NCBI GenBank assembly: GCA_964565685.1
Contig: CAZMFR010000001.1
Span: forward strand, 36,376 to 100,375
Direction of reading: 5' to 3'
DNA from: an uncultured Candidatus Saccharibacteria bacterium
GTDB taxonomy: Bacteria > Patescibacteriota > Minisyncoccia > Phycocordibacterales > PALSA-1337
Length of the DNA: 64,000 nt
Under the pieces are notes generated by a model. That model saw only the letters and a program-made list of their open reading frames with translations, did no database searches and was not told the origin of the DNA. Positions 1-64,000 of the stretch are shown here, piece by piece. The first letter of the stretch is position 1. Each line of letters opens with the position of its first letter. A program made the position numbers and the translations under genes.

Positions 1-13
1 TTAACCTGATTAT

Positions 14-823
14 ATGAAAGAATACATCTTCCAACCAACGGGCATTTATTACCGGATAAACGAATTCCAAATACATCGCAGAACAATAATCTTCATCCAT
101 GGCTTGTCCGGTTGTTCTTCAGCATGGGAGCCATATGAAAGAGAATTCATGGACAAATACAACTTGCTCTGCATTGATCTAAGGGGGCATGGCTGCTCAC
201 GGAAATATCCGGAGGAAAAAGACTATATTGTGGAGCTCTTTGTCAAAGACATAGAGAGGATGGTCGCTCACCTTCAAATCAAAGAATTCATAGTTGTAAG
301 CCATTCATTCGGGAGCATTGTTTCCACCGGTCTCATAAAAAATAACCCGTCAAAAATAAAAGGCGCGGTATTCCTAGCGCCCGTTTTCGAGCCAAAACAT
401 TCCGTCCGCACAGAGACCACGCTCTTCCTGTCGGGGGTCATATCCTCTCTTGCCAAGATATTTCCGATATCGACAAAACCAGGCAAGCGCATTGATTACT
501 CTCGTTTCCTCCCCACAAGCGACTGGGACATGCAAAGGATATGGTTCGACATCGGCAATACCGGCGTTGCAATATACCTATTTTGCCTCAATACGCTCTA
601 TCGCTCGATGGATGATAATTTTTATAATAGACTGGATCTGCCCGTCATGATCATCCACGGCAAACGCGATTCGTACGTTTCTGTCGAGCATTCGATGCAA
701 GCGGCGAAAAAGATACCCGGAGCAAAGTTCGTCTCGCTTCCGAACGCTGATCACATGCTGATATTCAATTATCCGCAGGAAATCTCGAAAACAATGGCAA
801 TATTTTTTGACTCATTCTATTGA
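14..823 (+). CDS. alpha/beta-fold hydrolase
   Basis: 269-aa ORF with HG oxyanion motif (FIHGLSG), nucleophile elbow GxSxG (SHSFGS) and a C-terminal His (ADHML). Confidence 0.7.
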   Translation: MKEYIFQPTGIYYRINEFQIHRRTIIFIHGLSGCSSAWEPYEREFMDKYNLLCIDLRGHGCSRKYPEEKDYIVELFVKDIERMVAHLQIKEFIVVSHSFGSIVSTGLIKNNPSKIKGAVFLAPVFEPKHSVRTETTLFLSGVISSLAKIFPISTKPGKRIDYSRFLPTSDWDMQRIWFDIGNTGVAIYLFCLNTLYRSMDDNFYNRLDLPVMIIHGKRDSYVSVEHSMQAAKKIPGAKFVSLPNADHMLIFNYPQEISKTMAIFFDSFY

Positions 824-1522
824 CAGCTTTTTGCTGCTTGAAAAAATAACCTTGATGAAATTGAAGAGATATTTTATTTGGATCTTCATAAAACCCTCTC
901 TCTTGAACCGCCTCGCGGAAGTCGGTATGATCAGATTTGGGTCAAACACGACTCTGCCTAATTTAGAAAGATTTTTTGCTGTATCAGTATCATCGCCATA
1001 AAAAATGAATCTCGTATCAAACCCGCCGACAGCATTTATTGAAACAGCGCGCATGAAGCTGTTCCCCCCTATCATGACTGCGCCGATCCGGAATAATTGC
1101 AGGATAGAATTTGTCAGGCGATATATATATTTTTGAAAATAGAGAGAAAGATATCTGGAAAAACTGCCTCCGTCGAAATAATCGTATGGACCAGTCACAG
1201 CCACTGTTTTCTCGTCCAAAAAATGTACAGCCCCCATAGACAGCCAGTCTCTGTGAGGCACGCAATCAGCATCCATCCTCACTATTATCTCTCCATTGGC
1301 CTCTTTTAGTCCCCTTTCGCAAGCCCACATTGTTCCCCTTCGGCTTTCATGCAGGACTTTGACTTTTGCAAACGATCCTGCAATCTCCGAAGTCCGATCC
1401 GTGCTCCCATTGTCGACGACGATGACTTCAAAATCAGGATGATCTTGCGCCAAAATGGCTTCGAGGGTCTTGTCCAAATATTTTTCTTCATTAAAAGCCG
1501 GGATTATTACGGAAATTTTCAT
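812..1522 (-). CDS. family 2 glycosyltransferase
   Basis: N-terminus ISVIIPAFNEEKYLDKTLEAILAQ...VIVVDNGSTDRT is a typical GT2 signature. The DAD-like motif (RMDADC) is present. The 3' end overlaps the convergent hydrolase by 12 bp. Confidence 0.75.
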   Translation of the reverse strand: MKISVIIPAFNEEKYLDKTLEAILAQDHPDFEVIVVDNGSTDRTSEIAGSFAKVKVLHESRRGTMWACERGLKEANGEIIVRMDADCVPHRDWLSMGAVHFLDEKTVAVTGPYDYFDGGSFSRYLSLYFQKYIYRLTNSILQLFRIGAVMIGGNSFMRAVSINAVGGFDTRFIFYGDDTDTAKNLSKLGRVVFDPNLIIPTSARRFKREGFMKIQIKYLFNFIKVIFSSSKKLSIE

Positions 1523-2130
1523 TTGTTTAGATAATTAGTGATAAAACGCTTGCCTAAATATTTGCCGAGGCCGAACATCAGCAAAAAAACTATCCCCGAC
1601 ATCGCTATAATCGACAATAGATCCAATTTTGCGCCTACGGCAGTATACAGGTTACCCAATCCAAAGCCAATCAAGAGCAAGCCGCCCGTCCAAAATATCT
1701 GACCAAAGCCATTTAGCGCCATATATCGGCGAAAAGGCACTTTTGAAAGGCCTGCAGTGAATAGAACGACTGGAGCAAAGCCGAGACCTGTGGTGAGTTT
1801 TGATACGAATAATATGGAATCATGATATTTGCTGAACACTTTTTGCACCGTCTCTACTTTTTTTATATTTATACTGAAATATCTTCCAAAACGGTTGATG
1901 AAAGAATAGCCCCAACGGCGACCGAGGAAATACCAAATGACATCGCCAGAAAGATCGCCTGTCATTACGCATAGATATGCCGGAATAAAATAAAGCGCTC
2001 CGGCCTTCAACAGAAAGCCGCAAATCAGAGATATTATAGGACCTTCCACCAAAGTCAAGATGAATATGAGACCATACACGAGCACGTCGTGATTCGTGGC
2101 TATAGAGATTATCCACAAAATAGGATCCAT
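1519..2130 (-). CDS. DedA/SNARE-associated (TVP38/TMEM64) family membrane protein
   Basis: Polytopic membrane ORF with a DedA-like core (LVEGPIISLICGFLLKAG...GDLSGDVIWYFLGRRWG). The start is uncertain: the ORF extends to 2235, and an internal Met at 2130 is chosen. Confidence 0.55.
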   Translation of the reverse strand: MDPILWIISIATNHDVLVYGLIFILTLVEGPIISLICGFLLKAGALYFIPAYLCVMTGDLSGDVIWYFLGRRWGYSFINRFGRYFSINIKKVETVQKVFSKYHDSILFVSKLTTGLGFAPVVLFTAGLSKVPFRRYMALNGFGQIFWTGGLLLIGFGLGNLYTAVGAKLDLLSIIAMSGIVFLLMFGLGKYLGKRFITNYLNK

Positions 2131-2335
2131 GGTCATCATTCTACACCAAATCATCCACAAAACCAGGCAAATGCAGATTCGCACTAGGTACAATCCACGA
2201 CAAAATCGGCAAGCTGATGCCGATCTTGCAGTCAATCATATAAAGTTTTTAAAGTCATAAAGCCCGTAAATCCTACACAAATATTCTTGCGCCTGCTTTA
2301 CGAACCTTACAGACTTTTGACCTTATGGATTATCT

Positions 2336-2845
2336 CTATCTCGTCACCGAAATAATCGCGTCATTGGGCAGTATTTCTCCATCGCCGAAAATAGTTATAT
2401 GACCGCCAGTGTCTTTTGATACAAAATACCCTGTGTGATAACTTGACGTGCTCGTATATGAACCGTTCGTCGGATCATATGGCATTGACGATATATAATC
2501 TGGCACAAGACATGGTCCAAGATCGCCACCGTTGTTATTACCGCTCGAGATATCCGTAGTATTAGGATTAGGGCCATCGATAACATATGCACTGCCATTA
2601 CAGGTGAATACACCCTTGTGCTCGGCAATATTTTGATCGATCGCATCCAATATGGTAGCTACATTGGCTGAACGCTGGGTATCGCGCGCCAAAGCGAATT
2701 GATGGGCAGGATTTACGGCGACTATGACTACAGCCGCCAATATGGCGATGATGCCGATGACCACTAGCAATTCGATCAAGGTAAAGCCGTTGGTAAATGA
2801 CCTATATTGACGCCTACAAACAATGACAAAATGTTTCTCTTTCAT
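2336..2845 (-). CDS. type IV pilin / pseudopilin-like protein (prepilin-type N-terminal cleavage/methylation domain)
   Basis: N-terminus ...GFTLIELLVVIGIIAILAAVV matches the class III signal peptide G/FTLIE followed by a hydrophobic helix. 169 aa. Confidence 0.7.
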   Translation of the reverse strand: MKEKHFVIVCRRQYRSFTNGFTLIELLVVIGIIAILAAVVIVAVNPAHQFALARDTQRSANVATILDAIDQNIAEHKGVFTCNGSAYVIDGPNPNTTDISSGNNNGGDLGPCLVPDYISSMPYDPTNGSYTSTSSYHTGYFVSKDTGGHITIFGDGEILPNDAIISVTR

Positions 2846-3039
2846 ATTGTTTAAATATTAAAGCCGAAAGAATTCCGTAGAATCATAAAATCTCGAGATC
2901 AAAAGGGTGGATCCATGATGTAGAATTTATGATCCAAGAAAAAACGTATCCCGCATTTTTCTTGGATCTTTGATCTTAGATCCTGCCTTTGTATCCTCTG
3001 ACTTTAAAAAACGACGAATCTCCGGCCTTTGCTATTAAT

Positions 3040-3122
3040 GCGATAATTATAGAGAAAGGTTATTAAGAAAAGTTAAAAAAGTTCTAAAGAAAAGTTAAAA
3101 TCATACTAGACCTCGCGAGGTC
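3040..3122 (-). promoter_or_regulatory. Conserved AT-rich promoter-associated repeat, copy 1 (oriented toward the pilin gene at 2845), plus the adjacent palindrome GACCTCGCGAGGTC
   Basis: Read on the minus strand: GATTTTAACTTTTCTTTAGAACTTTTTTAACTTTTCTTAATAA, then 8 nt, then TATAAT (plus coordinates 3046-3051). This is a near-exact reverse complement of the copy at 31380-31422. The 14-bp perfect palindrome lies at 3109-3122. Confidence 0.55.
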
Positions 3123-3123
3123 A

Positions 3124-3762
3124 TTATGAGCTTATCCGCGTCTTTTCACCTTCATCCAAGTTGTGTCCAGTTATAAACCAAGTCTTCGGAGTCTCTATTA
3201 TTTTGCCTTCTTCGTCAACAATAGGCGTTTCCAGCATTTTACGGTTTGATTCGGACAATTCCGCAAATTCTTTTGTGCTTACAAAGCCCTTGAATGTTAT
3301 ATAACGTCCCGCCTTATCCTGAGAGACAGTCTCAAAGTCAACTTTTGGATCGCCCTCAATCTCTGCCAGCTTGTCGCACAATTTCCTGTAAAGAGTTATA
3401 TGATCTATCCTGCCTTCCCCGTAAAGAGCTTCCTTTGTCAGAGCATCTATCAGAACAAAAAATGCCCTCAATGCGCGCTGTTCGACGATATTGATATTGC
3501 TCGATTTTCCGTACAGATATACATGCTCTTCATCAAATGGAACGCCGAAAGACTCACAGACGTCCCTGCGCACGTCCTCGAACTCTTTTATCTCGGCACG
3601 AGCGTCAACCATACGCTTTTCATGGAGCTCTTTGTGAAGAACGGCATTTGGTTCGATAGATCTGACTTGTTTTTCCAAATGGTTTATTATCTTTAAAATC
3701 CCCTCATGATAATGGGTATTTTCATTTACTGGCGCCTGTTCGATTGAGAATTCTTTTGACAT
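3124..3762 (-). CDS. hypothetical protein
   Basis: 212-aa ORF with coding-like composition and no recognisable motif. It lies inside the pilus/ATPase gene cluster. Confidence 0.5.
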   Translation of the reverse strand: MSKEFSIEQAPVNENTHYHEGILKIINHLEKQVRSIEPNAVLHKELHEKRMVDARAEIKEFEDVRRDVCESFGVPFDEEHVYLYGKSSNINIVEQRALRAFFVLIDALTKEALYGEGRIDHITLYRKLCDKLAEIEGDPKVDFETVSQDKAGRYITFKGFVSTKEFAELSESNRKMLETPIVDEEGKIIETPKTWFITGHNLDEGEKTRISS

Positions 3763-3830
3763 GCAACAATCGTATCATATTTCTGCTTTATAGAGAAACA
3801 GGCGGTTTTTGTCCGAGATCCGATCTTGGA

Positions 3831-4055
3831 TTAATGATAATCCATCTTTCCGTTCAAAACCCTGTTCGCTTCCTCTAACGCCTCGTCAGGAGTCATCTCA
3901 TTCTTGTCCATACTCATTAGTATCTCATTGAGCAGGCCGAATTCGCTGTCGTTCGCGCCCATTACGGCCACTCTCTGGCGCACTTCTTCAATGCGCATGC
4001 GCGCTTCGTTTTTGGACATTGATGGTGTTTCAGTTTGATTCAAAAAGCGTTCCAT
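3831..4055 (-). CDS. hypothetical small protein
   Basis: 74-aa acidic ORF immediately downstream of the 924-aa ATPase on the same strand, 3 bp apart. Confidence 0.4.
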   Translation of the reverse strand: MERFLNQTETPSMSKNEARMRIEEVRQRVAVMGANDSEFGLLNEILMSMDKNEMTPDEALEEANRVLNGKMDYH

Positions 4056-4057
4056 AG

Positions 4058-6832
4058 TTATTTCCTATACTTCTCCGCAATCTGCGCCTCGATCTCTGCG
4101 CGATCCTTGCCATAAGTCAGATATGACAGCTCTTTCAGCTTGCCCGCGACATCCGCATCGCCTTTGGGGATATTCGGAACGGCGATGTTGAACGGTTTGA
4201 CGGGAACGCCTTTGGCCAAAAGTTTGACGTAACAGTTGTAATTGTCGATATTCAAAATGTCTTTTTGGGTAAAAGCCGGTTCGAATTGTTTTGCCAGAAA
4301 TTCGGCATCCTCGACTCCGACACGATAGACTGCCATAGAGCCGACATTGCCGAAGACGGCGTTCTTGATCTTTTCATCGAGCTGTTTGATGAATTGATGG
4401 GCGATGTTTAGCGACAGCTTGTATTTGCGCGCTTCGGACAGGATAGTGGCAATAGAATCAGTGGTTATATTCTGGAATTCGTCGATATACAGATAAAATG
4501 GCGGCAGGTTTTTGCCGAGCGAGTCGACGCGCGACAGAGCCGACATCAGGATCTTGCCGACAATGATCAGACCTATAAGATTGGCGTTTATGTCGCCGAG
4601 CCGGCCTTTTGATAGATTGACAAGCAAAATCTTCTTGTTATCCATTATGTCGCGAATATTGAATGTAGATTTTTCCTGTGCGATTACAGGACGCATGATG
4701 TCGTTGGCCAAGAAATTATCGAACTTTGACACGATATATGGAACGATATTAGCCAGAGATGCTTCGCCTCCGGCTTTGTCGGCTACTTCGCGCCAGAATT
4801 GGATTACGAGAGGGTTTTTACAAGTTGCCAGCTTGGACTCGCGGAATTGCTTGTTCGAGAGCACGCGCGAGACGTCGACCAGGGTGTTGTTCGATGACGG
4901 GTCGTCTATGGTAAGGAGGACCGCGTTGCGGAAATATTGTTCGAACATCGGGCCGCCGGCAGTTTTCATGTCGAAGAGCTTGTTAAAGATAGAGAGCATC
5001 TCATTGACCACAAATGTTTTCTGCTCCGGATAGCGCGTATCATATTCGAGCATGTTCAGAGCCATCGGTCGCGCCGTGTACGCCGGGTCGAAATAAATGA
5101 CGTCTTCAAAACGATCTTGTGGGACCAGGGCAAGTATATCTTCGACGTCAGAGCCATGCGGATCGATGAAGCAAAGGCCGTTCCCTTTTTGCATATCCTG
5201 AACGATCATATCCTTTAGCAAAGTCGTCTTGCCTGTGCCTGTCTGTCCGATGACATAAAAATGGCGCAGACGGTCATCGTCAGTCGTATAAACTTTTGTC
5301 TCTCGTCCGCGATCCGTATTGGTGCCGAGAAATGTCCCCATCTGCGGCAAATCCATAGGCGCAGGAGCCGTACCGGATTTCGTCAGCTTGACCTGAGAGG
5401 TCGAAACCTTGCCCGCTACCGGCAAATGCATGACTGTCGTGAGCTCACGCAAAGAAAGCGGGCAATCGCAGCTGTCATCGAATCTGCGATAGGTGAAGTC
5501 GTCTAGTTCTTTTTCCAACTTGCCTCTCGTCACACGAACGAATTCAAAGCAGTTCCCTTGGATATTTTCGAATTGGTTAAAGGAGGCCTCCAGATCAGAC
5601 AGAATGGCATTAGCTTTTGCTTCGCTTTCTGCAGAAGCGATGATACGGATATTTGTCGAGAGCACCGGCGACAAGAGCTTGTTTTGAATCTCCTTCATGC
5701 CGAGCTCGTCTTCAGGCCGATGGCCTTTCTGCGCCTTCTTCTCTTCTTTTTTCTTTTCCTTTTCCTCTTTGCTCGTCGTGACGCTTTCAAGCGCGCTTAC
5801 AAACCCAGAAGCAAAACCCTTTAGCGCTTTGTGTCCAAGAGAATACGCGATATCGATCGCCTCTGACAATTTTTCGCCCTTTTGGATCTTCTCTAATGCC
5901 TTCTTGTATTTTCCGGTATAGAAATCACCGACAGGACTAAAGACGATCTGGATCGACGCGCCTTCGCCATCGCGGTCTATCTTTGAAAAGCTGTTCAGAA
6001 GAGAATTGATCGGATCATGGTCGAACTGCTCGTATGTCTTTATCGGGAAGATATGATTCTTTTTTTGTTTGGCGCGAGACGCTACGGAGGCGCCGTTCTC
6101 ATTGAAGATATTGTAGTCGTTCTTGCATTCGTTCACTTTTGCATCTGGCAATATTGAAAGGATCTGCTTTTCAAATAGATTGCGTTTTTCATCCGGCACT
6201 GCGGCATAGAAAACAAAGTCGTCGCTGTGATTCGCTACTGCTATCTCGAAGACAAATCTGTTTTTACCGTCATCGCCTCCAGCACACATGCCTGCATAGA
6301 ATTGCTCCATCGACGAGAGGATCTCCTTCAACGGCTTTTGGGGATTGTCTTTCTTTTCATTTTCCGGCACCAGTATCTCGAATAGAGACATGTTCAGTTC
6401 CCTCCAAAGCGGGCTCTTCTCCTTTAATCCGCCGATGACAAAACCGGATTTCAGATATTGCACGAGCAGACGATGAAAGTCGGCAGAGATGTGCGGATTG
6501 TCCATTTTATCCACGATTGAAAGGGTGGCGTGTATGCCTTTTGTCTCGAGCATGCCGAGAAGCTCGTTCATCTTTGCATCATGCTGTTCCGGCGCGAGAT
6601 CTAGGACGATGGCCTCCATTTCCTGAGTAGGCACTATATATTTTTCCGCTAGCACTTCGCCCGGCTTTTTCTCGGCATATTTCAACACCTCCTCGCGCGC
6701 AACATGCTCGACAGACGCATCTGGAGTCCTTTCGAGGATCTCTTTCTCCTTTTTCGCGATCATCTCGCGCAGATACGATATCTCCTCTTGCGGATTCTGG
6801 AATTTTTCTGGCTGACCAATTAGATTCTCCAT
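4058..6832 (-). CDS. VirD4/TraG/TrwB-like (type IV secretion coupling-protein-like) P-loop ATPase with a large N-terminal domain
   Basis: C-terminal half carries Walker A (VIGQTGTGKTTLL), a DPHG motif (CFIDPHGSD), Walker B (LYIDEFQNI) and an HQ motif (NIAHQF). This set is characteristic of TraG/TraD/VirD4-type ATPases. HerA/FtsK-like is an alternative. The roughly 450-aa N-terminal domain has no TM segment. A K/E-rich low-complexity linker (EEKEKKKEEKKAQK) separates the two halves. Confidence 0.6.
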   Translation of the reverse strand: MENLIGQPEKFQNPQEEISYLREMIAKKEKEILERTPDASVEHVAREEVLKYAEKKPGEVLAEKYIVPTQEMEAIVLDLAPEQHDAKMNELLGMLETKGIHATLSIVDKMDNPHISADFHRLLVQYLKSGFVIGGLKEKSPLWRELNMSLFEILVPENEKKDNPQKPLKEILSSMEQFYAGMCAGGDDGKNRFVFEIAVANHSDDFVFYAAVPDEKRNLFEKQILSILPDAKVNECKNDYNIFNENGASVASRAKQKKNHIFPIKTYEQFDHDPINSLLNSFSKIDRDGEGASIQIVFSPVGDFYTGKYKKALEKIQKGEKLSEAIDIAYSLGHKALKGFASGFVSALESVTTSKEEKEKKKEEKKAQKGHRPEDELGMKEIQNKLLSPVLSTNIRIIASAESEAKANAILSDLEASFNQFENIQGNCFEFVRVTRGKLEKELDDFTYRRFDDSCDCPLSLRELTTVMHLPVAGKVSTSQVKLTKSGTAPAPMDLPQMGTFLGTNTDRGRETKVYTTDDDRLRHFYVIGQTGTGKTTLLKDMIVQDMQKGNGLCFIDPHGSDVEDILALVPQDRFEDVIYFDPAYTARPMALNMLEYDTRYPEQKTFVVNEMLSIFNKLFDMKTAGGPMFEQYFRNAVLLTIDDPSSNNTLVDVSRVLSNKQFRESKLATCKNPLVIQFWREVADKAGGEASLANIVPYIVSKFDNFLANDIMRPVIAQEKSTFNIRDIMDNKKILLVNLSKGRLGDINANLIGLIIVGKILMSALSRVDSLGKNLPPFYLYIDEFQNITTDSIATILSEARKYKLSLNIAHQFIKQLDEKIKNAVFGNVGSMAVYRVGVEDAEFLAKQFEPAFTQKDILNIDNYNCYVKLLAKGVPVKPFNIAVPNIPKGDADVAGKLKELSYLTYGKDRAEIEAQIAEKYRK

Positions 6833-7062
6833 GAGGATATTATAACAGAAATATTAATAATTATTTCAAGTCGTAAAGGACGGGAGGTGCATCCTTGTCA
6901 TACACGGGTATACATATATACGTTCCTGACGTGACCATGCGAAACACTATCTATTTCATGTGCGATAACAGAAGATTTCAAAGAGGTCCGGCAGTGGATA
7001 TATTTTATCGACATTTTCCTCCTTTAAGTGCGATTCTTTGAAATCTTTTTTGTATTCTTTAT

Positions 7063-7500
7063 TCATAAATTTTCCTCCGTCACCAGATCAATCGACCTGC
7101 CATTATCAATCGCTGTTGCGGAGACATGCTCCGTGACGTCGTCTTCATAACCAGACGCGGAAATAAAGATACTTTGGCCGCTTCGGCCGGCGGAAATGAT
7201 GGTGCAAGAAAAATCCGGCACGCTCTGATTTTTGGCAGCGTAAAAATAATCGTGGGCAAAAGCTAGAATGGCGACCGACACGCAAGATTTTGCGTTCAGA
7301 GTCGCCTGCATCCGATGCTCGCGGCGAGATACTGTGTCTTCGTAGCTTGAAGCCGCGCTAAAAGCGCCGAGGGAACCGAGCAGAATCATGATCATGACAG
7401 ACATGACGAGAAAGACGGCGACAAAGCCGCCAGAAGAAAAGATCGAAATATTATTCGTATCTTTCTTTTTTTCATTTTTAAAAATTATTCTCATACGCAT
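7063..7500 (-). CDS. putative pseudopilin-like membrane protein
   Basis: Hydrophobic N-terminal helix (GGFVAVFLVMSVMIMILLGSLGAF) follows a basic leader. The gene sits in the pilin operon. It overlaps the upstream gene by 23 bp, so the start is uncertain. Confidence 0.4.
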   Translation of the reverse strand: MRMRIIFKNEKKKDTNNISIFSSGGFVAVFLVMSVMIMILLGSLGAFSAASSYEDTVSRREHRMQATLNAKSCVSVAILAFAHDYFYAAKNQSVPDFSCTIISAGRSGQSIFISASGYEDDVTEHVSATAIDNGRSIDLVTEENL

Positions 7501-7687
7501 TTATTACGTCATCGGCAGTCGTTCGATTTTCAATGGCCGATGAATATGACAAAGGGATCAAGACTGTAACGATCATGGAAAAGATAGCCAAATATATTAT
7601 CACTTCGATCAGAGTGAAGCTGGAATGGATATCATCACCTTTTCGGCCAGACACGAAATTTTTCATTTTGATTTTTAATGTTTTCAT
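7478..7687 (-). CDS. prepilin-type N-terminal domain small protein (minor pilin-like)
   Basis: Contains SSFTLIEVIIYLAIFSMIVTVL, a prepilin cleavage/methylation motif with the hydrophobic helix. 69 aa. Confidence 0.55.
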   Translation of the reverse strand: MKTLKIKMKNFVSGRKGDDIHSSFTLIEVIIYLAIFSMIVTVLIPLSYSSAIENRTTADDVINAYENNF

Positions 7688-7693
7688 TTTCTA

Positions 7694-9094
7694 TTATTCG
7701 TGAAAATCTTTGATCGAAGCAATAGATGGACTATCGTTCGACGAGTTGTTGCTAACCACATAGATATCCCCCCAGTCGCATGACATGGCTGCAGGGACTC
7801 CTAGAATGCTATAAGCCGCGCTCGTCGTGCCGAGTCCGTCGTCAGAGCGGAATTGACCGCTTGTCCGATGGGTCAAGACGAGAAAAACTGGAGAACGAGA
7901 AATGACGCCATAGATGCCGCCCGGCTCATCGAACGAACTTCGCTCTGTAATGGCGACGTTTGAAACCATATCCGAAGCGTCATAAAGTATAAATTCTGGA
8001 TTTGCCGTATTGTTATAGCCGCCAGTATCGCGGCCGAGGATTAGCTCCCCTTCGAATAGATCGAGCGTTCGACCGCTTTGCGTTTGCCAACCAGATGGAG
8101 CCAAGGTTTCAAGAAGAACTGAATCTGTTGGATCTGAAACATCAAAGATCATGAGTTGATTGGCGCCAGTGCCGGCAACATATGCCCGCGTGCCATCGAC
8201 GAAGATCTTCTCCACCTTGTTCCCTATTTCATATCTGCCTGCCAATATCGGATGCGCAGGATCCGCCACATTCCAGACGGTAAATTCCGGGCTATCGCCT
8301 TTTTCCGTGCCGAGGTAGACAAAACCTTTGTCATAAAATATCGCCGAACCGTTTGGCGCCGTCGACGAGGCGATATCCATGGGCACTTTTGCCTGTGAAA
8401 TAATCATGGGATGCGAACGATCATGGATATCTATTATTTGGAGCTGGTCGATCGAACCTTTGTTTGACGCAAAAATATAAGGTCCGGCGACAGTCAAAGC
8501 GGCTAGGCCAGGGCCTGTATTCAAAGAAGAAACAAATTTTGGATCTGCCGCATCGTTCATGTCAAAAATGAATAGATCTGGATCGGTGGAACTGCTCGAA
8601 TCTGTCGAGATATAGGCAAAGCCGTCCTTGACCGAAAGGTCAGTGACCGAATTTGAAGGAGAGATCGGAAGAGCGGCGCTCGTCGACGAATAAGTATTAT
8701 TTGAAAAGCTTAAGGTCGGCGGGCACGTATCCTTGCCATAAGCCGAGAACGTATCTGGTTCAAGAATATTAAAAGAAATCGAAGAACTTCCAAACACGCT
8801 CGATGAAGCAGAGGTCGAAAGCACGGAAGATGTTGAAGCAGAAAAAGTAGCGATATCAGCATCGTTTCCGTAATCGGCATGAGCGAATTGCGGATCGAAA
8901 TTTGACAGATCAGCGACCGAGAGCGCGGCTTGATCCAAAAGTGTTTCTTTGTCTCGCGCTTCTTCGAACATCCTCCTCGAACCGAACGAAAGAGCTATGG
9001 TAGAAAAGATGCATATAGAAAACAAGGCGAGCGCGATTATCGCTTCGAGGATGAGAAAGCCCGGACATGAGCTGTTTTTTGTATAATTTTTCAT
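7694..9094 (-). CDS. pilin-like protein with C-terminal LVIVD-type beta-propeller repeats (candidate pilus-tip adhesin)
   Basis: N-terminus ...CPGFLILEAIIALALFSICIF is a prepilin-like motif. Downstream are repeated segments such as GFAYISTD...DPDLFIFDMNDAADP, GFVYLGTEKGD...WNVADPAHP and GTRAYVAGTGANQLMIFDVSDP, which resemble LVIVD repeats. The start is set at the internal Met at 9094; the ORF extends to 9184. Confidence 0.55.
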   Translation of the reverse strand: MKNYTKNSSCPGFLILEAIIALALFSICIFSTIALSFGSRRMFEEARDKETLLDQAALSVADLSNFDPQFAHADYGNDADIATFSASTSSVLSTSASSSVFGSSSISFNILEPDTFSAYGKDTCPPTLSFSNNTYSSTSAALPISPSNSVTDLSVKDGFAYISTDSSSSTDPDLFIFDMNDAADPKFVSSLNTGPGLAALTVAGPYIFASNKGSIDQLQIIDIHDRSHPMIISQAKVPMDIASSTAPNGSAIFYDKGFVYLGTEKGDSPEFTVWNVADPAHPILAGRYEIGNKVEKIFVDGTRAYVAGTGANQLMIFDVSDPTDSVLLETLAPSGWQTQSGRTLDLFEGELILGRDTGGYNNTANPEFILYDASDMVSNVAITERSSFDEPGGIYGVISRSPVFLVLTHRTSGQFRSDDGLGTTSAAYSILGVPAAMSCDWGDIYVVSNNSSNDSPSIASIKDFHE

Positions 9095-9266
9095 ATTTTT
9101 AAAGATATTGTCATTACTACGCATTTTGGCAGATACTATCTTCCTCGGGTACGCGTATCTTGTGCTGAAAATCCGTTCCATCATCGAGCCAAACTCTGCA
9201 GATCCCCATCTGAAGATGTACTTGCCTCCATGTTTAGATTTTCAAGTTCTACTTTTTTCGGCCTCT

Positions 9267-10343
9267 TTATCCTGATAAATGCTGTGAGATCCCGTAAATA
9301 GGCAGAACAATAGATAGAGCCGCGGCGCCGACGATGATCCCGACCGCTATCAATAGAGCTGGCTCGATCAGTTTTAAAAGACCAGCCAAACCAGTCGCGA
9401 GTTCGCTGGCATAATAACGGCTCATTTGCGCTAGGATCGATTCCATATTCCCTGTGCGCTCGCCTATCGCTATGCTATCGACTGCAAGCCCAGGAAAAAG
9501 CCGAGGAGAATTCCTTATGGCAGAAGAAAAATCAGACCCGATCCTCATCTCCTTTACTGCATTGGATAAAGCCCGCTCGTATGGGACAAATCCTATTGAA
9601 GCCGAAGATTCGGCTATGCTATCTATAAAAGGACAGCCAGCAGAGACAAGCGTGGAGACAGTATCGAATATCTCCGATAATATGTGTGTCTGAATGACGC
9701 GCCTCGCGATAGGAATGTACAAGATCAATTGATGGATGAGGTTTTTGAACCACATCGACCCCTTGTAGACAAAAGACAAGACGATGGCGATAGCGAACAA
9801 TCCTAGAAATATCTTCCACCAATCATTCGCCAGAAAATGCGATAGGGAGATAAAAAATATGGTGATCCATGGCAATGGCATGTGCAGACTCTCTATCGTC
9901 GGCATTATCTTTGGTATGATAAAAAAGACAAGAAAGGAGATTATGCCGGCCGAAGCCATAAAGATGATCGCTGGATATGTCATAGCCGATAGAAGGCCGC
10001 TCTTTACGGCACGGCTGCGCTCTATTCTGCCAGCCGCCGCTAGAAGCGATTCGGACAAAGTTCCGCTCCTTTCTCCAATGCGTGCGGCCAGGATCATCAT
10101 GCGAGAAAAGCCGAGCGGACAACCCGAAAGGGCCGACTCGAAGCTCATTCCATTGTTTAGTGAATTTTCGAGCATGGCTAACGAATCACAACGCCGCTTG
10201 CCGAAAGAGCGACGCATGATAGCGATCGATTCTGGTAGAGATAGAGACGCGCCTAGAAGCAGAGACAACCGCTCTGCAAAAATGCCTTGCTCTCTGTGGG
10301 ACAAGGGAGGGTTATTTAGTTTTTTTATAAGTTTTTTAAGCAT
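9267..10343 (-). CDS. pilC: type IV pilus assembly / type II secretion platform protein PilC (GspF family)
   Basis: 358 aa, three TM segments, two T2SS-F-like domains. Positioned directly after the pilB-like ATPase. Confidence 0.8.
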   Translation of the reverse strand: MLKKLIKKLNNPPLSHREQGIFAERLSLLLGASLSLPESIAIMRRSFGKRRCDSLAMLENSLNNGMSFESALSGCPLGFSRMMILAARIGERSGTLSESLLAAAGRIERSRAVKSGLLSAMTYPAIIFMASAGIISFLVFFIIPKIMPTIESLHMPLPWITIFFISLSHFLANDWWKIFLGLFAIAIVLSFVYKGSMWFKNLIHQLILYIPIARRVIQTHILSEIFDTVSTLVSAGCPFIDSIAESSASIGFVPYERALSNAVKEMRIGSDFSSAIRNSPRLFPGLAVDSIAIGERTGNMESILAQMSRYYASELATGLAGLLKLIEPALLIAVGIIVGAAALSIVLPIYGISQHLSG

Positions 10344-10511
10344 AGTTGTTAGAGCATCGAAGTCTGCAAAGTCCTTATCTGAAGAAAAACAAAGATGTTT
10401 TTGGAGATTTAGTTTCCATTTTGAGTGGATTTAAGATCCATGATCTAAGAATTCTTTTTTGCATTTTTCTTGAATTTTGAATCATAGATCTTGAATCTAT
10501 TCTCACGTTCT

Positions 10512-11627
10512 TCACAAATCCAACACTCGCTTTACTTCCTCTATTGTTGTCGCTCCCCACTCGACCTTTTCCGCGGCATGATCGCGCATAGAAACCATGC
10601 CTTTTAGGCGGGCATGCCTGGCTATTTCGACCAATGGCATTCTGGCGGAAATATACGCGCGCAATTCGTCGTCTATCTCGAGAACTTCGGCTATTATAGT
10701 CCGGCCACGATAGCCCTTTTGGAAGCAATATGGACAGCCAAGACCATCGCAGACGTGGCATAGTATTCGTACGAGCCGCTGTGCGATGACAATAGATAGA
10801 GTATGAGCGACAAGATACGGATCGATACCCAGATCGGAAAGCCGCGTCACTGATCCGAGCGCATCATTGGTATGGAGAGTCGAAATGACCAAATGACCAG
10901 TCAAGGCAATATTCGTGGCGATCTCTGCGGTTTCCCTGTCGCGGATCTCTCCGACCATGATCACATCAGGGTCTTGACGCACAAGAGAGCGCAAGCCGTT
11001 TGAAAAATTTATGCCGTGACGATGATCGATCGCGATCTGACGGACACCGTTGATGGCATATTCGATCGGATCCTCGAGAGTGACGATAGATAATGGTTCT
11101 GAAACCAATTGGCGCAACATGGCATACATAGTAGAGGTCTTGCCGCTTCCGGTCGGTCCGGTGACGAGAATGAGCCCCTGATTGCGTGTCAACGCTTCGC
11201 GTATTATGGCTTCATTATCCGGAGAAAAACCGAGCAAAGACAGATCGGCGGTGTTATAGCCGCCGGCCAAAATACGGATAACGGCATTTTCACCGAAATG
11301 AGTCGGGATTATGGATACGCGCATATCAATGGCAGGAGTAGCAGTAGTGATAGGACCTCTGCTGTATGAGAATCGCCCATCCTGAGCCAGCAGATGTATA
11401 TCCGGTCGCAATTTGGCGAGAACTTTTATTCTGGCGATCAATTCCTGATGAAGGGACAGAGGAATAGTCACGCAATGCGTCAAAATACCGTCAATCCTCA
11501 TGCGCACTATCAAACTGCCGTTTTCTGGATCGATATGCACGTCAGAAGCGCCATAAGAAATAGCGTAATCGATGATAGCGTCCAGGGCCTCGGTCGCCTT
11601 TATCCCATGCTGTATGTTTAATTGCAT
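10512..11627 (-). CDS. pilB: type IV pilus assembly ATPase PilB-like (GspE family), short form lacking the N1 domain
   Basis: Walker A VTGPTGSGKTST, Asp box DPDVIMVGEIRD, His box GHLVISTLHTNDA. The tetracysteine motif CHVCDGLGCPYC plus GRTIIAEVL is typical of GspE/PilB rather than PilT. Confidence 0.85.
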   Translation of the reverse strand: MQLNIQHGIKATEALDAIIDYAISYGASDVHIDPENGSLIVRMRIDGILTHCVTIPLSLHQELIARIKVLAKLRPDIHLLAQDGRFSYSRGPITTATPAIDMRVSIIPTHFGENAVIRILAGGYNTADLSLLGFSPDNEAIIREALTRNQGLILVTGPTGSGKTSTMYAMLRQLVSEPLSIVTLEDPIEYAINGVRQIAIDHRHGINFSNGLRSLVRQDPDVIMVGEIRDRETAEIATNIALTGHLVISTLHTNDALGSVTRLSDLGIDPYLVAHTLSIVIAQRLVRILCHVCDGLGCPYCFQKGYRGRTIIAEVLEIDDELRAYISARMPLVEIARHARLKGMVSMRDHAAEKVEWGATTIEEVKRVLDL

Positions 11628-11710
11628 GCAATAATCATAGAAAAAAGTTATTAAGAAAAGTTAAAATAGTTATAAAGAAAAGTTAAAGTCATAGGAGACC
11701 TCGCGAGGTG
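11628..11710 (-). promoter_or_regulatory. Conserved AT-rich promoter-associated repeat, copy 2 (oriented toward pilB), plus the GACCTCGCGAGGTG near-palindrome
   Basis: Minus-strand read: CTATGACTTTAACTTTTCTTTATAACTATTTTAACTTTTCTTAATAA, then 8 nt, then TATGAT, then 6 nt, then the pilB ATG. This implies a very short or leaderless 5' UTR. The near-palindrome is at 11697-11710. Confidence 0.55.
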
Positions 11711-11889
11711 AGGAATCGAATACTTGGAGCTTCCACAATACCAGAGCGCGACGGCGCGAAGCGGGACACATGTATGTATTGCTTTTTGTGATAAATGTGT
11801 TAGTCTGTCGTCTGGCAAAGTTCTTTCCAGCAAGTTCCAAGTGGACTGGGGGAAAATACAAAAACATAAACCAGATAGATCGATCATAT

Positions 11890-12597
11890 ATGGAAAAAAA
11901 CAAGGCAGTCGGAATTGAAAATCAAATCGGCGTCACCGCAATCATTGGATCTCATGGTTGCAAAAGCAATATCATCCTCGAAGGATTGAGCAAAACGGTG
12001 CCCTTTGTCCGAGGATTCTTATTTGCAGACATGGACCAAATAATCAATTGGCGAATGGATCTGCAAGACAAGATGACTGGGTTTTTTGAATTCATCAAAT
12101 ATAATCAGACGATGTTTCAAGAAAATAACCCAAAAGATCCCCAACCGATTAGGCATTTAGTCATGTGCAGTTTTCCTCAGACGAACGACCAGCTCGATCG
12201 TTTGCTCGAGTTCTGCCCTAAATTACGCATCGCTTTCATCGAGCTTCCGAACAACAAGGATGATGAGTCATTCGAGCTCGCAATGGGATTCAAGGAAAAG
12301 CATCGCGACCAGTTCATTTCGGTCAACCATTCGCGGCCGATCCATTACCAGGCCGAGCATATCCTGCGAGGCATGGACATCCTTCCCGCAGAGCGAAATT
12401 CCATGAGGAATTCGATCTTCGCCAAGAATTCGATGGCAAGGGCATTCTTTGACGAAACAAGCCGGCAAAAGCAAAAACCCACGCGGTCATTGTCGGAAGA
12501 TCCGAAATCAAATCATCCGGAAAACAAAACACCCGACGGAGTATCAATGGGCAGGATGTCTCCTGTCGCAAGCATCACAAGGATGACGACTTGCTGA
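11890..12597 (+). CDS. hypothetical protein
   Basis: Roughly 235-aa ORF divergent from pilB with no recognisable motifs. The start is chosen at the internal ATG; the ORF opens at 11770. Confidence 0.4.
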   Translation: MEKNKAVGIENQIGVTAIIGSHGCKSNIILEGLSKTVPFVRGFLFADMDQIINWRMDLQDKMTGFFEFIKYNQTMFQENNPKDPQPIRHLVMCSFPQTNDQLDRLLEFCPKLRIAFIELPNNKDDESFELAMGFKEKHRDQFISVNHSRPIHYQAEHILRGMDILPAERNSMRNSIFAKNSMARAFFDETSRQKQKPTRSLSEDPKSNHPENKTPDGVSMGRMSPVASITRMTTC

Positions 12598-12751
12598 ATA
12601 ATCTTTACTTTACATCGCGCGCATTCTCCTTTTTTATAAGGCGATTGCGCGCTTTTTTCTTGCGCTTTTGGACATATGCGTATGCTAGAAAAATATTGTA
12701 TAATAGACAAAAGGTCGATTAACCATCATTTTACCTTAATCTAAAATACAC

Positions 12752-12955
12752 ATGAACGACGAAAACAAAAAGTCATGCGGTCACCACAAGGTCATGCCGT
12801 GTGCGCTCATCATCATCGGCATCGTGGCCCTTCTCGCAGATTTCAATGTCTTCAGCTGGTCCGTATTTAACATCGTCTGGCCGATCCTAGCGATTATCTT
12901 GGGTATCGCCAAAATGTGCAAGTCGTGCAAGAAATGCGAAGTAAAGCAGGCCTAG
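12752..12955 (+). CDS. small Cys-containing membrane protein (hypothetical)
   Basis: 67 aa with two hydrophobic helices and terminal CGHH / CKSCKKCE clusters. A terminator hairpin follows downstream. Confidence 0.4.
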   Translation: MNDENKKSCGHHKVMPCALIIIGIVALLADFNVFSWSVFNIVWPILAIILGIAKMCKSCKKCEVKQA

Positions 12956-13051
12956 CTATATTTGCTTTAATTTCAAGAAAGACAAGAACAGCCGCGCGCT
13001 GTTTTTGTTGTACTTCCCTTTTCTTATTTTTTATGCTTTAATAGAACCACC

Positions 13052-13072
13052 GAGCCCGCGGGCTCTTTTTTA
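13052..13072 (+). terminator. rho-independent terminator-like hairpin
   Basis: GAGCCCGCGGGCTC perfect hairpin followed by TTTTTTA. Confidence 0.5.
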
Positions 13073-13156
13073 TTCCGGCAAGCGAGGAAAAACATGGCTG
13101 TTTGGACATGGCGTTCGAGCATAGTTGGAATATCGCAATCGATAATTTATAAATAC

Positions 13157-14971
13157 ATGGAAATACGCAACATAGCAATAATAGCCCACGTCGACCACGG
13201 CAAGACGACTCTCACCGATGCCATCATGACCCAATGCGGTCATGGAGACGAAGGATCGATGGATTCTAACGCACTCGAACAGGAGCGCGGCATTACGATA
13301 TATGCCAAAAACACTTCAATCGTCTATCCCTCGCCGAGCTCGGGACGTGCCGCCACCAAGATCAACATAGTCGACACGCCAGGCCACGCAGATTTCGGAT
13401 CAGAGGTCGAACGTGTGCTCCGATCCATCGACACCGTCCTCCTAGTCGTCGATGCGCAGGAAGGCCCGATGCCGCAGACGCGTTTCGTACTGAAAAAATC
13501 GCTCGAGCTCGGACTGAAACCGATCGTCGTCATCAACAAAATAGACAAGCAAGCCGCCGATCCTGCCAGAACGTATGAAGAGGTTCTGGAGCTTTTCCTC
13601 GAGCTCGGCGCGCATGATTCTCAGATAGATTTTCCTGTCATATATGCAATCGGTCGCGAAGGCGTGGCAAAGAAAACTTTGAAAGAGAAATTCAAAGACA
13701 TTACCCCCCTTTTGGATACGATACTCGAACACGTGCCGCCGGCAAACAAAGATTCGTCTGCGCCTTTGACTGCGCAGGTCTTCAACCTCGGCTATGATAA
13801 TTTCCTTGGCCGTCTCGCTGTCGCGCGCATTTACGATGGGACGATAAAAGACGGACAAGACGTTTGGATAAAAGACGTGAGCGGTAAATCATTCACTGGA
13901 AAAGTGACAAAATTGTTCACTTTTGACGGCAAGAAGCGCCTAGAAGTGCCGCAGGCCGAATCAGGCGACATCATCACTGTCGCAGGCATTCCAGATATCT
14001 ATATCGGCGAAACAATAGCTGACAACGAATCCACGGCGCCTCTATCCGCCATAAAAGTAGACGAACCGACTATTTCCCTTCAATTCCTCGTCAACAGCTC
14101 CCCTTTTGCCGGTCGCGAAGGAACATATGTCACAGGACGCCAGATCCGCGAGCGCCTGGAGCGAGAGCTCGAGACTAACGTCGGGCTCCGCGTCGATTTT
14201 TCTTCTAACGAATATTTTACCGTCTATGGCCGTGGCGAGCTCCATATCGCTATCCTAATCGAAAATATGCGCCGCGAAGGGTATGAATTGCAAGTCTCCC
14301 AGCCGAAAGTCATTTTGAAGGAAGAGGGTGGCAAGACTCTCGAACCATTCGAAGAGGTCATCATCGATACGCCACAGGAATATTCTGGTGCGATCATTGA
14401 GACATTGGGCAAGAGAAAAGGCATCATGACGAATATGACGACTCACGGAAATCAGTCGCGCCTCGTCTTCGAGATCCCGACGCGAGGATTGCTTGGCTAT
14501 CGCAACGCTTTCACTATCGATACAAAAGGTGAAGGCATCATGTCCAGCCGCTTCATAGAATTCAGACCCCACGCAGGCGAGATCGAAAAACGCGAGACTG
14601 GCTCTATGACGTCCATGGCTAGCGGAAAATCGCTTGGATTTTCTCTTTGGAATCTGCAGGATCGCGGACGCCTGTTCATCGGACCAGCCGTCGAAGTATA
14701 CGAGGGTATGGTCATCGGCGACACGTCCAAGGGCGACGACCTAGACGTCAATCCGACCAAAGGCAAACAGCTATCCAATATGCGCTCTTCCGGCAAGGAT
14801 GAGGCCCTGATGCTCGTACCGCCATTCGAACTCTCCATCGAGCGTGGACTCGAACTAATGCGCGATGATGAGTATCTCGAGATAACGCCGAAATCTATCC
14901 GTCTGCGCAAGAAATTTCTGACCGAGCTCGATCGCGCGAGAGCAAGCAGAAAAGATGGGACTCTGAAGTAA
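13157..14971 (+). CDS. typA: translational GTPase TypA/BipA
   Basis: G1 [11 protein letters not shown]3 DTPGH, G4 NKID. Roughly 605 aa, with EF-G-like domain order and a BipA-specific C-terminal domain. The start is set at the ATG giving [18 protein letters not shown]. Confidence 0.9.
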
Positions 14972-15402
14972 TAAAAATATTGACACAAAAATCGCTCTAA
15001 AAGGTCGCCTCACCGGCAGCTTTCTTTTTTACTCATTTTGGGAATATAACCAATAGGTTATAAATGAAAAGTGCATAAAAACGTTGCCCCGCACCTCTTG
15101 GAGATCTTTTAAAAAAGACTATGGCAAGGTTCCGTCTTCGCTCGTTCGTCTGTCCGCAAGCGGTCACGCCGCTCCTCAATAAGCATATTAGCCCGAGACA
15201 TGAACCTGCTGGTTCACCTACTGGGTCGCTAGCCGGAATAAACCATAAGTAACGCTCCACAGTGGAGAGATTCTTGCACTTGTGATATTGGATTAAAAAT
15301 TAATCCAATAATTAGGCCCGCTCTTTAATATCCCTCGACCGTCTATTCATCACTTCAAAAAGTCGACAAGAAAGTTGTCAACTTTTACCGATACCAAAAA
15401 AG

Positions 15403-15436
15403 AAGAAACCCCGGGCCGCAAAGCGAGGGGTTTTTG
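15403..15436. terminator. bidirectional terminator-like GC hairpin between convergent genes
   Basis: AAACCCCGGGCCGCAAAGCGAGGGGTTTTT with an A-run on one side and a T-run on the other. Confidence 0.5.
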
Positions 15437-15445
15437 GTGAACTGG

Positions 15446-15943
15446 TTATTTTTCAACCAATTCAATTTGAGGTGATTCCACAAAGGCACGATACTGATCC
15501 AAAATCAATGTGTGCCTTTCAAGAAGTTTCTGTTGGAGCGGGCCAAAAACCAGCTTGATGAGTTCTGGTTTCAATGCTATTCCCTTATTAAGGGCCGCGA
15601 TCGTCAGTTTTTTCTCGAAAGAATACGTATCGTTCGGCGAAACCAGAACGTGGTTTTTAATAATTGTTTCGCCACCAAACATTTCGAAGCCCCCAGAAAG
15701 ATCCCAGACGAATTCTTCCTTTTTCGGTTTCGGCAAAAAGGAGATCGCCCGAACCACTCTGAACTTTTCAAGAGAGACCTTCCCATTCACATCAAAAGGA
15801 TTCTCAAAAGAGATATCTTTGATAGTTCCACGATAAATTACCGGGCCGTTCGCCTCGGAGACTTGAAATTCATTCTTCAAGTCTTCAAAACGATCAATCC
15901 GGCTAGTTAAGCTTTTCATAATTTCAATTTTCATTTCTTCCAC
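15446..15943 (-). CDS. hypothetical protein
   Basis: 165-aa ORF with coding-like composition and no recognisable motif. Confidence 0.45.
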   Translation of the reverse strand: MEEMKIEIMKSLTSRIDRFEDLKNEFQVSEANGPVIYRGTIKDISFENPFDVNGKVSLEKFRVVRAISFLPKPKKEEFVWDLSGGFEMFGGETIIKNHVLVSPNDTYSFEKKLTIAALNKGIALKPELIKLVFGPLQQKLLERHTLILDQYRAFVESPQIELVEK

Positions 15944-16193
15944 TCCTCACCTTACTCCTCCCTTCCCGCACTCGCGAAAAAGAAGCCGTGAAGCAAAGCA
16001 TGGAATCGCCTTTTCAAAGGGCTTTGCTGACGTTTACTGCTTTCGGCAAATTAGCATGAGGGTTGTAGTTTGTCAAGGATTCTTTAATTTTCCACAAGAT
16101 TCTTCTTGACGAGGAAGAAGTAATGAAATATCATTATGTGGACGCTTGGAAGGGTTCGCCCTCTCACGGCTTTCCGCTGTAGCCAGGCGCCGA

Positions 16194-16225
16194 TAAAAAA
16201 CACCACCCCTGCGGTGGCGTTTTTT
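16194..16225. terminator. bidirectional terminator-like hairpin
   Basis: AAAAAA-CACCACCCCTGCGGTGGCG-TTTTTT. Confidence 0.5.
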
Positions 16226-16700
16226 AGTCCAATTCAGGATCACCATAAGAGAGTGTACGCGTATCCATCAGCTTGCCGCGCGTCCAAAATGGGATAATGC
16301 TCCAAAATAATTTCTGACTAGCTTCAATTTGTTTTACGACGATACGCATACGTTTTTCTTCAAGAACAGCGATGAATTCATAATACAAAACGGGCTTTAA
16401 AACGCATTCATTTCGAGAATTGATACGCATCCATTCAAAATTCATTCGTCGGCTAACCCCTTGAAGGGTATGGGAAAGGGTCAAAATCTGTGGAGCAAAA
16501 TGAAAAAGTTTGAATCTCATGAATTGATCGCGAATCGGCCTCATGACGTTCCTCTTTTTGAAGCTTAAATGTTCAAGTCCTTGCGCGTTAAACGAAACCT
16601 TCTCCTTGAGATATGGGCAATACACTTCGCCGAGGATTTTGTAGAGTTCCTCGGCGCTTTGTTTTACGGTATCGAATTGTTCATCCGTGAAATCCATCAC
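16224..16700 (-). CDS. hypothetical protein
   Basis: 158-aa ORF. It overlaps the upstream 71-aa zinc-ribbon ORF by 4 bp (ATGA), which suggests translational coupling. Confidence 0.45.
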   Translation of the reverse strand: MMDFTDEQFDTVKQSAEELYKILGEVYCPYLKEKVSFNAQGLEHLSFKKRNVMRPIRDQFMRFKLFHFAPQILTLSHTLQGVSRRMNFEWMRINSRNECVLKPVLYYEFIAVLEEKRMRIVVKQIEASQKLFWSIIPFWTRGKLMDTRTLSYGDPELD

Positions 16701-16912
16701 TTTTTAGGGTCAGTGTCGGCGAAGAATTCATCAAATACTTTCTTTAAATAATCCGCCGCGGGCTTTGAACACTTTGAGCAAAAGTCTTTTTTGTCGAAAC
16801 TAAAATCATTGGAGATACTGACAGAGCTCCTTCCAAGCTGTTTCTTGCATGAATCGCATATTTTCTTGATCATTGATGAAAAAATTAGACTTATAATGAT
16901 TAATAATCGCAA
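16697..16912 (-). CDS. small zinc-ribbon-like protein (hypothetical)
   Basis: 71 aa with CDSC...CSKCSK, two CxxC pairs. Operonic with the 158-aa ORF. Confidence 0.4.
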   Translation of the reverse strand: MRLLIIISLIFSSMIKKICDSCKKQLGRSSVSISNDFSFDKKDFCSKCSKPAADYLKKVFDEFFADTDPKK

Positions 16913-17435
16913 TTCACCGACTGATCTGGGAAGATGAGATTATGGTTTACTCGCCATCGAGGGGTTATTTCAGCTTTTATTTTTGATGCTATCCAGGCCT
17001 ACCCGGAATCACATGGACTGGCGATTAACCGACGCCGCTTGTCCGACATATTCAGCGTACTCGAACAGACTGCACCTGCCAAAGCGCGCTTGGGTGAATA
17101 TGGGGTGATTCAGTTTATCTGCACCCGCCTTGTGGACAATACATAGTATTTACCTCGAGACTGCCCTACTCGGCCCTGATGCCTTTCGTGACATGCCTTA
17201 TCTCCTTGTTCTAAGAGATTTTTCGGCCACTTCCCAAACCAATCGACGAATTGTCTTGCATTTTCTCGAGCAGTATCAGTAGAGATGGGGTGGATACCGC
17301 AAACATTTCTACGCCGCGAGTGTTAAAGCGTTCAAAAATACTTTAGCGTGCGTTAATTATATCAAGTACAAAATTCTTTGCAATTATTTTTTGTGAACAA
17401 CCCGCGTAGCGGAGCAGTGGTCGCATGACCAAAAA

Positions 17436-18281
17436 TCAAAACTCCCCTATCTTCGTCCTCTCTATCGAAAGCGCGAACGTCGCCGTGCCTGCTTCCCTGC
17501 CGATCCGCTCTGCCAAGCTGCGCATATAGGTGCCGCTTCCACACGACACGCGAAGCTTGATGACGAGAAAATTCTCTGCACCGTGCTCGCTTTCAAACTT
17601 CTTCCAACCTTCGATTATTTCCTTTTGACGAAAATCACCATTCACTTTTGAGACATTCTCGATCGCCCGTTCGGCAAGATCATTGCCACCGATAAAGTCA
17701 AGCTGTTTTTTAGCGCGATTTCTTCCTTTATCCATTCCTTTTCTTGCCAATTCTTCTATTGAATAAATCTCTACCTCTTTCGTCGGCATCTCGTCAGGCA
17801 ATTCACCGCTTCTAGCAAGGTCATGCAAATGACGCTTTTTACCGAGATGGAATCTTTCCGATATTTTATCTTGTACTTGTCCAAGATCAGATCTTGGACA
17901 GACAGTTTTCGACGAATACGCAGGATAGACCTGCGTGAACTTGCCGCAGAATTTTGTCCAAGGGTAGCCCTTGGATACAAGCCCTTCGGAATAGGTCATG
18001 GCATGGGTCTGCCGATCCACCTGTGTTATAAGCCCCAGCGCGTCGCCCGTATCCGTCCCGACGCCAAATAGCACCTCGATCTCGTATTCCTTGTCCAAAC
18101 CGAGATATTTTTCCTTTTCCTTACATTCTTCACCGATGAGCAATAAAAGCTTGCCGCTCGCCAACGGATCGAGCCGCCCGGCGTATGTCATCGGCACATT
18201 TACATCGATCCATTTTTCGCGCCGCGTCCTTTCAAGGCATTCAAGCGGCGTCTCGCCTACTGATTTATTAACCACAAGCAT
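17436..18281 (-). CDS. truB: tRNA pseudouridine(55) synthase TruB-like, carrying two in-frame palindromic-element insertions
   Basis: Catalytic-Asp region (YAGRLDPLASGKLLL) and the TDTGD segment are present. A FTQVYPAYSSK segment resembles the conserved PP.YSA.K element. Two 24-bp palindromes at 17878-17901 and 17955-17978 encode the inserted peptides CPRSDLGQ and KGYPWTK. Confidence 0.6.
   Translation of the reverse strand: MLVVNKSVGETPLECLERTRREKWIDVNVPMTYAGRLDPLASGKLLLLIGEECKEKEKYLGLDKEYEIEVLFGVGTDTGDALGLITQVDRQTHAMTYSEGLVSKGYPWTKFCGKFTQVYPAYSSKTVCPRSDLGQVQDKISERFHLGKKRHLHDLARSGELPDEMPTKEVEIYSIEELARKGMDKGRNRAKKQLDFIGGNDLAERAIENVSKVNGDFRQKEIIEGWKKFESEHGAENFLVIKLRVSCGSGTYMRSLAERIGREAGTATFALSIERTKIGEF
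17878..17901. repeat. palindromic hairpin element, copy inside truB: TGTCCAAGATCAGATCTTGGACAG
   Basis: Perfect inverted repeat GTCCAAGAT-CAG-ATCTTGGAC, in frame within the truB CDS. Confidence 0.8.
17955..17978. repeat. palindromic hairpin element, copy inside truB: TGTCCAAGGGTAGCCCTTGGATAC
   Basis: Inverted repeat CCAAGGG-TAG-CCCTTGG, in frame within the truB CDS. Confidence 0.8.
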
Positions 18282-18326
18282 ATTGAAAATTCAAGCGCCG
18301 TCGATTTTTTATTTAAATCTTTGCCG

Positions 18327-19292
18327 TTATTTCACTTCCGTCCTCCACTCCTTGTATTCTCTGCTCGTGCCTTTTTGCGCAGCGAGATATTTTTCAGCTA
18401 TATCCGAGACAAAAGAATTCTTTTTCCCGGCGCCATTTTTTCCGGCTCTATCATTGCCATTTCCGACAGGTCTCTTGTCTATCGAGAGTATCGGCACGAT
18501 GCGCGCTGACGAGCCGCAAATAAACGCCTCATCGGCTATGTAAAGCTCGGTGCGATCCACCTGGCGCTCTTCAATCTCGATCCCGAGATCTTTGGCTATC
18601 GCGATGATGCTGTTGCGAGTGATGCCTTCCAGAATATCTGACGAAACAGAAGGTGTAATCAGTTTGCCATTGCGCGCGAGAAAAAGATTCGCCACCGTGC
18701 CTTCGGTGACATGACCGGAGTGGTCGAGGGCGATGGCATCGTCATAGCCGTTCTGCAAGGCCTCATTTTTCATCAAACAGTTGCTGACGTATGCTCCGTT
18801 GACCTTTGCGCGATTAGGAACTGAATCATCTGGATTGTGCCGCCATGACGACACGCAGACGTTGATGCCTTTTGGATCGAGTATCTTTCCGAGCGGATAG
18901 ACGAAAGCGCTCAGAGAAACCGGCAAGCCGGTGATCTTTGTGCCGGCGATGACGGCATCGATAAAAACAGAGACACGGACCAGAGCGTCTTCCTGGATCT
19001 TGTTTTTACGCACGAGCTCCAGCATGGTCTTCTCGAACTTTTCGTACGGCCATTTTTTTTCGAACGAATCGAAACCCATTATTTTGGCCGAATTGACGAG
19101 CCGATTGTAATGATCGAGGAGGCGAAAAGCATACAGCTTGCCATCTGTTTCGTTCCAATTTAGGCTAAAAACCGTGTAAACAGCGAGACCGTACAAGACC
19201 GGCGATGAAGCGATGCTAAGGTTTGCTTCCTTGAACGGCACAAATGAATCGCGCATGAATGAGATACCGTTCTCATAGTTGAATTTGCTCAT
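18327..19292 (-). CDS. ilvE: class IV (branched-chain / D-amino-acid) aminotransferase
   Basis: 321 aa. Contains the EGTVANLFLARNGKLITP motif (E..x..N-hydrophobic-F) typical of the BCAT fold and a conserved Lys region. Confidence 0.7.
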   Translation of the reverse strand: MSKFNYENGISFMRDSFVPFKEANLSIASSPVLYGLAVYTVFSLNWNETDGKLYAFRLLDHYNRLVNSAKIMGFDSFEKKWPYEKFEKTMLELVRKNKIQEDALVRVSVFIDAVIAGTKITGLPVSLSAFVYPLGKILDPKGINVCVSSWRHNPDDSVPNRAKVNGAYVSNCLMKNEALQNGYDDAIALDHSGHVTEGTVANLFLARNGKLITPSVSSDILEGITRNSIIAIAKDLGIEIEERQVDRTELYIADEAFICGSSARIVPILSIDKRPVGNGNDRAGKNGAGKKNSFVSDIAEKYLAAQKGTSREYKEWRTEVK

Positions 19293-19321
19293 AAAAAATA
19301 GTGTAGCACCTTTTCAACTAT

Positions 19322-19350
19322 AAAAAAAGCTGCCCCGCGAACAGGCAGCT
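19322..19350 (-). terminator. terminator-like hairpin
   Basis: AGCTGCC-CCGCGAACA-GGCAGCT preceded by AAAAAAA on the plus strand, which reads as a T-run on the minus strand. Confidence 0.4.
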
Positions 19351-19417
19351 TGTGCAAACTATTTTAAAGTAAAGAAAATTATGTGCTATACTTTTTCAAG
19401 AAAAAGAAAGGAAAATT

Positions 19418-19666
19418 ATGACAGAAAATGAGTTTGTCAGGACGTGTTGTGTTCCTGGTTGTGGCAGAAAGATCACCAACTGCAGCGGATTCGTCGTCGG
19501 AAGAGACATCCTTGCGGCGATGCAAGGAAAAACCAAGGAAGTGCCGCGCGAACTTTGTGGGCGTTGCGGTGTTCTTGCGCTCTTTATGCCTCAACTATTC
19601 TACGCAATCTTCGATCTTCATGACCAAATAAAATGCCTGAAACAACTCCAACCGGCCTCCTCGTGA
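19418..19666 (+). CDS. small Cys-rich (zinc-ribbon-like) protein, hypothetical
   Basis: 82 aa with CCVPGC...C and CGRCG. A clean terminator hairpin follows at 19654-19679. Low confidence. Confidence 0.3.
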   Translation: MTENEFVRTCCVPGCGRKITNCSGFVVGRDILAAMQGKTKEVPRELCGRCGVLALFMPQLFYAIFDLHDQIKCLKQLQPASS

Positions 19667-19679
19667 GGCCGTCTTTTTT
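19654..19679 (+). terminator. rho-independent terminator
   Basis: GGCCTC-CTCGT-GAGGCC followed by GTCTTTTTTA. Confidence 0.55.
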
Positions 19680-19734
19680 ATCCAACAAAAGGTGACAGCT
19701 TGGTAAAATCGTGGTTTCTTGCTACAATATCCAC

Positions 19735-20961
19735 ATGGCAGAAAAAGCCGAAAAAACAAAGAAATTGTCGACCGAACCGTACAAAGGCGTGCGGGATTTT
19801 TATCCTGCAGACATGGCGATTCAGAATTTTATTTTCGACACATGGAAGAAGACCGCAGAGAGCTTTGGTTACGAGGAATACGGCGCGTCCGTGCTCGAGC
19901 CGGCGGAATTGTTTCGAAACAAGACAAGCGAAGAAATAGTCAATCAACAGACTTATACCTTTACCGACCGAGGCGATCGAGAGGTGACGCTACGCCCTGA
20001 AATAACGCCTTCGTTGGCGCGCATGGTCGCCGCCAGAAGGCGGGAATTGATATTTCCCCTGCGCTGGTACTCCATTCCGAATCTCTACAGATATGAGCAA
20101 CCCCAGCGCGGCCGTGTCCGAGAATTCTGGCAATTTAACATCGACCTGTTCGGCGTCGACTCGATCGAGGCAGATATCGAGGTCATTTCCCTTGCTTATC
20201 AAGCGATGAAGGATTTCGGAGCAAAAGACATGGATTTCGAGATACTATTGAACAGCCGAGCGCTTTTGGAAAAAATATTTGAAGGAAAACTAAAGGATAC
20301 AGCCGATCTCTCAAAAGCCATCAGGATCCTCGACCGCCGCGAAAAGATGAAGCCGAGCGAATTCGATGCGGCGATGGAAGAAATCACAGATAGCCCAGTG
20401 GATCTGTCTATTTCACCAAACGAAGAAATCGACAAGATTCTCGCCAGTTTGAAGAATCTTGGAATAACCAATGTGCGCTTCGACCCGACTCTCGCTCGCG
20501 GTTTCGACTATTACACCGGCATCGTCTTCGAGATCTACGACACCAATCCAGAAAACCGTCGCGCGCTGTTTGGCGGCGGGCGATATGACGACCTCATTTC
20601 CCTCTTTGGTGGCGACAAGATTCCGGCTGTCGGCTTCGGCATGGGAGACGTCGGGATAAGGAATTTCCTCGAGACTCGCGGCCTTCTTCCAAAGGCAAAA
20701 GCACCGGCTGATTATTATGTCTGCGTCATGAGTCGAGAAGAATCTGCTTTCGCAGAAAAGATCGCCAACGACCTGCGCAAAAATCCGTCATCTGGCGGAT
20801 CACGCGTCGCTGTCGATTTTACCTACAAAAAGATCGGCGACCAGATAAAATCCGCCGACAAGCGCGGCATTCAAAATGTCATTGTCATAGGTCAAGAAGA
20901 GGCAAAGAGCGGCAAAATAAAAGTAAAGGATCTAAAGACAGGAGAAGAAAGGGCTCTATAA
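19735..20961 (+). CDS. hisS: histidine--tRNA ligase
   Basis: Class II aaRS motif 2 YRYEQPQRGRVREFWQFNIDLFG, the HisRS signature. Roughly 408 aa with a C-terminal anticodon-binding domain. The start is at the ATG giving MAEKAEK. Confidence 0.85.
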   Translation: MAEKAEKTKKLSTEPYKGVRDFYPADMAIQNFIFDTWKKTAESFGYEEYGASVLEPAELFRNKTSEEIVNQQTYTFTDRGDREVTLRPEITPSLARMVAARRRELIFPLRWYSIPNLYRYEQPQRGRVREFWQFNIDLFGVDSIEADIEVISLAYQAMKDFGAKDMDFEILLNSRALLEKIFEGKLKDTADLSKAIRILDRREKMKPSEFDAAMEEITDSPVDLSISPNEEIDKILASLKNLGITNVRFDPTLARGFDYYTGIVFEIYDTNPENRRALFGGGRYDDLISLFGGDKIPAVGFGMGDVGIRNFLETRGLLPKAKAPADYYVCVMSREESAFAEKIANDLRKNPSSGGSRVAVDFTYKKIGDQIKSADKRGIQNVIVIGQEEAKSGKIKVKDLKTGEERAL

Positions 20962-20997
20962 AAAGCACGCCAACAACTGAACCACATCACAAATCCA

Positions 20998-21026
20998 TTG
21001 CGCACTGCAAAGCGCAGGGGTTTTTG
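20998..21026 (+). terminator. terminator-like hairpin at a convergent junction
   Basis: TTGCGCA-CTGCAAA-GCGCAGGGGTTTTTG. Confidence 0.45.
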
Positions 21027-21046
21027 TTGCCTGAAATTCAGGACGC

Positions 21047-22621
21047 CTAGACGATCGGCAAAATTATGGTAAACGTCGAGCCCTTGTCCTCGCCTTCTGA
21101 ATATACCTCTATCTTGCCATTATGATGGTTGATGATGGAGCGCGCGAGCGACAATCCAATGCCAAATCCTTCCGTATCGGCTGATTGAGCGTTCTTTGTA
21201 CGATAGAAACGCGAGAATATCCTGGACAATTCTTCGCGTTTGATGCCAATGCCGGTATCTGTCACAGAGACTAGGGCTTTGCGACCAGAACGCGTCAGAG
21301 ATACGGTCACCTTGCCGCCATTTGGAGTATAGTTTCTGCTGTTTTCGAGAAGAGTCTGGATGACAAACACCATCCGATTTCTGTCCACTGTCGTGATGAT
21401 ATCAGAGGCAGGATATTCGGCGGAAAACGATACGCCCTTCCCCTTGAATCTCGAGACGAACGGATCGGCCGCTTCTTTGACCAGATCCGTCAGTGAGCTT
21501 TTTTCCATCTTGTACATGGAGTCGATATTATTGTCCGCATCGGCGAGATCGATGAGCATGCCGGTCAGATTGACGAGCTTCTCATTCGATTCTTCTATCT
21601 GCTTTAGATTGATGCGCTTTTCCGGATCTTTCTCGGCTAGGAGAAGCTCGCTGGCCGCCCACTTGCTCTCTGTCAGAGGAGTGCGGAATTTGTGGGCAAT
21701 GACAGTAATAAATTCGTATTTTAGGATATCGTCATCGCGCAATCTGCGCCAAACCAGCACACCTAATAGCACGGCGATAAAAGCCAACAGCAACGGCATT
21801 ATCCAGAATGGGAATCCGGGGTATGCACCCTCTATCGATTGATTAAAGGAATTGAATAATATGATCAAGGTGCCAACAGTGGCCACTGCAACGCCATATA
21901 CAAACGCCCTCTTGGCGACTATTTTGATATCCAAAAGATCATATTTGACCACCGCATAGCTAAATGGCAAGAGGAATAGAACAGCCGAGAAAATACCCCA
22001 AGTAGGATCGATTGGGATATTGAAGATGAGAAGGACAGGGATTATGCCGAATATCCAACCAAAAGAAAGCGATATGGCGAAATATAGAATACGGTTCTTT
22101 TCGATATTATCGGACGAATGCCTGAACGCCTTGACGAGCTCATAGACGAAATATATCGGCACTATCAGTTGAAACACTACCCTGCTGACCCAATATAGAT
22201 CGCCCGGCACGTAATAGTTCGGGAAATACATCTTTGGGATCGACGGTAGCAGAAATGTCTGCGGAAAGAGCACGTAGAATAGAGCCAAGCCGAAACCGAT
22301 GACATAGATAAATATTATCATGTAGCGTTTTTCCTTTTCCTTGTGGAGAGCGGCCATGACGCAATGAAAATTGAAGACCGATATGAATATGACGCTGATA
22401 TTGCCCATCAATATATCGCGAGATAATAACGGATCGTTGACGCTCACTCCAACGACATGCGTGACCAGAAATCCGATGAATGCTACAGCCGTCAGGGCAA
22501 GCGTCCAATTGGCTGTCTTCTTTATATTATTGAAAAGAAGGAATATGACGAGGCACAAGAGCGAAATAGCCGAAAAGACGCCAAAGATATTGTGGATTAT
22601 GAGATGGATATTATCTGCCAT
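21047..22621 (-). CDS. sensor histidine kinase with polytopic N-terminal membrane domain (no adjacent response regulator)
   Basis: Roughly 9-10 TM helices. H-box AHKFRTPL, N-box NSRNYTP, G-boxes DTGIGI and GFGIGLSLA. Confidence 0.8.
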   Translation of the reverse strand: MADNIHLIIHNIFGVFSAISLLCLVIFLLFNNIKKTANWTLALTAVAFIGFLVTHVVGVSVNDPLLSRDILMGNISVIFISVFNFHCVMAALHKEKEKRYMIIFIYVIGFGLALFYVLFPQTFLLPSIPKMYFPNYYVPGDLYWVSRVVFQLIVPIYFVYELVKAFRHSSDNIEKNRILYFAISLSFGWIFGIIPVLLIFNIPIDPTWGIFSAVLFLLPFSYAVVKYDLLDIKIVAKRAFVYGVAVATVGTLIILFNSFNQSIEGAYPGFPFWIMPLLLAFIAVLLGVLVWRRLRDDDILKYEFITVIAHKFRTPLTESKWAASELLLAEKDPEKRINLKQIEESNEKLVNLTGMLIDLADADNNIDSMYKMEKSSLTDLVKEAADPFVSRFKGKGVSFSAEYPASDIITTVDRNRMVFVIQTLLENSRNYTPNGGKVTVSLTRSGRKALVSVTDTGIGIKREELSRIFSRFYRTKNAQSADTEGFGIGLSLARSIINHHNGKIEVYSEGEDKGSTFTIILPIV

Positions 22622-22685
22622 AGCACGTCATTATTATATCACGTCTTTCTTGCCCCATTGCGACATCTCGCTTACAATATATTCC

Positions 22686-23261
22686 ATGCGCATAGTCACT
22701 TTCGATATCGAAACAAAGAACATCTTTCAGGATGTCGGTTCCTCTGACCCGGCGGCTTTGGATGTATCGGTGGTCGGCGTGCATGATTCGGAGACTGGCG
22801 AATACACCGGCTTCCTTGAAAAAGACTTTTCGAAAATGTGGCCGCTATTCGAGAAAGCAGATGCGATAGTGAGCTTCAATGGCGAACATTTCGACATCCC
22901 TATCTTGAACAAGTACTATAGCGGCAACCTGTCGAATATAAAAAGCATAGATCTGATGTTGGCAGTACAAAAGGTCCTAGGAAGAAGGATCAAGCTGGAC
23001 ACCTTGGCAGAGGCGACGCTAGGCAAGAAAAAGAGCGGCAATGGCCTCGAAGCAGTGACATGGTGGCGTAACGGCGAAGTGGAAAAAGTGATGAATTATT
23101 GTCTCGATGACGTGCGCGTCACCCGCGGATTGTTTGAATATATGCGCGACAACAAGTCGGTCAAATATCGTGAGCAGGGCGTCATAAAGGAGCTAAAAAT
23201 AGACACATCCGGTTGGGACGACGCGCCAAAATCGGCTATGAATTTTTCTTTGCCGTTCTAG
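22686..23261 (+). CDS. RNase H-like fold 3'-5' exonuclease family protein
   Basis: FDIET (Exo I-like DxE), SFNGEHFD and CLDDV motifs in a 192-aa protein. The start is set at the ATG giving MRIVTFDIET. The upstream extension in the ORF track overlaps the kinase gene. Confidence 0.55.
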   Translation: MRIVTFDIETKNIFQDVGSSDPAALDVSVVGVHDSETGEYTGFLEKDFSKMWPLFEKADAIVSFNGEHFDIPILNKYYSGNLSNIKSIDLMLAVQKVLGRRIKLDTLAEATLGKKKSGNGLEAVTWWRNGEVEKVMNYCLDDVRVTRGLFEYMRDNKSVKYREQGVIKELKIDTSGWDDAPKSAMNFSLPF

Positions 23262-23384
23262 AAGAAGCCGAAGGTTAAAAGCAGAAAGCATAAAGTCCGG
23301 AATGCTTGTACCTCTTTCTACTTTATACTTTCTGCTTTATACTTATCTATGTGATATACTTTATCCGAGTAATAAAATAAAATC

Positions 23385-24200
23385 ATGGAACCAAACCAAG
23401 ATCCTCGCCCACAGCAAATCCTCACCGTCCCCATGGCCATCGTTTTGGCCGCAGTCATTATCGGCGGAGTCCTCCTGTATATGTACCGTCCAGCGGCCAC
23501 CACACAACAGGCAGTGAATAGCCAAGCCGCTCCTTCGGTCACCGTCCCAGATACCAGTGCTCTCCCACCAGTCACCGCCGCCGACCATATCCTCGGAAAC
23601 CCGAACGCGCCGATAAAGATCGTCGAATACTCGGATCCTTCTTGTCCGTATTGCAAAATGTTTCAGGCAACCATGCTCCAGATCATGCAGAATTATGGCG
23701 CCTCCGGAAAGGTGGCTTGGGTCTATCGACAATTCCCTCTCAACAAACCGGACCAGAACGGCAATATTTTGCATCCGAATGCCGGCATACAGGCAAATGC
23801 TTTTGAATGCGCAGCATCTGTCGGCGGCAATGCAGGTTTCTGGGCTTATGAAAAAGACTGGTACAGCACTTTTCCACAGGACGGCGCTGACGAAACCTCT
23901 ATCGTAGATAACCAGCAGATAATACAGACAGCAAAAGACATCAAGCTCGACACGAATGCGTTCAATAATTGCGTTCTCGGCGACAAGTTCGCCTCTACGA
24001 TCAACCAAATGTACGCATCCGGTCTCTCTCTCGGCATCGACGGCACGCCAACTTCATATATTGTGACCTCAACCGGCCAGCCGATCGCCATTCAGGGCGC
24101 ACAATCCTACGCGACACTCTCGGCCGCTATCGATGCGATTTTGGCGGATCAAGGGCAAGGGGGAACAGCTTCGACAGCTTCGACAACTTCGACACAGTAA
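23385..24200 (+). CDS. DsbA-like thiol:disulfide oxidoreductase (membrane-anchored thioredoxin fold)
   Basis: N-terminal TM helix. CPYC active site in SDPSCPYCKMFQ. The C-terminal T/S/A-rich tail is encoded by a 9-bp tandem repeat. Confidence 0.7.
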   Translation: MEPNQDPRPQQILTVPMAIVLAAVIIGGVLLYMYRPAATTQQAVNSQAAPSVTVPDTSALPPVTAADHILGNPNAPIKIVEYSDPSCPYCKMFQATMLQIMQNYGASGKVAWVYRQFPLNKPDQNGNILHPNAGIQANAFECAASVGGNAGFWAYEKDWYSTFPQDGADETSIVDNQQIIQTAKDIKLDTNAFNNCVLGDKFASTINQMYASGLSLGIDGTPTSYIVTSTGQPIAIQGAQSYATLSAAIDAILADQGQGGTASTASTTSTQ

Positions 24201-24203
24201 TTC

Positions 24204-24225
24204 GTACAAGGGCTTCCCTTGAACT
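24204..24225. repeat. palindromic hairpin element (degenerate copy): GTACAAGGGCTTCCCTTGAAC
   Basis: Inverted repeat CAAGGG-CTT-CCCTTG. Intergenic, between the convergent dsbA-like and helicase genes. Confidence 0.7.
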
Positions 24226-24230
24226 ATGTT

Positions 24231-24252
24231 TGTACAAGGTAGCACCTTGTAC
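24231..24252. repeat. palindromic hairpin element: TGTACAAGGTAGCACCTTGTAC
   Basis: Perfect 10-bp arms with a 3-nt centre, followed by TTTTTTA at 24266-24271. Intergenic. Confidence 0.85.
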
Positions 24253-24271
24253 TGGAAACGACGGGTATTTT

Positions 24272-27200
24272 TTAGTCGAAGCTTACTTTGGCCAATCCGC
24301 ACCATTCGCAATCTGGATCATCGCATCTGCTTGACACAAGCCCACCGGACCAGACGCTGTCGATGACGCTTTGGATCTGCTCTTTTACTTTTTCTATATC
24401 CTCATGAGCTATCGGCAAGGAAACGATCGGACAGCGGCCTTTTTTATCCGGCGAGATGAAGACGAGCGCAGGCGTGATCTTTTTACCCCTCCAGCGCGGC
24501 TCGTCGTCTAGCAATATGCGATAGAACACGAGCTGACGAAAATAATCGCCGGTTGAATTTTTCGTCTCCCCTTTTATCTCGTTCACCGACATACCCTCGC
24601 GCGTTTTATAGTCAAAAACCTGGATCTCGTTTCCTGCATCGATGATCGCATCTAGCTTGCCGTGGAGCGGAATCTCGACTAGATCGAGGGATACCATCGT
24701 TGTCCGAGGGCTTCCATTTTGTCCAAGGGTAGCCCTTGGAGTTGTATCAAAAACCGTCTTGACCCATCTTTCGGTAAATATGGCCGCCTGCCGGCCGACA
24801 GCAAAATGCGACTCGAGGGCTTTTGCAACAGCCGGCGCGTCCTCGAACAGGTCTTTCTTGACCGATTCTTTTTCCTCCGCGGCAAGAAAAGACGTATCCA
24901 GATATTCCGCCGCTTTTTCCAAGATGACATCTTGGATATGCGATGCGGTCCGATCGCCTTCTTTCCAAATCGAAGAAATCGCATAATGCATGGCCGTGCC
25001 CTTTTCAGCCGCCGGCGAAGGCGCTTGCGGCAGTTTTAGAATGCTCAAATAAAGGAATTTATTCGGACATTCGAGAAAATGGTTCAAGGCCGTGACAGAA
25101 AGGCCGTTTTCAAGGAGAACCTGTTTGGCGATGGCAGTCATCTTGTTCGAGATCGGATCTCGAACTTTGATTTGTCCAAGGTCCGATCTTGGCAATTCCG
25201 CTTCAAACCTCGGCAAAGACGCCGCCGCGACGCTTTTTGGATCGAGCTCGGCGATAAATCGAAGCGGCGTCAGAGATTTGCCGTCGCTTTCCTCTAGAGC
25301 GGTCAGAATGACCGCATGCTTCTTGGCACGAGTCAGGGCGACGTAGAATAATCGCCGCGTATCGCGAATATCGTTGCCGCTCGCGCTCTTTTCTGGCAAA
25401 ACAAAAGATGCGCCTCGTGTCCGGCCGATCCACGCTTCTTCGGTGGCGTACGGCATGAAAACATAGTCGAATTCTAGCCCTTTAGAACCATGAGCCGTCA
25501 TAGCCGAGATCGACAAGTCTGGCGCACCGACGGATACCTTCACTGTCTTTGACTCGGCCGATTGGCGATACACGAGCATTGCCTTTATCAGGTCGAGCGG
25601 GCTCTGTATATTCCCTTCTCGCGCGAGCGATTCGGCAAGAGCAATGATGCCGCGCCACACATGAATAGCCGCCGGATCGCGACTGGCGATAGTAGAGAAT
25701 CCGGATGACTCGGCGGCGTGTATTAGAAAGGCGACAGCGCTGTCTTCTTGCATCTTTCTTTGCAAGCGGACGAGTGACGGAATTTTGTTTATCCAAGGGC
25801 TACCCTTGGACTGATTTTCCAAGGGTAGCCCTTGGAACTGACCGCTTCTCAAAGACTTTATCAGGGGAATCGCTTCGTCGATCGAGATTCCCCACATTCC
25901 AGCCGCAATCGTCTTTGCAAGGCAATCCGTCCGCGTGTAGTCAGCCAGAAACTCCATCAGATCAAAAAATAGCGCCCCGACGGAATGATGGAATATATCG
26001 ACACTTCTCTCCGATGAAACCGGTATATGATTCGATTCGAGGAGCCGGATGATGCGCTCTAGATCGCGATTGCGGCGAGTGATGACGGCGACAGTGGCTG
26101 TTGGCTCCTCTTTTAAGATCGTTTCGAGCCCAACAACTAGATATCTTTCGATAGCCGAGACGTTCTCACCAGTGACTACATCGAGCTTGCGCAGTCCTTC
26201 TCCATCTTTCCTTTTTTCTTCCTGTCTGTCGGCAGGCATGGCTTTGCTTCTCTGCTTGCCTTTATCGCCCGCTGTAAGTCTAACCCTCAAATCCTTGTGC
26301 TCGTCGCCTTCATAATTGTTCTCTATCATGGCAAAGCTGGCATCTAGAATGCCTTGATGCGATCGATAATTCGTATCGAGCGATATGACCTGCATGGTCG
26401 GCCAACGCTTTTGCAAGGTCAAGAAATTTTCGACAGAAGCGCCCTGGAACCGATAGATCGCCTGTTTTTCATCTCCAACAATGAATATGTTCGGTGTTTC
26501 AAAGAATTCAGCGATAGTGGCGACGATGAAATTCTGGGCATCGTTCGTGTCCTGATGCTCGTCCACGAGAAGATATAGAAATCTCTCCTGGATAAGCCGT
26601 AAAAACAGCTCATCGTTGCGCAAGGCGACGAGAAGCTCGATGAGAAGATCATTGAAATCCATCTTCTTCTGCTCGCGCTTGTCCTTTTCATATTTTTCAT
26701 AAATTTGGGAAAAGAGGACGGTGCGGCCGCACTTCTCTATGCGTTCTTGCGCTTCTGCTTTCAGCTTGCCCTTCGTAATGCCGCGCGTCGAGATAGAATC
26801 ATCGTCTTTTTTGATCCTTTCGGTCTCTTTTTCAGCGAATTTGCGCACCATTTCCGGAGTTTGCGCTTCCCTCTTTGCATTATCTATAGCGCGCATAATA
26901 GCAGATATGTATGCATCCGGCTTGCCAGTCGGACGAAGCTCTCTAAATTCCGGCTTGGAGATTATCGAGCGGATCAGAGACTCCTGTTCGACATCGCTCA
27001 TATGCGCCATGCCATCGAGATGCAGGAAGTGATCTGGATACTCGGCGATCATCGCCGCGGCAAAGCTATGAAAAGTATGGATCGCGATCTCGTGCGCGCG
27101 ATTGCCGATTATTTCGCGAAGCTTTGCGCGCATGGCCTTGACACCAGCATCGGTGTACGTAATAGCCAAGATCCCAGACGGTGGCGTATCCGTCCTCTTC

Positions 27201-27349
27201 AAGATATTAGCGATACGCAAAGTCAATATTGTGGTCTTGCCAGTGCCAGGACCGGCTATGACCATTACGGGACCGTCGATGGCGTCGACGGCTTTTTTTT
27301 GCGCCGGATTTAGCGATTTGTATTTCTGGTCAAAAGTTTGCGTATTCAT
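24272..27349 (-). CDS. UvrD/PcrA-type superfamily-1 DNA helicase fused to a C-terminal PD-(D/E)xK (Cas4/AddB-like, Cys-cluster) nuclease domain
   Basis: N-terminus LNPAQKKAVDAIDGPVMVIAGPGTGKTT (Walker A). Helicase motifs run through roughly residue 700. The C-terminus has a QVFDYKT (D-x-K) nuclease motif and a CDDPDCEWCGLAK cysteine cluster. The gene contains at least 5 in-frame copies of the palindromic element. Confidence 0.75.
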   Translation of the reverse strand: MNTQTFDQKYKSLNPAQKKAVDAIDGPVMVIAGPGTGKTTILTLRIANILKRTDTPPSGILAITYTDAGVKAMRAKLREIIGNRAHEIAIHTFHSFAAAMIAEYPDHFLHLDGMAHMSDVEQESLIRSIISKPEFRELRPTGKPDAYISAIMRAIDNAKREAQTPEMVRKFAEKETERIKKDDDSISTRGITKGKLKAEAQERIEKCGRTVLFSQIYEKYEKDKREQKKMDFNDLLIELLVALRNDELFLRLIQERFLYLLVDEHQDTNDAQNFIVATIAEFFETPNIFIVGDEKQAIYRFQGASVENFLTLQKRWPTMQVISLDTNYRSHQGILDASFAMIENNYEGDEHKDLRVRLTAGDKGKQRSKAMPADRQEEKRKDGEGLRKLDVVTGENVSAIERYLVVGLETILKEEPTATVAVITRRNRDLERIIRLLESNHIPVSSERSVDIFHHSVGALFFDLMEFLADYTRTDCLAKTIAAGMWGISIDEAIPLIKSLRSGQFQGLPLENQSKGSPWINKIPSLVRLQRKMQEDSAVAFLIHAAESSGFSTIASRDPAAIHVWRGIIALAESLAREGNIQSPLDLIKAMLVYRQSAESKTVKVSVGAPDLSISAMTAHGSKGLEFDYVFMPYATEEAWIGRTRGASFVLPEKSASGNDIRDTRRLFYVALTRAKKHAVILTALEESDGKSLTPLRFIAELDPKSVAAASLPRFEAELPRSDLGQIKVRDPISNKMTAIAKQVLLENGLSVTALNHFLECPNKFLYLSILKLPQAPSPAAEKGTAMHYAISSIWKEGDRTASHIQDVILEKAAEYLDTSFLAAEEKESVKKDLFEDAPAVAKALESHFAVGRQAAIFTERWVKTVFDTTPRATLGQNGSPRTTMVSLDLVEIPLHGKLDAIIDAGNEIQVFDYKTREGMSVNEIKGETKNSTGDYFRQLVFYRILLDDEPRWRGKKITPALVFISPDKKGRCPIVSLPIAHEDIEKVKEQIQSVIDSVWSGGLVSSRCDDPDCEWCGLAKVSFD
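24720..24741. repeat. palindromic hairpin element inside the helicase CDS: TGTCCAAGGGTAGCCCTTGGAG
   Basis: Encodes TPRATLGQ in frame. An adjacent degenerate copy, GTCCGAGGGCTTCCATT, lies at 24702-24718. Confidence 0.8.
25173..25195. repeat. palindromic element variant inside the helicase CDS: TGTCCAAGGTCCGATCTTGGCAA
   Basis: CCAAG...CTTGG arms. The neighbouring perfect palindrome CGAGATCGGATCTCG lies at 25148-25162. Confidence 0.7.
25791..25839. repeat. two tandem palindromic elements in opposite centre orientation inside the helicase CDS
   Basis: ATCCAAGGGCTACCCTTGGACT, then 4 nt, then TTCCAAGGGTAGCCCTTGGAACT. Translated in frame as FQGLPLENQSKGSPW. Confidence 0.85.
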
Positions 27350-27737
27350 AAAAAGATAGTAGTATCATACCAGAAATTATGAGCATGATACTTACACTTA
27401 CAAAAAGCGACTGGAAAGAAGAAGTCCGATCGTCTGGCTTGCCAGAGAGAACGCGCGAGCTTCTCGCCTCGGCGCTCCATGCAAAAATGACAGGCAAACA
27501 ACGATTCTCCCCGCGCATATCCGATGAGGAGTTTGAAAACATGATATCACGCCAAGTGATATTCATACGGCTTGGATCTAGGGGATTTATAGTGACAAAA
27601 AGGCGTTGCAAAAATGGGCAATTGCTCGTTTTGCAAGAAGAGACTTGACCAACCACGGCGCGGAATCCTATTCTGCGCCTTTTTATATATTTGCCAATGC
27701 GACCTTTTGGTGGCACTATATGTCAATGACAGCGTAT

Positions 27738-28319
27738 ATGAAAAAGACTTCTATGAATAACTCACACGGCTTGCTCAAAAGAGCCGGCTTCACTCTCATC
27801 GAGCTTCTGGTCGTAATCTCCATCATCGGCCTTTTGTCGACCATAATCTTGGCGGCAGTGCAGGGTGCGAGAACAAAGGGAAAAGAAGCTGTAATAATTA
27901 GCGAGCTTGTACAATTCCGAAATCTATATGAAACAGCTTACTCAACATATGGAAATTATGGATCATTACAACCAAGCGCATTCAATACTTGCACAGCATA
28001 TAGTGGTAGCACAGGATATCTTTGTGCTGCAAATTCTATCAATGGTTGTTCCTATATATACGGAACGGGAGGAGATATAACCAATTCTTCATTTTCTCAA
28101 TCTGCTTTGACCTTATGTGATCAAATTGTCAATGATACAGGAGGATTATATATAGGTCTACCAGGACCAACCATTAATAATCAACAATATTCTTTGTGGG
28201 CATTATTGCCGTATCAAAACAAATATATGTGTTTTGGAAGTAGTAAAAATAATTCCTCAACCAGCTCGTCTCCAATTTCTGCTGGTAGCACATCACCAGG
28301 GTGTCCAGGAAATCCGTAA
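27738..28319 (+). CDS. type IV pilin-like protein
   Basis: MKKTSMNNSHGLLKRAGFTLIELLVVISIIGLLSTIILAAV is a class III signal peptide with the G-FTLIE motif. The mature protein is roughly 170 aa and Ser/Thr/Gly-rich. Confidence 0.7.
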   Translation: MKKTSMNNSHGLLKRAGFTLIELLVVISIIGLLSTIILAAVQGARTKGKEAVIISELVQFRNLYETAYSTYGNYGSLQPSAFNTCTAYSGSTGYLCAANSINGCSYIYGTGGDITNSSFSQSALTLCDQIVNDTGGLYIGLPGPTINNQQYSLWALLPYQNKYMCFGSSKNNSSTSSSPISAGSTSPGCPGNP

Positions 28320-28326
28320 ATAAAAT

Positions 28327-28380
28327 AAAGGGTTCTTGGTCAGAACCCTTATACTGTTATTCTATTCTTATTTTATTTTT
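28327..28380. terminator. terminator-like hairpin with T-rich tail between convergent genes
   Basis: AAGGGTTC-TTGGTCA-GAACCCTT followed by an AT-rich run ending TTTTATTTTTT. Confidence 0.5.
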
Positions 28381-29035
28381 TGTGTTTTACAACAATCAGA
28401 GCCAATCCGGCAAGTCCAATAAATGCCGCGACACATGGTTCAGGAGTTGACTCCAAAGAATAACCAACGATGTAAATTTGCGATGAGCTATCCAATGGAG
28501 TTTCCAAGGAAAAAGTCGATTCAAAAGAACTGTTTTGATACTCGAAAATACCTGCCATGCCTCCGAAACTCGCCGATGATGTTCCGGTAACTGGTGATTG
28601 ATAACTTGAACCGATATACCAATTATCAACCGTGGCTATTCCCCCAGACGACTGATGAGGTGAAATTATACCGATTACCAGACCACTGATTGGTGTTAAT
28701 GAGTCAATCATACTGCTTGTAGTTTCCCCGGCCACAGGACCTAATCCATTATTTATAGTGGTAGTAATGGTCACGTCTCCATTTAATTCAGTTAGGGAGA
28801 CTGACGTATCCTGGGCCGCTCCACCATCATAACCCACAAGAGAACTCGGATTCGAAGAGAAACCAACATTCCCCCTCGTATCCACCAATGCAACCCACGC
28901 CGCTTGGTCCAAGTAATTGCTGAACGTCGAGCCGTTGATCGGCGTAAACGTCACCGTTCCTTGCGCCCGCGCCGTCGAGCAAAGCGCAACGATTCCAACA
29001 GCGATCAAACCGATCGCCCATTTTTTCTTTTTCAT
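28373..29035 (-). CDS. secreted protein with N-terminal signal peptide and PEP-CTERM-like C-terminal anchor
   Basis: N-terminus MKKKKWAIGLIAVGIVALCSTARA. C-terminus ...STPEPCVAAFIGLAGLALIVVKHKK has a PEP motif, a TM helix and a basic tail. Confidence 0.45.
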   Translation of the reverse strand: MKKKKWAIGLIAVGIVALCSTARAQGTVTFTPINGSTFSNYLDQAAWVALVDTRGNVGFSSNPSSLVGYDGGAAQDTSVSLTELNGDVTITTTINNGLGPVAGETTSSMIDSLTPISGLVIGIISPHQSSGGIATVDNWYIGSSYQSPVTGTSSASFGGMAGIFEYQNSSFESTFSLETPLDSSSQIYIVGYSLESTPEPCVAAFIGLAGLALIVVKHKK

Positions 29036-29218
29036 GATTTTCCTTTCAAAAAACTGCCCAACAAAGCGTTCTCCAGTCCCACACGGGCTGGCGCTCTGTA
29101 TTGTTTACTGCAGGCACATTACCACACTTGAGATAAAAAAGCAAGAGCTACCTTGGTGAAAAACAATGCGCACGGTCAATGCCCAAGTTGGCAAGAAAAT
29201 CAATTTGGATTTGACGCA

Positions 29219-30481
29219 TCAATAGTTCTTCAACCTGTCTGCCTTTTCGTGCTGGCGTATCTTTTCATGGGCTTTGGCCTCGATCTGGCGGATACGCTCG
29301 CGGGTCACTTCGAATTCCTTGCCTACTTCTTCTAGGGTATGTTGCACGCCGTCCATCAGACCGCAACGCATTTCCAATATCTTGCGCTCCTTTTCGGACA
29401 GTTCGTTCAGAATCTCGCGCACCTGATCGGCTAATATGCGGCGGGAGCTTTCTTGATCCGGCGACAAGATCTTGTCGTCAGCGATGAAATCCCCCAAAGT
29501 AGACTTGCCATCGTCAGAATCGTCTCCAACGGGCATCTCGAGGGAACCGACCGGCTGATCTATTTTTTCGATCTGATAGATCTTGTCTACATCAATGCCC
29601 ATTTCGGTGGAGATCTCTTCTGGCAATGGGTCGCGGCCTAGTTCCTGAGTCAGACGGCGCACGACCTGTTTATATTTGGCGATAGTCTCTACCATATGGA
29701 CTGGCACACGGATAGTGCGGCTCTGATCGGCCAAGGCGCGAGTGATGGCCTGGCGGATCCACCATGTAGCATAGGTAGAGAATTTGTAGCCCTTTGTCCA
29801 GTCGAATTTATCGACTGCTTTGAACAAACCGAGGTTACCCTCTTGGATTAGGTCGAGCAAGGTCAAGTCAGCAGACCTGCCGACATATTTTTTTGCGATA
29901 GATACGACGAGTCGGAGGTTCGCTTTGGCCAGAAGTCCTTTGGCTTCGTTATCTCCGGCCGCTATCATACGAGCGAGCTCTTTTTCTCTGGCGGCGTTGA
30001 TCAATGGATATTGACCGATCTCGCGCAGATACATCTGTATCGAATCATAAGCGGAATCGTTGGAACGCGAACCATATGTATATCGCTTTGCAGTCGGAGC
30101 AGTCTCTTTTTCTATATTTAACAGCCCGCCGCCTTCTAGTATATCGACACCAGACGCCGCGAATTTGCTATAAAGATCCTCCAAAAACACTATATCGGTT
30201 TCGACAGTCGGAAATTCTTTGAGAATCTCGTCATAAGTGACGAATCCGCGCTCCCTGCCCTTGACCATCAGTTTGGCCGCTTTTACATCAAACGCTTTTT
30301 GTGTGTCTTTTTGCTTTTGGGACTGCTTCGTTTTTTTCGCTCCCTGCTTGCCGGCAGGCATAGTTTTGTTTGTATCCTTCGGTTTTGCCGCCGAGGCCGG
30401 TTTCTTCTTTATTGAAATGGGCTTTTTTGAAGCCTTTGTTTTGCTCTTCTTATTTGATTTTTTTGACGTGCTTTTAGACAT
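29219..30481 (-). CDS. rpoD: RNA polymerase sigma-70 factor RpoD with lysine-rich N-terminal extension
   Basis: Region 2 ([40 protein letters not shown]), region 3 and region 4 ([23 protein letters not shown]) are all present. The N-terminal 70 aa is K-rich ([15 protein letters not shown]...). Confidence 0.9.
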
Positions 30482-30585
30482 TGACCATTGAAATGGACTA
30501 GATTGACTATACTAATGCAAAATCCGCAAAGGCGCAAGTTGACATGTGGAAAAGTGAGTGATAGGGTTCGGTCAGGAAAGGAATT

Positions 30586-31320
30586 TTGCACATGAAAAAA
30601 CTAATCGTATTCTTGCATAAAAAAGCGCCATTGTTGATGTATACTATGTGGCATATGAAGGAAGAAGCACTGACCACAGCTCAAGTTGATGTCATTGCCG
30701 AAATGTTGGCGAGAGCATCTTTCAAAGGAAATACTTCCACGGCACAGCTATTTTGCATCATCGGCTTGGTTGGTGCCGGCAAGAGCGCTGTTGCAGGGCA
30801 CATCGCCGAAAAGATTGGAGCAAGGGTCGTCAATGCGAATGATATCCGCTTGAAGCTCCGCAAAGCCCAAGGATCATACACCAATGATCGGATCGTCGGG
30901 GAGAAGTTGATTCTGAAGCTCCTTGAAAAGGGTTATTCCGTCGTCGCCGATTCCGATCACGGCGATGAGCGCAAGAGAAAAAGTTTGCTTGCGCGCGTGA
31001 AAGATGTCCCCGATCTTCAAATCCATTATATTCGGGTGCATGCGGATTTCGAAGTCATCACTCAACGTATCTTCGAGAAGACAAAATATGAAGGCGAGAC
31101 AATATATTCTGTCGCCGTCGAAGGCCTCAAGGATAGGGTCAGTTCAGCTGTCATCCGTCTTCGTGAATTCTGGCGCCGAACGCCGCATCACTACGACTGG
31201 ATCGAGGAAGGCGGCGGACAGTGGAAGTTGAAAGCACCGTCTGTCACTCTTTTGGCTGACCTTGATACCGGCGGCGATTGGCAAAAAGAACTTGACAAAG
31301 CACTTGCAACGCTCAAATAA
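30586..31320 (+). CDS. P-loop NTPase / kinase-like protein (AAA_33 / zeta-toxin-like fold), hypothetical
   Basis: Walker A GLVGAGKS in IIGLVGAGKSAVAGHIAEKIG. 244 aa. The start is uncertain. Confidence 0.5.
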   Translation: MHMKKLIVFLHKKAPLLMYTMWHMKEEALTTAQVDVIAEMLARASFKGNTSTAQLFCIIGLVGAGKSAVAGHIAEKIGARVVNANDIRLKLRKAQGSYTNDRIVGEKLILKLLEKGYSVVADSDHGDERKRKSLLARVKDVPDLQIHYIRVHADFEVITQRIFEKTKYEGETIYSVAVEGLKDRVSSAVIRLREFWRRTPHHYDWIEEGGGQWKLKAPSVTLLADLDTGGDWQKELDKALATLK

Positions 31321-31336
31321 AGCACTTTATCTCATG

Positions 31337-31365
31337 CCCCGCGCACCTTGCGCGGGGCTTTTTTG
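31337..31365 (+). terminator. rho-independent terminator
   Basis: CCCCGCGCA-CCT-TGCGCGGGG followed by CTTTTTTG. Confidence 0.6.
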
Positions 31366-31379
31366 TTACATATCCCAAA

Positions 31380-31436
31380 GATTTTAACTTTTCTTTAGAA
31401 CTTTTTTAACTTTTCTTAATAATTGGTCTGTATAAT
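31380..31436 (+). promoter_or_regulatory. Conserved AT-rich promoter-associated repeat, copy 3, with TATAAT -10 box 7 nt upstream of the MazF-like ATG
   Basis: GATTTTAACTTTTCTTTAGAACTTTTTTAACTTTTCTTAATAA, then 8 nt, then TATAAT (31431-31436). Exact reverse complement of copy 1. Confidence 0.6.
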
Positions 31437-31443
31437 TTGGTAC

Positions 31444-31842
31444 ATGAATGAAAGATATATAAAGGAATTTGACCTTTGGAACGCTAAAAAGAAGGAGATC
31501 GAACGGTCAGATGTGGAGCGGCTTTGTCGTGAACGAGAGATTTGGTGGTGCACTCTTGGGGTGAATGTAGGTTCCGAACAAGACGGCAAGAACGAGCTAT
31601 TTGAGAGACCTGTCTTGATCTTGAAGAGATATAATATAGATTTGATTCTTATCCTGCCAATCACCAGTACAGAAAAGAACAATCCATATTACGTAAAAAT
31701 CAGCGGCGTCGTGTCTTCAAGTGTTATCTTGTCTCAGATTAGAGCCGTAGACAGCAAGAGACTTTTACGGAAAGTAGGAATGATCTCCATAAAAAATTAC
31801 CTACTTGTTTTGTTCAGTTTACTCAAGACACTGCTTCCCTAG
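31444..31842 (+). CDS. PemK/MazF/EndoA-family endoribonuclease-like protein (no adjacent antitoxin ORF seen)
   Basis: REIWWCTLGVNVGSEQDGKNELFERPVLIL matches the MazF/PemK core (G.EQ.G.RPVLV). ILPITS and VILSQIRAVDSKRL resemble EndoA VILLEQIRTIDKQRL. There is a roughly 30-aa N-terminal extension. Confidence 0.6.
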   Translation: MNERYIKEFDLWNAKKKEIERSDVERLCREREIWWCTLGVNVGSEQDGKNELFERPVLILKRYNIDLILILPITSTEKNNPYYVKISGVVSSSVILSQIRAVDSKRLLRKVGMISIKNYLLVLFSLLKTLLP

Positions 31843-31946
31843 AAAACGAAACCCCGCTCTGAAGCGGGGAATCTCGGAGGCCGAAGCCATTGTAGAGACC
31901 ATTATAGCAAGTCCAATTTTGCTGTCAACCACCCTTTGGGAAAAAA

Positions 31947-33746
31947 TTAATCTGCCATCCTCTTCTTCCCGACTTCCGCCAGCTTCTTTGAAAGCTCATG
32001 GCAGAGTTTTGCCGCGATATTGGATTTTTCGGCGTTCTTTTCTCGCTCGGCGGCGGCCAGATCATTCATCGCCTCGGACAGCTTCTCCTTTAAAATATCT
32101 TCCTCGAAATTGACCATCAATTCGGCCAATTCTTTTGAAAAGTCATGCCCGTCGCCATAGGTGATCTCGGCTTCGAGAACTAGGTCGTCTTTCAATGATT
32201 CGACTTCGCTTGCGATCTTTTGGTACTCGTCGCCGGCGATTTCCTTGATCTTTTCATAAAAAACTTTTGGATCAATGGGGATTTTTTCCGCCTTGCCGAC
32301 AGAAACACCAGCGTTCTTTTCGAGAAAAGCCAGGAGGCCAAAGAGCTTTCGCATGATGATATCGAGCCGGGCTTGAGGGATAGTCTTTGCCGTCAACGAG
32401 GACGCGCCCGGTCTCGAAGCAGACAAAACCTCCTCTGGTTTTTTGTTTTTCAAGTATGCACCAAGGTCGTCGCGCACGGATTCCTCGGAAAGGCCAGTTT
32501 TATCATGCACCATTTTTATCCAATGGGAGCGTTCCATAGATCCGGCGACTTCGGCGATGAATGGCAGGACTTTTTCACGGATGAGAGCGGGCAATTTCCT
32601 AGAGTCGAGCTTCGCGCCTTCTTTTTCCTTCATGATGCCATCGAGGATGAATTCAACGATCGGCTTTGAGCGGCGCAGGGTGTCTCTCCATTTTTCAGGA
32701 TTTGCCAGGACAAGGTCGGCTGGATCCTTGCCGCCTTCGATATCGGCGATCTTGACATCCATGCCGAGGTTGAGAGCGATCCGTGCCGCGCGCAAGGAAG
32801 CGTTTTTTCCGGCTTTATCTGAATCGAAAGCGATCAGCAAATTCGGCGACAAGCGGCGTATGATGCCGACATTGTTCGTCACATGCTCGCGCGAGATAGC
32901 GTCTTCGGCGAGTGCCGTACCGGAAGCGGCAACCGTATTTTTTATCCCTGCCTGATGCGACATTATGAGATCCATCTGGCCTTCGACGAGGATAGTGTAA
33001 TCTCTCTTGCGGATCTCGCCTTTGGCCTTGTCTATGCCGTATAGGACGGCCGATTTATCGTAGAGCGGCGAGTCTGGCGTGTTTATATACTTGCCCTCGC
33101 CCTCCTTTTCATGGAGCAAACGGCCGGAAAAAGCGATGATACGGCCGGACGAGTCCATGATCGGAAACATGACGCGATCGCGAAAACGGTCGTAATAATC
33201 GCCGGCATCCTTTCTCTTGACCAATCCCGCCTTCTCCATATCCGCATCGTTAAAACCCTTCTTTGACATCGCATCACGCAGATTGCGCCAACCTTCCGGC
33301 GCGAAACCGATCCTGAATTCTGTTATCGTCTCCTCTTTTACTCCCCTTTTTTTCAAGTATTCTTTTGCTTCGCCAGATAAACGCCCTTGATAAAAGATAG
33401 CGGCAGATTCCATGACAGAATATAGCCGCTCGCGCTCGGTTTTCTTTTCCCTATTTTCGAGGGTTATTGGGATGCCGGCACGTTCAGCGAGCAGTTTTAA
33501 AGAGCCCATGAAATCGAGGCCTTCGAATTGCTCGACAAAAGTGAATATATCCCCCTTTGCGCCGCAACCAAAGCAATAGAACGAGCCGCGATCCGGCGAG
33601 ACAAAAAATGACGGCGTCTTTTCGTTGTGGAATGGGCAGCGGCCCTTCCAATTCTTGCCGGCTTTCTCCAGCTTCATATACGATGAAATGACTTCCTCGA
33701 CGCCGAGGCGCTCTTTTATCATATCGACTGTGGAGCGGTCTTTCAT
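31947..33746 (-). CDS. dnaG: DNA primase
   Basis: Zinc-ribbon CPFHNEKTPSF...CFGCG, TOPRIM region (EGQMDLI, DSDKAGKNA), 599 aa. Confidence 0.85.
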   Translation of the reverse strand: MKDRSTVDMIKERLGVEEVISSYMKLEKAGKNWKGRCPFHNEKTPSFFVSPDRGSFYCFGCGAKGDIFTFVEQFEGLDFMGSLKLLAERAGIPITLENREKKTERERLYSVMESAAIFYQGRLSGEAKEYLKKRGVKEETITEFRIGFAPEGWRNLRDAMSKKGFNDADMEKAGLVKRKDAGDYYDRFRDRVMFPIMDSSGRIIAFSGRLLHEKEGEGKYINTPDSPLYDKSAVLYGIDKAKGEIRKRDYTILVEGQMDLIMSHQAGIKNTVAASGTALAEDAISREHVTNNVGIIRRLSPNLLIAFDSDKAGKNASLRAARIALNLGMDVKIADIEGGKDPADLVLANPEKWRDTLRRSKPIVEFILDGIMKEKEGAKLDSRKLPALIREKVLPFIAEVAGSMERSHWIKMVHDKTGLSEESVRDDLGAYLKNKKPEEVLSASRPGASSLTAKTIPQARLDIIMRKLFGLLAFLEKNAGVSVGKAEKIPIDPKVFYEKIKEIAGDEYQKIASEVESLKDDLVLEAEITYGDGHDFSKELAELMVNFEEDILKEKLSEAMNDLAAAEREKNAEKSNIAAKLCHELSKKLAEVGKKRMAD

Positions 33747-33955
33747 GATGGTATTGTACGCTTTTTAATATTATTTCTCAATTCTGTAAATACCTAACAC
33801 AAAATCAAACTAAATAAAATGACTACTACCAGGATTATTTTTTTGAACGCTTCATATCCACGCAGAGTAAAATTATTATTCACAGATAAATCACATTCAA
33901 ATCATGCTTTGTGAATTTTATGATTCTATGAGATTACCAATCTACTCACTTGGTT

Positions 33956-35272
33956 TTATAATATGACCCCTCCTCCCAAACAAACTTCCCCGTCATACAC
34001 AACGAGTGACTGACCCGGCGTCAAAGCGTTCTGTGGTTTGTCGAATTTTATCTCGGCTGTTCCGGAGTCTTCTTTAATTGAAGTAAAAACAAGCGGCACG
34101 AGCGGCTGGCGATAACGAGTACGACCGGATTCCAGAGGTCCGACCTCTGGAATTTTAATCCAATTCGTCCTTTCGAGCATAACCATAGTTTTCGCCTCCG
34201 CCAAAAGTCCTTGTGGATCTTTGTTTGAAACAGTGATCGTGTTCTTCTCGACATCCTTTGCAACAATGAAATACGGCTCGTCATGCGGCGTCTTCTTATC
34301 TATGACAAAACCGTGACGCTCGCCGATAGTCAGGAAAAAAGCGCCGTCGTGATGACCGATAGCTTTTCCTGCTTCATCGAGGACATCCCCATTTTTCGGC
34401 TCCATATAATGAGAGAGGAATTCTTTTATGTCGACTTTGCCGATGAAACAGAGGCCTTGGCTGTCTTTTTTGTCTGCATTCGGCAAATTGAATCTCTGTG
34501 CGAGCTTGCGCACGTCTGGCTTCTCTATGTCACCGATCGGAAAGAGGATGTGCGGCAGTTGTTCTCGGCGGATGTTCCAGAGGAAGTATGATTGGTCTTT
34601 GTTCGGATCAGTGCCAGCAAGCAAGCAATAATCGGTCTCAGCACCAGATACATTCTTTCTCCGGACTATTCCCGGGTTTCCCAAGCCAAGTTCTCGCCCT
34701 GAACGCTCGCCCGGGAGCCATCCAAAAGAGGTATTTGGCGCTTCGCCTTGATTTTCGACTCGGCATTCTTGACTTTCGACTCGGCGCTTTCGACTTTCGA
34801 CTATCCTTGCATAATGCCCCGTCGCCACGAAATCAGCGCCCTGCCCCATCGCGAAATCATAGAATGCGCCAAATTTGACGCTCTTGTTGCACATAACATC
34901 CGGATTCGGCGTCCGACCAGCTCGATATTCGGCGATCATATAGTCGACGACATCGCGCTTGTATTCTTTTTCCAGATCCAAAGTCATAAAAGGAATGTCC
35001 AAAACTGCCGCTACACGCATGGCATCGAGACGATCCTGTCGCCAGTTGCAATCCATCCAATCCGGCTGCCAGACTTTTATAAAGACGCCAATGACATCGT
35101 AACCGTCACGCTTTAAAAGCGCAGCAGAAACAGAGCTATCTACGCCGCCCGACATGCCGACAAATACCCGTTTGTTTCGACTTCTATTGTTTTTTTTGTC
35201 TTGTATGGCATTTATAGACCTGTGTGGCTTTGACACTATAGGAGATAATGCCGAATTATATTGACCTTTCAT
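33956..35272 (-). CDS. mnmA: tRNA-specific 2-thiouridylase MnmA with an in-frame low-complexity insertion of roughly 55 aa
   Basis: PP-loop GMSGGVDSSV. TGHYAR and NKDQSYFLW motifs are present. Between them the gene carries a tandem TTTCGAC(TCGGC) repeat (34741-34800), not found in typical MnmA. Confidence 0.75.
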   Translation of the reverse strand: MKGQYNSALSPIVSKPHRSINAIQDKKNNRSRNKRVFVGMSGGVDSSVSAALLKRDGYDVIGVFIKVWQPDWMDCNWRQDRLDAMRVAAVLDIPFMTLDLEKEYKRDVVDYMIAEYRAGRTPNPDVMCNKSVKFGAFYDFAMGQGADFVATGHYARIVESRKRRVESQECRVENQGEAPNTSFGWLPGERSGRELGLGNPGIVRRKNVSGAETDYCLLAGTDPNKDQSYFLWNIRREQLPHILFPIGDIEKPDVRKLAQRFNLPNADKKDSQGLCFIGKVDIKEFLSHYMEPKNGDVLDEAGKAIGHHDGAFFLTIGERHGFVIDKKTPHDEPYFIVAKDVEKNTITVSNKDPQGLLAEAKTMVMLERTNWIKIPEVGPLESGRTRYRQPLVPLVFTSIKEDSGTAEIKFDKPQNALTPGQSLVVYDGEVCLGGGVIL

Positions 35273-35557
35273 GATGCGGATGATACCATCTCATCAAGCA
35301 CAGTTCAACAAAATAAATCCTCATGAATTATGAATATCCTCTTCATCAACAAAAGCCGCATGAATCGCATCAAAGCCATTCTCCTTTTGGAAAAAGAGGG
35401 AGATTTGGTGATCACAACATCTAACAGTGGAAAGGGTGTCTCATTTTTAAAATTCTGGAAGCCAGACAAAATCATTTATAATTTGTCAACTGCACAGAAG
35501 CTCGCTTCCAAAAGAAAGCAACCAACAAAGCCGCGAACATAAGTTCCGGCTTCTTTT

Positions 35558-35580
35558 TTGTACAAGGATAGCCCTTGTAC
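35558..35580. repeat. palindromic hairpin element: TTGTACAAGGATAGCCCTTGTAC
   Basis: Directly abuts and overlaps the mltG stop codon. At a convergent junction. Confidence 0.75.
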
Positions 35581-36521
35581 TACAGATACTTTGTCTCATT
35601 GGTCATCTGCTCGTCATATGTCTCGGCAAAATGTATGTTCCCTTTTGAATCAGACAAATAATACCAATATGTCGTGCTAGCCGGCGAGATTGAGTCCTCT
35701 ATCGCTGAAAGCCCGGGGTTACCGATAGGCGTCGGAGGCAAGCCGAGATTTTTATATGTATTGAATGGCGAAGTGGTCGCCAAGTCGTCAGAAGTCAATT
35801 TTGTACCGTCTTTATCCAGAGCAAAAGCTAGGGCGGCATCCACTTGGAGAGGCATCTTGTCGTCTAGACGCTTCCATAGAATGCCAGCGATGATACGGCG
35901 GTCATTAGAAGAGGTCGCTTCGCGCTCGAGAATCGAGGCCATGATGACGATGGACGATGTGGCACGGCCAGATTCCGAGATCTGATCTTGGACAGAAGAA
36001 ATCTTTTGATCAAAGAGCGTGCGCATAGCTTTCACCGCATCGTCTGGCGAAGTATCCATATTAAAGAAATACGTGTCCGGAAACAGATATCCTTCTGACG
36101 GATCTGCCAAAGTCATAAAAGTCGAAGTGGAAAAACCAGGAATATCTTTGCCGAGCAACGCTGAAATCTGCTGTACATCAAAACCCTCTGGGATGGTCAC
36201 TTTGATCGGGGTAAATCCATATTCTCCATTGACGAGCCGCCGTGCGACCTGTACGACTGATTCCTTCGAATCAAAAAGATAATCCCCTGCCTTGACCCCT
36301 CTCTCGCCTGAAAAAATTATCACAAAAGACTTGAATAGAGCTTCTGATCTTATCATATGATCATTATAGAGATTATCCGTGACTGCGGCGAGCGAAGAGT
36401 TCTGCTCGATGTGAAAAATCGTTCCGACAGGAAAAGTTAAAGAAGGAAACGCGGCAAAACCAAACATGGCAAGTAAAACGACTATGAAAAAAACACCGAT
36501 AGCCGACAGAAACTTTTTCAT
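35580..36521 (-). CDS. mltG: endolytic murein transglycosylase MltG (YceG family)
   Basis: N-terminal TM helix. Motifs IPEG, ASILEREA and GLPPTPIGNPG, plus a YWYYL C-terminal region. Confidence 0.75.
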   Translation of the reverse strand: MKKFLSAIGVFFIVVLLAMFGFAAFPSLTFPVGTIFHIEQNSSLAAVTDNLYNDHMIRSEALFKSFVIIFSGERGVKAGDYLFDSKESVVQVARRLVNGEYGFTPIKVTIPEGFDVQQISALLGKDIPGFSTSTFMTLADPSEGYLFPDTYFFNMDTSPDDAVKAMRTLFDQKISSVQDQISESGRATSSIVIMASILEREATSSNDRRIIAGILWKRLDDKMPLQVDAALAFALDKDGTKLTSDDLATTSPFNTYKNLGLPPTPIGNPGLSAIEDSISPASTTYWYYLSDSKGNIHFAETYDEQMTNETKYL

Positions 36522-38005
36522 ACTGGTATATTCGCTGGCGCTTCGCCTTTCTTTGACGGCACGCGAGTCAATGTCGGCGTAGCCGCGACCTGACCCGGGA
36601 AGTGATAGATGGTAGCGAGCGACTCAGAGCTCATTATCATGGGCTTCAGATGACCGATAATATGCGTATATGGCGGAAAGAAGTACGAACGGCGCTTGTA
36701 CATGTCGAGGGCTTGTTTTGAAAAATGCTCGGCCATTTTGCCGCTCCTGTCTTCCCATGGCAAGTCTATCCTCTCGAACCACAGGTCATCGCTCGTGCCG
36801 AGCCCGTTCATGTGCGGAGCGCTGTATTGTTTCCACATGCTCTGCATGGCGCCTGGATTCGCCTTGTTGAAATTCTCTTTTTTGGCGATGTACATAAGGC
36901 GGATGCCCACATCAAAGCCGAGCTTCGTAATATTGCGCTCGATGGCTGTGATGATATCTTCCTCGCCTTTCGTTATCCTAGGCATCTTTGAAAAACCAGT
37001 GTCAGCATCGGCCGCACCGGCAACATGTGTCTTTGGATCGCGCCTGTGCAATTTGTTCACCAACGCTTCGGCCTCTTTTTGTCTCTTGTCGTGCTTTTTA
37101 AAGAAGTGACCTGGCTCGACATGATCGCTCTTTTTATATGCACGGACTAATATCTGCACCCATGCTTGCTGATTGACCCCGATCGATCCCAAAAATTCAA
37201 TGACCGGCGCGATCGGATCGACCTTGAATTCTTCCTTTGGATCCTTGTCTAGACCGTAATCCACATAAGTCATGAGCGGGTATGCGTCTTCTTTGCTGAA
37301 TTGAAGGTCAGCGGCCCAGATCTCCATTGTCTTTGGATCGTAATGGACAGATTGGGCGTAATCTGTCGCATCATGGACTTCTATGCCCGGGAATTGGGCA
37401 TACAGCGATGTCGAGATAAAATTCTTCAGAGATTTTCTCATCCAAATGAAGAAATGTATCTGCCCTTCTATCGAGACGAGCTCGAGAGAAAACCAAGCTC
37501 TGGTCTTTCCGTACCAATATTTGCCGAACCAGCCGCCTTCGCCCGCAGTCTGATGGAGCGCGGTCAGGAACATCTCCATGGCCACTGGGGACTTCACCGT
37601 CTCTTTTGGCAATCTGACTTCGACTATAGAATATTCTTGCTTTGAAAGCGTTTTGGCTCTCGTGTAATTAATCCAAAGATCGATGAAAATAAAGAAAAGA
37701 GCGATCATCACCGCCAAAGGAGACAGAGCGATCAAGATGTCAAAGAATACATTAAAATTTGATGAGCTTACAAATATATTGACGAATAACCAGAAACAAA
37801 AGACGACGATAAAACCGGAAATGCTCCAAAAAAGATATTCCTTGTGCTCTTTTAGCTTGTGGTTGACAAAAAAATAACGGTAGATATTAAAGAAAAAAAC
37901 AACGACAGAGACAGCGATCAAGATGTACATGATCACATGATATTGCGTTATAGATAGACCTATCTGGCTCATAGAATAAGTATAACAATTAAAGGCAAAA
38001 GGCAA
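36518..38005 (-). CDS. hypothetical membrane protein (4 N-terminal TM helices plus roughly 350-aa soluble domain)
   Basis: 495-aa ORF that overlaps mltG by 4 bp. No recognisable motif. Confidence 0.5.
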   Translation of the reverse strand: MPFAFNCYTYSMSQIGLSITQYHVIMYILIAVSVVVFFFNIYRYFFVNHKLKEHKEYLFWSISGFIVVFCFWLFVNIFVSSSNFNVFFDILIALSPLAVMIALFFIFIDLWINYTRAKTLSKQEYSIVEVRLPKETVKSPVAMEMFLTALHQTAGEGGWFGKYWYGKTRAWFSLELVSIEGQIHFFIWMRKSLKNFISTSLYAQFPGIEVHDATDYAQSVHYDPKTMEIWAADLQFSKEDAYPLMTYVDYGLDKDPKEEFKVDPIAPVIEFLGSIGVNQQAWVQILVRAYKKSDHVEPGHFFKKHDKRQKEAEALVNKLHRRDPKTHVAGAADADTGFSKMPRITKGEEDIITAIERNITKLGFDVGIRLMYIAKKENFNKANPGAMQSMWKQYSAPHMNGLGTSDDLWFERIDLPWEDRSGKMAEHFSKQALDMYKRRSYFFPPYTHIIGHLKPMIMSSESLATIYHFPGQVAATPTLTRVPSKKGEAPANIPV

Positions 38006-38017
38006 AAGGCAAAAAGT

Positions 38018-38042
38018 TTGTACAAGGGTAGCCCTATGTATA
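38018..38042. repeat. palindromic hairpin element (imperfect): TTGTACAAGGGTAGCCCTATGTATA
   Basis: Intergenic. Immediately preceded by an (AAAGGCA)x3 tandem repeat at 37991-38016. Confidence 0.7.
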
Positions 38043-38091
38043 AATTAGTGCTTGGTCATCTATTAGATCGATCGGACGATCAGACAAATTT

Positions 38092-39066
38092 TTACTCCCC
38101 TTCTTCATCCCCAACTTTTCCTGTCTTTTCGAATTCGTGCAAGGCGTCTATGATCGGATCGAGCTTGCCGGCAAAGATAGTCTCTATATTGTGCCAGCTT
38201 TGTTTTATGTGATGGTCGGTTATACGGTCTTGCAGGATATTATATGTCCGGATTTTTTCGCTTCTGTCGCCAGTGCCGAGCTGGGCTTTTTTGTTGGCGC
38301 TGAATTTTTTGGCTGCCTCTTCTTCCTGTTGCGCCTCTATCTTTGCGGTCAAGATTTGCATGGCCCGCTCGCGGTTGGCGCTCTGAGAACGTTCGGCAGT
38401 GACGCGCACGTCGAGGCCTGTCGGCTTGTGGATGAGGCGCACAGCCGTCTCGACTTTGTTGACGTTCTGACCGCCCTTGCCCCCTGCGCGCGAGAATTCC
38501 ATTTCGAGATCGCTGGGCGGGATAACAAGCTTTGTTTTTTTACGTATGGGCAATATAGCAACGGCGGCAGTCGATGTGTGGATACGACCGCTCTTTTCCG
38601 TCTCCGGCACGCGCTGGATGCGATGGACGCCGGTTTCCCAGCGCAAGTCGTCGTAGGCGCCTTTGCCTTTTATCTCGAGCGAAGCCTCTTTGTATCCTTT
38701 GAGAGAACTCCGCGATTCTTCGACTATTTTTGCCTGCCATCCTTTTGAGGCCGCATAGTTCTTATACATTTGGACCAACTCCTCGGCAAACAGCGCCGCT
38801 TCTTCCCCGCCGGCTCCGGCGCGCACTTCTAGAATGAGTTCGTTCGGCGTTTCTACTTCTTCTTTTTCAGAATCGAGTATCGCTTGAACTTGACCTTCGA
38901 TGTTCTTTTTTTGTTCTGCGATATTTTTCAAATCCGCTTCAGCCATCTCGCGCATAGTCTCATCTTTTGCCATTTCCAAAACCTCCGCTTCTTCTTTCGA
39001 GAGCTTTTCATGCATTTCAACTAAAAACGCCGTTTTGTGATTTTTTTTGAGTTCGTCCCAATCCAT
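38092..39066 (-). CDS. prfA: peptide chain release factor 1
   Basis: GGQ motif ([20 protein letters not shown]). The tripeptide region RVPETE is PxT-like, as in RF1. 324 aa. Confidence 0.8.
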
Positions 39067-39132
39067 GGTGTAAGTATATAGCAGAAAAGGAGAAAGCGCT
39101 GAAGCTCTCTCCCCTTTTTCTATCAGACAAAG

Positions 39133-39396
39133 TTAAGACTTCTTCTTGGTCGCTTTTGCTTGCCTTGCTTTGAATTTTTCGACGCGACCAGCAGAATCCA
39201 TCATCTTTTCCTGGTTAGTATAAAAAGGGTGCGATGACGAAGAGATCTCGACGGAGACAAGAGGATATTCCACGCCATCATGCCATTTGCCCTTTTCGGC
39301 AGTCTTTATGGTCGAGGCAACGAGAAAATCCATGTTATTCGAGTTGTCATGGAAAATGACCTTCCGGTAGTCCTTTGGGTGTATGTCTTTTTTCAT
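39133..39396 (-). CDS. rpmE2: 50S ribosomal protein L31 (type B, non-zinc)
   Basis: [11 protein letters not shown]-terminus and HPFYTNQ...GRVEKF C-terminus. 87 aa. Confidence 0.7.
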
Positions 39397-39435
39397 AGGA
39401 ACAATGTAGCAAATATGACCGAAAAAGGCAAGAAA

Positions 39436-40857
39436 TCACAACCCTTCCAATGGATCGATCTCTGTCGTCTGTATCTGATTGGCTAGCGCCATGACGCTCG
39501 ATCCATAGGCGCTCGCGCCTTTTACAACACCACAAGCGTGACCGGAATAATATTTACAAGCAGCGTTCTTTTGCGCCGTATAGCTCGACGAATTCGCGCC
39601 GAGATCAGATAGATAGAGTCCAGAGGCAGTGAAAGCATCCAATGGATGCCATGGATTCGGCGCCGTGGAAATACCGAGAGCTGATTTTATCCTATTAACG
39701 AGAAGAGCCCATGTCGAAGCGATGAATTGCGCCGGTCCCATGCCGCCGCCATAGCCGATAGATTGAGGACATGACACTTGCATGGATTTATAATCTAGGC
39801 CTAGAGACGAGGTGATAGCCAAAAACGGCTGGATATCGCGCGACGGCTTCATAACATTGGCGATCCTATTTCCATTGGAATCGACACCGGAACCATCGCC
39901 TGTGTCGGTCAAATAACAGGTGCCGTCATTTTTGCCTATGCCGGTTTCTTGGGTCAGGATGGCAAGAAGAAACGCCTGCGGTACGCCGGTTGCTGTATAA
40001 ACAGTATTGGCATAATTCAAGGCATTACCAAAAGAAATGGCGCTCGTACCGGCGAGGTTGAACAGAGCGGCGCGGATTTGGGCGGCTTTCTGTTCATTTT
40101 GCACCACCAAACTGCTGTAGGCGCTCTCGTTCTCCTTGCTCACTGCGAGCAATTGCTTTTTTTGGTTTTCGGCTTGTTGCACTGTCGCCTGTTGTTGTTG
40201 AATGACTTGCTTTGCATCGATCTCCTGATTCTGCTTGTCAGTCAATTGGGCTTTCTCGCTTTGGTTTTCTGCTTCATTGGCGCGCAATTGATTGAAGGTG
40301 ACCGCCAATGCCTGCTGAACAGATTGAAAATCGTCAAAACTAGCCATCGCCTGCGACAAGCTATCGCTACCGAGGATTATATTAGCCAAAGTTATGTCGC
40401 CGTTCTCATTTATTTTGACCAATATCTCGGCTAGGGTTTGATGACCCTGATCTATCTGATTCCCGAGCATGTTTATATTTGACTGCTTTTGAGTTATGTT
40501 CTGACCGAGAGTCTGTATGATCAGATTCTCCTGCTTTATCTTTAGATTTGCCGCGTTGATCTGCGCTGTCAGGACATTTATGTCTTTCTGGATGGATGCG
40601 CTCTGATTCTGGGCACTTTGGAGCTGTACCTGGGCTTGGGCTTCTTCGGCCTCTACTTGAGCTAATTCTGCTTGGAGAGCGGCTTGGGTCGTAACAGTGG
40701 AAGGAATAACGGTAGAAACGGTTGTCTGAGCATCGGCAAAATTCAGAGGAAAGATGAAAAGAAAAACATATAGAAACGAACAAAAAGCCATGCCTGTTGG
40801 CAGGCAGGCGAGAAACGAGAAGCGAGGCGAGGCAAATGAGGAACGGAAAAAGGTCAT
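39436..40857 (-). CDS. secreted coiled-coil protein with C-terminal lytic transglycosylase-like (MltB/SLT_2-type) domain
   Basis: Signal peptide. Roughly 250 aa of Q/A-rich coiled coil. C-terminal LLAILTQETGIG (E-T/S-x-x-G) and GYGGGMGPAQFIASTW resemble MltB GSxAGAMGxxQFMPSSW. Confidence 0.55.
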   Translation of the reverse strand: MTFFRSSFASPRFSFLACLPTGMAFCSFLYVFLFIFPLNFADAQTTVSTVIPSTVTTQAALQAELAQVEAEEAQAQVQLQSAQNQSASIQKDINVLTAQINAANLKIKQENLIIQTLGQNITQKQSNINMLGNQIDQGHQTLAEILVKINENGDITLANIILGSDSLSQAMASFDDFQSVQQALAVTFNQLRANEAENQSEKAQLTDKQNQEIDAKQVIQQQQATVQQAENQKKQLLAVSKENESAYSSLVVQNEQKAAQIRAALFNLAGTSAISFGNALNYANTVYTATGVPQAFLLAILTQETGIGKNDGTCYLTDTGDGSGVDSNGNRIANVMKPSRDIQPFLAITSSLGLDYKSMQVSCPQSIGYGGGMGPAQFIASTWALLVNRIKSALGISTAPNPWHPLDAFTASGLYLSDLGANSSSYTAQKNAACKYYSGHACGVVKGASAYGSSVMALANQIQTTEIDPLEGL

Positions 40858-40908
40858 TGAGACATTATACCAAAAAAATCCCTAAAATACTTATGATAAA
40901 AAATGGAT

Positions 40909-41820
40909 TTATTCCATCCCTCTCAATATAGCGATGCGTTCCGAAGTCGGCGGATGAGTCATAAAAAGCTTTGCTATCCCTTGACCTGCTTTTGCTCCAA
41001 AAGGATTTGAAATGTAGAGATGCGCAGTGGCGTTGTTCGCAGTCCCCATCGGCTGACTGTAGGATTGGATCTTTTCAAGGGCGCTAGCCAATCCTTCCGG
41101 ATAACGCGTGAGCAAAGCGCCATCGGCATCTGCTAGAAACTCGCGTTTTCTTGAGATGGCAAGTTGGATGAGTTGGGCAACAATAGGTGAAAGGATGACA
41201 AAGATAATGCCTATTATTGCAAGAATAGCTCCGAGCTGACCGCCAGAGTTTCGACTATTGCCTCGCCGATCGCCGCCGACGCCAAACCACATGCTTCGGG
41301 TAAAGACGTAAGCGATGATAGATATAAAGCCGACGAGGACGACGACTGTCGTCGAGAGCAAGATGTCGCGATTGCCGATATGGGAAAGCTCGTGAGCCAG
41401 AACCCCCGACAATTCATTCTTGTCCATCATATCCAAAAGACCCTGTGTCACCGCGACTGCGGCATGGTTTTTGTCGCGACCAGTGGCAAAGGCATTCGGC
41501 GCCATATCGGGGATTATGTACAATTTCGGCATCGGCAAACCGGCAGTGATGCACAGATTTTCGACGACTTGAAAAAGCTGGGGATCATCTTCCCTTTTTG
41601 CTGGCATCGCCTTTGCGAGCGAGAGCGAAATCTTGTCCGAATACCAGTAGCTGGCTATGTTCATGGCAAGGGCTATGAATATGGCGGCAAAGATAAAGAT
41701 CGGGCTCCCATAGTACCAGCTGATGAACCAGCCGATGGCGACGACAAGGACCAAGAATATGGCCATCAGGAACCATGTCCGTCTGACGTTCTTATCTTGT
41801 TGGGTATAGAGGGTAGCCAT
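40909..41820 (-). CDS. htpX: M48-family zinc metalloprotease HtpX
   Basis: HELSH (VLAHELSHIGNRD) zinc motif, four TM helices, 303 aa. Confidence 0.8.
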   Translation of the reverse strand: MATLYTQQDKNVRRTWFLMAIFLVLVVAIGWFISWYYGSPIFIFAAIFIALAMNIASYWYSDKISLSLAKAMPAKREDDPQLFQVVENLCITAGLPMPKLYIIPDMAPNAFATGRDKNHAAVAVTQGLLDMMDKNELSGVLAHELSHIGNRDILLSTTVVVLVGFISIIAYVFTRSMWFGVGGDRRGNSRNSGGQLGAILAIIGIIFVILSPIVAQLIQLAISRKREFLADADGALLTRYPEGLASALEKIQSYSQPMGTANNATAHLYISNPFGAKAGQGIAKLFMTHPPTSERIAILRGME

Positions 41821-41891
41821 AATAGAAAATGAAAAGGAAAGAAAAACGGGAAGAATCTAAAAATGTTCGGGCTCGGAAGACGGAGCGAAAA

Positions 41892-42362
41892 TCACCTGGC
41901 TTTTATGATATCATCAACCATCTTTATCTCATCCAATATCCCGTCAATGAAATCTATGCTTTTTGCCTCTTCCAAAGTGACCCACTTGTAGGCAATACTG
42001 TCTTTGTCCAAGGCGACGTCTCCGGACTTATATTTTGCAAAGTAGCTCAAGATGACGACAGGAATCCCATCTGGCCTTATGAAAGCTATATCGAGCAGAT
42101 ATTCAGGATTTTCCGTTTCCAAATTAACCTCTTCTTTGACTTCCCTTCGCAATGCGTTTGACACTGCGTTGTACCATTGTCCGTCTTTGTTCGGCTTTGA
42201 ATTCATATAATCATCCACTTCAAGCCCGCCGCCGGGAACAGTCCATTTTCCCGGAAAAGCCTTTTTCTGAAGCGAGCGCCGGGTCACCAAATATTTACCT
42301 TCGTCGTTGTAAATTATGGCTGTGATAGATATCCTATGCAATTCTTTGTCCTTTATCTCCAT
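41892..42362 (-). CDS. NUDIX hydrolase
   Basis: Nudix box GGGLEVDD...ALRREVKEEVNLE (GX5EX7REVXEEXG-like). Confidence 0.65.
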   Translation of the reverse strand: MEIKDKELHRISITAIIYNDEGKYLVTRRSLQKKAFPGKWTVPGGGLEVDDYMNSKPNKDGQWYNAVSNALRREVKEEVNLETENPEYLLDIAFIRPDGIPVVILSYFAKYKSGDVALDKDSIAYKWVTLEEAKSIDFIDGILDEIKMVDDIIKAR

Positions 42363-42413
42363 GGATTTTATAGATTAGCCCTTTAACTTTTGCTTTTAAT
42401 TTTTGTATTTTCC

Positions 42414-42974
42414 TTAAAATTTGACTTCCACCGGCTCCTTTGCGGCCGCATCGCTAGCATCGAGCTGGAAGAATTCCATCGTCGCAAAATGGAAAGTTCC
42501 GGCGATCAAATTGCCTGGAAAAACCTGAATCGAAGTGTTGAAGTCGCGGACATTGCCGTTGTAGAAACGGCGAGCGGCTTGGATCTTGTCTTCGGTGTCG
42601 GTCAATTCTGATTGAAGGGCAAGAAAATTCTGATTGGCCTTCAGATCAGGATATGCTTCTGAAACGGCAAAGAGAGACTTTAAAGCTCCAGCCAGTTGAT
42701 TCTCTGCTTGACCTTTATTGGCGAGGCCTGTCGCACTCATAGCGGCAGTGCGAGCGTTCGTCACATCTTCAAAAACTGTCTTTTCGTGCGCGGCGTATCC
42801 CTTGACCGTCTCTACTAGGTTTGGAATCAGATCATAACGGCGCTTTAGCTGGACATCGATATCAGCCCAAGATTCCTGCGCGCGATTTCTAGAACGGACC
42901 AACCCATTAAAGGCGATGATAGCCCAAAGAACCAGAATAATGATTATTACGACGATGACATATATGGTGATCAT
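42414..42974 (-). CDS. LemA family protein
   Basis: N-terminal TM helix, then FNGLVRSRNRAQESWADIDVQLKRRYDLIPNLVETVKGYAAHE, the LemA signature. Confidence 0.75.
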   Translation of the reverse strand: MITIYVIVVIIIILVLWAIIAFNGLVRSRNRAQESWADIDVQLKRRYDLIPNLVETVKGYAAHEKTVFEDVTNARTAAMSATGLANKGQAENQLAGALKSLFAVSEAYPDLKANQNFLALQSELTDTEDKIQAARRFYNGNVRDFNTSIQVFPGNLIAGTFHFATMEFFQLDASDAAAKEPVEVKF

Positions 42975-42983
42975 AGATTTATG

Positions 42984-43727
42984 TTAGTTATTCTGTGTGC
43001 TGGTTGCTGTCGGATGATAATCTGTCTCCGGTTCGCCGACTGGAGGGGTCACAAAGACGAACGATTGCACGACGTCCTTGAACTGCGCGTTAGCGATATC
43101 GATCTGGGCTTGGCTATTGGCATTTATTTTCGGCACGTCAGAAGTAGAGAAGCCCTTTGTCGTTGGATTGATCGTAACCGATTCAAAAGTGAACATGTAG
43201 CAGACGTTTCCTTTTTGCAGAGAATACAGCTGATCGAAATAATTGCGTCCATCTACGGAATTTTGCATAGAAACAGTGTCTAATGTCAGTCCGCCGACAT
43301 TGATCGTGCCCTTGTCCTTTATTGTTACGACTGGCGGAAAAGCACAATTGCCGGAAAGGACCTGGATAGATGCATCGAGGGTGCCGATGGTCGTCTGTGG
43401 AAATTGATCGGGAATGACAAAGGTCACGCCAGCAGGCGCGCTCTCTGTTTGCCACGCCGTCGGATAGTTCACAGAGAAGCCCAGCTCTTCATTCTGAAAT
43501 TGCGACAGAGAAGAAGAGAGCTTGTTATTTTCAACCGGACTGACAGAAGCCGAAGAATCATCCGACGTCAACGCATTCGAAGCGTTAGGACCCTGCTCAT
43601 AATTTTGATAGACATGAACGGCTAAAATAATAATGGCGATAATGACTAGGACGACTATCGTCCAAATGATTGATTGTTTTTTCATGGTAGAAATAGTATA
43701 GCAAGCGGCGGCTTTATTGGGAAGCAT
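42984..43727 (-). CDS. hypothetical membrane-anchored/secreted protein
   Basis: 247-aa ORF with an N-terminal TM helix and no motif. Confidence 0.45.
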   Translation of the reverse strand: MLPNKAAACYTISTMKKQSIIWTIVVLVIIAIIILAVHVYQNYEQGPNASNALTSDDSSASVSPVENNKLSSSLSQFQNEELGFSVNYPTAWQTESAPAGVTFVIPDQFPQTTIGTLDASIQVLSGNCAFPPVVTIKDKGTINVGGLTLDTVSMQNSVDGRNYFDQLYSLQKGNVCYMFTFESVTINPTTKGFSTSDVPKINANSQAQIDIANAQFKDVVQSFVFVTPPVGEPETDYHPTATSTQNN

Positions 43728-43736
43728 GCCGAGGCG

Positions 43737-44444
43737 TCACCTGGGTACGGAGACGACACCTGTGTTAAAAGTGCCGAGCATCGCCGCGGCTATGGCTTCA
43801 GTCTTGGATAATTCGGCATCATGGATCTTATCGGCGGCATTTATCGCGTCTGTATCAGACAAGTAAAACCCCGCACCGTCCGTGCCATGGTCAAAGAACG
43901 TGATGCGATAGCACAGATTATTCGCAATTGTGTCATAAGTCATGGTCAAATATCTGTTGCCAGCTGCGGCGTCATTTATTGTGTTCTCTGTAAAAGTCAC
44001 GCCATTGATATCGAGCATCGTCGGACCTTTGTCGATCGGCCCTTGTTCTACGACAGGACAAGTCGAACTTGCCGTCACGATGACATAAGCTTCATCCTTC
44101 AAGACGGTCGAAAAATAGATTTCTTTTGGAAATTGAAGGGCAAGGAGATACGGTCCGGCTATCGTCGGAATAGTTGAAGTGGAGAAAGCAAGATCGGCCG
44201 GATATTTTATATTGAACGCTGGTTGTGCGTTCGAATATATTTTCCAGGATGACATGTCGATGGCAGGAGAAGTCGTTGAAGTCGAGGTGGAGCCCGCTGT
44301 TTGTCCTTGATTCACAATTGGAACGATCGTGCTCGAAGTGGCAGAGATAGAAGTAGTCGGAGCGTGCACCTGGTCGAGCACTAGAAAGATAGCGGCTATG
44401 ATTATGACGATGACGAATATGACTATCGATGTTTTTGATTTCAT
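43737..44444 (-). CDS. hypothetical membrane-anchored/secreted protein
   Basis: 235-aa ORF with an N-terminal TM helix and a Ser/Thr-rich linker. Confidence 0.45.
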   Translation of the reverse strand: MKSKTSIVIFVIVIIIAAIFLVLDQVHAPTTSISATSSTIVPIVNQGQTAGSTSTSTTSPAIDMSSWKIYSNAQPAFNIKYPADLAFSTSTIPTIAGPYLLALQFPKEIYFSTVLKDEAYVIVTASSTCPVVEQGPIDKGPTMLDINGVTFTENTINDAAAGNRYLTMTYDTIANNLCYRITFFDHGTDGAGFYLSDTDAINAADKIHDAELSKTEAIAAAMLGTFNTGVVSVPR

Positions 44445-44460
44445 GTGACTTTTATAGCCA

Positions 44461-44483
44461 TGTACGAGGTGGCACCTTGTACA
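44461..44483. repeat. palindromic hairpin element: TGTACGAGGTGGCACCTTGTACA
   Basis: Intergenic, just downstream of the groEL stop. Confidence 0.75.
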
Positions 44484-44486
44484 TTT

Positions 44487-46160
44487 TTAATATCCCATAT
44501 CTCCCATCCCTTGGTTGCTTTGCGGTCTCTTTTCCTCCAGTTCATCTGCTATTGCGGCCTCTGTCGTGAGGAGCAAGGCGGCGGCGGAGCAGGCATTTTC
44601 GACGCCGAGGCGGGCGACTTTGACAGGATCGACGATGCCGACGGCTATCATATCATCGACCATTTTATCGGCGAGAGCGTCATAGCCGCTGTTTCCCTTG
44701 CCATTTTTTATCTTGTCCACGATGACAGAGCCATCGTCTTTGCCGGCATTGATCGCGATTTGTTTCAAGGGGGCTTCGAGCGCCTTCAAGACGATCTCGT
44801 AGCCGATGTTCTCTTCTGCGCTGGATATCTTTCCGGCTTTTGTCTGTCTCAAGGATGAGGACTTTGCCACTTCATTCGCCGCGCGGACTAGAGCGACGCC
44901 TCCACCAGGCACGATGCCTTCTTCGATTGCGGCTTTCGTGGCGTTTACGGCGTCTTCCAATTTCAATTTCAAGTATTTCATCTCGGTCTCGGTGGCCGCG
45001 CCGACACGAATGACTGCCACGCCTCCAGAGAGCTTTGCTATCCGTTCAGCCAGTTTGTGCGCGTCGCCGTATTCGCTTGCCCTCTCTTTTGCAGAAAAAT
45101 TTTCATACTGCTTCTTTAATTGAGCGACTCTCTTTTCAATATCGGATTTCTTGCCCTTGCCTCCGACAATGACCGTATCATCTTTCGTGGAAATGACTTT
45201 GCGGGCTTTGCCGAGCATGCCGATATCTGCTTTTTCAAACTTTATACCGACATCCTCGCTTATCACTGTGGCGCCGACCGTCACGGCGATGTCATCGAGC
45301 ATGGCTTTTTTGTTGTCTCCATAACCCGGCGCTTTGACTGCCAAAACATTGAATGTGCCCCTTAATTTATTCACAACAAAAGTAGACAGCGCCTCTCCAT
45401 CGACGTCTTCGGCGATGATGACCAGATCTTTCTTTCCGCTTTGAGCGAGCTGTTCAAGCAAAGGCAGAACCTCCTTTATCGCAGAAATTTTCTTGTCTGT
45501 GATGAGGATAGCCGGCTCTTTTAATTCCGCCTCCATGCGTTCGACGTTCGTGATCATATAAGCCGAAACGTACCCTTTATCAAACTGGATCCCTTCGACG
45601 ACTTCCGACTCGAGGGTGGTCGTTTGAGATTCTTCGACAGTGACGACGCCGTCCTTGCCCACCTTCTTTATGGTTTCTGCGATGATAGAACCTAGTTCGA
45701 CAGATTCGGAGGAAACAGTGGCGACTTGTCTTATCTCTTCGTCGCTCTTTATCGGTTTTGCCGCTTTCTTCAAGGCAGTAACGACGTCTTTTGCGGCAGC
45801 TTCGATTCCGGCTCGCACGCCCATGGCGTTTATGCCCATGCTCGTCTGTTTCATCCCTTCGTCTATTATGGCTTGGGTCAAAATGGTGGCGGTCGTCGTT
45901 CCGTCCCCTGCGATATCATTCGTCTTTGTCGCAACCTCCTTTATGATCTCGGCGCCCATATTCTCGAATCTGTCTTTCAAAGAAATGTCCTTTGCGATGG
46001 AAACGCCGTCATTGGTTATGGTCGGGCTTCCGTATCCTTTATCGAGAACGACATTTCTGCCGCGCGGACCTATCGTGATCTTTACCGCATCGGCTACGAT
46101 GTCGACTCCTCTTTTCAAAGCTTTGCGCGCCTCCTCGTTGTATAGAATTTTTTTGGACAT
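44487..46160 (-). CDS. groEL: chaperonin GroEL
   Basis: MSKKILYNEEARKALKRGVDIVADAVKITIGPRGRNVVL, GDGTTTATIL, and a GGM-like C-terminus. Roughly 557 aa. Confidence 0.95.
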   Translation of the reverse strand: MSKKILYNEEARKALKRGVDIVADAVKITIGPRGRNVVLDKGYGSPTITNDGVSIAKDISLKDRFENMGAEIIKEVATKTNDIAGDGTTTATILTQAIIDEGMKQTSMGINAMGVRAGIEAAAKDVVTALKKAAKPIKSDEEIRQVATVSSESVELGSIIAETIKKVGKDGVVTVEESQTTTLESEVVEGIQFDKGYVSAYMITNVERMEAELKEPAILITDKKISAIKEVLPLLEQLAQSGKKDLVIIAEDVDGEALSTFVVNKLRGTFNVLAVKAPGYGDNKKAMLDDIAVTVGATVISEDVGIKFEKADIGMLGKARKVISTKDDTVIVGGKGKKSDIEKRVAQLKKQYENFSAKERASEYGDAHKLAERIAKLSGGVAVIRVGAATETEMKYLKLKLEDAVNATKAAIEEGIVPGGGVALVRAANEVAKSSSLRQTKAGKISSAEENIGYEIVLKALEAPLKQIAINAGKDDGSVIVDKIKNGKGNSGYDALADKMVDDMIAVGIVDPVKVARLGVENACSAAALLLTTEAAIADELEEKRPQSNQGMGDMGY

Positions 46161-46301
46161 GATAGTGTAAAGTAAATAGTCAAAATGCAAGAGTCAAAGC
46201 ATGAAGCGGAAAGCAAATGATTTCAATATTTTTTGACTTTCATTTTTGCTCGTCTACTATCAGGCATGGCCTTTGATCTTGACTTATTTTTTATTTTTAA
46301 A

Positions 46302-46631
46302 TTATTTAATAATAGCCAATATCTCGCTTTCTCTAACCAAATAATAATCCTCATCTTCTATTCTGACCTTGTCCCCCCATTGGAAAAGGACGACGTCGCC
46401 TGCTTTGACAGATATAGGCACGAGCTGACCTTCTTCGACACGGCCAGGACCGATAGCCATGACTTGGCCGCGTTTGCCCGCCTTGTCCTCGTTGACAGTC
46501 ACGGGGATTATGATGCCGCTCGAAGTCTTTTTTTCGCTCGATTCTGTGTCCTCTTTTATGAGGACGCGATCGGCTAGCGGTTTGATTTTATTTGCAACCT
46601 TACTGCCTTTTTGATTTTTTTGTTCTTTCAT
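46302..46631 (-). CDS. groES: co-chaperonin GroES
   Basis: IKPLADRVLIK...SGIIIP...GDVVLFQWGDKV. The start is set at the internal ATG, 109 aa. Lies upstream of groEL. Confidence 0.9.
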   Translation of the reverse strand: MKEQKNQKGSKVANKIKPLADRVLIKEDTESSEKKTSSGIIIPVTVNEDKAGKRGQVMAIGPGRVEEGQLVPISVKAGDVVLFQWGDKVRIEDEDYYLVRESEILAIIK

Positions 46632-47065
46632 GAAATTGATAGAAAGTGCTTTTAGTTTTATCTGATAATGGCGACTTTTCAAACAACGCCTCGTTTGAAG
46701 CGGTGTTGGGCGATTAATTGGCTCTAATTATAGGTAAAAATAGAAAGATAGCAACTTGACAACGATGCAAAAATATGACAGGTTCTCGAGTAGAATTTTG
46801 AAAATTCAAGTCAACAGAAATTAACAACAAAAGGAAAAGAAACCCGTTCAATTCAAGGTTACAGTCAAAGCACGCATGTATCATGGCGTTATACATGAAG
46901 CCATGACGCGATTTGGAATGAACCAGACAAAATTGGCCAAATATCTCGGGATAAGTCTGGGAACGCTTGGAGCCATATCCGCCATATATGGTCAAATCTA
47001 TGCGCCAAGATCTGATTTTGTCCATAAACTTGCGCGAAATCTTACGTCATGTTATGCTCCTACCA

Positions 47066-47296
47066 ATGAAGTCCCTAGCATCGTTTCTGCCATACGCGCA
47101 AATCGCGGTCGCCGCGGTTCTTGTCGCATTCATACTACTACAGAGAACCGGCGCACAGGTTGGTGGAGCTTTTGGCGGATCAGACAACTGGAGCTCGGCA
47201 TATCACACGCGCCGCGGCCTCGAGAAAGGACTTTTTGTCGGCACTATCATAACTGGAATAATATTTGCCGCATTATCATTGATATCGCTATTATAA
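47066..47296 (+). CDS. secG: preprotein translocase subunit SecG
   Basis: Two TM helices with the central LLQRTGAQVGGAFGG...RRGLEK motif. Confidence 0.6.
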   Translation: MKSLASFLPYAQIAVAAVLVAFILLQRTGAQVGGAFGGSDNWSSAYHTRRGLEKGLFVGTIITGIIFAALSLISLL

Positions 47297-47424
47297 AAGC
47301 CAAAAGTCTTAAAGTCCTTAGTCAAAAGTCAATACAAAAACGGATGCAAGGATTGTCGGCTTTTGATTCGGTGCTTTCGACTTTTATGTTAACAATCTTT
47401 TAACCAAATTGAATATAAACTATT

Positions 47425-49179
47425 GTGATTGAACCAACATCATCTCCGGAAGCTCGCGAATTCCGCATTAAAAAAGGCGAAAAAGCTCTTGCTTTGTTCC
47501 GCGCTTTTTCTGCTACGGAAAAAATAATATTCCTATGCTTTGTTGCTATCGCGTTAGTGACAGCCCTGGTGATGGCAGATGAGGCGAGCCAATATTTCAT
47601 GGTAACTGTGCCTGCTGATGGAGGAACTCTGGTCGAAGGAGAAGTAGGTACGCCGCGCACAGCAAATCCGATTTTGGCTTTCACGGATGTCGACCAGGAT
47701 GTTACTTCCCTGGTTTACGCAGGTCTCTTGCGCAGGGATTCTTCCGGCAACTTGGTGCCGTGCTTGGCCGAGAGCTATTCCATATCGTCTGACGGATTGA
47801 CTTACGATTTTATTTTAAAGAAAAACATATTTTTTGACGACGGCAAGCCGATCACAGCGGATGACGTCGTCTTTACCGTGAACAAAACCCAAGACGCCGC
47901 GATCAAAAGCCCAGAGCGGGCCGATTGGGCAGATGTAACGGTGAAAAAAATCAGCGACAGCGAAGTGCAATTCATATTGAACCAGCCGTACGCGCCATTT
48001 TTGGCCAATACGACCCTCGGCATATTGCCGCAACATATCTGGGGAAATATCAGCGATGATCAGTTTATCTTCAACAGTCACAATATTCAGCCGACCGGCG
48101 ACGGACCTTACGAAGTTGAGACTGTCTCAAAGGATTCAAATGGGGTGCCGCAATCTTATACGCTCGTGCCGTCAAAATATTATACTGGGACAAAACCTTA
48201 TATATCAAAGATCATCCTCGATTTTTATCCGGACGAAAGCCACGCTTTTTCCGCTCTCGAAACCGGAGAGATAGATAGCTTGGCGGGACTTGACCCAGAC
48301 GACGCATCCGCCCTGGCTTCGACCAGCGCTTCTGTAAAGATTCTGACCAATCCGGTGCCGCGCCTCTTTGGAATATTTTTCAATCAAAATCAGAATCCTA
48401 TCCTCGCCGACAAAGCGGTGCGCCAAGCATTATCGTTGGCGGTAGATCGGGAGAGGATCGTCAGCGATGTCCTCGACGGCTACGGGATTCCAGTCAATAG
48501 CCCTGTCCCGCTCGGCATTTTAAAAGCTTCTTCGTCTTCCCTATCGGCTTCCTCTAGCATAGCCCTCGCCACTAGCACTTTGGAAAAAGACGGTTGGAAA
48601 CTAAACGCCAGCGGCATTTACGCAAAAATTGTGAACAAGAAAACCAAGACTCTAAGTTTTTCTATAACCACCGCTGATTCGCCGGATCTGACGGCCGCCG
48701 CTAATATGGTTGCGGAACAATGGCGCGCCATCGGAGCAAACGTCACAGTAAATGTTTTTGAATACAGCGACCTGGAAAACACCATCGGTGCCAGGTCCTA
48801 TGATTCGCTCCTCTTTGGCCAATACATCAGTAACGGTCTCGATCTGTACGCATTTTGGAATTCTTCGCAGAGAAACGCCCCCGGCCTGAATATCGCCGAG
48901 TATGCCAATATTTCCGCAGATAAAGCTCTTTCTTCTGCCCGATCAGCTACCAGCTCCACGGCACAATCGGCTGACCTGTCCGCATTTCAAGCCATCTTTT
49001 CCCAAGATATTCCCGCCGTGTTCATTTATTCACCAGATCTGATCTATGTCATACCGGACAAACTGCATGGCGTGGATATTGATTCGGTTTCCATGCCCGC
49101 CGATCGATGGAACGGAGTAAGTAATTGGTATATAGATACGGATAGAGTTTGGAGCATATTTACGGAATTCAAATTATAA
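47425..49179 (+). CDS. ABC transporter substrate-binding protein, family 5 (peptide/nickel type), solitary
   Basis: 584 aa. N-terminal TM anchor. SBP_bac_5-like core (LVPCLAESYSISSDGLTYDFILKKNIFFDDGKPITADDVVFT). No adjacent permease or ATPase genes. Confidence 0.7.
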   Translation: MIEPTSSPEAREFRIKKGEKALALFRAFSATEKIIFLCFVAIALVTALVMADEASQYFMVTVPADGGTLVEGEVGTPRTANPILAFTDVDQDVTSLVYAGLLRRDSSGNLVPCLAESYSISSDGLTYDFILKKNIFFDDGKPITADDVVFTVNKTQDAAIKSPERADWADVTVKKISDSEVQFILNQPYAPFLANTTLGILPQHIWGNISDDQFIFNSHNIQPTGDGPYEVETVSKDSNGVPQSYTLVPSKYYTGTKPYISKIILDFYPDESHAFSALETGEIDSLAGLDPDDASALASTSASVKILTNPVPRLFGIFFNQNQNPILADKAVRQALSLAVDRERIVSDVLDGYGIPVNSPVPLGILKASSSSLSASSSIALATSTLEKDGWKLNASGIYAKIVNKKTKTLSFSITTADSPDLTAAANMVAEQWRAIGANVTVNVFEYSDLENTIGARSYDSLLFGQYISNGLDLYAFWNSSQRNAPGLNIAEYANISADKALSSARSATSSTAQSADLSAFQAIFSQDIPAVFIYSPDLIYVIPDKLHGVDIDSVSMPADRWNGVSNWYIDTDRVWSIFTEFKL

Positions 49180-49289
49180 GATTAAAATTATTAAAAGATA
49201 AAAGTTAAAATTCCAGAGCCGAAAGCCATAAGTCAAAAAGATAAGCATCGACTTTTGACCAGATACATCCGGCTTTCGATCAAAAAACC

Positions 49290-51206
49290 ATGAACCCAAT
49301 CAACCCACCAACAACATCAACAAGAAGCCCTTCATCGTCTCGCCCAGTCTCATATACACGCGCGCCTTCGCGGCATGGCCAGCGTCCTTTTCGCCGTGGG
49401 AACAGCGCTTTTTCCTCGACAAAAAAAGACGGTCCGGCAGGAGGATTGCGTCCAAGCCATTTTTCGACCGCTGGCAAGAACAATTTTGATCCAAAAATGA
49501 AGGAAGCCGAGGTCATTCCGCCGCTTCTCCCTGATTCGATCCGCATAATTCCGCTCGGCGGTGTAGAAGAGATCGGCAAGAATTGCACCATGATAGAGGT
49601 AGGCGACGACATCGTCATCATCGACATCGGCTTTCAATTCAAAGACGAGAACACTCCGGGCATCGATTATATATTGCCGAATACAAAATACGTCGAGGAA
49701 AGAAAGGAAAAAGTGCGCGCCGTCATCGTCACCCACGGCCACCTAGACCATATCGGCGCCATACCGTTCGTCATGCCGCGGATCGGCAATCCACCGCTCT
49801 ACACCCGCCTTCTAACATCGGTCATGATAAAGAAGCGCCAGGAAGAATTCCTCCATATGCCGCCCCTCGATCTTCGCGTCATTGAAAAAGACGAGACGAT
49901 AACTGTCGGCAAATTGAAAGTGCGTTTTTTCAGCGTCACTCACACTATTCCAGACGCCATGGGCGTCATAATTGAGACTCCGTGGGGTTCTATTGTCCAC
50001 ACAGGCGACCTCAAACTGGATCATATAGACGGCGTACCGACAGAAGCCGAAGAGCAAGAATACGCCCGCGCTTTCAAAAACGAGAATGTCCTGATGCTGA
50101 TGGCCGATTCCACGAACGTTGAAAACCCCGGTTTTTCCATACCTGAGAAGCAGGTGCACAAGAACATAGAAGAGATAATAAAAAATGTCCAAGGGCGCCT
50201 GATAGTAGCCACTTTCTCTTCCCTTCTCGAACGCATTCTGAAAATAATCGAATTCGCAGAAAAATATGGCAAGAAAGTCTGTGTCGAAGGCCGATCGATG
50301 AAACAAAACATCGAGATCTGCAAACAGCTCGGTCTCCTTAAACCAAAAAAAGACACCATGATAACGAGCGAGGAAATAGATCAATTCCCGCCGGAACGGA
50401 TGATCATCTTGGCCACCGGTGCCCAAGGCGACGAATATGCCGCTATGATGCGCATGGCGAACAAGACGCATAAATATGTAAAGATCACGAAGCGCGATAC
50501 CATCCTCTTGTCTTCATCTGTCGTACCAGGCAACGAACGCGCCGTGCAGAAATTAAAAGACAACCTCTCACGTCAAGGCGCTCACATCATCCATTACAAG
50601 ATCGCTGACGTGCATTCATCCGGTCACGCAAACCGCGATGAGACGGCATGGATACACAAGAAGATCCATCCAAAATTCTTCATGCCGCTCCACGGCTACC
50701 ACTATATGTTGCGCGTGCACGGCGAGATCGCCCGTGAGGCGAACAATTTGCCAGAAGAAAGCGTCATCATCCCTGACAACGGCGCAATCCTGGAGATCCA
50801 GAGCAAGGGCGAGAAAATAGTCAGATTAAAGGAGAAGGCGGCGTCGAACATAGTCATGGTCGATGGCTTCTCTGTTGGAGACATCCAGGATGTCGTCATT
50901 CGAGACCGCCAAGCATTAGCCCAGGACGGAATATTCATCGTCTTCGCCATAATCAACAGCCAGACAGGCCGTCTACGAAAATCTCCAGACATAATCAGCC
51001 GCGGCTTTGTCTACCTGCGCGAGTCTCAAACTCTGCTCCACGAAACGCGCATCCTGATCAAAAATACAGTCGAAAAATCTACCCACGGCATGAATCCGAT
51101 CAATGTAGATTATATAAAGGAGAACATCACCGACGAAGTCAGCCGCTTCCTCTTGCAAAAGACCGCAAAACGTCCGATGGTCATCCCTGTGATACTTACA
51201 GTGTAA
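49290..51206 (+). CDS. rnj: ribonuclease J (metallo-beta-lactamase/beta-CASP) with a Pro/Ser/Arg-rich N-terminal extension
   Basis: HxHxDH motif VTHGHLDHIGAIP. The core begins at IRIIPLGGVEEIGKN. The first roughly 70-90 aa are low-complexity. An alternative start exists at the internal ATG at 49497. Confidence 0.85.
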   Translation: MNPINPPTTSTRSPSSSRPVSYTRAPSRHGQRPFRRGNSAFSSTKKDGPAGGLRPSHFSTAGKNNFDPKMKEAEVIPPLLPDSIRIIPLGGVEEIGKNCTMIEVGDDIVIIDIGFQFKDENTPGIDYILPNTKYVEERKEKVRAVIVTHGHLDHIGAIPFVMPRIGNPPLYTRLLTSVMIKKRQEEFLHMPPLDLRVIEKDETITVGKLKVRFFSVTHTIPDAMGVIIETPWGSIVHTGDLKLDHIDGVPTEAEEQEYARAFKNENVLMLMADSTNVENPGFSIPEKQVHKNIEEIIKNVQGRLIVATFSSLLERILKIIEFAEKYGKKVCVEGRSMKQNIEICKQLGLLKPKKDTMITSEEIDQFPPERMIILATGAQGDEYAAMMRMANKTHKYVKITKRDTILLSSSVVPGNERAVQKLKDNLSRQGAHIIHYKIADVHSSGHANRDETAWIHKKIHPKFFMPLHGYHYMLRVHGEIAREANNLPEESVIIPDNGAILEIQSKGEKIVRLKEKAASNIVMVDGFSVGDIQDVVIRDRQALAQDGIFIVFAIINSQTGRLRKSPDIISRGFVYLRESQTLLHETRILIKNTVEKSTHGMNPINVDYIKENITDEVSRFLLQKTAKRPMVIPVILTV

Positions 51207-51274
51207 AGATAAAGAAGAAAATAGAAAACCGCTCGGAACATTCCGGGCGGTTTTGTGAATTTTCGAGAGTCAAG

Positions 51275-51757
51275 TCAATGGAGCAGATGTGGCTCTAGTG
51301 GTTCTTTTACGGCACTCCATGAATTGCTACGGTTGAGCAAGTAGAATTGACCGTTCCTATCGAGCGTCAAATGATCGATATATGACGGATTGTCTTTTAA
51401 ATGCCCATGCACGCTCCAATCAGAAATCTTCCCCTTGCCCTTTCGTGCTTCGAGCTCCCGATCAAGCCGAGCAAGAGGACCCATATTGCCGATCTCTGTG
51501 AGATCGATCTCGAGGACATAATTGGGCAAAAGAGCGTTCGCTCGGCATGAGAGCAAGCTGCCGTCTTCGGTGAGGACAAAATCCTTGCTCTCGATATGAT
51601 TGCTTGCATTCGAGACCGCGTTGCCGAGAGTGGTCAGAATATTTTTGACGCCAAGCTTGCCGGAAGCATTCAATAGACCGAAGAGTTCTTGCTCATCCAC
51701 AACTACCTCGAATCTCCAATTCTCGATCGGATGTTTCGGATCGATCTCGTTGCTCAT
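51275..51757 (-). CDS. hypothetical protein
   Basis: 160-aa ORF with no motif. Confidence 0.45.
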   Translation of the reverse strand: MSNEIDPKHPIENWRFEVVVDEQELFGLLNASGKLGVKNILTTLGNAVSNASNHIESKDFVLTEDGSLLSCRANALLPNYVLEIDLTEIGNMGPLARLDRELEARKGKGKISDWSVHGHLKDNPSYIDHLTLDRNGQFYLLNRSNSWSAVKEPLEPHLLH

Positions 51758-51830
51758 AGTATTCCTTTTTGTTGAACGTTGAACTGGGAGAGACTATACA
51801 TTAAAAAATGATATTTTACGAGAAAACATC

Positions 51831-51855
51831 GGTACAAGGTAGCACCTTGTACAAA
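51831..51855. repeat. palindromic hairpin element: GGTACAAGGTAGCACCTTGTACAAA
   Basis: Intergenic, in a divergent promoter region. Confidence 0.8.
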
Positions 51856-51967
51856 ATCCTTGCTATAATAGACAGCACAAGAAACATGACAAGACCCACG
51901 CTTTCGCGTGAATAACGAACGATTATTAGGTTTTTCATTTCGATTTTTGCATTTTCAATCTACTATC

Positions 51968-53194
51968 ATGCGCCACATAGAGCCAATCGCCAGATTCAAG
52001 AAGATCATTTACACCATAGGATTGATCAATTTCCTGTTTACTTTTCATTTGGCCGTCACGGCCTATATCGATTCTTCATATCTTAGCTTGTTCGCCAGCC
52101 AGAGATTCGTCGGCGGGATATATATGGCGGCGGCCGGAGTGACCGTGCTGGCATTCTTCCTGATATATCGCGTCTTGAAAAGATTCGGCGACTACGCCAC
52201 CTCCATCGGATTGCTGACCTTGGACGCGCTATCGATGATAGGCATCATTTGGGGACAATATCCGGTCGTCATCGAGATCTCGTTCATCATCAATATGGCG
52301 ATCCTGGCCTTGGTCAGTTTCACCTATGATGTCTTCCTGGAGACATACACCGACGTGGCTCATACGGGCGGCGTGCGAGGATTCTTTCTAGCTCTGACAA
52401 ACAGCGCCTGGATACTTTCGCCGCTTGTAGCCGGAATGCTAGTAATAGGCCATGTATATACGAATGTGTACATCGTAGCTCTTGCCATGCTCGTGCCGGT
52501 CTTTTATCTTGCCCACAAAAACCTCCGTCATTTCCATGACTCTCATTATGAATCGCCTTCTGCATGGGCGACTATACGCGAAGTGGCGGATTTGCCCGAT
52601 ATATGGAAACTCTGCATCATCAACACCGTTCTCCAGACTTTTTATTGCTGGATGGTCATCTATCTGCCGCTGTATCTGGCGAATACTATAGGATTCGATT
52701 GGTCGTCCATAGGCATCATCCTGACCATCATGCTCTTGCCGTTCATTCTGATCCAAGCGCCATTCGGCAGGATCGCCGATCAGGGCTGGGGTGAAAAACG
52801 CCTGATGATCATCGGATTTTTCATCATGGGCGCGGCCACGATCGCCCTCTGTTTTATCCATGTTCCTTCGATGATAATATGGGCAGGAGCGCTGTTTGCC
52901 ACGCGTTGCGGTGCAGCGCTTGCTGAAGTGATGATCGAGACTTATTTCTTTAAAAAAGTAAAGCCGCAAGATTCGAACGTTCTATCGCTCTTTCGCACCA
53001 CTCGCCAAATTCCATATTTTATCGCTCCGATCATAACCGTCGTCGGTCTCATATTCACCAGTTCGGCTGGTCTATTTATCGTTCTCGGTTCCATCTGTCT
53101 CGTGACGATTTTTTTGATCGCTTTTATAAAAGACACGGATAGACACGCAAAAGCCAATGATGGAGTCGTAATGACGATCGGAAAATTCACTTGA
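51968..53194 (+). CDS. MFS-type transporter
   Basis: Roughly 12 predicted TM helices with MFS-like organisation. The start is chosen at an internal ATG. Confidence 0.6.
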   Translation: MRHIEPIARFKKIIYTIGLINFLFTFHLAVTAYIDSSYLSLFASQRFVGGIYMAAAGVTVLAFFLIYRVLKRFGDYATSIGLLTLDALSMIGIIWGQYPVVIEISFIINMAILALVSFTYDVFLETYTDVAHTGGVRGFFLALTNSAWILSPLVAGMLVIGHVYTNVYIVALAMLVPVFYLAHKNLRHFHDSHYESPSAWATIREVADLPDIWKLCIINTVLQTFYCWMVIYLPLYLANTIGFDWSSIGIILTIMLLPFILIQAPFGRIADQGWGEKRLMIIGFFIMGAATIALCFIHVPSMIIWAGALFATRCGAALAEVMIETYFFKKVKPQDSNVLSLFRTTRQIPYFIAPIITVVGLIFTSSAGLFIVLGSICLVTIFLIAFIKDTDRHAKANDGVVMTIGKFT

Positions 53195-53257
53195 TCGGCT
53201 CATCCGAACGCTACGCGAGCAGATCATTTCAATGTCAATCGTTTATTACTTTTATGA

Positions 53258-54583
53258 TCATCTTCCTACGGCACCCTCCCCTTTCTTCCAATCTTTGACT
53301 GCAGTCCAAATCAATCCGCCATACCGCACGCACAGTATCATAGCGGTCGTCCAGAATATGCCGAGCGAGTAGCCGGCGAGAATATCGGAAAGCCAATGGA
53401 CGCCCAAAACAAGGCGGCTTCCTCCGACGGCAAGAGCAAGGATAAGCAGGGCCACGATGAGGAACCAGCGCCATGATTTTGAAGGCATTTTTGGAGAGAA
53501 AAAATATACCGTCAGAACGAGCGCGCCCGCGATAGCCGTAGCGTGACCTGACGGAAAGCTGAAATCGGAAAGGCGGACGAGAGCGTCAAACGGACGGGGA
53601 CTGGCTATGACGTTCTTGAAAAACTCAGTCAAAAAATATCCGCCGATGGTAGAAGACAGGACTATGTAGAAATGCCTCCAACGTTCCTTTATGAAAAAAT
53701 AAACCGACAAGCAGATAGCCGCTACAAACAAAACGACAGGACCGAGCACGACGCCGATACAGTTCGCCATCGGCACGAGCCATACCGATGCATGGGCGAT
53801 GTTTCCAAACCATATATTCACGGCTACATCAGGATTCAACATAAAATGATGCCATCCGGATATTCCTTGGAGCATGGAAGCAAAACCGGACAGGGCTAAA
53901 ATGTTCAAGCCCAGGGCAAAAATCTCATACTTGGCAAAGATATGGAATTGTCGGCTGATAAAACGATATGCTATGGCTATGAGCACGGCTATGACCAGAG
54001 CGATGACGATTATGCGGCCGAAATATACCGAAGCCAGAGAATAGCTCGCTCCAAAAATATATCCGACGACAGCCGCCAGCGCCGTCCAGCATACGTTGGC
54101 AAAGACATCGATGAGGAAGAATCTGACAAAGGAAACCTTGCTAGATCCGACAACGAACGGAACCAGAGATCGCGTAAAAGGATTGAATTTGCCTATAAAA
54201 ACCGCTTTTGAAAGATGCCCGGAGACCAAGTTCCTCGTCTTTTCGATGGATTCATCCTTGATGGAAAAGATCTTGCCGAGACGCAAGAGAAAGGCATAGC
54301 CGTATCTCTTGCCAAAAAGATATCCTACGATATCGCCTAGTATCATGCCGCCTATAGCAGTCAATATGACCGAGCTGAAATCCAAAGCGCCGATCTTTGC
54401 CAGAAAAAACGCAAAGATGACGATCGTATGGCTAGGAGAAAGGAGACCGATCGGTGGTATGCCTTCGATAAAAGTGACGAGAAAAACTATCAATGGACCG
54501 CCAGCCCCAAGCCACGATTCTATCCAGGGCTGGAGCTGGTAGATATGAGAGATGTGAGGCAGGAATAAGTGGAGATGATGCAT
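53258..54583 (-). CDS. fused DedA-family / PAP2-family (phosphatidic acid phosphatase type 2) membrane protein
   Basis: N-terminal DedA-like region (FIEGIPPIGLLSPSHTIV...GDIVGYLFGKRYG). C-terminal PAP2 motifs KNVIASPRP...PSGHAT...SRLVLGVHWLSD. Confidence 0.65.
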   Translation of the reverse strand: MHHLHLFLPHISHIYQLQPWIESWLGAGGPLIVFLVTFIEGIPPIGLLSPSHTIVIFAFFLAKIGALDFSSVILTAIGGMILGDIVGYLFGKRYGYAFLLRLGKIFSIKDESIEKTRNLVSGHLSKAVFIGKFNPFTRSLVPFVVGSSKVSFVRFFLIDVFANVCWTALAAVVGYIFGASYSLASVYFGRIIVIALVIAVLIAIAYRFISRQFHIFAKYEIFALGLNILALSGFASMLQGISGWHHFMLNPDVAVNIWFGNIAHASVWLVPMANCIGVVLGPVVLFVAAICLSVYFFIKERWRHFYIVLSSTIGGYFLTEFFKNVIASPRPFDALVRLSDFSFPSGHATAIAGALVLTVYFFSPKMPSKSWRWFLIVALLILALAVGGSRLVLGVHWLSDILAGYSLGIFWTTAMILCVRYGGLIWTAVKDWKKGEGAVGR

Positions 54584-54793
54584 GGGGAAAATGCTAATGC
54601 TAAGTCAGTGTGGATAATTCTAGCATAAAAAACCACGGGATGTTGTATAATATATGTGCTTTTTTATTAGCGATTTTTTGAATCAAAGTTCCCGCCTTTG
54701 GCCTTGCCTCGCGCTTCCATAATGTGTTTCGTCTTGAGCTTCGTCCTAGGTCTCGTCTTGGATGGGTTTTAATAATTTAAAAAATCTATTTTT

Positions 54794-55468
54794 ATGAAGA
54801 TATTATTCGTTGACGACGATGCGGATCTGCGCGAGGTTATGAGAGACAATCTCGAAGCGGAATCTTATACCGTAGATGTCGCTCCAGACGGCAAAAATGG
54901 CTCATACATGGCTAGGACCAATCATTATGATCTGGTCATTTTGGATTATTCCATGCCAGAAAAGAACGGCGCCGTCGTCGCTAAAGAAATCCGCGGGGCT
55001 GGTCTGGCCACGCCGATAATATTCCTCTCTATCATTGATGATGCGGAAAAGAAAGTGGCCGTTTTAGAGAGCGGCGCTGACGATTATATGGAAAAGCCGT
55101 TCGCTTATGCCGAGCTCTCGGCCAGAGTAAAGGCGATTCTGCGCCGGCCGCCGGAGGTAAAACAGAATATAATCGCAGTAGGCGGCATCGTCATCGATCT
55201 ATCCAGACAAACTGTCACGCTCGATAGCACTGCTCTGTATCTGACATGTAAAGAATTCAATCTCCTGCGATACCTCGTGAGCAACAAAAACCTGGTTCTA
55301 TCGCGAAGCATGATCATGGATCATGTTTGGAACGCGAATAGCGACCCTTTTTCAAACACGATCGAGGCCCATATCACCAATTTGCGTAAAAAGCTCCACA
55401 ACGGCAATCGCGAATATATAATCAATGTGCCAGGACGCGGCTATATGATCACTGATGGCAACCGGTGA
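54794..55468 (+). CDS. OmpR-family response regulator
   Basis: Receiver domain (KILFVDDDADL...D...K) and winged-helix C-terminal domain (LTCKEFNLLRYL...RGYMI). Confidence 0.85.
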   Translation: MKILFVDDDADLREVMRDNLEAESYTVDVAPDGKNGSYMARTNHYDLVILDYSMPEKNGAVVAKEIRGAGLATPIIFLSIIDDAEKKVAVLESGADDYMEKPFAYAELSARVKAILRRPPEVKQNIIAVGGIVIDLSRQTVTLDSTALYLTCKEFNLLRYLVSNKNLVLSRSMIMDHVWNANSDPFSNTIEAHITNLRKKLHNGNREYIINVPGRGYMITDGNR

Positions 55469-55579
55469 TAGACGCTCTTTCCATGCTGAATTTTGCCAAC
55501 TCTAATAAAGATTGCATCGGTAAAATAGTCCTAAATATAGCGGTTATACAGCTCTATTCTTGTATGGCCTGCCTGTGCA

Positions 55580-55606
55580 TAACTATTTTAACTTTTCTTA
55601 ATACCA
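55580..55606 (+). promoter_or_regulatory. partial copy 4 of the AT-rich promoter-associated repeat upstream of the sensor kinase
   Basis: TAACTATTTTAACTTTTCTTAATACC, then 8 nt, then CTATGCT. Matches the 3' half of the repeat, including the spacing to a -10-like hexamer. Confidence 0.4.
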
Positions 55607-55642
55607 AAAGAGCTATGCTTGTGTGCGATCTATATCGACACG

Positions 55643-57100
55643 ATGAAATCTAAAATAGATATTTTTAAAGCAAGAACGATAACGGCTTTGGCAAAAGTCC
55701 GCGCAGTTTTTATATCAATTCAAAGAAAGCGCGACAACGAGCGAGAAATGGAAACGATCCTCAATGCCATAATCTTACCGACTATAGGTTTTTTGACCAT
55801 GTTATTTTTAGTCGTTCTATATAACACCCTTGGTCTCAAGGACAATTACGATTGCGCGCATACCGCATGCTTTGCATCGATCATCGCTGTATTTATCCTG
55901 CTATTTATCATGTCGCGGCGCGGATATATACGCTTGTCAGCTTGCGGCGTGATAGTTTTATTCTTTTGTGGGTCTTTTTATTGCGGATACCGTTGGGGAG
56001 CCAGCTTGCCGGAAACGGTTTTGTGTTTCGCTCTGACTATGGGCGTTACCAATCTTCTATTCGGCATAAGAACAAGCATTGCAATCATGGTCGCTTCTTT
56101 TGCAGCTATATTCTATCTGAGTAGCCACGAAATGAATCATCCAGAGATACTCTCTTGGCAAAATGGGAACTTGGATCTAACAGATTTCATCGCATTCTTT
56201 GGCATCATAGTCTTCATGTTCGGCCTATCATGGATATCGCGCTGGAAGATGGCAAAATCTTTGGCGAGAGCAGAGACCTCAGAAAAAGAACTCGAGCGAG
56301 AAAGGAATGCCCTTGAAATTCGTGTAGCCGAGAGAACCGCAGAGCTGAAACAATCCCAAGAAAAGCACATCAGCGAGCTGGCTTCCATCGCCGAATTCGG
56401 CCAATTGTCGCAGGGATTATTCCATGACCTCATCTCGCCGATCCAATCGATGCTATCGTATATAGAAAAACTTAGTACACTGCCAGGAGAAAAGGAGATC
56501 CGAGAAAGCAATGAATCTCTGCAAAAGATGTGTCTGGCGATAAAGAGATTCAATTGTTATCTCTCTTCCCTGCGGACGTCCATAGGATGCCCTATGACCG
56601 AGAAGAATTGCTCGTTCGAAGGAGAATTGGATAATGCATTCAATCTATTGGCTTTTAATGCCCGAACTTGCTCTGTTTCTTGCAACAGACCGGGGAAAGA
56701 GATCGGGTGCATTCCTTTTGAGCCGGCAGACATCCACTATGTCCTCTTCAATCTAGTCTCGAATGCTATAGATTCATATGAGAATATTCACGATGATAGG
56801 ACGAGGATCGTATACATAAATGCTGAAATAAAAAAAGGAACAGATAAAATGACAGAAGAAAGCTTGTCTATAACGATATGCGACAATGGCATCGGCATTC
56901 CGCCGGAAAATCTGCCGCATATATTCGACCAGTTCTTCACCACAAAGAAACCCTGTCGAGGCATCGGCATCGGCTTGTCGACAGTCAAATATATCGTCAC
57001 CAAGCTCGATGGGACTATTTCCGTTGAAAGCGAGGTCAATATAGGAACAAAATTCAGGGTGATATTACCCTTGATACATAGACAAGTGAGACAAGGGTAG
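55643..57100 (+). CDS. sensor histidine kinase (cognate to the upstream response regulator)
   Basis: N-terminal TM helices, coiled-coil, HisKA-like region and HATPase_c (ICDNGIGIPPENLPHIFDQFFTTK...GIGIGLSTVK). The start is uncertain: the ORF track begins at 55619 on a non-ATG codon. Confidence 0.8.
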   Translation: MKSKIDIFKARTITALAKVRAVFISIQRKRDNEREMETILNAIILPTIGFLTMLFLVVLYNTLGLKDNYDCAHTACFASIIAVFILLFIMSRRGYIRLSACGVIVLFFCGSFYCGYRWGASLPETVLCFALTMGVTNLLFGIRTSIAIMVASFAAIFYLSSHEMNHPEILSWQNGNLDLTDFIAFFGIIVFMFGLSWISRWKMAKSLARAETSEKELERERNALEIRVAERTAELKQSQEKHISELASIAEFGQLSQGLFHDLISPIQSMLSYIEKLSTLPGEKEIRESNESLQKMCLAIKRFNCYLSSLRTSIGCPMTEKNCSFEGELDNAFNLLAFNARTCSVSCNRPGKEIGCIPFEPADIHYVLFNLVSNAIDSYENIHDDRTRIVYINAEIKKGTDKMTEESLSITICDNGIGIPPENLPHIFDQFFTTKKPCRGIGIGLSTVKYIVTKLDGTISVESEVNIGTKFRVILPLIHRQVRQG

Positions 57101-57102
57101 GA

Positions 57103-57822
57103 TCATCCGTTTATATTTTCTACCGTCACTTTTTCCATAGTTACAGGCGTAAGCGGCTTGTCGTTTGAGTCGACCGGTACGGCTGCGATTGCGTCGACTA
57201 CATCTTGCCCGGAAATGACTTTGCCAAATATAGTGTAGAGATGTGGCAGAGGATTGTTCGCTTGCATTATGAAGAATTGCGAGCCATTGGTATTTGGACC
57301 AGAATTAGCCATGGCGACAGTGCCAGGCACATAGCCGGCCTCATACGAAGGCGTAGCCGGGTTCAATTCGTCGGCAAAAGCATATCCCGGACCTCCCCTG
57401 CCGGTGCCGGTAGGATCGCCGCCTTGGATCATGAATCCCTCGATGACGCGATGGAAGATGAGACCATTGTAAAAGCCCTTGTTCGCCAATGTGATGAAGT
57501 TGTTGACGGTATTCGGCGCATCAGCATCATATGTTTCAAAGATGATGGTGCCCATATTCGTTTGGATGGTTATTTTATGCATGAAGTTTTGTACAGCTGT
57601 CGTGCTCGCTACAGAAGATGTCGTAGAAGCGGACGAAACTGTCGTCGTTGATACTGAAGCTGATAATAATCCTACGGCATCGCTCGAAGTCGCGGTTGCG
57701 CTCGACGATGATGTTGACCCTGAACTGGCGCCCGCCCACCAAATGATGCCGCCGATGATGGCGAGGATTATGATACCCGAAATGACATATACAGTTGTTC
57801 CGACCGATGTGTCCCCTTTCAT
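57103..57822 (-). CDS. ppiB: cyclophilin-type peptidyl-prolyl cis-trans isomerase, membrane-anchored
   Basis: FHRVIEGFMIQGGDP...GGPGY cyclophilin core, N-terminal TM helix, S/T-rich linker. Confidence 0.8.
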   Translation of the reverse strand: MKGDTSVGTTVYVISGIIILAIIGGIIWWAGASSGSTSSSSATATSSDAVGLLSASVSTTTVSSASTTSSVASTTAVQNFMHKITIQTNMGTIIFETYDADAPNTVNNFITLANKGFYNGLIFHRVIEGFMIQGGDPTGTGRGGPGYAFADELNPATPSYEAGYVPGTVAMANSGPNTNGSQFFIMQANNPLPHLYTIFGKVISGQDVVDAIAAVPVDSNDKPLTPVTMEKVTVENING

Positions 57823-57857
57823 TGTTTTTCTTGAAAAAATTAAGCTTGCTAAGTCGT

Positions 57858-58868
57858 CTAGAGATTATATATTTCCTTTGCCGTTTTCACAATCTTTTCA
57901 ATTGCCTCTGGAAGTGGCATAGTGAGCGTCGCCCCAGCTGCCGCCCTGTGCCCGCCGCCGCCGAGAGCCACTGCAAGTTTTGATAAATCGTATTTTTCTG
58001 CATCGCGAGTCGAAAAGCTGATTTTTACATTATCATCTTTGTTCTCTATGCAACAGGCGCAGACTTCCCAACCCACAACAGACTTCAATAGATTGACCGC
58101 CCAGCGTGTTCCGCTATCAAGATCGATGATTCCATTTTTCTTCAAATCTTCGCTCGAAACCGATGCAATGGCCATAGATCCGTTTAAAAATGTCTTGATG
58201 TTCGAAAGAACAAGCCCCAAGGAAATCAGTTCTTCCGGTTTTCTGCAGTTTTCCATCGTCGCGATGAGCTTTGGAAAAGTAGGATATGATTTTGCAAGCT
58301 CACTGGCGACGAACAAGACATTGGGGGTCACGCTTTCGTATCTAAAGCCACCAGTATCAGTATAAGCACCGATGAATAAATCTCCAGCCATATCAGACGT
58401 AATTTTGATTTTCCAAACTTTGAAAAGCTCAAAAAGTATAAGGGCTGTCGCTGGATAGCTTGAATCTACGAGATTAACAGCCGTTCCAAAGCTGGCATTG
58501 CTTATGTGATGGTCGATAACTATTGTCGGCAATGAAGCGGGGATATTCATTTTTCCCAAATGTGACACCCTATCCAAACTGCCTGTATCTTGAATTATGA
58601 ATAGATCAAACTCCTCCAGATCGACTTCGAAAAAATTCTTCGGCACGATCGAGTCTGCGCCGGGAAAATGCATGAAGGCCTGCGGGATCTCGCTGTCGCC
58701 GCGGATGACAGTGGCTTTCTTGCCCATTTGTTCGATGGCGAACTTCATAGCCAGGGCCGAGCCGACAGAATCAGGGTCAGGAGAAGGATGACAATGCAAA
58801 AGAACGCTTTTTGAGCCCTTGATCGCCTTGAGGATTTTTGGTGCGGCTTCTTTGACAATTCTGGTCAT
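57858..58868 (-). CDS. nrnA: DHH/DHHA1-family phosphoesterase (NrnA-like nanoRNase / pAp phosphatase)
   Basis: HCHPSPDPDSVGSA, IVIDHH and GGGGHRAAAG motifs. The start is at the internal ATG; the upstream part of the ORF covers a palindromic element. Confidence 0.7.
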   Translation of the reverse strand: MTRIVKEAAPKILKAIKGSKSVLLHCHPSPDPDSVGSALAMKFAIEQMGKKATVIRGDSEIPQAFMHFPGADSIVPKNFFEVDLEEFDLFIIQDTGSLDRVSHLGKMNIPASLPTIVIDHHISNASFGTAVNLVDSSYPATALILFELFKVWKIKITSDMAGDLFIGAYTDTGGFRYESVTPNVLFVASELAKSYPTFPKLIATMENCRKPEELISLGLVLSNIKTFLNGSMAIASVSSEDLKKNGIIDLDSGTRWAVNLLKSVVGWEVCACCIENKDDNVKISFSTRDAEKYDLSKLAVALGGGGHRAAAGATLTMPLPEAIEKIVKTAKEIYNL

Positions 58869-58899
58869 GGAGATATTAAAGCACAATATCGCAAGTTTT

Positions 58900-58923
58900 A
58901 GTACAAGGGCTACCCTTGGACAA
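58900..58923. repeat. palindromic hairpin element: AGTACAAGGGCTACCCTTGGACAA
   Basis: Intergenic, upstream of nrnA. Confidence 0.8.
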
Positions 58924-58959
58924 TAAAAACGCGGCTTCAATGGAAACCGCGTCGTGAAC

Positions 58960-59847
58960 TTAAAAGCGCTTGCTGAAAGAGAACCTCCACAAAGCACTGC
59001 CGTCGAACACATAGCCGAACGACAACGACTCGTCGAGTGCGAATATCCTGTCTATGCTCGCCGATGCCCTCGAATCAGATCTCGATCCGTTCAGATGTAT
59101 AGGATCTATAGAGAAGCCGCCGACGATCTGCCATGAAGAGGTCAAGGGGATTATCGTTTCCTCCTCGACGAGCATCGAATCCGATGGAACATAGCGCAAA
59201 CGAATGTCCTCGAACAATATCGGCTTGCCGGAATGGTTTTTCCAGACCGAACTCTGATAGAGATACGGCCGTTCGTCTAGAAAATGCGGAGCGAATAGCA
59301 TGCTCTCATCCTCTCGTCTCGTTTGCCACCATGATATCTGCGAAGCGGTGGCCATAGGCGATATGGGATCCAGCTGTTCTTCGGCCGTATTTCCGACAGT
59401 GCCCGCAAACAGCCATGCGAACCAACCTTCCAATCCATCCCAGTTACGCCATTTTTCCACTACCTCCGAATGCGCTGCCATCTCGCGACCAGCGTTCAAA
59501 AACGAGCGTCTTATGACAGATTCTCCTTCATTGTTCCATTCGGATATGACTGAATATCCGTTATATTCGCCCCTTAATATCCAGTCCGGGTCCGACGACC
59601 AGCCGACACTGTCAAAGGCGGATACCGAGCCGGATTTTTGGATATATTCGAGATAAGTATCAGACAGACTGCCAGCCGTCTTTTGCCGCCCCAGTTCAAG
59701 ATCGAAGACCGGAGATGCAGACACTGTGGTGTTGGTATCTTGTTTGCCTGGTTGTGCCAAACAGACATTATTAGTGGGCTCTTCTCCATAAAGAGGAGAG
59801 CATGCGACCAGAGCAACGACGACACAAGCTTCTTTTTGTAGATCCAT
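58960..59847 (-). CDS. hypothetical secreted protein / lipoprotein-like
   Basis: N-terminal signal (VVVALVACSPL). 295 aa, W-rich, no motif. Confidence 0.45.
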   Translation of the reverse strand: MDLQKEACVVVALVACSPLYGEEPTNNVCLAQPGKQDTNTTVSASPVFDLELGRQKTAGSLSDTYLEYIQKSGSVSAFDSVGWSSDPDWILRGEYNGYSVISEWNNEGESVIRRSFLNAGREMAAHSEVVEKWRNWDGLEGWFAWLFAGTVGNTAEEQLDPISPMATASQISWWQTRREDESMLFAPHFLDERPYLYQSSVWKNHSGKPILFEDIRLRYVPSDSMLVEEETIIPLTSSWQIVGGFSIDPIHLNGSRSDSRASASIDRIFALDESLSFGYVFDGSALWRFSFSKRF

Positions 59848-59947
59848 AAGGCATCATATCCTTTCTCGTCTTTATTTGGTTTTTTCTAATGTAATGTGCT
59901 TTAAAAACTCTGGCAATGATACTCCTACTGCGGTTTTACACAAGTAA

Positions 59948-59972
59948 CAGTCCAAGGGCTACCCTTGGACTA
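59948..59972. repeat. palindromic hairpin element: CAGTCCAAGGGCTACCCTTGGACTA
   Basis: Intergenic. Confidence 0.8.
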
Positions 59973-60033
59973 TTGTAAGAAAAAACCCGCGACCTATAGA
60001 AGCGCGGGCTTTCCTCATAATTTGAATTCGAAC

Positions 60034-60831
60034 TTACTGCGGAGTCGTGGAAGCGAATCTCTTGAATCCCTTACCATTCATTCCCCTTGCAAAATCATTC
60101 CCTTTTCCAAAAGCAACCTCCGGCATGATCGTGACCTTTGAAGCAAGGATTTCATTCGTCGAAGTCGTCGTACCTATTACCGCAACCAGGTTCCCGACAG
60201 CGATATCAGAGAATTCCGCTGTCGTGGTGCCCTCTCGAAACGCCGTTCCGGAATCTGTGTCGATCGTCAGCGTCGTAGTGCCAGTTTTTGTCCTTTCGTC
60301 CAGAGCGAACGATGCATCGCCAGTCACCGCAGACACTGATCCAAAAGCCGCCGGTCGAACAAAATTTTTGTCAAAAGCACGAGTCGAGGAAGCAAATGAA
60401 TGGCCGGTAGTGGAACCAATGCGGCCACCCTTTTCCCATGCCGGCGGGCCAGTAGTTTGAGGCAAAACCCCATCGAATATTATTTTTGCATTTATATTAG
60501 TGCCAGAAACGGTGCCTATAACAGCAATTTTGTCGTTGATTTGTATGCTAGAAGCCGTGGTCGTTGCGCCTGATCTCAGGATTTTGGAGTTGGAAGTGTT
60601 TACGGTATAAGTCGTGATAGCCGCGGTAGAACTGGCCTGCACTGTAATAGTCAAGTTGGTCGAATCGTCGACCGATGACACGATTCCGACGATTGGACGA
60701 GCAAATGAAGCATTGCCGCCATGACCAAAGGATCCTCTCGTCGTTGAAGCGGTCTGCGCGCAAGCCGCGCTCGCTACGACTAGAAACCCCACTATGGCGA
60801 CAGCGATTGGAATTTTATTGATGCTTTTCAT
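60034..60831 (-). CDS. hypothetical secreted Thr/Ser-rich protein with two internal repeats
   Basis: Signal peptide MKSINKIPIAVAIVGFLVVASAACA. Two roughly 45-aa repeats (…IAVIGTVSGTNINAKII… and …VAVIGTTTSTNEILASKVTI…). Confidence 0.45.
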   Translation of the reverse strand: MKSINKIPIAVAIVGFLVVASAACAQTASTTRGSFGHGGNASFARPIVGIVSSVDDSTNLTITVQASSTAAITTYTVNTSNSKILRSGATTTASSIQINDKIAVIGTVSGTNINAKIIFDGVLPQTTGPPAWEKGGRIGSTTGHSFASSTRAFDKNFVRPAAFGSVSAVTGDASFALDERTKTGTTTLTIDTDSGTAFREGTTTAEFSDIAVGNLVAVIGTTTSTNEILASKVTIMPEVAFGKGNDFARGMNGKGFKRFASTTPQ

Positions 60832-60938
60832 ATTTTTATTATTTATGGTTATCTGATAATAAAGACGGCTCTGTCTCATTTTTACGATTTTATTTTTATG
60901 AGAGGTATACGCGGTAGAGCTACGGTCGGGTGCAACCC

Positions 60939-60963
60939 GTGTACAAGGTAGCACCTTGTACTT
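60939..60963. repeat. palindromic hairpin element: GTGTACAAGGTAGCACCTTGTACTT
   Basis: Intergenic, in a divergent promoter region. Confidence 0.8.
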
Positions 60964-60981
60964 TGTTAAAAACCGATTTCA

Positions 60982-61563
60982 ATGTACAATTATGTTATGG
61001 AAAAACCCTTTGCCGAGCGAACCCAAGAGAAAATGCGAGAAGTCCTTATGGATCAATCAGCAGACGGACCGGATGTTCACTATTATATGATTCGTGGCGG
61101 CAAGGAAAAGCTGAACATCACTGTCATGGAGACAGGCACCGTCGGCGGAGAATATATAAAGACCTATGGGCACTACCATGTCTTCGATTTCAAAGAGACT
61201 TACAAAATAATCCACGGCAACGGATTGGTTCTCTTGCAGATCAGAAAAAAGGACGCCAACGGCGATTTTATAGATGACGAGATCTCTTCATTTCAGACAA
61301 TCGAAGTTGGCCCGGGAAGCGTGGTCGAAATCCCCTCTTTTGCCGGACATCTGTTGATCAATACAGGCAAAACGTGGCTCGTCACCAGCGACGACAGCGT
61401 TTTCGATCCGGCAGGCGATTCTTCCAGCATGCCAAAACACGCAGACTACGAAGCGGTCAAGAAAATGCGAGGATTCGCGTATTATGTCATAGAAAAAGAC
61501 GGCAAGCCGTCTTTTATAAAGAATAAAAGATACAAGAACGTGCCAGAAATTGAAATGAAATGA
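60982..61563 (+). CDS. cupin-type glucose-6-phosphate isomerase-like protein (archaeal-type cPGI)
   Basis: TVGGEYIKTYGHYHVFDFKETY fits the cupin-PGI signature GxEx3TxGHxH...ExY. A second cupin motif, FAGHLLINTG, is present. 193 aa. Confidence 0.45.
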   Translation: MYNYVMEKPFAERTQEKMREVLMDQSADGPDVHYYMIRGGKEKLNITVMETGTVGGEYIKTYGHYHVFDFKETYKIIHGNGLVLLQIRKKDANGDFIDDEISSFQTIEVGPGSVVEIPSFAGHLLINTGKTWLVTSDDSVFDPAGDSSSMPKHADYEAVKKMRGFAYYVIEKDGKPSFIKNKRYKNVPEIEMK

Positions 61564-61634
61564 GAGTTTATAAAGCGAATGCGAGCATTCCTGACTTTAC
61601 AACTTTAAGGATTTTATAGGATTTAAGACTGATC

Positions 61635-62990
61635 ATGTCCTACCAACTTCAACCAGACAAAAAAGCATACATAATCGCCGTAGACATGGGCTATGGCCAT
61701 CAGCGCGCCGCTTTCCCCTTGCTTTCGATATCGACCACGCCAAAAGCTTGGAACATCGAAAAGCCATTCATCATAACTGCCAATGATTACCCTTCTATTC
61801 CGCGTTCCGACAAATTCAAATGGTTTTGCACGCGCAAGATATATGAGAGCATATCTAGATTCCAGGGCTTCCCCATCTTTGGCAAGAGGATCTTTCATCT
61901 GATGAGCTATCTGCAAAGGATCGAGCCATTCTATCCGCGACGCGACCTTTCAAAAGCCACTTTTCCCGTAAAGCTCGTATATAGCTTGATCAGGCACGGT
62001 CTAGGTAAACACTTGATCGATGCGTTGAACGAGAATCCACTGGCTATAATCTGCTCTTTCCCTATTCCCGCCCTTTGCGCCGAAGAGCACGGCTACAAAG
62101 GAGAGATCTATTGCTTGTGCACAGACACTGACATAGCGCGCTCTTGGGCGCCTCTACATCCGGAAAAGAGCCGCATCATCTATCTGGCGCCGACGCCTCG
62201 CGCGAAAGAACGGCTGAAGCTCTATGGGATAAGAGAAGAAAAAATAGCAGTCACCGGCTTTCCTTTGCCAAAAGAGGATTCCGACAAAGTCTTGCTTGAA
62301 AACTTGAAAACCAGGATATCAAAGCTGGATCCTAGCGGAATATATCACAAAAAATTCCAAAAGCTTTTGTCGCTCTATCTAGGACGTGGCTTCGTCAAAG
62401 CGAAAAACGAAGGGCCGCTGTCAATCACTTTCGCCATAGGCGGCGCAGGGGCGCAATCGGATATCGCTTTGAAGATCCTAGATTCATTCTCGGAAAAGAT
62501 CCGCAAAGGAGAGGTCCGGCTGAATTTGGTGGCCGGCACCTCCGCCGCGATTATGAAAAGATTCGATAGAGCGGTGCGCAAACTGTTTCTGGAATCTCTC
62601 ACAAATGGATCCGTGACGATCCTGTACAGCTCCGACAAATATGAGTATTTCCGAAGATTCAATGCTCTATTGACCGAAACTGACATTCTCTGGACAAAAC
62701 CGAGCGAGCTGTCTTTTTACGCCGGTCTGGGCTTGCCGATCGTCATGTCGCCGCCGCTCGGTTCGCAGGAAGAATTCAATCGTGCATGGCTTTATATGAT
62801 GGGCGCTGGCTTTGAACAATATGACCCGCGCTATGCCGACGAATGGTTGTTCGATTGGATACGATCCGGCTGGCTGGCAGAGGCCGCCATGAATGGTTTT
62901 TTGAACGCTTCAAAAAATGGCACAGAACATATAATAGATCTTGTCCTCTATGGCAAGAAAACCGAGATCGAAGAGGTTCATTTCGTGTAA
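61635..62990 (+). CDS. hypothetical protein, possibly GT-B-fold glycosyltransferase-like
   Basis: 451 aa. N-terminal IIAVDMGYGHQRAA resembles the G-rich loop of MurG/MGDG-synthase-like GT28 enzymes. Weak. Confidence 0.35.
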   Translation: MSYQLQPDKKAYIIAVDMGYGHQRAAFPLLSISTTPKAWNIEKPFIITANDYPSIPRSDKFKWFCTRKIYESISRFQGFPIFGKRIFHLMSYLQRIEPFYPRRDLSKATFPVKLVYSLIRHGLGKHLIDALNENPLAIICSFPIPALCAEEHGYKGEIYCLCTDTDIARSWAPLHPEKSRIIYLAPTPRAKERLKLYGIREEKIAVTGFPLPKEDSDKVLLENLKTRISKLDPSGIYHKKFQKLLSLYLGRGFVKAKNEGPLSITFAIGGAGAQSDIALKILDSFSEKIRKGEVRLNLVAGTSAAIMKRFDRAVRKLFLESLTNGSVTILYSSDKYEYFRRFNALLTETDILWTKPSELSFYAGLGLPIVMSPPLGSQEEFNRAWLYMMGAGFEQYDPRYADEWLFDWIRSGWLAEAAMNGFLNASKNGTEHIIDLVLYGKKTEIEEVHFV

Positions 62991-63119
62991 AATGCTCGTC
63001 TAAAGTCTACTGATCTTCATACGATCTTTGCGCTTTTTTGTGCTTATGGATCCGGCTTGCAATTACTTTCTTATCCTATATAGTGAAAACAGGAACGGTG
63101 AACTTTTACAAAAAAATAT

Positions 63120-64000
63120 ATGAATTATTATCCAAAACATTATTGTGGAATATTTGGCGTCAAAGACATGCCAAATGCGGCAGAATTGGCCTACTATGGA
63201 CTATACGCTTTGCAACATCGCGGCCAAGAAAGCGCCGGCATCGTCAGCACGAACGGGAAAAGCTTTTACGAACACAAGGGCATGGGGCTGGTGCCAAACA
63301 TCTTTACAGGATCGGTCTTGCAAGCTCTCGGCGGAAATACAGTAAAGATGGCTATTGGGCACAATCGATATTCTACTGCCGGCGGATCGGAGATAAAGAA
63401 CGCCCAACCGCTGTCGGTAGAATGCAAATTCGGACCTATCGCGCTCGCACATAACGGCAACCTGACTAACACCCGCCCCCTGCGCGCAGAGCTGGAGAGC
63501 CATGGAGCATTATTCCGGACGACTACGGACAGCGAGATAATGCTGATCCTCTTGGCGCAATCAGATGCATCTTCACTTGACCAAGCCATCCTCGATATGA
63601 TGGAAAGAGTCGAAGGTGCATATTCCCTCGTCATCATGACGAGGGACGCTCTCATCGCCGTGCGTGATCCGCATGGGTTTCGACCGTTATCGCTCGGCAC
63701 ATTGGATGGAAATCCAGTCGTAGCCAGCGAAACATGCGCATTCGACGTCATAAACGCGCGCTTTGAACGAGAGGTAAAACCGGGCGAGGTGGTCATATTC
63801 GAAGGAAACAAGACGCGTATGCTCACGGCGCAAAATCAGTCAGAGAAAAAACCGGAAAGATCCTTCTGTGCGTTCGAATACGTATACTTTGCCAGACCAG
63901 ATAGCATCATGGGAGGCAGAGACATCTACAGCGTGCGCTTCGCAATGGGAGAAAGACTTGCCAATGAATATCCAATCGATGCGGATATCATAGTGCCGAT
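63120..64000 (+). CDS. purF: amidophosphoribosyltransferase (glutamine PRPP amidotransferase), 3'-truncated by window end
   Basis: N-terminal nucleophile Cys, MNYYPKHYCGIFGV. RGQESAGI, GHNRYSTAG and AHNGNLTN motifs. The frame is open to the end of the window. Confidence 0.85.
   Translation, partial: MNYYPKHYCGIFGVKDMPNAAELAYYGLYALQHRGQESAGIVSTNGKSFYEHKGMGLVPNIFTGSVLQALGGNTVKMAIGHNRYSTAGGSEIKNAQPLSVECKFGPIALAHNGNLTNTRPLRAELESHGALFRTTTDSEIMLILLAQSDASSLDQAILDMMERVEGAYSLVIMTRDALIAVRDPHGFRPLSLGTLDGNPVVASETCAFDVINARFEREVKPGEVVIFEGNKTRMLTAQNQSEKKPERSFCAFEYVYFARPDSIMGGRDIYSVRFAMGERLANEYPIDADIIVP

Follow-up and report, generated by a model that had tools for sequence, protein, structure and literature searches.

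The window, by which we mean the whole stretch of 64 kb that was analysed, belongs to a Paceibacteria-like genome of the Patescibacteria (CPR). It contains many copies of a short palindromic repeat, 10 of them intergenic and 9–11 intragenic. The intragenic copies are in frame and lie in three genes, all on the minus strand: truB (17436..18281; 281 aa, where most orthologues have 240–255 aa), a gene for a UvrD-type helicase with a PD-(D/E)XK nuclease domain (24272..27349), which holds up to seven repeats or repeat-like segments, and mnmA (33956..35272; 438 aa, compared with 372 aa in the orthologue from the related locus L111). Seven of the 10 intergenic copies are found between unidirectional or convergent genes, just 3' of a stop codon.

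The repeat unit is 21 nt long, and consists of conserved 8-nt arms, GT(A/C)CAAGG and CCTTG(T/G)AC, around a 5-nt centre that is specific to each genome. The version of the unit found in Saccharibacteria is 27 nt. The pattern GTMCAAGGKNNNMCCTTGKAC has five exact matches in the window, against 0.00 expected from shuffled sequences, and 13 matches with up to two mismatches, against 0.01 expected, a count that none of the shuffles reaches. The frequency is thus far above chance, and the multicopy hairpin family claimed in the initial annotation is real: all 16 positions listed there hold the sequences described. Some of these are degenerate, the one at 24702 being a half element, the one at 25173 having three mismatches and the one at 38018 a decayed right arm. 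Besides the 13 copies of GT(A/C)CAAGG-N5-CCTTG(T/G)AC there are about six diverged relatives, and those at 24918, 25145 and 34129 (in mnmA) had previously been missed.

Ten family members in the window have a perfect stem of 8–11 bp with a loop of 1–5 nt. When folded as single-stranded DNA, single copies give energies of -10.5 to -12 kcal/mol, and the 45-nt doublet hairpin at 25791-25837 gives -23.3 kcal/mol; the z-scores of the copies are -6 to -11. The hairpins match no family in Rfam. No direct repeats that would mark a target-site duplication lie beside the copies, and the flanks contain no conserved asymmetric tetranucleotide. Nor does an unpaired GTAG or CGTC tag adjoin the hairpin, the ends GTAC/GTCC being base-paired. 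In the genome of the window GTAG is confined to the loop, and in other CPR genomes it is absent.

In truB there are two copies: an older variant, GTCCAAGATCAGATCTTGGAC, at 17879..17899, which with its flanks forms a perfect 11-bp stem and encodes the peptide CPRSDLGQ (aa 128-135), and a type B copy, GTCCAAGGGTAGCCCTTGGAT, at 17956..17976, encoding VSKGYPWT (aa 102-109). The helicase gene contains a truncated remnant, or half element, starting GTCCGAGGGCTTCC (24702..24719, QNGSPRT), which forms a doublet with the type B copy GTCCAAGGGTAGCCCTTGGAG (24721..24741, TPRATLGQ, aa 870-877). These are followed by a repeat-like perfect palindrome, TCCAAGATGACATCTTGGA (24918..24936, IQDVILE), a diverged relative with a 10-bp stem, GTTCGAGATCGGATCTCGAAC (25145..25165, VRDPISN), and a decayed copy of the TCCGA-centre type with three mismatches, GTCCAAGGTCCGATCTTGGCA (25174..25194, LPRSDLGQ). 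There is also a doublet of two type B copies at 25791..25837 (members at 25791 and 25817), with inverted centres (CTA, TAG), a spacing of 5 nt and a joint stem of 19 bp; it is translated as FQGLPLE-NQ-SKGSPWI (aa 505-520). The copy in mnmA is a diverged relative with a 12-bp stem, ATTCCAGAGGTCCGACCTCTGGAAT (34129..34153, IPEVGPLES, aa 374-382). The claim that at least seven copies lie in coding sequence and in frame therefore holds, with two in truB and five of those listed in the helicase gene, or seven there with the relatives.

Between the convergent genes for a DsbA-like protein and the helicase lies a further doublet, whose first member, GTACAAGGGCTTCCCTTGAAC (24204..24224), begins 4 nt after the dsbA-like stop codon and whose second, GTACAAGGTAGCACCTTGTAC (24232..24252), is a perfect type A copy. 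In the relative L110 the dsbA-like stop is followed by the same type A element as that at 24232. The copy GTACAAGGATAGCCCTTGTAC (35560..35580) abuts a yceG-family gene, whose stop codon includes the last base of the copy; GTACAAGGGTAGCCCTATGTA (38020..38040), with a decayed right arm, is intergenic and 3' of a release-factor gene; and GTACGAGGTGGCACCTTGTAC (44462..44482), a type A variant, has the groEL stop codon 5 nt before it. Perfect type A copies are also found in divergent intergenic regions at 51832..51852, upstream of an MFS transporter gene, and at 60941..60961. A copy with mixed arms, GTACAAGGGCTACCCTTGGAC (58901..58921), lies 39 nt past the stop codon of the ORF 58960-59847, and a type B copy, GTCCAAGGGCTACCCTTGGAC (59950..59970), is intergenic and has a 10-bp stem with its flanks. 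The copies listed at 58900 and 60939 fall inside ORF extensions upstream of the JGI gene starts, and are better read as intergenic. In all, the window contains three exact type A copies, which are identical 21-mers at unrelated loci. T-runs were described as following several copies, but this is a weak feature: a T-rich stretch is more often found 5' of the hairpin, and the hairpins are therefore not canonical intrinsic terminators.

The host genes have been compared with their orthologues. Copies show as length gains of 21 nt or multiples of this, and their presence, number and variant differ between orthologues that are about 80% identical. At the site of copy 17879, orthologues of truB have either no insert or other hairpin variants, the TruB sites in L108 and L109 being occupied by different hairpins, and the arms change in a compensatory way at orthologous sites (for example, TGTCCAAGATC.GATCTTGGACA in the window, TTTCCGGAGATC.GATCTCCGGAAA in L108). 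The segments derived from the repeat coincide with low-confidence segments of the TruB model, copy 17956 falling within the low-pLDDT region 91-110. In the helicase, L110 and L112, two orthologues with 82% identity, lack copy 24721, and at site 4 the window has 45 nt more than 82%-identical orthologues, in which they are absent. Helicase site 1 holds 2, 2, 1 or 0 copies across orthologues, with differing variants; the doublet site 25791..25837 holds two, one or other copies in close orthologues and none in distant ones; and at the site of the decayed copy 25174, the L111 orthologue has the perfect GTACAAGGTCGGACCTTGTAC. Distant orthologues of both TruB and the helicase lack the peptide segments, contrary to what conserved protein sequence would predict. 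The palindrome at 24918 is of a different nature. It shows no indel relative to orthologues, its left arm having changed to match conserved ILE codons, and it is therefore no insertion: substitutions within conserved sequence gave rise to the palindrome. Four other assemblies of the same strain, from other samples, are identical save for one base substitution, and thus no insertion polymorphism is seen at the strain level.

The same arms, in both orientations and with genome-specific centres, recur in many CPR MAGs, among them Saccharibacteria, Paceibacterota, Lloydbacteria and Yanofskybacteria, and the centre is common to all the copies of one genome. Searches of non-CPR genomes and viral contigs gave only single matches, at about the chance rate. 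In the CPR loci, 25 of 105 exact copies (24%) lie well within long ORFs, with each of the three phases represented, a share that is depleted relative to coding density and yet far above that of classical REPs. The intragenic hosts include UvrC, PolA, DnaG, Fpg, PheT, ArgRS, TrmD, Tgt and GatB.

A gene for a Y1/HUH transposase (Y1_Tnp) is present in 11 of 107 loci that were picked by the motif alone. In most of the 11 it is bracketed by two copies, one 28–54 nt before the start codon and one at the end of the ORF, and a third copy lies in frame inside it, at +156 to +177. Dispersed copies in the same MAGs have the same arms and centre as the copies flanking the gene, and the locus P0251 likewise has a transposase gene with copies of the repeat. 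A predictive pattern based on the layout of the RAYT locus, REP-N170-200-CAAGGGCTACCCTTG, was searched in metagenomes and retrieved four loci, all four of which are RAYT genes. Their internal copy, ATCCAAGGGCTACCCTTGGAG, is identical at 20 of 21 positions to the copy at 25791 in the window. The protein scores 31 bits against Pfam PF01797 (Y1_Tnp; cutoff 23), and its sole NCBIfam match is NF047646, REP-associated tyrosine transposase (RAYT), with E values of 1e-5 to 7e-11 and scores of 25–42 bits, which are below the equivalog cutoff of 80. Homologues are named 'REP element-mobilizing transposase RayT' by JGI. The motifs YHxYNRG, NHFH (HUH) and Y..YFN are conserved, the last two being invariant. 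A sequence search of the PDB gave no significant match. The AlphaFold model (pLDDT 90) was compared with the PDB using Foldseek, and the best match, with E 9e-6, is 4er8, in which the E. coli RAYT (TnpA-REP) is in complex with a REP hairpin; the TnpA proteins of IS608, ISDra2 and IS200 come next. A RAYT/IS200-type transposase, which the initial annotation had named as support for REP-like mobilisation, is thus found beside or between copies of the motif in related CPR genomes, as judged by Pfam, NCBIfam and fold, but not in the window together with 20 kb more of its contig (84 kb of 199,866 bp), so that for the host genome itself the link to the transposase rests on its relatives.

We consider it likely that the hairpins are a REP-type family, with both singlets and REPIN-like inverted doublets, and that the family belongs to a RAYT (Y1/HUH) clade found across the CPR. 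On this reading it is a previously undescribed REP family with its cognate RAYT clade, and extends an already known type of element to a further phylum. This agrees with the earlier suggestion of a REP/MITE-like or Rickettsia palindromic element-like stem-loop that inserts into genes in frame. E. coli TnpA-REP and the transposases of IS200/IS605 serve as analogues from which we infer that the repeats are mobilised by RAYT, which would bind the hairpin in single-stranded DNA, cut beside it, and move or copy it with no target-site duplication arising. Further copies would preferably land at or beside existing ones, which would give rise to the doublets and to persistent hot spots. Where the insertion falls in a surface loop that tolerates it, the gene would stay unbroken, and selection would remove the others; in-frame copies could survive because the unit of 21 nt is exactly seven codons and is open in five of the six reading frames. 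To our knowledge there is no direct demonstration, even for E. coli, that RAYTs transpose REPs. The intergenic copies, most of which come just after a stop codon like classical REPs, may have a secondary role as RNA hairpins.

Other explanations were weighed against this one. The initial annotation had suggested a DNA uptake sequence, that is, a competence or type IV pilus word spread by biased uptake and recombination, as with the DUS of Neisseria and the USS of Haemophilus. The window does contain type IV pilus genes (PilB-like, 10512-11627; PilC-like, 9267-10343; and pilins), the copies resemble DUS in being common at the ends of genes and in genes for DNA repair, and molecular drive could also place each genome's own variant at orthologous sites. 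However, an uptake word should be enriched on its own, whereas the 8-nt arm occurs solo only four times, with about 3.9 expected, 19 of its 23 occurrences being inside hairpins, and the motif is always the full hairpin; the copies are length gains rather than substitutions; and in relatives the motif brackets a transposase gene. We therefore regard this explanation as extremely unlikely. That the hairpins are immobile functional RNA or DNA structures (terminators, mRNA stabilisers or sites for host proteins), kept by selection at each site, is also improbable. It would fit the position of the seven copies just past stop codons and the conservation of the arms between CPR classes with RAYTs that share only about 33% identity, and classical REPs are known to influence the stability of mRNA and to be bound by host proteins (PMC3733652). 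Against it, most of the hairpins are not followed by a T-run, the lack of an Rfam match speaks in the same sense, and copies differ in presence, number and variant between 80%-identical orthologues. Furthermore, about half of the copies in the window, and a quarter of those in the CPR loci, are inside ORFs, where a terminator would be harmful. A functional role may still exist as a secondary one, gained by exaptation.

It could also be argued that template switching at quasi-palindromes, as DNA is replicated, both creates the palindromes and perfects them where they stand, their likeness reflecting a convergent sequence preference and no transposase being involved. The palindrome at 24918 and the compensatory arm changes between the window and L108 are what such a process would produce, as is the observation that many CPR copies form the tip of longer perfect palindromes whose lower stems are unrelated. 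It fails to explain the identical 21-mers at unrelated loci, the centre common to all copies of a genome, or the tight association with the RAYT gene. As the origin of the family template switching is very improbable, and it is more likely to be a process of maintenance acting on REPs.

The REP-type family resembles the REP/REPIN-RAYT systems of Proteobacteria (E. coli, Pseudomonas, Stenotrophomonas) in its short hairpins (20–40 nt in those systems) and high copy number, its singlets and inverted doublets, the position of most of its intergenic copies just 3' of genes, and the Y1/HUH gene that in relatives is bracketed by the same repeat, with 4er8 as the closest structure. Intragenic REPs in UvrD, recBCD and uvrABC genes and in truB are likewise known in Proteobacteria and Rickettsia (PMC3733652). 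It differs in its perfect or nearly perfect stems, in a unit of exactly 21 nt, and in arms that CPR classes have in common rather than being species-specific; furthermore, about a quarter of the copies are intragenic, the RAYT ORF itself holds an in-frame copy, and the RAYT falls short of the NCBIfam equivalog cutoff. Unlike the GTAG/CGTC-tagged REP super-families (Di Nocera 2013), the CPR hairpin has no unpaired tag, and its outer GTAC/GTCC is within the stem. Rickettsia palindromic elements (RPE) are also palindromic repeats that lie in frame in housekeeping genes, truB included, and are tolerated in surface loops; these are about 100–150 bp long and restricted to Rickettsia, and no cognate transposase is known for them, whereas the CPR unit is 21 nt and linked to a RAYT, and an RPE proper was rejected on size and host. 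A MITE of a cut-and-paste DNA transposon was also rejected, there being no flanking direct repeats and the length gains being 21 nt or multiples. Small dispersed repeats (SDRs) of 21–27 nt, which Elhai and colleagues reportedly described in 2008 from Nostoc and related cyanobacteria, in a work cited in PMC3116915 and PMC4390886, are said to be similar in size and to share compensatory-change hairpins, nested or adjacent insertions and diverse contexts, but to be confined to one cyanobacterial subgroup, with no identified transposase and a proposed RNA intermediate. In IS200/IS605 elements (IS608, ISDra2) the Y1/HUH transposase recognises a hairpin at each end, on one DNA strand, and the flanking hairpins in several CPR RAYT loci have centres in the same orientation, as do LE and RE in IS608. 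In contrast to these elements, the CPR flanking hairpins have the same sequence as hundreds of solo copies dispersed elsewhere. The RAYT gene has no tnpB with it, and in the one genome that was checked it seems to be present once, at a fixed locus.

More tentatively, REP and RAYT could be an old, vertically kept, CPR-wide system, its seven-codon hairpin adapted to essential genes, in which hot-spot copies, including that at the fixed RAYT-internal site, are continually replaced by the current variant of the genome; we think this possible, though rather doubtful. If true, the element would constantly supply the reduced CPR proteome with loop variation, and the RAYT-internal copy would be a master copy or an autoregulatory site.

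The repeat is a 21-nt hairpin with 8-nt arms, GT(A/C)CAAGG and CCTTG(T/G)AC, around a 5-nt centre; copies are named here by their start in the window. All 16 copies of the initial annotation have the sequences it described. The degenerate pattern GTMCAAGGKNNNMCCTTGKAC has five exact matches in the 64-kb window against 0.00 expected, and 13 at up to two mismatches against 0.01 expected, a frequency above chance. A blind scan for perfect hairpins (stem of at least 8 bp, loop of 1–7 nt) recovered ten family members in the window, and also three diverged relatives that had been overlooked (24918, 25145 and 34129). There are two sub-types, type A (GTACAAGGT-AGC-ACCTTGTAC) and type B (GTCCAAGGG-TAG/CTA-CCCTTGGAC), which have the string GGTAGC in common in a slightly shifted register. 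Folded as single-stranded DNA, a single copy is predicted at -10.5 to -12 kcal/mol, and the doublet 25791-25837 as one 19-bp stem of -23.3 kcal/mol.

Several other classes of repeat were considered. The arm GT[AC]CAAGG occurs 23 times on the two strands of the window; 19 of these lie within hairpins, and the four solo arms are the number expected by chance. The unit is therefore a palindrome and not a one-sided word, and the solo-arm count rejects the DNA uptake sequence that had been offered as an alternative. A HIP1-type octamer was rejected, as were PARCEL repeats, which are 75-nt tandem units, and a CRISPR array, because the spacing is irregular and there are no spacers. No conserved asymmetric flank was detected beside the copies, only a T-rich 5′ side, and no target-site duplication was detected at them.

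The repeat is widespread in the Candidate Phyla Radiation (CPR). An exact scan using one genome per species gave at least 107 loci, most of them from CPR MAGs; the CPR sources among the loci listed are Saccharibacteria/Saccharimonadales, Paceibacterota, Lloydbacteria, Yanofskybacteria and unclassified Patescibacteria. Among the matches listed, one MAG often gives several loci and non-CPR matches are single only, about 140 chance matches being expected for a collection of that size. The IMG/VR viral contigs gave nine single matches, roughly the chance rate. In the loci listed the arms are constant across CPR genomes and the 5-nt centre is genome-specific: examples are TCSGA, TTSAA, GGGTTCCCC/GGGGAACCC, GGGCSGCCC and GGGCGACCC, with GTAGC in the window. 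Both orientations are found within a single CPR genome, and many CPR copies are the tip of longer perfect palindromes. Exact copies lying at least 60 codons deep in long ORFs account for 25 of 105 in CPR loci, with the three phases at 10:9:6; the host genes include GatB, UvrC, PurL, PolA, DnaG, PheT (twice) and ArgRS, and also TrmD, Tgt, Fpg, P-type ATPases and a β-CASP RNase. No insertion polymorphism was seen at strain level, four other assemblies of the window's strain, from other samples, being identical but for one base substitution.

The initial annotation proposed a search for a RAYT/IS200-type transposase (RAYT, REP-associated tyrosine transposase), and one is present in related CPR genomes. 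A motif-guided screen of all ORFs of the retrieved loci identified a candidate Y1 transposase in L037 (L-numbers denote loci from other CPR genomes or metagenomes, or flanks), and tblastn found homologues in ten further loci, mostly those with several motif copies. The layout is recurrent. One hairpin lies 28–54 nt upstream of the start codon, and a second is at the ORF end, between 24 nt before and 23 nt after the stop codon. A third copy, in frame, lies at nt +156 to +177 of the ORF in eight loci and encodes xVQGxPL(D/Y/E). Internal copies are at L026:3770-3790, L076:521-541, L066:3051-3071, L081 (oriented 6558), L017:3438-3458, L005:1244-1264, L055:634-654, L037 (oriented 3092), L119-L122 and L132:6157. 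In arms and centre they correspond to the REP variant of the genome in which they lie, and QGLPL is found at this site in 20 of the 120 RAYT homologues listed. The internal copy might serve as a master copy or for autoregulation. In MAGs represented by several loci (SMAG_U8123, ASO77, CAZVGL, CAZERF, MHLS, UBA6899 and REEB237), dispersed copies also match those at the transposase locus in arms and centre.

The CPR transposase matches Pfam Y1_Tnp above the gathering score. Its only NCBIfam match is NF047646, REP-associated tyrosine transposase, at E 1e-5 to 7e-11, below the strict equivalog cutoff. The conserved motifs are YHxYNRG, LMxNHFH (HUH), Y..YFN...R.G.L and YIHLNP. Database searching gave 513 homologues from CPR sources, some of them named RayT by JGI. 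A search of PDB sequences with a RAYT profile returned nothing but non-significant ISDra2 matches. The AlphaFold model (pLDDT 90) has its best PDB match, at E 9e-6, with 4er8, the E. coli REP-associated tyrosine transposase bound to a REP hairpin, followed by the IS608, ISDra2 and IS200 transposases. In MAG REEB237, the RAYT homologue at L008:952-1476 has neither the HUH histidines (LLPNSYQ) nor YHxYNRG, although near-perfect REP copies are numerous in this MAG, on nine contigs or more; the RAYT may have been inactivated, or REEB237 may have another elsewhere.

The layout was used predictively. Metagenomes were searched with CAAGG-N5-CCTTG, then N170-200, then CAAGGGCTACCCTTG, a pattern that requires a 5′ hairpin and, at the distance expected from the layout, an internal copy in the sense frame with the window's type B centre. 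Four loci were found; each is a RAYT gene and has its hairpins where the layout predicts them. The internal copy of these genes, ATCCAAGGGCTACCCTTGGAG, matches window copy 25791 at 20 of 21 positions. They come from other samples and have flanking copies with GGGT(G/T/A)ACCC centres, and are relatives rather than the genome of the window. A further RAYT homologue, P0251, has the same three-hairpin layout as the other RAYT loci and was rejected as the window genome's own RAYT, since it belongs to another organism. In 11 independent assemblies P0251 is always one locus, with contigs tending to end at or beside the RAYT gene (L132-L137); the REP/RAYT locus appears to be a point at which CPR metagenome assemblies break.

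Judged by Pfam annotation and by the names of homologues, the window belongs to a Patescibacteria genome (CPR, Paceibacteria-like). It corresponds to positions about 117,247-181,246 of JGI contig Ga0455670_0000397 (199,866 bp), and none of the 120 RAYT homologues listed is on that contig. A Pfam search of about 50 window ORFs found no transposase or integrase, and a tblastn search with 11 CPR RAYTs, covering the window and 20 kb of flanking sequence, gave nothing below E 0.09. The genome's own RAYT was therefore not found in the 84 kb examined, of a genome of probably about 1 Mb. On the same contig, about 6.1 kb past the right end of the window (L116:18131-18910), there is a gene matching Pfam REP_ORF2-G2P, a rolling-circle replication initiator, among small unannotated ORFs; this region may be an integrated small plasmid or phage.

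As the initial annotation noted, copies lie in frame within genes. Two are in truB (17436-18281, minus strand), five to seven in the helicase (UvrD-type with a PD-(D/E)XK nuclease domain; 24272-27349, minus strand) and one relative in mnmA (33956-35272, minus strand). Distant TruB and helicase orthologues are without the inserted peptides, which are thus not conserved protein sequence. TruB has 281 residues in the window, against 240–255 in most orthologues. Where the window has CPRSDLGQ and extra residues, distant orthologues have SSKTV-xGK-QLH; at the second site their sequence is unrelated and variable. The truB site reads TTTCCGGAGATCGGATCTCCGGAAA in locus L108, and GTACAAGGGTAGCCCTTGTAC plus CCGAGGGCTACCCTCGG in L109. 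The REP-derived segments of TruB fall within the two low-confidence stretches of its AlphaFold model (mean pLDDT 86), 91–110 and 131–150, as would be expected of loop decorations.

More than 20 helicase orthologues (65–69% identity) are without the segments at residues 505–520 and 870–883. Codon-level comparison with three close relatives (L110, L111 and L112; 78–82% identity) shows that copies are gained, lost and replaced. At site 1 the window has two type B copies, L112 two GTAC-armed copies and L110 one type A copy. Site 4 has 45 additional nt in the window, is empty in L110 and L112, and holds a different palindrome, TGTACGAGATGTCATCTCGTACA, in L111. Where the window has the decayed copy 25174, L111 has a perfect GTACAAGGTCGGACCTTGTAC. 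At copy 24918 there is no indel relative to the orthologues and the right arm consists of conserved ILE codons, so this palindrome was made by substitution and not by insertion. The peptide PRSDLG, present in both TruB and the helicase, is the translation of a TCCGA-centre variant, and the window therefore also holds copies of an older generation.

Ten copies in the window are intergenic. Seven of these lie just 3′ of a stop codon, where the neighbouring genes are unidirectional or convergent, and two are in divergent regions; copy 35560, one of the seven, supplies one base of the stop codon. The statement that several are followed by T-runs is weak: most of the hairpins have no T-run after them, the T-rich side being usually 5′, and they were accordingly rejected as canonical intrinsic terminators. 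An Rfam scan of the whole window gave no family at the gathering score. Perfect hairpins outside the family (31336-31358, 61494-61515, 15286-15310 and 28328-28350; for example GCCCCGCGCACCTTGCGCGGGGC and AAAAGACGGCAAGCCGTCTTTT) are found where genes end and resemble the usual stems of terminator type.

The observation is real, and the main interpretation of the initial annotation, a REP/MITE-like or RPE-like multicopy stem-loop lying also in frame in housekeeping genes, is supported. The family works like a REP/RAYT system and most probably is one. Our verdict is that the hairpins are a CPR-wide REP family with its own RAYT clade; no earlier description of such repeats in CPR was found in the literature searched. 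Di Nocera et al. (PMC3733652) had found intragenic REPs to be concentrated in DNA repair and replication genes, among them UvrD/REP helicases, recBCD and uvrA/B, and in truB; copies of the CPR family lie in these same classes of gene. The CPR family differs from classical REP families in having no unpaired GTAG or CGTC tag, perfect stems and a unit of exactly 21 nt, a high intragenic share, arms that are conserved across classes of the phylum at a RAYT identity of only about 33%, and a RAYT ORF that itself contains a REP copy. RPEs have the in-frame habit in common with it but are five times longer, and we know of no transposase for them. Cyanobacterial SDRs resemble it in size but not in having a transposase.

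What the comparisons establish is an over-represented 21-nt hairpin unit, its tie to a RAYT-type gene in related genomes, and gain, loss and replacement of copies between orthologues. By analogy with the biochemistry of E. coli TnpA-REP and IS200/IS605, we infer that the RAYT mobilises the hairpins; to our knowledge, RAYT-driven mobilisation has so far been demonstrated for no REP. The RAYT would recognise the hairpin in single-stranded DNA and cut next to it, and the hairpin would reinsert without duplication, preferably at or beside existing copies, which would account for the doublets, the helicase clusters and the persistent hot spots. Five of the six reading frames of the unit are open, the closed one being GTC CAA GGG TAG, or GT ACA AGG TAG in type A. 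Because 21 nt are seven codons and most frames are open, insertion in a tolerant loop would leave the gene intact, and selection would remove other insertions. The stems may be kept perfect by template switching from one arm to the other, which might also be how copy 24918 came about by substitution. It may be, too, that intergenic copies have gained roles at the RNA level.

The finding places a REP/RAYT system in the CPR, and reveals no new principle. Some of the variation in length of CPR housekeeping proteins such as TruB, UvrD-type helicase, PolA, UvrC, DnaG and tRNA enzymes, and some of their odd extra segments, are due to the repeat, which also explains assembly breaks at some CPR loci and provides a compact marker of CPR DNA in metagenomes. 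Arm conservation at about 33% RAYT identity and a REP inside the RAYT ORF are both unusual for REP systems, so that comparison with the CPR could be useful for working out how RAYTs move REPs, a step still unproven.

Some further features of the window and its relatives are worth adding. The segments 4058-6832, 36518-38005, 9267-11627, 2336-2845 and 27606-28319 encode a TraG/VirD4-like coupling protein, a T4SS-pilin-like protein and type IV pilus proteins (PilB-like, PilC-like and two prepilins), the kind of apparatus for DNA uptake or secretion that is typical of CPR. Topoisomerase and HisRS genes of the relatives contain a third perfect-palindrome family, AAATTAACAAGAWTCTTGTTAATTT (L109:13549-13575, L109:8890-8910 and L110:8832-8856), which does not occur in the window. 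ATGCCTGCCGGCAGGCAGGG is a second family of small palindromic inserts and is translated as TMPAG(R/K)QG (window 30347-30358; L111:3614-3625, in mnmA); it is a 21-nt (7-aa) gain in the MnmA of L111 and part of an 11-aa gain in the sigma-70 gene of the window (29219-30481, residues 38–48). Within mnmA of the window, a 35-aa insertion (34661-34765, residues 170–204) splits the HUP domain relative to the L111 orthologue, and may consist of repeats that have decayed. Indels of seven codons seem to occur generally in the lineage of the window. In bipA/typA (13328-13348, residues 79–85) there is a 7-aa (21-nt) insertion, PSPSSGR, relative to two orthologues, containing the palindrome CCGAGCTCGG. The helicase orthologue in L112 (about 2150-2195) has a 21-nt tandem duplication, with CAAGATSAGATCTATGTAC twice, at the position of window copy 25145, again a seven-codon step.

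Follow-up and report, generated by a model that had tools for sequence, protein, structure and literature searches.

In bacteria, repetitive palindromes are 'extragenic' in the textbook view, and REPs are so by definition, with GTAG or CGTC left unpaired at one end as a tag (PMC3733652). Palindromes that colonise core genes in frame are known mainly from Rickettsia, where repeated palindromes (RPEs) occupy both intergenic DNA and, in frame, unrelated housekeeping genes; the peptide they add is tolerated, and they have no associated transposase (PMC10969869). Template switching has been proposed for the coding palindromes of Nematomorpha mitochondria (PMC6649704), and yeast GC clusters, Allomyces double-hairpin elements, sponge RHEs and Volvox palindromes are likewise short mobile hairpins that encode no enzyme (PMC4478555, PMC2800124, PMC2670323). 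The Parcubacterial candidate phyla have the highest density of perfect inverted repeats of any surveyed phylum (PMC13155455).

Here we describe a family of 21-nt palindromes, with the consensus GTNCRAG-N7-CTYGNAC and several sub-variants, in a 64-kb stretch of Patescibacteria DNA (hereafter the window, meaning the whole stretch analysed); in the literature we found no description of these 21-bp elements in Patescibacteria. The repeat is, in miniature, a bacterial relative of the Rickettsia elements, and its copies within proteins lie in spare loops. As with RPEs, copies are found between genes and in frame within unrelated genes (truB, helicase, mnmA, yceG and a DHH-family gene), with no transposase seen alongside them in the 64 kb. 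However, RPEs span ~100-150 bp and carry a conserved peptide module of ~30-50 aa, making them 5-7 times longer than the present element of 21 bp and seven codons; they decay over time whilst the 21-bp element stays near-perfect; and, unlike RPEs, it also overwrites sequence at native length, with sites that turn over between sub-variants. What is distinctive is that a hairpin unit of seven codons occupies five or more housekeeping genes in 64 kb, recurs at matching loop positions throughout a clade in differing sub-variants, and can substitute for sequence as well as lengthen it.

With REPs and REPINs the family shares a short palindrome (20-40 bp in that class), a high copy number (17 in 64 kb), sub-families that keep the stem, the lack of a target duplication and a specific short flank, here a T-run; inverted doublets, as in REPINs, are seen at 25791-25837 and at truB site 2 of the orthologous locus L121. 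Yet ~60% of the 21-bp copies are genic, and the ends GTNC...GNAC are paired, without the unpaired GTAG/CGTC tag of REPs; moreover, REP/REPINs are mobilised by RAYT (Y1 HUH) transposases, and no RAYT gene turned up in these 64 kb. The Nematomorpha palindromes are similar in being perfect inverted repeats in functional genes without lengthening them, in their dynamic gain and loss, and in an all-or-none perfection that suggests active arm-to-arm conversion. They are, however, long (up to 284 bp), unique and mitochondrial, whereas here a discrete 21-nt unit is copied among bacterial loci. Mitochondrial hairpin elements, too, are short, encode no enzyme, occasionally land in frame in coding sequence and have an A/T-rich neighbourhood, but they belong to organelles, usually measure 30-60 bp or more, are GC-rich where the genome is AT-rich, and are rarely present in many core genes.

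Two palindromes in a TruB-family gene

The features of the gene are as follows (palindromes are listed without a strand).

17436..18281, minus strand: predicted TruB-family tRNA pseudouridine-55 synthase gene, 281 aa, host to two 21-nt elements of the family
17841..17878, minus strand: lineage-specific extra stretch of ~13 codons (39 nt), QVQDKISERFHLG, which separates the site-2 element from the GKKRH codons
17879..17899: site-2 element, sub-variant GATC-N-GATC, GTCCAAGATCAGATCTTGGAC, translated (C)PRSDLG(Q), residues 128-135
17918..17936: 7+5+7 hairpin, ACGCAGGATAGACCTGCGT (plus strand), encoding the conserved catalytic-core motif TQVYPAY, between the two truB elements
17956..17976: site-1 element, sub-variant GGG-TAG-CCC, GTCCAAGGGTAGCCCTTGGAT, translated SKGYPWT, residues 103-109

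The truB product matches Pfam PF01509 (TruB_N) at 3.1e-17 (63.8 bits, cutoff 27.3), and phmmer against the PDB returned the TruB chains of E. coli, T. maritima and M. tuberculosis at 7e-9 to 1e-7; a PUA domain was not detected in the product. Its AlphaFold2 model (mean pLDDT 86.5, pTM 0.82) has the predicted fold of a TruB protein, the best Foldseek matches being E. coli TruB 1zl3_A / 1k8w_A (E ~5e-15 to 1e-14, TM 0.61). In an alignment of 30 TruB homologues, the catalytic motif G35 R36 L37 D38 P39, including the catalytic aspartate, is invariant, as are the motif-II residues Q117, Y119, S123 S124 K125 (Q.YP.YSS.K). Judged by its sequence, the ORF is intact with conserved catalytic motifs, and its predicted function is that of a pseudouridine-55 synthase. 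This bears out an earlier note on this DNA, which had described two palindromes translated in frame within a TruB-family gene; its description of the enzyme as 'essential' is too strong, since E. coli can reportedly dispense with truB (Gutgsell et al. 2000).

The site-2 palindrome is perfect at 10+1+10, with one further flanking pair that extends the stem to 11 bp, and the perfect portion of site 1 is TCCAAGGGTAGCCCTTGGA (8+3+8); the translation contains ...LVSKGYPWTKFCGKF... and ...SSKTVCPRSDLGQVQDK... accordingly. Both had been read correctly in the earlier note, except that the last base of site 1 is T and not C, and their spacing, put there at ~55 bp around a PP.YSA.K-like motif, measures 56 nt, with the conserved TQVYPAYSSK between them. 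Folded as RNA, the pair of elements reach -13.2 and -12.1 kcal/mol (z = -4.1 and -3.6), and the TQVYPAY hairpin -11.7 kcal/mol (z = -6.4). An identical hairpin encodes TQVYPAY in L086, L088, L123 and L124, and additional copies of it lie ~60 nt upstream in L094 and likewise in L015, there as a 48-nt inverted doublet. The truB palindromes are not an assembly artefact, because the same 12-21 kb of sequence was found again in independent JGI, Logan and ENA assemblies at 99.98-100% identity.

The palindromes had also been placed within a conserved region, and here the picture is reversed: the two sites are the protein's two most variable segments, flanking a conserved motif. In the TruB model both are low-confidence loops (pLDDT 53-70 against 86.5 overall).

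Sites 1 and 2 across truB orthologues

At site 2, ~45 TruB orthologues have a fixed 18-aa segment, TVxGxQLHxLARxGELPD, where the window truB has 38 aa. In a tabulation of 96 orthologues, the only cleanly anchored longer segments are those of the window, L005, L084 and L085, all with an RSDL-encoding palindrome; L121 and L122, from outside this tabulation, also have a site-2 palindrome, and in all five relatives it is related to that of the window and at the same position. The gain over the fixed segment is 6-7 aa, and 20 in the window. L005 reads ...RSDLG-KKRQLH, without the window's extra ~13 codons, and a search of that extra stretch (17841..17878) for a decayed element gave no 21-mer with at least 6/10 pairs. 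On these alignments, site 2 (CPRSDLG) is a genuine insertion, recurrent in six lineages with differing sub-variants. Its carriers are not monophyletic in a neighbour-joining tree, although the tree (235 columns) is poorly resolved and the count of independent gains is thus approximate.

Site 1 has a different history. An element or its remnant is present at the same nucleotide position, just 5' of AAR-TTY (Lys-Phe) codons, in 13/13 close relatives examined, in at least five sub-variants that include 27-nt and 33-nt perfect palindromes, and more distant TruB orthologues have residues in the same alignment columns. Site 1 (SKGYPWT) is therefore not a fresh insertion, and the term used for both palindromes in the earlier note can be retained for site 2, set against its fixed 18-aa segment, but not for site 1, occupied in every close relative. 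The opposite view, that these segments are native parts of TruB in unrelated organisms, finds nothing in its favour at site 2 and weak agreement at site 1. Across the 96 truB genes, perfect hairpins number 39 against 6.35 under synonymous shuffling, and they cluster at the two variable segments.

A dispersed 21-nt family

That the palindromes belong to a repeated family is confirmed by counts: 17 strict copies stand in the window where 0.13 would be expected, none of 30 shuffles gave more than 2, and TCCAAG-N(1-20)-CTTGGA occurs 7 times against 0.13 expected. Some 12 copies are genic and in frame and ~8 intergenic, with ~12/20 inside ORFs that have Pfam-supported functions; the host genes with in-frame copies encode TruB, a UvrD-like helicase, MnmA, YceG and a DHH protein. 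The copies outside truB are as follows.

3811..3831: intergenic copy GTCCGAGATCCGATCTTGGAT
24204..24252: two copies, GTACAAGGGCTTCCCTTGAAC and GTACAAGGTAGCACCTTGTAC, in the intergenic space where a thioredoxin-like gene and the helicase gene converge
24700..24741: helicase copy GTCCAAGGGTAGCCCTTGGAG (TPRATLGQ) with an adjoining degenerate half-copy
24917..24937: copy TTCCAAGATGACATCTTGGAT in the helicase, translated IQDVILE; the stretch is conserved and its length native
25145..25194: pair of helicase copies, GTTCGAGATCGGATCTCGAAC and, with slight decay, GTCCAAGGTCCGATCTTGGCA (LPRSDLGQ), in a hypervariable linker
25791..25837: inverted doublet of two copies, a 45-nt REPIN-like palindrome encoding FQGLPLENQSKGSPWI in the helicase
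34131..34151: internal mnmA copy TCCAGAGGTCCGACCTCTGGA, encoding IPEVGPLES, aligned with TPVVGKKYS of L101 without length gain
35560..35580: copy GTACAAGGATAGCCCTTGTAC, overlapping the stop codon of a YceG-like gene by 1 base
35973..35993: copy TTCCGAGATCTGATCTTGGAC in the YceG/MltG-like gene, encoding VQDQISE, which replaces ESAGVAV of L101 at equal length
44462..44482: intergenic copy GTACGAGGTGGCACCTTGTAC, adjoining groEL
51832..51852: intergenic copy GTACAAGGTAGCACCTTGTAC, identical to those at 24232 and 60941
58901..58921: copy GTACAAGGGCTACCCTTGGAC, translated CPRVALV in the N-terminal region of a DHH-family product
59950..59970: copy GTCCAAGGGCTACCCTTGGAC between genes, with a separate terminator-like hairpin downstream
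60941..60961: copy GTACAAGGTAGCACCTTGTAC, probably intergenic, on the 5' margin of ORF 60034-60954

Identical 19-21-mers occur at up to five unrelated places in the window: TCCAAGGG-NNN-CCCTTGGA has five copies and GTACAAGGTAGCACCTTGTAC three, and the 19-nt core of truB site 1 is identical to copies at 24722 and 25818. Between genomes, the 21-mer GTACGAGATGTCATCTCGTAC is shared by L004, in truB, and L101, in the helicase gene at the site of the window copy 24700..24741. The unit is sharply bounded at 21 nt, beyond which complementarity falls to ~30%, the chance level; the ends GTNC...GNAC pair together, and the flanks past the unit show a T-run only. This T-run lies directly 5' of the hairpin (equivalently, an A-run 3' on the other strand) in 15/28 copies against a 15% background (p = 2e-6), whereas the opposite arrangement, a T-run 3' or an A-run 5', is at background (6/28). 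Over 30 copies, 8/10 pairs change on both sides, with 53 such cells against 17.4 in shuffles and 92% of cells paired, a fraction inflated by the selection of these copies as palindromic. Decayed copies are few, the observed count exceeding expectation by ~17-19 at every stringency. A peak in total hairpin length at 21 nt was not used, since the limits of the search (stems of at least 8, loops of at most 5) confound it. Read in its three frames, the unit gives different 7-aa peptides.

Only the window and six loci from close relatives carry the family (28 copies in ~180 kb), which is absent from 92 other orthologous loci (1.31 Mb in total); within the loci compared, it is confined to the closest Paceibacteria (Patescibacteria) relatives.

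In coding DNA, comparison with orthologues shows that a copy either adds seven codons or overwrites about seven. Compared with the 82%-identical orthologue L100, the window helicase gains exactly 7 codons from the copy at 24721, and the 8 codons that follow are missing from L100 as well. At the helicase doublet (19-bp arms, 7-nt loop), the window exceeds L100 by 10 codons; L100 has one perfect GTACAAGGTGCTACCTTGTAC there, and most homologues have nothing. In the helicase linker, RSDL[GV]Q is common to the five closest homologues. Elsewhere, 21 nt are overwritten with no change in length, namely in MnmA, in YceG and in the IQDVILE stretch of the helicase, whose length differs in 0/40 homologues. 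The earlier claim that the family inserts itself into genes thus stands for the 7-codon gains, whilst these three copies are equal-length replacements. The Pfam match of MnmA is split.

Origin and spread of the repeat

Taking these observations together, we consider it probable, if far from settled, that the truB palindromes are copies of a lineage-specific, selfish 21-bp hairpin repeat, non-coding by origin and dispersed in one Paceibacteria subclade. Our best reading is of a REP/RPE-like repeat that may be spread and renewed via hairpin-dependent copying or conversion. The dimensions of the unit may be central to its success: 21 is 3 x 7, and five of the six reading frames of the main variant would be stop-free and give turn-like peptides rich in Pro, Gly, Ser and Arg, so that a copy could be tolerated in any unconstrained surface loop. 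Purifying selection would remove copies that land elsewhere, and the tolerance of loops would explain why the elements sit in truB's two hypervariable segments, one of them probably just before the motif-II strand and the other at the start of the equivalent of the RNA-binding thumb loop. Occupied sites would be rewritten repeatedly by whichever sub-variant is currently active, and orthologous sites would therefore come to hold different, near-perfect palindromes.

The most likely substrate of the copying step is the hairpin in single-stranded DNA. Perhaps a trans-acting HUH/Y1-type (RAYT/IS200-like) enzyme is encoded elsewhere in the genome, or copying may need no transposase and proceed by copy-choice (template switching), with the T-run and microhomology of the arms as its seed. 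No transposase was found in the 64-kb window (Pfam, 40/56 ORFs; precomputed annotation of 7436-28281) or in the annotation of the L100 and L101 flanks, and Y1/HUH, DDE and serine/tyrosine recombinase domains were likewise absent from the window ORFs scanned and from the precomputed annotation. The one clean filled/empty comparison, the helicase site against L100, shows no target-site duplication. Three near-identical assemblies (L001-L003) show no presence/absence polymorphism, but being 99.98-100% identical to the window they are uninformative on recent mobility, and mobility is for this reason deduced from copy identity and phylogenetic distribution. Two points count against a dispersed selfish repeat: native-length replacement is unlike the product of classical cut- or copy-and-paste transposition, and the conserved occupancy of site 1 with co-varying arms is also to be expected of a selected RNA or DNA structure.

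We may tentatively go further, to a view that we hold more doubtful than not, and posit that the 21-nt hairpin is a transposase-free, self-propagating unit, selfish DNA in its most minimal form, with template switching at T-runs and arm microhomology, which both inserts and overwrites, with arm-to-arm conversion keeping it perfect. Such a unit could be a main cause of the record inverted-repeat density of Parcubacterial phyla, and would steadily supply their core proteins with 7-residue loop variation.

Two other sources were considered and rejected. A viral origin found no footing in IMG/VR, where the degenerate 21-mer pattern matched 19 contigs once each, about chance by a rough estimate of collection size. 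An IS-derived MITE does not fit a unit that is one hairpin throughout, with no duplication at the filled/empty helicase site and no IS in the window.

Alternative explanations

Could the palindromes have arisen in place, with no mobile element at all? Intrastrand template switching (quasi-palindrome correction or fold-back synthesis) in a repair-poor Patescibacteria genome would perfect chance near-palindromes in unconstrained loops and then keep their arms identical. Several truB palindromes are indeed of native length (33 nt in L004, 48 nt in L015 and 44 nt in L034, with a modal segment length of 23 aa), as are the copies of MnmA, YceG and the helicase IQDVILE stretch. The outermost 6 bp of the L004 right arm (AGACAA) are conserved Thr-Lys codons from which the left arm was apparently copied, and the distant orthologues L097, L091, L034 and L065 have unrelated, lineage-specific palindromes at the same truB segment. 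Almost all copies are, besides, near-perfect, like the 'coding palindromes' of Nematomorpha mitochondria (PMC6649704). However, an origin in place cannot alone yield identical 19-21-mers at unrelated loci, in five and in three copies, cannot account for one 21-mer in different genes of different genomes, and leaves both the sharp 21-nt boundary and the clean 7-codon insertions unexplained. We therefore regard it as rather unlikely to be the whole story, and consider that template switching in place probably contributes to the upkeep and extension of copies. The related idea that the palindromes extend native flanks was rejected, as complementarity ends at 21 nt in 27/28 copies, the exception being that of L004.

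A second possibility is a recognition signal, built up by molecular drive as DNA uptake sequences are, or a site for a dimeric DNA-binding protein, which would accumulate at tolerant places in proteins through point mutations and a bias in uptake or conversion. A reliance on DNA uptake is generally supposed for Patescibacteria and would suit such a signal; the window is rich in type IV pilus and secretion genes, an A/T tract adjoins the copies, and the equal-length coding occurrences resemble the placement of USS/DUS in genes. Against this, the half-site alone is not enriched: the single non-palindromic core CCAAGG, at 34 occurrences against 21.6 expected, 12/34 of them within palindromes, is not over-represented, which weakens an uptake-sequence reading. 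The co-variation of the arms points to structure and not to a fixed double-stranded sequence, real 21-nt insertions exist, and partial matches show no gradient. A signal of this kind is in our view very unlikely.

We find it just as hard to credit that the palindromes are selected cis-regulatory hairpins of mRNA or DNA, acting in ribosome pausing for folding or as RNase or attenuation sites, and maintained at the two truB sites through compensatory evolution. In favour of such a role, 13 relatives have co-varying stems at one and the same nucleotide position, and three stable hairpins fall within ~125 nt around the catalytic motif. However, the same sequences are also intergenic and in unrelated genes, most orthologues have no hairpin at site 2, and a search of the whole window against Rfam at the gathering threshold returned nothing. 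Intrinsic terminators were rejected separately: the hairpin-then-T-run order is at background frequency, and it is the opposite arrangement that is enriched.

Lastly, it is scarcely conceivable that the palindromes are coincidental codon choice in native TruB peptides, for although the conserved TPLExLER, EYPxYS and TQVYPAY are naturally self-complementary and hairpin-encoded in several lineages, this reading is effectively refuted by the family count, by the excess of truB hairpins over synonymous shuffling and by the lack of the site-2 segment in ~45 orthologues.

Implications

A dispersed, REP/RPE-like hairpin repeat, if confirmed genome-wide, would offer a sequence-level explanation of the high inverted-repeat density of Parcubacteria-type phyla (PMC13155455). 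On the same proviso, its copies could serve as naturally occurring marks of where conserved enzymes have permissive loops, the thumb-loop region of TruB among them, and the family as a tractable system for the transposase-free spread of short hairpins. Such insertions inflate apparent divergence, and may confuse alignment, gene calling and domain detection in the CPR, as with the split match of MnmA.

Two palindromes in the truB ORF

17436-18281, minus strand: TruB-family pseudouridine synthase ORF, 281 aa, containing the peptides quoted in the earlier note
17879-17899: truB palindrome at site 2, GTCCAAGATCAGATCTTGGAC, perfect 10+1+10
17956-17976: truB palindrome at site 1, GTCCAAGGGTAGCCCTTGGAT, perfect part 8+3+8, last base T

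Translation of the ORF places both palindromes in frame, with the peptides as first quoted. Both sequences are present, with one correction: the last base of 17956-17976 is T and not C, which is why this palindrome is perfect only over 8+3+8. The pair are 56 nt apart and enclose the conserved TQVYPAYSSK motif. TCCAAG-N(1-20)-CTTGGA occurs 7 times in the window against 0.13 expected, and a chance origin of the truB palindromes is excluded. Nor are they an assembly artefact, since assemblies made independently (JGI, Logan, ENA) agree at 99.98-100% identity over 12-21 kb. To judge by its homologues, the source bacterium belongs to the Patescibacteria (Paceibacteria/"Taylorbacteria"-like).

The product matches Pfam TruB_N (3e-17), and a PDB sequence search returned TruB chains only. 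E. coli TruB (1zl3/1k8w, E ~5e-15) gives the best superposition with its AlphaFold2 model (mean pLDDT 86.5), and 30 homologues show no variation in the catalytic GRLDP aspartate or the Q.YP.YSSK motif. Confidence in the model is high outside residues 91-110 (site 1), 131-150 (site 2) and 181-190, consistent with all three being surface loops tolerant of extra or altered residues. The third variable stretch (residues ~180-192, window 17700-17760; ARKGMDKGRNRAKKQLD) has a pLDDT of 48 and differs in length among homologues; it contains no palindrome.

RNA folding gave -12.1, -11.7 and -13.2 kcal/mol for three hairpins around the catalytic motif. One 7+5+7 hairpin, ACGCAGGTCTAYCCTGCGT, itself encodes TQVYPAY in the catalytic core (window 17918-17936, also L086, L088, L123 and L124, these and other L-numbers being orthologous loci from relatives). 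A further copy of this hairpin, again encoding TQVYPA, lies ~60 nt upstream in L094 (10255-10275), and L015 (10241-10288) carries a perfect inverted doublet of it, 48 nt long; in other lineages, where the motif reads EYPxYS, another hairpin (AAGAATATCCnnGATATTCTT) encodes it.

An old site and a recurrent insertion

The earlier note read both palindromes as insertions into a conserved region of an essential gene. Only site 2 stands as an insertion, both host segments are variable, and truB is not known to be essential. At site 1, the DTxDxxG-to-GKFTQ segment is hypervariable (22 to 62 aa, mode 23), and an element or remnant is present in 13/13 close relatives, with the same end nucleotide directly before AAR-TTY (Lys-Phe) codons. 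The occupants differ in sub-variant and perfection: perfect palindromes of 27 nt in L122 and 33 nt in L004, TCCAAGGCTATTCCTTGGA in L124, and decayed copies in L094, L084 and L005. By this occupancy site 1 is old, yet its present occupant, with a 19-nt core that the window copy has in common with two helicase copies, looks recently renewed. Distant orthologues hold large perfect palindromes in the same segment without length gain (48 nt in L015, 44 nt in L034). A set of 96 truB genes contains 39 perfect hairpins (stem at least 8 bp) versus 6.35 under synonymous-codon shuffling, concentrated in the site-1 and site-2 segments.

At site 2, the SSK-to-EMPTK segment is exactly 18 residues in ~45 orthologues (TVxGxQLHxLARxGELPD). 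Across the 96 orthologues tabulated, longer and cleanly anchored segments occur only in the window (38), L005 (25), L084 (24) and L085 (24), all four with a perfect palindrome encoding RSDL; L121 has an inverted doublet (GTACAAGGGTAGCCCTTGTAC plus CCGAGGGCTACCCTCGG) and L122 an 8/10 copy. On these alignments, the insertion of 18-21 nt at site 2 is real and has recurred; in the window another 39 nt follow it. Carriers are not monophyletic in a rough neighbour-joining tree, and TV[DNG]G[RK]Q, the outgroup state, is retained by non-carriers, which makes several independent gains more likely than one gain and many precise losses. When K-TV|GRQLHxLAR is aligned by hand with E. coli TruB K130-YQ|GKKLYEYAR, site 2 falls where the thumb loop (taken as residues 124-152) begins.

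A 21-nt repeat family

Scanning for 21-mers with at least 8/10 complementary pairs and the arm motif GTNCRAG found 17 copies in the window versus 0.13 in shuffles (maximum 2), leaving chance a less well supported explanation of the family. Slightly decayed copies lie at 25174, 24700 and 34131, but there are few of them: under any threshold relaxation the count exceeds expectation by ~17-19. Palindromes end sharply at base 21, the six flanking positions pairing at the ~30% of chance, with pairing beyond 21 nt in one copy only (L004). Sub-variants differ in inner stem and loop (GGG-CTA-CCC, GATC-N-GATC, GGTC-N-GACC, GATG-N-CATC, GGT-NNN-ACC) and at position 3 (GTCC/GGAC, GTAC/GTAC, GTTC/GAAC), and palindromy is kept in every one. 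Among 30 copies, both-sided change occurs at 8/10 pairs, with 53 double-sided cells versus 17.4 in shuffles, the paired fraction being inflated by the choice of these copies for pairing.

The family is discrete and specific to one clade: 28 copies in ~180 kb, comprising the window and six closest-relative loci, and none in 92 other truB loci (1.31 Mb total). More distant Paceibacteria have different, unrelated palindromes, often in truB too. Copies adjoin T-runs, immediately 5' (an A-run 3' on the other strand) in 15/28 versus 15% background (p = 2e-6); terminator-like flanks are at background frequency, and a selected regulatory hairpin is less well supported. Between 3811 and 36000, where the minus strand carries nearly all genes, 9/11 T-run-flanked copies have the run on the plus strand, which could be a replication-strand bias of insertion or merely reflect Lys/Asn codons after the element.

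Copies in the window occupy both coding and intergenic DNA, with ~12 in genes of clear function and ~8 intergenic.

Host genes of family copies in the window
truB: two copies
1025-aa UvrD/PcrA-type helicase with a PD-(D/E)XK domain: six or seven copies
mnmA: copy
YceG/MltG-like: copy
DHH-family: copy

The ORF remains open at every genic copy; of the six frames of the main variant only one contains a stop codon (TAG loop), and that one is never used. Two outcomes are seen in coding DNA. Relative to the 82%-identical L100 helicase, the window gene is longer by exactly 7 codons at the 24721 copy, which adjoins native GGA-AAA-AAT, with no target duplication visible in that comparison; at the same place the L101 helicase has another family member, identical to a 21-mer in L004 truB. 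Where the window helicase has a 45-nt inverted doublet, L100 has one perfect element and most homologues have nothing. The second outcome is replacement: the mnmA and yceG copies replace equal-length sequence of L101, and a helicase copy that encodes IQDVILE sits within conserved sequence whose length is native.

Possible modes of propagation

The same permissive loops are occupied repeatedly by different sub-variants. Probably the family is selfish DNA propagating via its hairpin form, with selection removing copies everywhere but in loops; its 7-codon length and stop-poor frames would allow the unit to reside in coding sequence. Neither Pfam scans of 40 of the 56 window ORFs nor precomputed annotation of 7436-28281 showed a transposase near the copies. 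One candidate route is a trans-acting HUH/RAYT-type enzyme, with which the hairpin, the lack of a target duplication, the specific flank and the REPIN-like doublets would agree. The other is transposase-free copy-choice or template switching, also proposed for coding palindromes of Nematomorpha mitochondria (PMC6649704); with it the equal-length overwriting, the renewed old copies and the near-absence of decayed ones would agree, and both routes may act together. Purely in-situ palindrome formation, and an uptake or binding signal, are less well supported than such propagation.

The closest analogues are Rickettsia palindromic elements, REP/REPIN elements, and mitochondrial hairpin elements and coding palindromes. 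Rickettsia elements also lie in frame in core genes, but are 100-150 bp (PMC10969869); REP/REPINs are of the same size class, but are extragenic, GTAG/CGTC-tagged and RAYT-linked (PMC3733652). A 2026 survey found perfect inverted-repeat density to be highest of all phyla in Parcubacteria-type candidate phyla (PMC13155455), and our literature search found no description of a 21-nt family or its in-frame gene occupation in these bacteria.

Further observations

In L123 truB (gene nt ~250-290), a 34-nt perfect palindrome, AGATCGGATCTTGGACAGATCCAAGATCCGATCT, combines the right half of one element with the left half of the next, which suggests recombination or template switching between neighbouring copies. 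In L097 (distant Paceibacteria; 536-677), the 21-nt palindrome TTGAGTAACCGAGTTACTCAA occurs in four copies spaced 36-49 nt, perhaps an operator array or small repeat array; 22 perfect hairpins fall within the 20.8 kb of this locus, two of them in truB.

The MnmA-like protein (window 33956-35272) has 438 aa versus 372 aa in its 82%-identical L101 orthologue, with a possible 39-aa N-terminal extension and a 35-aa internal insertion, starting ...CRVENQGEAPNTSFGWLPGERSGRELGLGNPGIVRR, that divides the Pfam HUP-domain match in two and in which no palindrome was seen.

Type IV pilus/secretion-like genes are abundant at 2336-11627 and 36518-38005 (N_methyl pilins, T2SSE, T2SSF, a 924-aa TraG/VirD4-like coupling ATPase and a T4SS-pilin-like protein), and a MazF/PemK toxin is encoded at 31423-31842; these may be relevant to DNA uptake or exchange in the bacterium. 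L100 and the window have in common the gene order helicase-thioredoxin-RNaseH-like-HisRS-aminotransferase, but L100 lacks the histidine kinase and has a GH18 gene at the window's truB position; judging from these differences, local gene content turns over quickly even between genomes with 82%-identical helicases.

Follow-up and report, generated by a model that had tools for sequence, protein, structure and literature searches.

Helicase-nuclease gene and its palindromes

On the minus strand of the 64-kb window, which is the whole stretch of DNA that we analysed, an uninterrupted ORF with an ATG start (24272..27349) encodes a helicase-nuclease of 1025 aa that combines SF1 helicase domains with a C-terminal PD-(D/E)xK nuclease in one intact frame, just as the original prediction had described it. 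Pfam detects UvrD-helicase (PF00580; 1.2e-59), UvrD_C (PF13361) and PDDEXK_1 (PF12705; 1.3e-19), and the nearest solved structures are those of UvrD, PcrA and Rep, followed by RecB, AddA and AdnB. The GPGTGKT, DEHQD, HGKLD and DYKT motifs as well as the C-terminal cysteines are invariant across 28 aligned orthologues. The N- and C-terminal helicase domains and the C-terminal PD-(D/E)xK nuclease are shared with proteins of the UvrD/PcrA/Rep and AddA/RecB types but, unlike these, the protein is a single-chain form of ca. 970 to 1080 aa that is conserved in Paceibacteria and carries lineage-specific loop insertions.

The gene contains seven palindromes at four sites. At 25791..25837, an inverted, REPIN-like doublet is composed of ATCCAAGGGCTACCCTTGGAC and TTCCAAGGGTAGCCCTTGGAA separated by a 5-nt spacer (units at 25791-25811 and 25817-25837) and is translated as FQGLPLENQSKGSPWI at aa 505-520 (FQGLPLE/QSKGSPWI); its 19-nt arms are 100% complementary, and the region is predicted to fold into a single extended hairpin (-23.3 kcal/mol, z = -8.4). 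The helicase-nuclease linker carries a second doublet at 25145..25193, in which GTTCGAGATCGGATCTCGAAC (25145-25165) forms a perfect 10-bp stem and its partner GTCCAAGGTCCGATCTTGGC (25174-25193) is decayed, encoding LPRSDLGQIKVRDPISN at aa 719-735 (LPRSDLGQ at 719-726, VRDPISN at 729-735). A third doublet (24702..24741), located in the nuclease domain within the loop of a beta-hairpin, joins the truncated, degenerate half GTCCGAGGGCTTCC (24702-24715) via ATTTT to GTCCAAGGGTAGCCCTTGGAG (24721-24741) and encodes TPRATLGQNGSPRT at aa 870-883. All three translated stretches fall in indel-rich alignment columns and, in the AlphaFold model, in coil with pLDDT <50; confidence drops below this value at residues 506-516 (coil), 717-730 and 873-888, the last of these lying between strands 856-868 and 892-904. 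The in-frame copies use all three codon phases and encode several peptides, which argues against selection for one particular peptide.

The fourth site, a perfect family-type palindrome at 24918..24936 (TCCAAGATGACATCTTGGA, encoding IQDVILE at aa 805-811), lies within a confidently modelled helix and shows no indel relative to any orthologue. The palindromes listed by the original prediction are all present and its quoted peptides are exact by translation, but its list had missed this copy. The copies are in frame and translated in an intact gene that is enriched for them; the palindrome at 24918 is no insertion.

Repeat family across the window

The palindromes of the helicase-nuclease gene belong to a larger family with a unit of the form GT[A/C]CAAG...CTTG[G/T]AC, ca. 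21 nt long with a stem of 8 to 11 bp and a loop of 1 to 3 nt. Around 20 copies are found in the window; about half are intergenic and about 11 intragenic, with seven in the helicase gene, two in truB and one each in yceG and mnmA. This abundance is far above expectation for CCAAGGGNNNCCCTTGG with up to three mismatches (11 matches observed versus 1.26 expected), for the pattern T[AC]CAAG..CTTG[GT]A (13 versus 0.18) and in an objective palindrome scan (24 found versus 2.75 expected), and an identical 21-mer, GTACAAGGTAGCACCTTGTAC, recurs at the unrelated loci 24232, 51832 and 60941. Units frequently occur as inverted pairs (24204-24252, 24702-24741, 25145-25193 and 25791-25837), which allows a pair to fold into a single long hairpin.

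Among the intragenic copies outside the helicase gene, the two in truB (ORF 17436-18281, minus strand, 846 bp) lie in frame within 17879..17976, with GTCCAAGATCAGATCTTGGAC translated as CPRSDLGQ (aa 128-135) and GTCCAAGGGTAGCCCTTGGAT as VSKGYPWT (aa 102-109). An in-frame variant in yceG (35580-36521, minus strand) at 35974..35992, TCCGAGATCTGATCTTGGA, encodes VQDQISE, and mnmA harbours a palindrome with a 12-bp stem at 34129..34153, ATTCCAGAGGTCCGACCTCTGGAAT, a symmetric version of the ...AAGGTC(C/G)GACCTT... REP core.

The intergenic doublet at 24204..24252 (GTACAAGGGCTTCCCTTGAAC + tatgttt + GTACAAGGTAGCACCTTGTAC) is located between a DsbA-like ORF and the helicase gene, whose convergent reading frames stop at 24200 and 24272, respectively; this is a classical position of REPs (PMC3733652). 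Single intergenic copies are found at 3812..3830 (TCCGAGATCCGATCTTGGA, from the palindrome scan and gene calls), at 35560..35580 abutting the yceG stop codon (GTACAAGGATAGCCCTTGTAC), at 38020..38040 downstream of a release-factor gene (the decayed GTACAAGGGTAGCCCTATGTA), at 44462..44482 downstream of groEL (GTACGAGGTGGCACCTTGTAC), at 51832..51852 in a divergent intergenic region (GTACAAGGTAGCACCTTGTAC), at 58901..58921 (GTACAAGGGCTACCCTTGGAC, placed by gene calls), at 59950..59970 (GTCCAAGGGCTACCCTTGGAC) and at 60941..60961 (GTACAAGGTAGCACCTTGTAC again). The genes flanking the intergenic sites are convergent in one case, unidirectional in six and divergent in two, and the copies lie mostly at gene 3' ends or between convergent genes, as REPs do.

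Association with a Y1 transposase in related genomes

When 185,579 species genomes were scanned for GTMCAAGGGNNNCCCTTGKAC, 48 stretches were recovered, about 38 of them from metagenome-assembled genomes of Patescibacteria. The loop triplet of the palindrome is uniform inside one genome and differs between genomes, indicating common descent within each genome. In 12 of these loci, tblastn detected an ORF of ca. 217 aa beside the palindromes, and in the 11 loci that were mapped a palindrome lies upstream of this ORF in ten (at a distance of 44 to 66 nt in nine), at or after its stop codon in nine and in frame at codon ~54 (IQGxPLD) in six. The encoded protein matches Pfam Y1_Tnp (1.8e-8) and displays an invariant H80-F-H82 (HFH, the HUH motif) as well as a Y140-I-H-x-N-P motif. 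Sequence-only PDB searches with it gave nothing significant; Foldseek with its predicted structure, a model of moderate quality (pLDDT 73.6), ranked 4ER8 first (probability 1.00, best target TM-score 0.52), with the TnpA structures of IS608 and ISDra2 next. 4ER8 is the E. coli REP-associated transposase with a bound REP hairpin. More than 7,600 homologues of the protein are found at E < 1e-10, and those that are named are Parcubacteria or Patescibacteria transposases.

The position of the palindromes beside a Y1_Tnp gene together with the fold match to the E. coli REP-associated transposase points to elements of the REP/RAYT type. The palindrome at 25148, which the original prediction had set apart as separate, turned out to be a family variant beginning at 25145, and its CGAG/CTCG stems also flank the RAYT gene at another locus, L044. 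We therefore interpret the palindromes as a REP-type repeat family of Patescibacteria/Paceibacteria that is spread by a RAYT and tolerated in loops of the helicase, a reading to which we assign a probability of roughly 0.78. A RAYT, that is, an IS200-like HUH/Y1 enzyme, would recognise the single-stranded REP hairpin and spread or maintain the repeats. No RAYT gene was found in the 64-kb window and 10 kb on each side (84 kb of the source contig). The hints that such an enzyme would mobilise the repeats are comparative, namely filled versus empty alleles at helicase aa ~870 and a REP variant particular to each genome. Because the 21-nt unit equals seven codons and stop codons are absent from five of its six reading frames, the frame is kept and copies are translated in permissive surface loops.

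The perfect dyad symmetry, the conserved outer half-site TCCAAG/CTTGGA, stems preserved by compensatory change and one copy positioned 7 nt upstream of a -10-like box (TTGCTATAAT) would also fit operators or binding sites of a dimeric DNA-binding protein, or else RNA regulatory hairpins, instead of selfish repeats. This explanation is scarcely credible given that half of the copies lie within coding sequence and the intergenic ones mostly at gene 3' ends, that units pair up as inverted doublets and are arranged around a transposase gene, that the genome-specific loop speaks for common descent within a genome, and that an Rfam search of the window gave no matches.

Filled, empty and length-neutral sites among orthologues

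A sequencing or assembly error had been named as what could undo the original observation. The identical helicase-nuclease protein is found on at least ten contigs, of which four come from four different samples, and orthologues carry related palindromes at matching sites, so the helicase palindromes are not an assembly artefact. In the suggested comparison with orthologues, the sites of the three doublets are filled by other REP variants or empty in relatives. The site around aa 870 is empty in four orthologues (L002, L003, L070 and L052) and filled in the window, L001 and L053, where three different REP doublets are found. The loop around aa 505 holds one or two REPs in every close orthologue and none in outgroups, and the linker doublet (aa 719-735) has orthologous copies in L001 (a perfect GTACAAGGTCGGACCTTGTAC), L002, L003 and L053. 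Since the four helicase sites are thus partly shared by descent with close relatives, they do not represent four independent recent events. Across orthologues and loci, each genome carries its own REP variant. At least three indel-tolerant loops of the helicase-nuclease, namely a loop in the stretch not aligning to UvrD/PcrA, the helicase-nuclease linker and the beta-hairpin loop of the nuclease domain, would have accumulated and kept REP doublets, with turnover between close relatives.

Simple insertion of 21 nt does not explain all sites, because no net length change relative to orthologues accompanies the copies in mnmA, in yceG and at aa 805-811 of the helicase, and the lone REP at aa 513-520 exceeds the outgroup sequence by only two codons. 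Such palindromes might instead arise in place, by template switching or arm-to-arm copying at quasi-palindromes or by conversion from other copies that refreshes old, decayed ones. In the copy at 24918-24936, conserved coding sequence makes up the right arm, and relative to L002 the left arm has three substitutions, each of which restores pairing; in mnmA (34129-34153), an orthologue-like left arm is matched by an exactly complementary right arm that stands in place of unrelated codons; and the yceG copy (35974..35992) sits in a region equal in length to its L001 orthologue. Furthermore, orthologous REPs remain perfectly paired via compensatory changes, and RAYT genes with 87% identity differ by a flipped loop triplet. 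In-place origin alone, however, cannot give identical 21-mers at many unrelated loci, offers no account of a stem shared across many genomes or of the fixed layout around the Y1 transposase gene, and does not fit the length gained at aa ~870 relative to the empty orthologues. We consider it unlikely as the source of the palindromes; in-place copying would more plausibly serve as an extra process that maintains existing copies than have given rise to the family.

Clustering in the helicase gene

The helicase gene holds six of the 24 palindromes of the objective scan in 4.8% of the window (binomial P = 8e-4), and close relatives, too, have REPs in this gene at a density above that of its flanks, as in L001, where three REP copies lie in the 3-kb helicase gene compared with two weak ones in 20 kb of flanks. 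The hotspot proposed by the original prediction is thus real, yet the helicase is not unique as a host, with two copies in truB and one each in yceG and mnmA of the same window. Related Patescibacteria add UvrC (three genomes, two sites) as an intragenic host, mnmA is a host twice when counted overall, and unrelated hosts are yceG, PurL, MurD, a glycosyltransferase and a ComEA-like protein. A survey of intragenic REPs had found them to favour UvrD/Rep, UvrABC, RecBCD and truB genes, a bias that its authors regarded as unlikely to be fortuitous (Di Nocera, De Gregorio & Rocco 2013, BMC Genomics 14:522, PMC3733652).

As to the cause, the original prediction had offered relaxed selection in linker regions or a target-site preference. 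Variable coil sites, the intact gene with its in-frame copies and the enrichment best support relaxed selection on loops and linkers, as three of the four sites are indel-rich coil with pLDDT <50, and tolerance rather than targeting thus seems to be the reason for the clustering. A search of the copy flanks for a conserved target tetranucleotide yielded no sharply conserved one, and the moderate excess of T-rich, G-poor flanks (52% of copies versus 28% expected) hints only faintly at a sequence-specific target site for REP insertion.

It is also conceivable that REP/RAYT insertion or selection favours genes for the processing of single-stranded DNA hairpins and for tRNA modification, in which case the repeats could modulate expression via mRNA or DNA hairpins or could alter repair proteins. 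HUH enzymes commonly work with helicases of the UvrD/PcrA/Rep type, and this general partnership would agree with such targeting, as would the helicase enrichment (P about 8e-4 per copy), a REP density in the L001 helicase gene above that of its flanks and a list of hosts (UvrD-like helicase, truB, mnmA twice, UvrC) that mirrors the bias reported in PMC3733652. Nevertheless, we judge targeting or function to be distinctly improbable, since the host sample is small and was gathered by motif search, several hosts are unrelated to these pathways, long multi-domain proteins offer more permissive loops, and the inserts sit in disordered loops in three phases and decay in relatives like neutral passengers. 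In addition, a search for helicase genes near RAYT loci found none linked, with only two unrelated matches. A combination in which REPs overwrite ca. 20 nt of coding DNA with no length change, by hairpin-templated copying or REP-directed conversion, and in which their recurrent fixation in the UvrD-like helicase-nuclease, UvrC, truB and mnmA reflects a mechanistic or selective link of REP/RAYT elements to single-stranded DNA processing and tRNA modification, beyond mere tolerance, carries a small probability as well.

Relation to known repeat systems

Like the known systems of REPs or REPINs with their RAYT (REPtrons), the family described here consists of dispersed, multi-copy stem-loops of 20 to 40 nt that often form inverted dimers, most of its intergenic copies in the window lie 3' of genes or between convergent ones, and in related Patescibacteria genomes an IS200-like HUH/Y1 transposase gene has the repeat on either side. 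The in-frame copies in helicase and truB of the window and in UvrC of related genomes likewise resemble published intragenic REPs (PMC3733652). Unlike the published REP super-families, the repeats have no unpaired GTAG or CGTC tag, and their ends GTAC/GTCC are base-paired with GTAC/GGAC. The loop of this genome's variant GGGTAGCCC happens to contain GTAG, which is a coincidence only. Other differences from known REPs are the perfect, very short stems with loops of 1 to 3 nt, the unusually high intragenic share of about half of the window copies and the copy that usually lies in frame within the RAYT gene (codon ~54), along with another overlapping its stop. Our literature search returned no paper connecting RAYT or REPIN with CPR.

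The ca. 217-aa protein resembles TnpA of the IS200/IS605 family (IS608, ISDra2) in its Y1_Tnp domain, HFH and tyrosine motifs and matching predicted fold. TnpA enzymes of the IS608/ISDra2 type recognise single-stranded DNA hairpins. In contrast to IS200/IS605 elements, the same short palindrome is found on both sides of the gene instead of distinct left and right ends, no TnpB was seen, and the protein has a C-terminal extension of ca. 70 aa.

Selfish palindromes that are translated in frame within functional genes are also known as Rickettsia palindromic elements (RPE; Ogata et al. 2000, as summarised in PMC3733652), and truB serves as an RPE host in Rickettsia conorii, too (PMC3733652). The window palindromes share with RPE their in-frame position in intact ORFs and their translation as extra surface segments. 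RPE-1 is roughly 100 to 150 bp long and is not known to have a dedicated transposase. The units described here measure ca. 21 nt, their doublets 45 to 50 nt, and related genomes link them to a Y1 transposase; this comparison with RPE is one of length.

Taken as REP-type repeats, the palindromes allow a striking sequence feature to be explained by a known class of selfish DNA and would extend REP/RAYT elements to the ultra-small, genome-reduced Patescibacteria, in which the transposase family is very large. The older, unexplained bias of intragenic REPs toward DNA-repair and pseudouridine-synthase genes is reproduced in an unrelated phylum, so that a similar bias is seen in Patescibacteria and, independently, in Proteobacteria, Verrucomicrobia and Rickettsia, and the thousands of available CPR genomes could be used to decide between tolerance and targeting. 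In practical terms, REP inserts make the host proteins longer and mark their permissive loops, and they give rise to spurious antisense ORFs.

Repeat family and its distribution

The palindromes of the window are a REP/RAYT-type repeat family of Patescibacteria (RAYT, REP-associated IS200-like Y1 transposase), with copies that survive in frame in permissive loops of their host proteins. The REP unit of about 21 nt follows GT[A/C]CAAG...CTTG[G/T]AC with a stem of 8 to 11 bp and a loop of 1 to 3 nt, and inverted doublets are a frequent arrangement. Its variants in the window are GTCCAAGGG-TAG/CTA-CCCTTGGAC, GTACAAGGT-AGC-ACCTTGTAC (identical copies at 24232, 51832 and 60941), GTCCAAGATC-N-GATCTTGGAC and the CGAG/CTCG-stem form GTTCGAGATCGGATCTCGAAC at 25145. 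An objective scan of the window for REP-type palindromes found 24 against 2.75 expected, while CCAAGGGNNNCCCTTGG at up to 3 mismatches was found 11 times (1.26 expected) and T[AC]CAAG..CTTG[GT]A 13 times (0.18 expected).

About half of the ca. 20 copies are intergenic, the majority of these downstream of genes, and a doublet at 24204-24252 lies between a convergent DsbA-like ORF and a gene for a UvrD-like helicase / PD-(D/E)xK nuclease fusion ("helicase" below). The unit spans 7 codons with five of six reading frames open, and besides the helicase gene in-frame copies are found in truB (two, encoding VSKGYPWT and CPRSDLGQ), yceG (one) and mnmA, which carries a symmetric variant with a 12-bp stem. 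Searching the window with Rfam revealed no known RNA family, and no tRNAs were found either.

Several other small repeats and boxes were seen in the window. Within 51832-51870, in the divergent intergenic region ahead of an MFS transporter gene, the REP GTACAAGGTAGCACCTTGTAC is followed 7 nt downstream by the promoter-like box TTGCTATAAT. Short tandem repeats occur at the 3' end of the DsbA-like ORF (24150-24195, CAGCTTCGA-like units) and directly upstream of the REP at 38020 (AAAGGC three times, ca. 37990-38012). Palindromes outside the REP family with 11-bp stems, of which about 0.09 would be expected by chance in 64 kb, are present at 63624-63646 and 15286-15310, comprising TCCCTCGTCATCATGACGAGGGA within a PurF-like gene and the intergenic TATTGGATTAAAAATTAATCCAATA.

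The helicase-nuclease gene and its palindromes

The helicase gene (24272-27349, minus strand) opens with ATG and runs through 1025 codons without interruption. Its product matches the UvrD helicase N-terminal domain (1.2e-59), UvrD_C and a C-terminal PD-(D/E)xK nuclease domain (1.3e-19) in Pfam, and its closest solved structures are UvrD, PcrA and Rep, followed by RecB, AddA and AdnB. At least ten contigs encode exactly this protein; the four of them that were listed each derive from a different sample. Assembly error and a pseudogene, the two circumstances that the original prediction had named as undermining it, are thus ruled out by the intact frame, the recurrence on these contigs from several samples and similar inserts in orthologues. 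A metagenome scan with the helicase as query gave no 100% match.

All palindromes that had been listed for this gene were found in the sequence, and the peptides assigned to them are exact and translated in frame. Three REP doublets encode TPRATLGQNGSPRT (aa 870-883), LPRSDLGQIKVRDPISN (aa 719-735) and FQGLPLENQSKGSPWI (aa 505-520), and a perfect copy missed previously, TCCAAGATGACATCTTGGA at 24918-24936 (aa 805-811), brings the total to seven in-frame palindromes at four sites. The region 25791-25837 is predicted to fold into a single 19-bp hairpin (-23.3 kcal/mol, z = -8.4). The palindrome around 25145 had been regarded as separate; it is instead a variant of the same family, since CGAG/CTCG-stem forms belong among the REP variants of the window, and the same CGAG stem is also found on both sides of the transposase gene in L044, a stretch from another genome. 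The helicase copies are read in all three phases, as would be expected if they were translated passively and not selected for a peptide; with peptides also differing between copies, selection on the REP-encoded peptide is rejected. Behind the PRSDLG that truB and the helicase have in common are only two synonymous differences.

Probable tolerance of insertions in permissive loops

The helicase was aligned to orthologues (n = 28, 58-100% identity, 949-1077 aa), and its three REP doublets fall exactly in indel-rich columns. In an AlphaFold model with a mean pLDDT of only 69.8, all three are modelled as coil with pLDDT below 50 (residues 506-516, 717-730 and 873-888), the last of them as a loop joining two strands of the nuclease domain. 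A K/R/E-rich low-complexity insertion at 26195-26305 (aa ca. 349-385), different in length in every orthologue, contains no palindrome and likewise has pLDDT below 50.

Codon alignments with close relatives show turnover of REPs in the helicase. In the loop at aa ca. 505, all clade members (76% identity or more) have one or two REPs and outgroups have none; the stem variant is genome-specific (TCCAAGG versus GTACAAGG), and its pairing is kept through compensatory changes. Orthologous copies in the linker are in various states of decay, and the loop at aa ca. 870 is empty in four relatives and occupied by three different doublets in the window and in the stretches L001 and L053 from other genomes. 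In orthologues of at most 68% identity, the REP family is absent from the gene and its flanks. One of these orthologues, at 68% identity (L054, 5437-5487), has a linker insertion with two unrelated in-frame palindromes, TGCGGACGC-GACCG-GCGTCCGCA and GCGATTTATC-AGCA-GATAAATCGC, and the same linker loop may be loaded with other hairpin repeats in other lineages.

The original prediction of a hotspot holds insofar as the helicase gene, 4.8% of the window, contains 6 of the 24 scan hits (P = 8e-4, or roughly 0.005 by our binomial estimate when doublets are taken as single events), though it is not unique, as truB has a similar density. The enrichment recurs in L001, which has three copies in its helicase gene versus two weak ones across 20 kb of flank. 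The observation itself is confirmed and its interpretation in part: relaxed selection on linkers and loops, one of the two causes proposed, agrees with the indel-rich columns and low-pLDDT coil, while target-site preference, the other, is weakly supported. REP flanks are moderately T-rich and G-poor (52% of copies versus 28% expected), and no sharply defined target motif was found. The best-supported explanation for the clustering is tolerance, the protein being large and modular and having several loops that are permissive.

A REP-associated transposase in related genomes

Scanning one genome per species across 185,579 GTDB species for GTMCAAGGGNNNCCCTTGKAC returned 48 stretches, ca. 38 of them from Patescibacteria or Paceibacterota MAGs and none from the window's own organism. 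The REP loop triplet is uniform inside each genome and different between genomes. In 12 of the scanned loci, tblastn places an ORF of ca. 217 aa next to the palindromes. This ORF is an IS200-like Y1 transposase: it matches Y1_Tnp in Pfam (1.8e-8), and its HFH and Y-I-H-x-N-P motifs are invariant. In a fold search, its predicted structure matched 4ER8, a complex of the E. coli REP-associated tyrosine transposase with a REP hairpin, at probability 1.00, followed by the IS608 and ISDra2 TnpA structures; PDB sequence searches with a single sequence and with a profile gave no significant match, so that the link to the 4ER8/IS608 family comes via the fold search only. More than 7,600 homologues were found at E < 1e-10, and those with a name are annotated as Parcubacteria or Patescibacteria transposases.

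Among the 11 mapped loci, a REP copy lies upstream of the transposase gene in ten (at 44-66 nt in nine), at or just past its stop in nine, and in frame at codon ca. 54 (IQGxPLD) in six. The codon-54 copy is frequent among Patescibacteria RAYT genes (2838-3554 of the stretch L023, and L027, L012, L026, L051 and others), and another copy overlaps the stop. With palindromes on both sides of a Y1 transposase of 4ER8-like fold, the repeats of the window are best interpreted as elements of REP type associated with a RAYT (a "REPtron"). Unlike textbook REPs, they have no unpaired tag (GTAG or CGTC), and the GTAC/GTCC ends are base-paired. They also differ in the high intragenic share of the window copies and in the copy that often lies within the Patescibacteria RAYT gene itself.

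A tblastn search of the window detected no RAYT gene, and none was found in 10 kb added on each side, which yielded only one more REP; the RAYT association for the source organism therefore rests on related genomes. No helicase genes were seen next to RAYT loci. About 7 kb beyond the right end of the window, the same contig has an ORF (18131-18910 of the further stretch L135) that matches Pfam REP_ORF2-G2P/RepSA, a rolling-circle HUH replication initiator; a small replicon or an ssDNA element may have integrated there.

Copies without length change

Three perfect family-type palindromes, at 24918-24936 (helicase), 34129-34153 (mnmA) and 35974-35992 (yceG), leave the net length equal to that of orthologues. 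The helicase copy, translated as IQDVILE, is part of a helix modelled with confidence, and none of the orthologues shows an indel against it. Its right arm belongs to the conserved coding sequence, and the pairing is completed by three substitutions in the left arm. The palindrome in mnmA has the appearance of an ancestral left arm and a complement of it that took the place of adjacent codons, and the yceG copy has 19/20 identity to a truB copy. In each of the three, one arm has an ancestral look and the other resembles a complement copied from it, which suggests replacement or template switching, not insertion. These copies, the compensatory changes in stems and a flip of the loop triplet (CGA versus TCG) between RAYT genes of 87% identity all hint that templated copying from arm to arm, or conversion, acts on REP elements. 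The mnmA gene (33956-35272, minus strand) also carries, at 34661-34765, a 35-aa insertion relative to its L001 orthologue, CRVENQGEAPNTSFGWLPGERSGRELGLGNPGIVR, for which a REP origin is not obvious.

Host spectrum

A catalogue of REPs covering over 80 species (Di Nocera, De Gregorio and Rocco 2013; PMC3733652) has among its intragenic hosts UvrABC, UvrD/Rep helicase, RecBCD, DNA polymerase I and DnaE2 along with tRNA pseudouridine synthase B genes of several species. The classic example of in-frame palindromes is the Rickettsia RPEs. The window has a matching spectrum with its UvrD-like helicase, truB and mnmA. The same REP is found in frame in UvrC of three other Patescibacteria genomes (L008 5609, L046 5647 and L032 1534) at two sites, aa ca. 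185 and ca. 264, the two copies at aa ca. 185 being in different phases; remaining hosts in other Patescibacteria genomes are MnmA, PurL, MurD, a glycosyltransferase and a ComEA-like protein. In the library searched, we found no paper linking RAYT or REPIN with Patescibacteria/CPR, an absence that is not proof. The authors of the catalogue argued that loops and linkers may render inserts neutral and nevertheless doubted that the bias is fortuitous (PMC3733652). The present case is of value mainly because it independently repeats this bias, as yet unexplained, in which DNA-repair and tRNA-modification genes are favoured as hosts of intragenic REPs.
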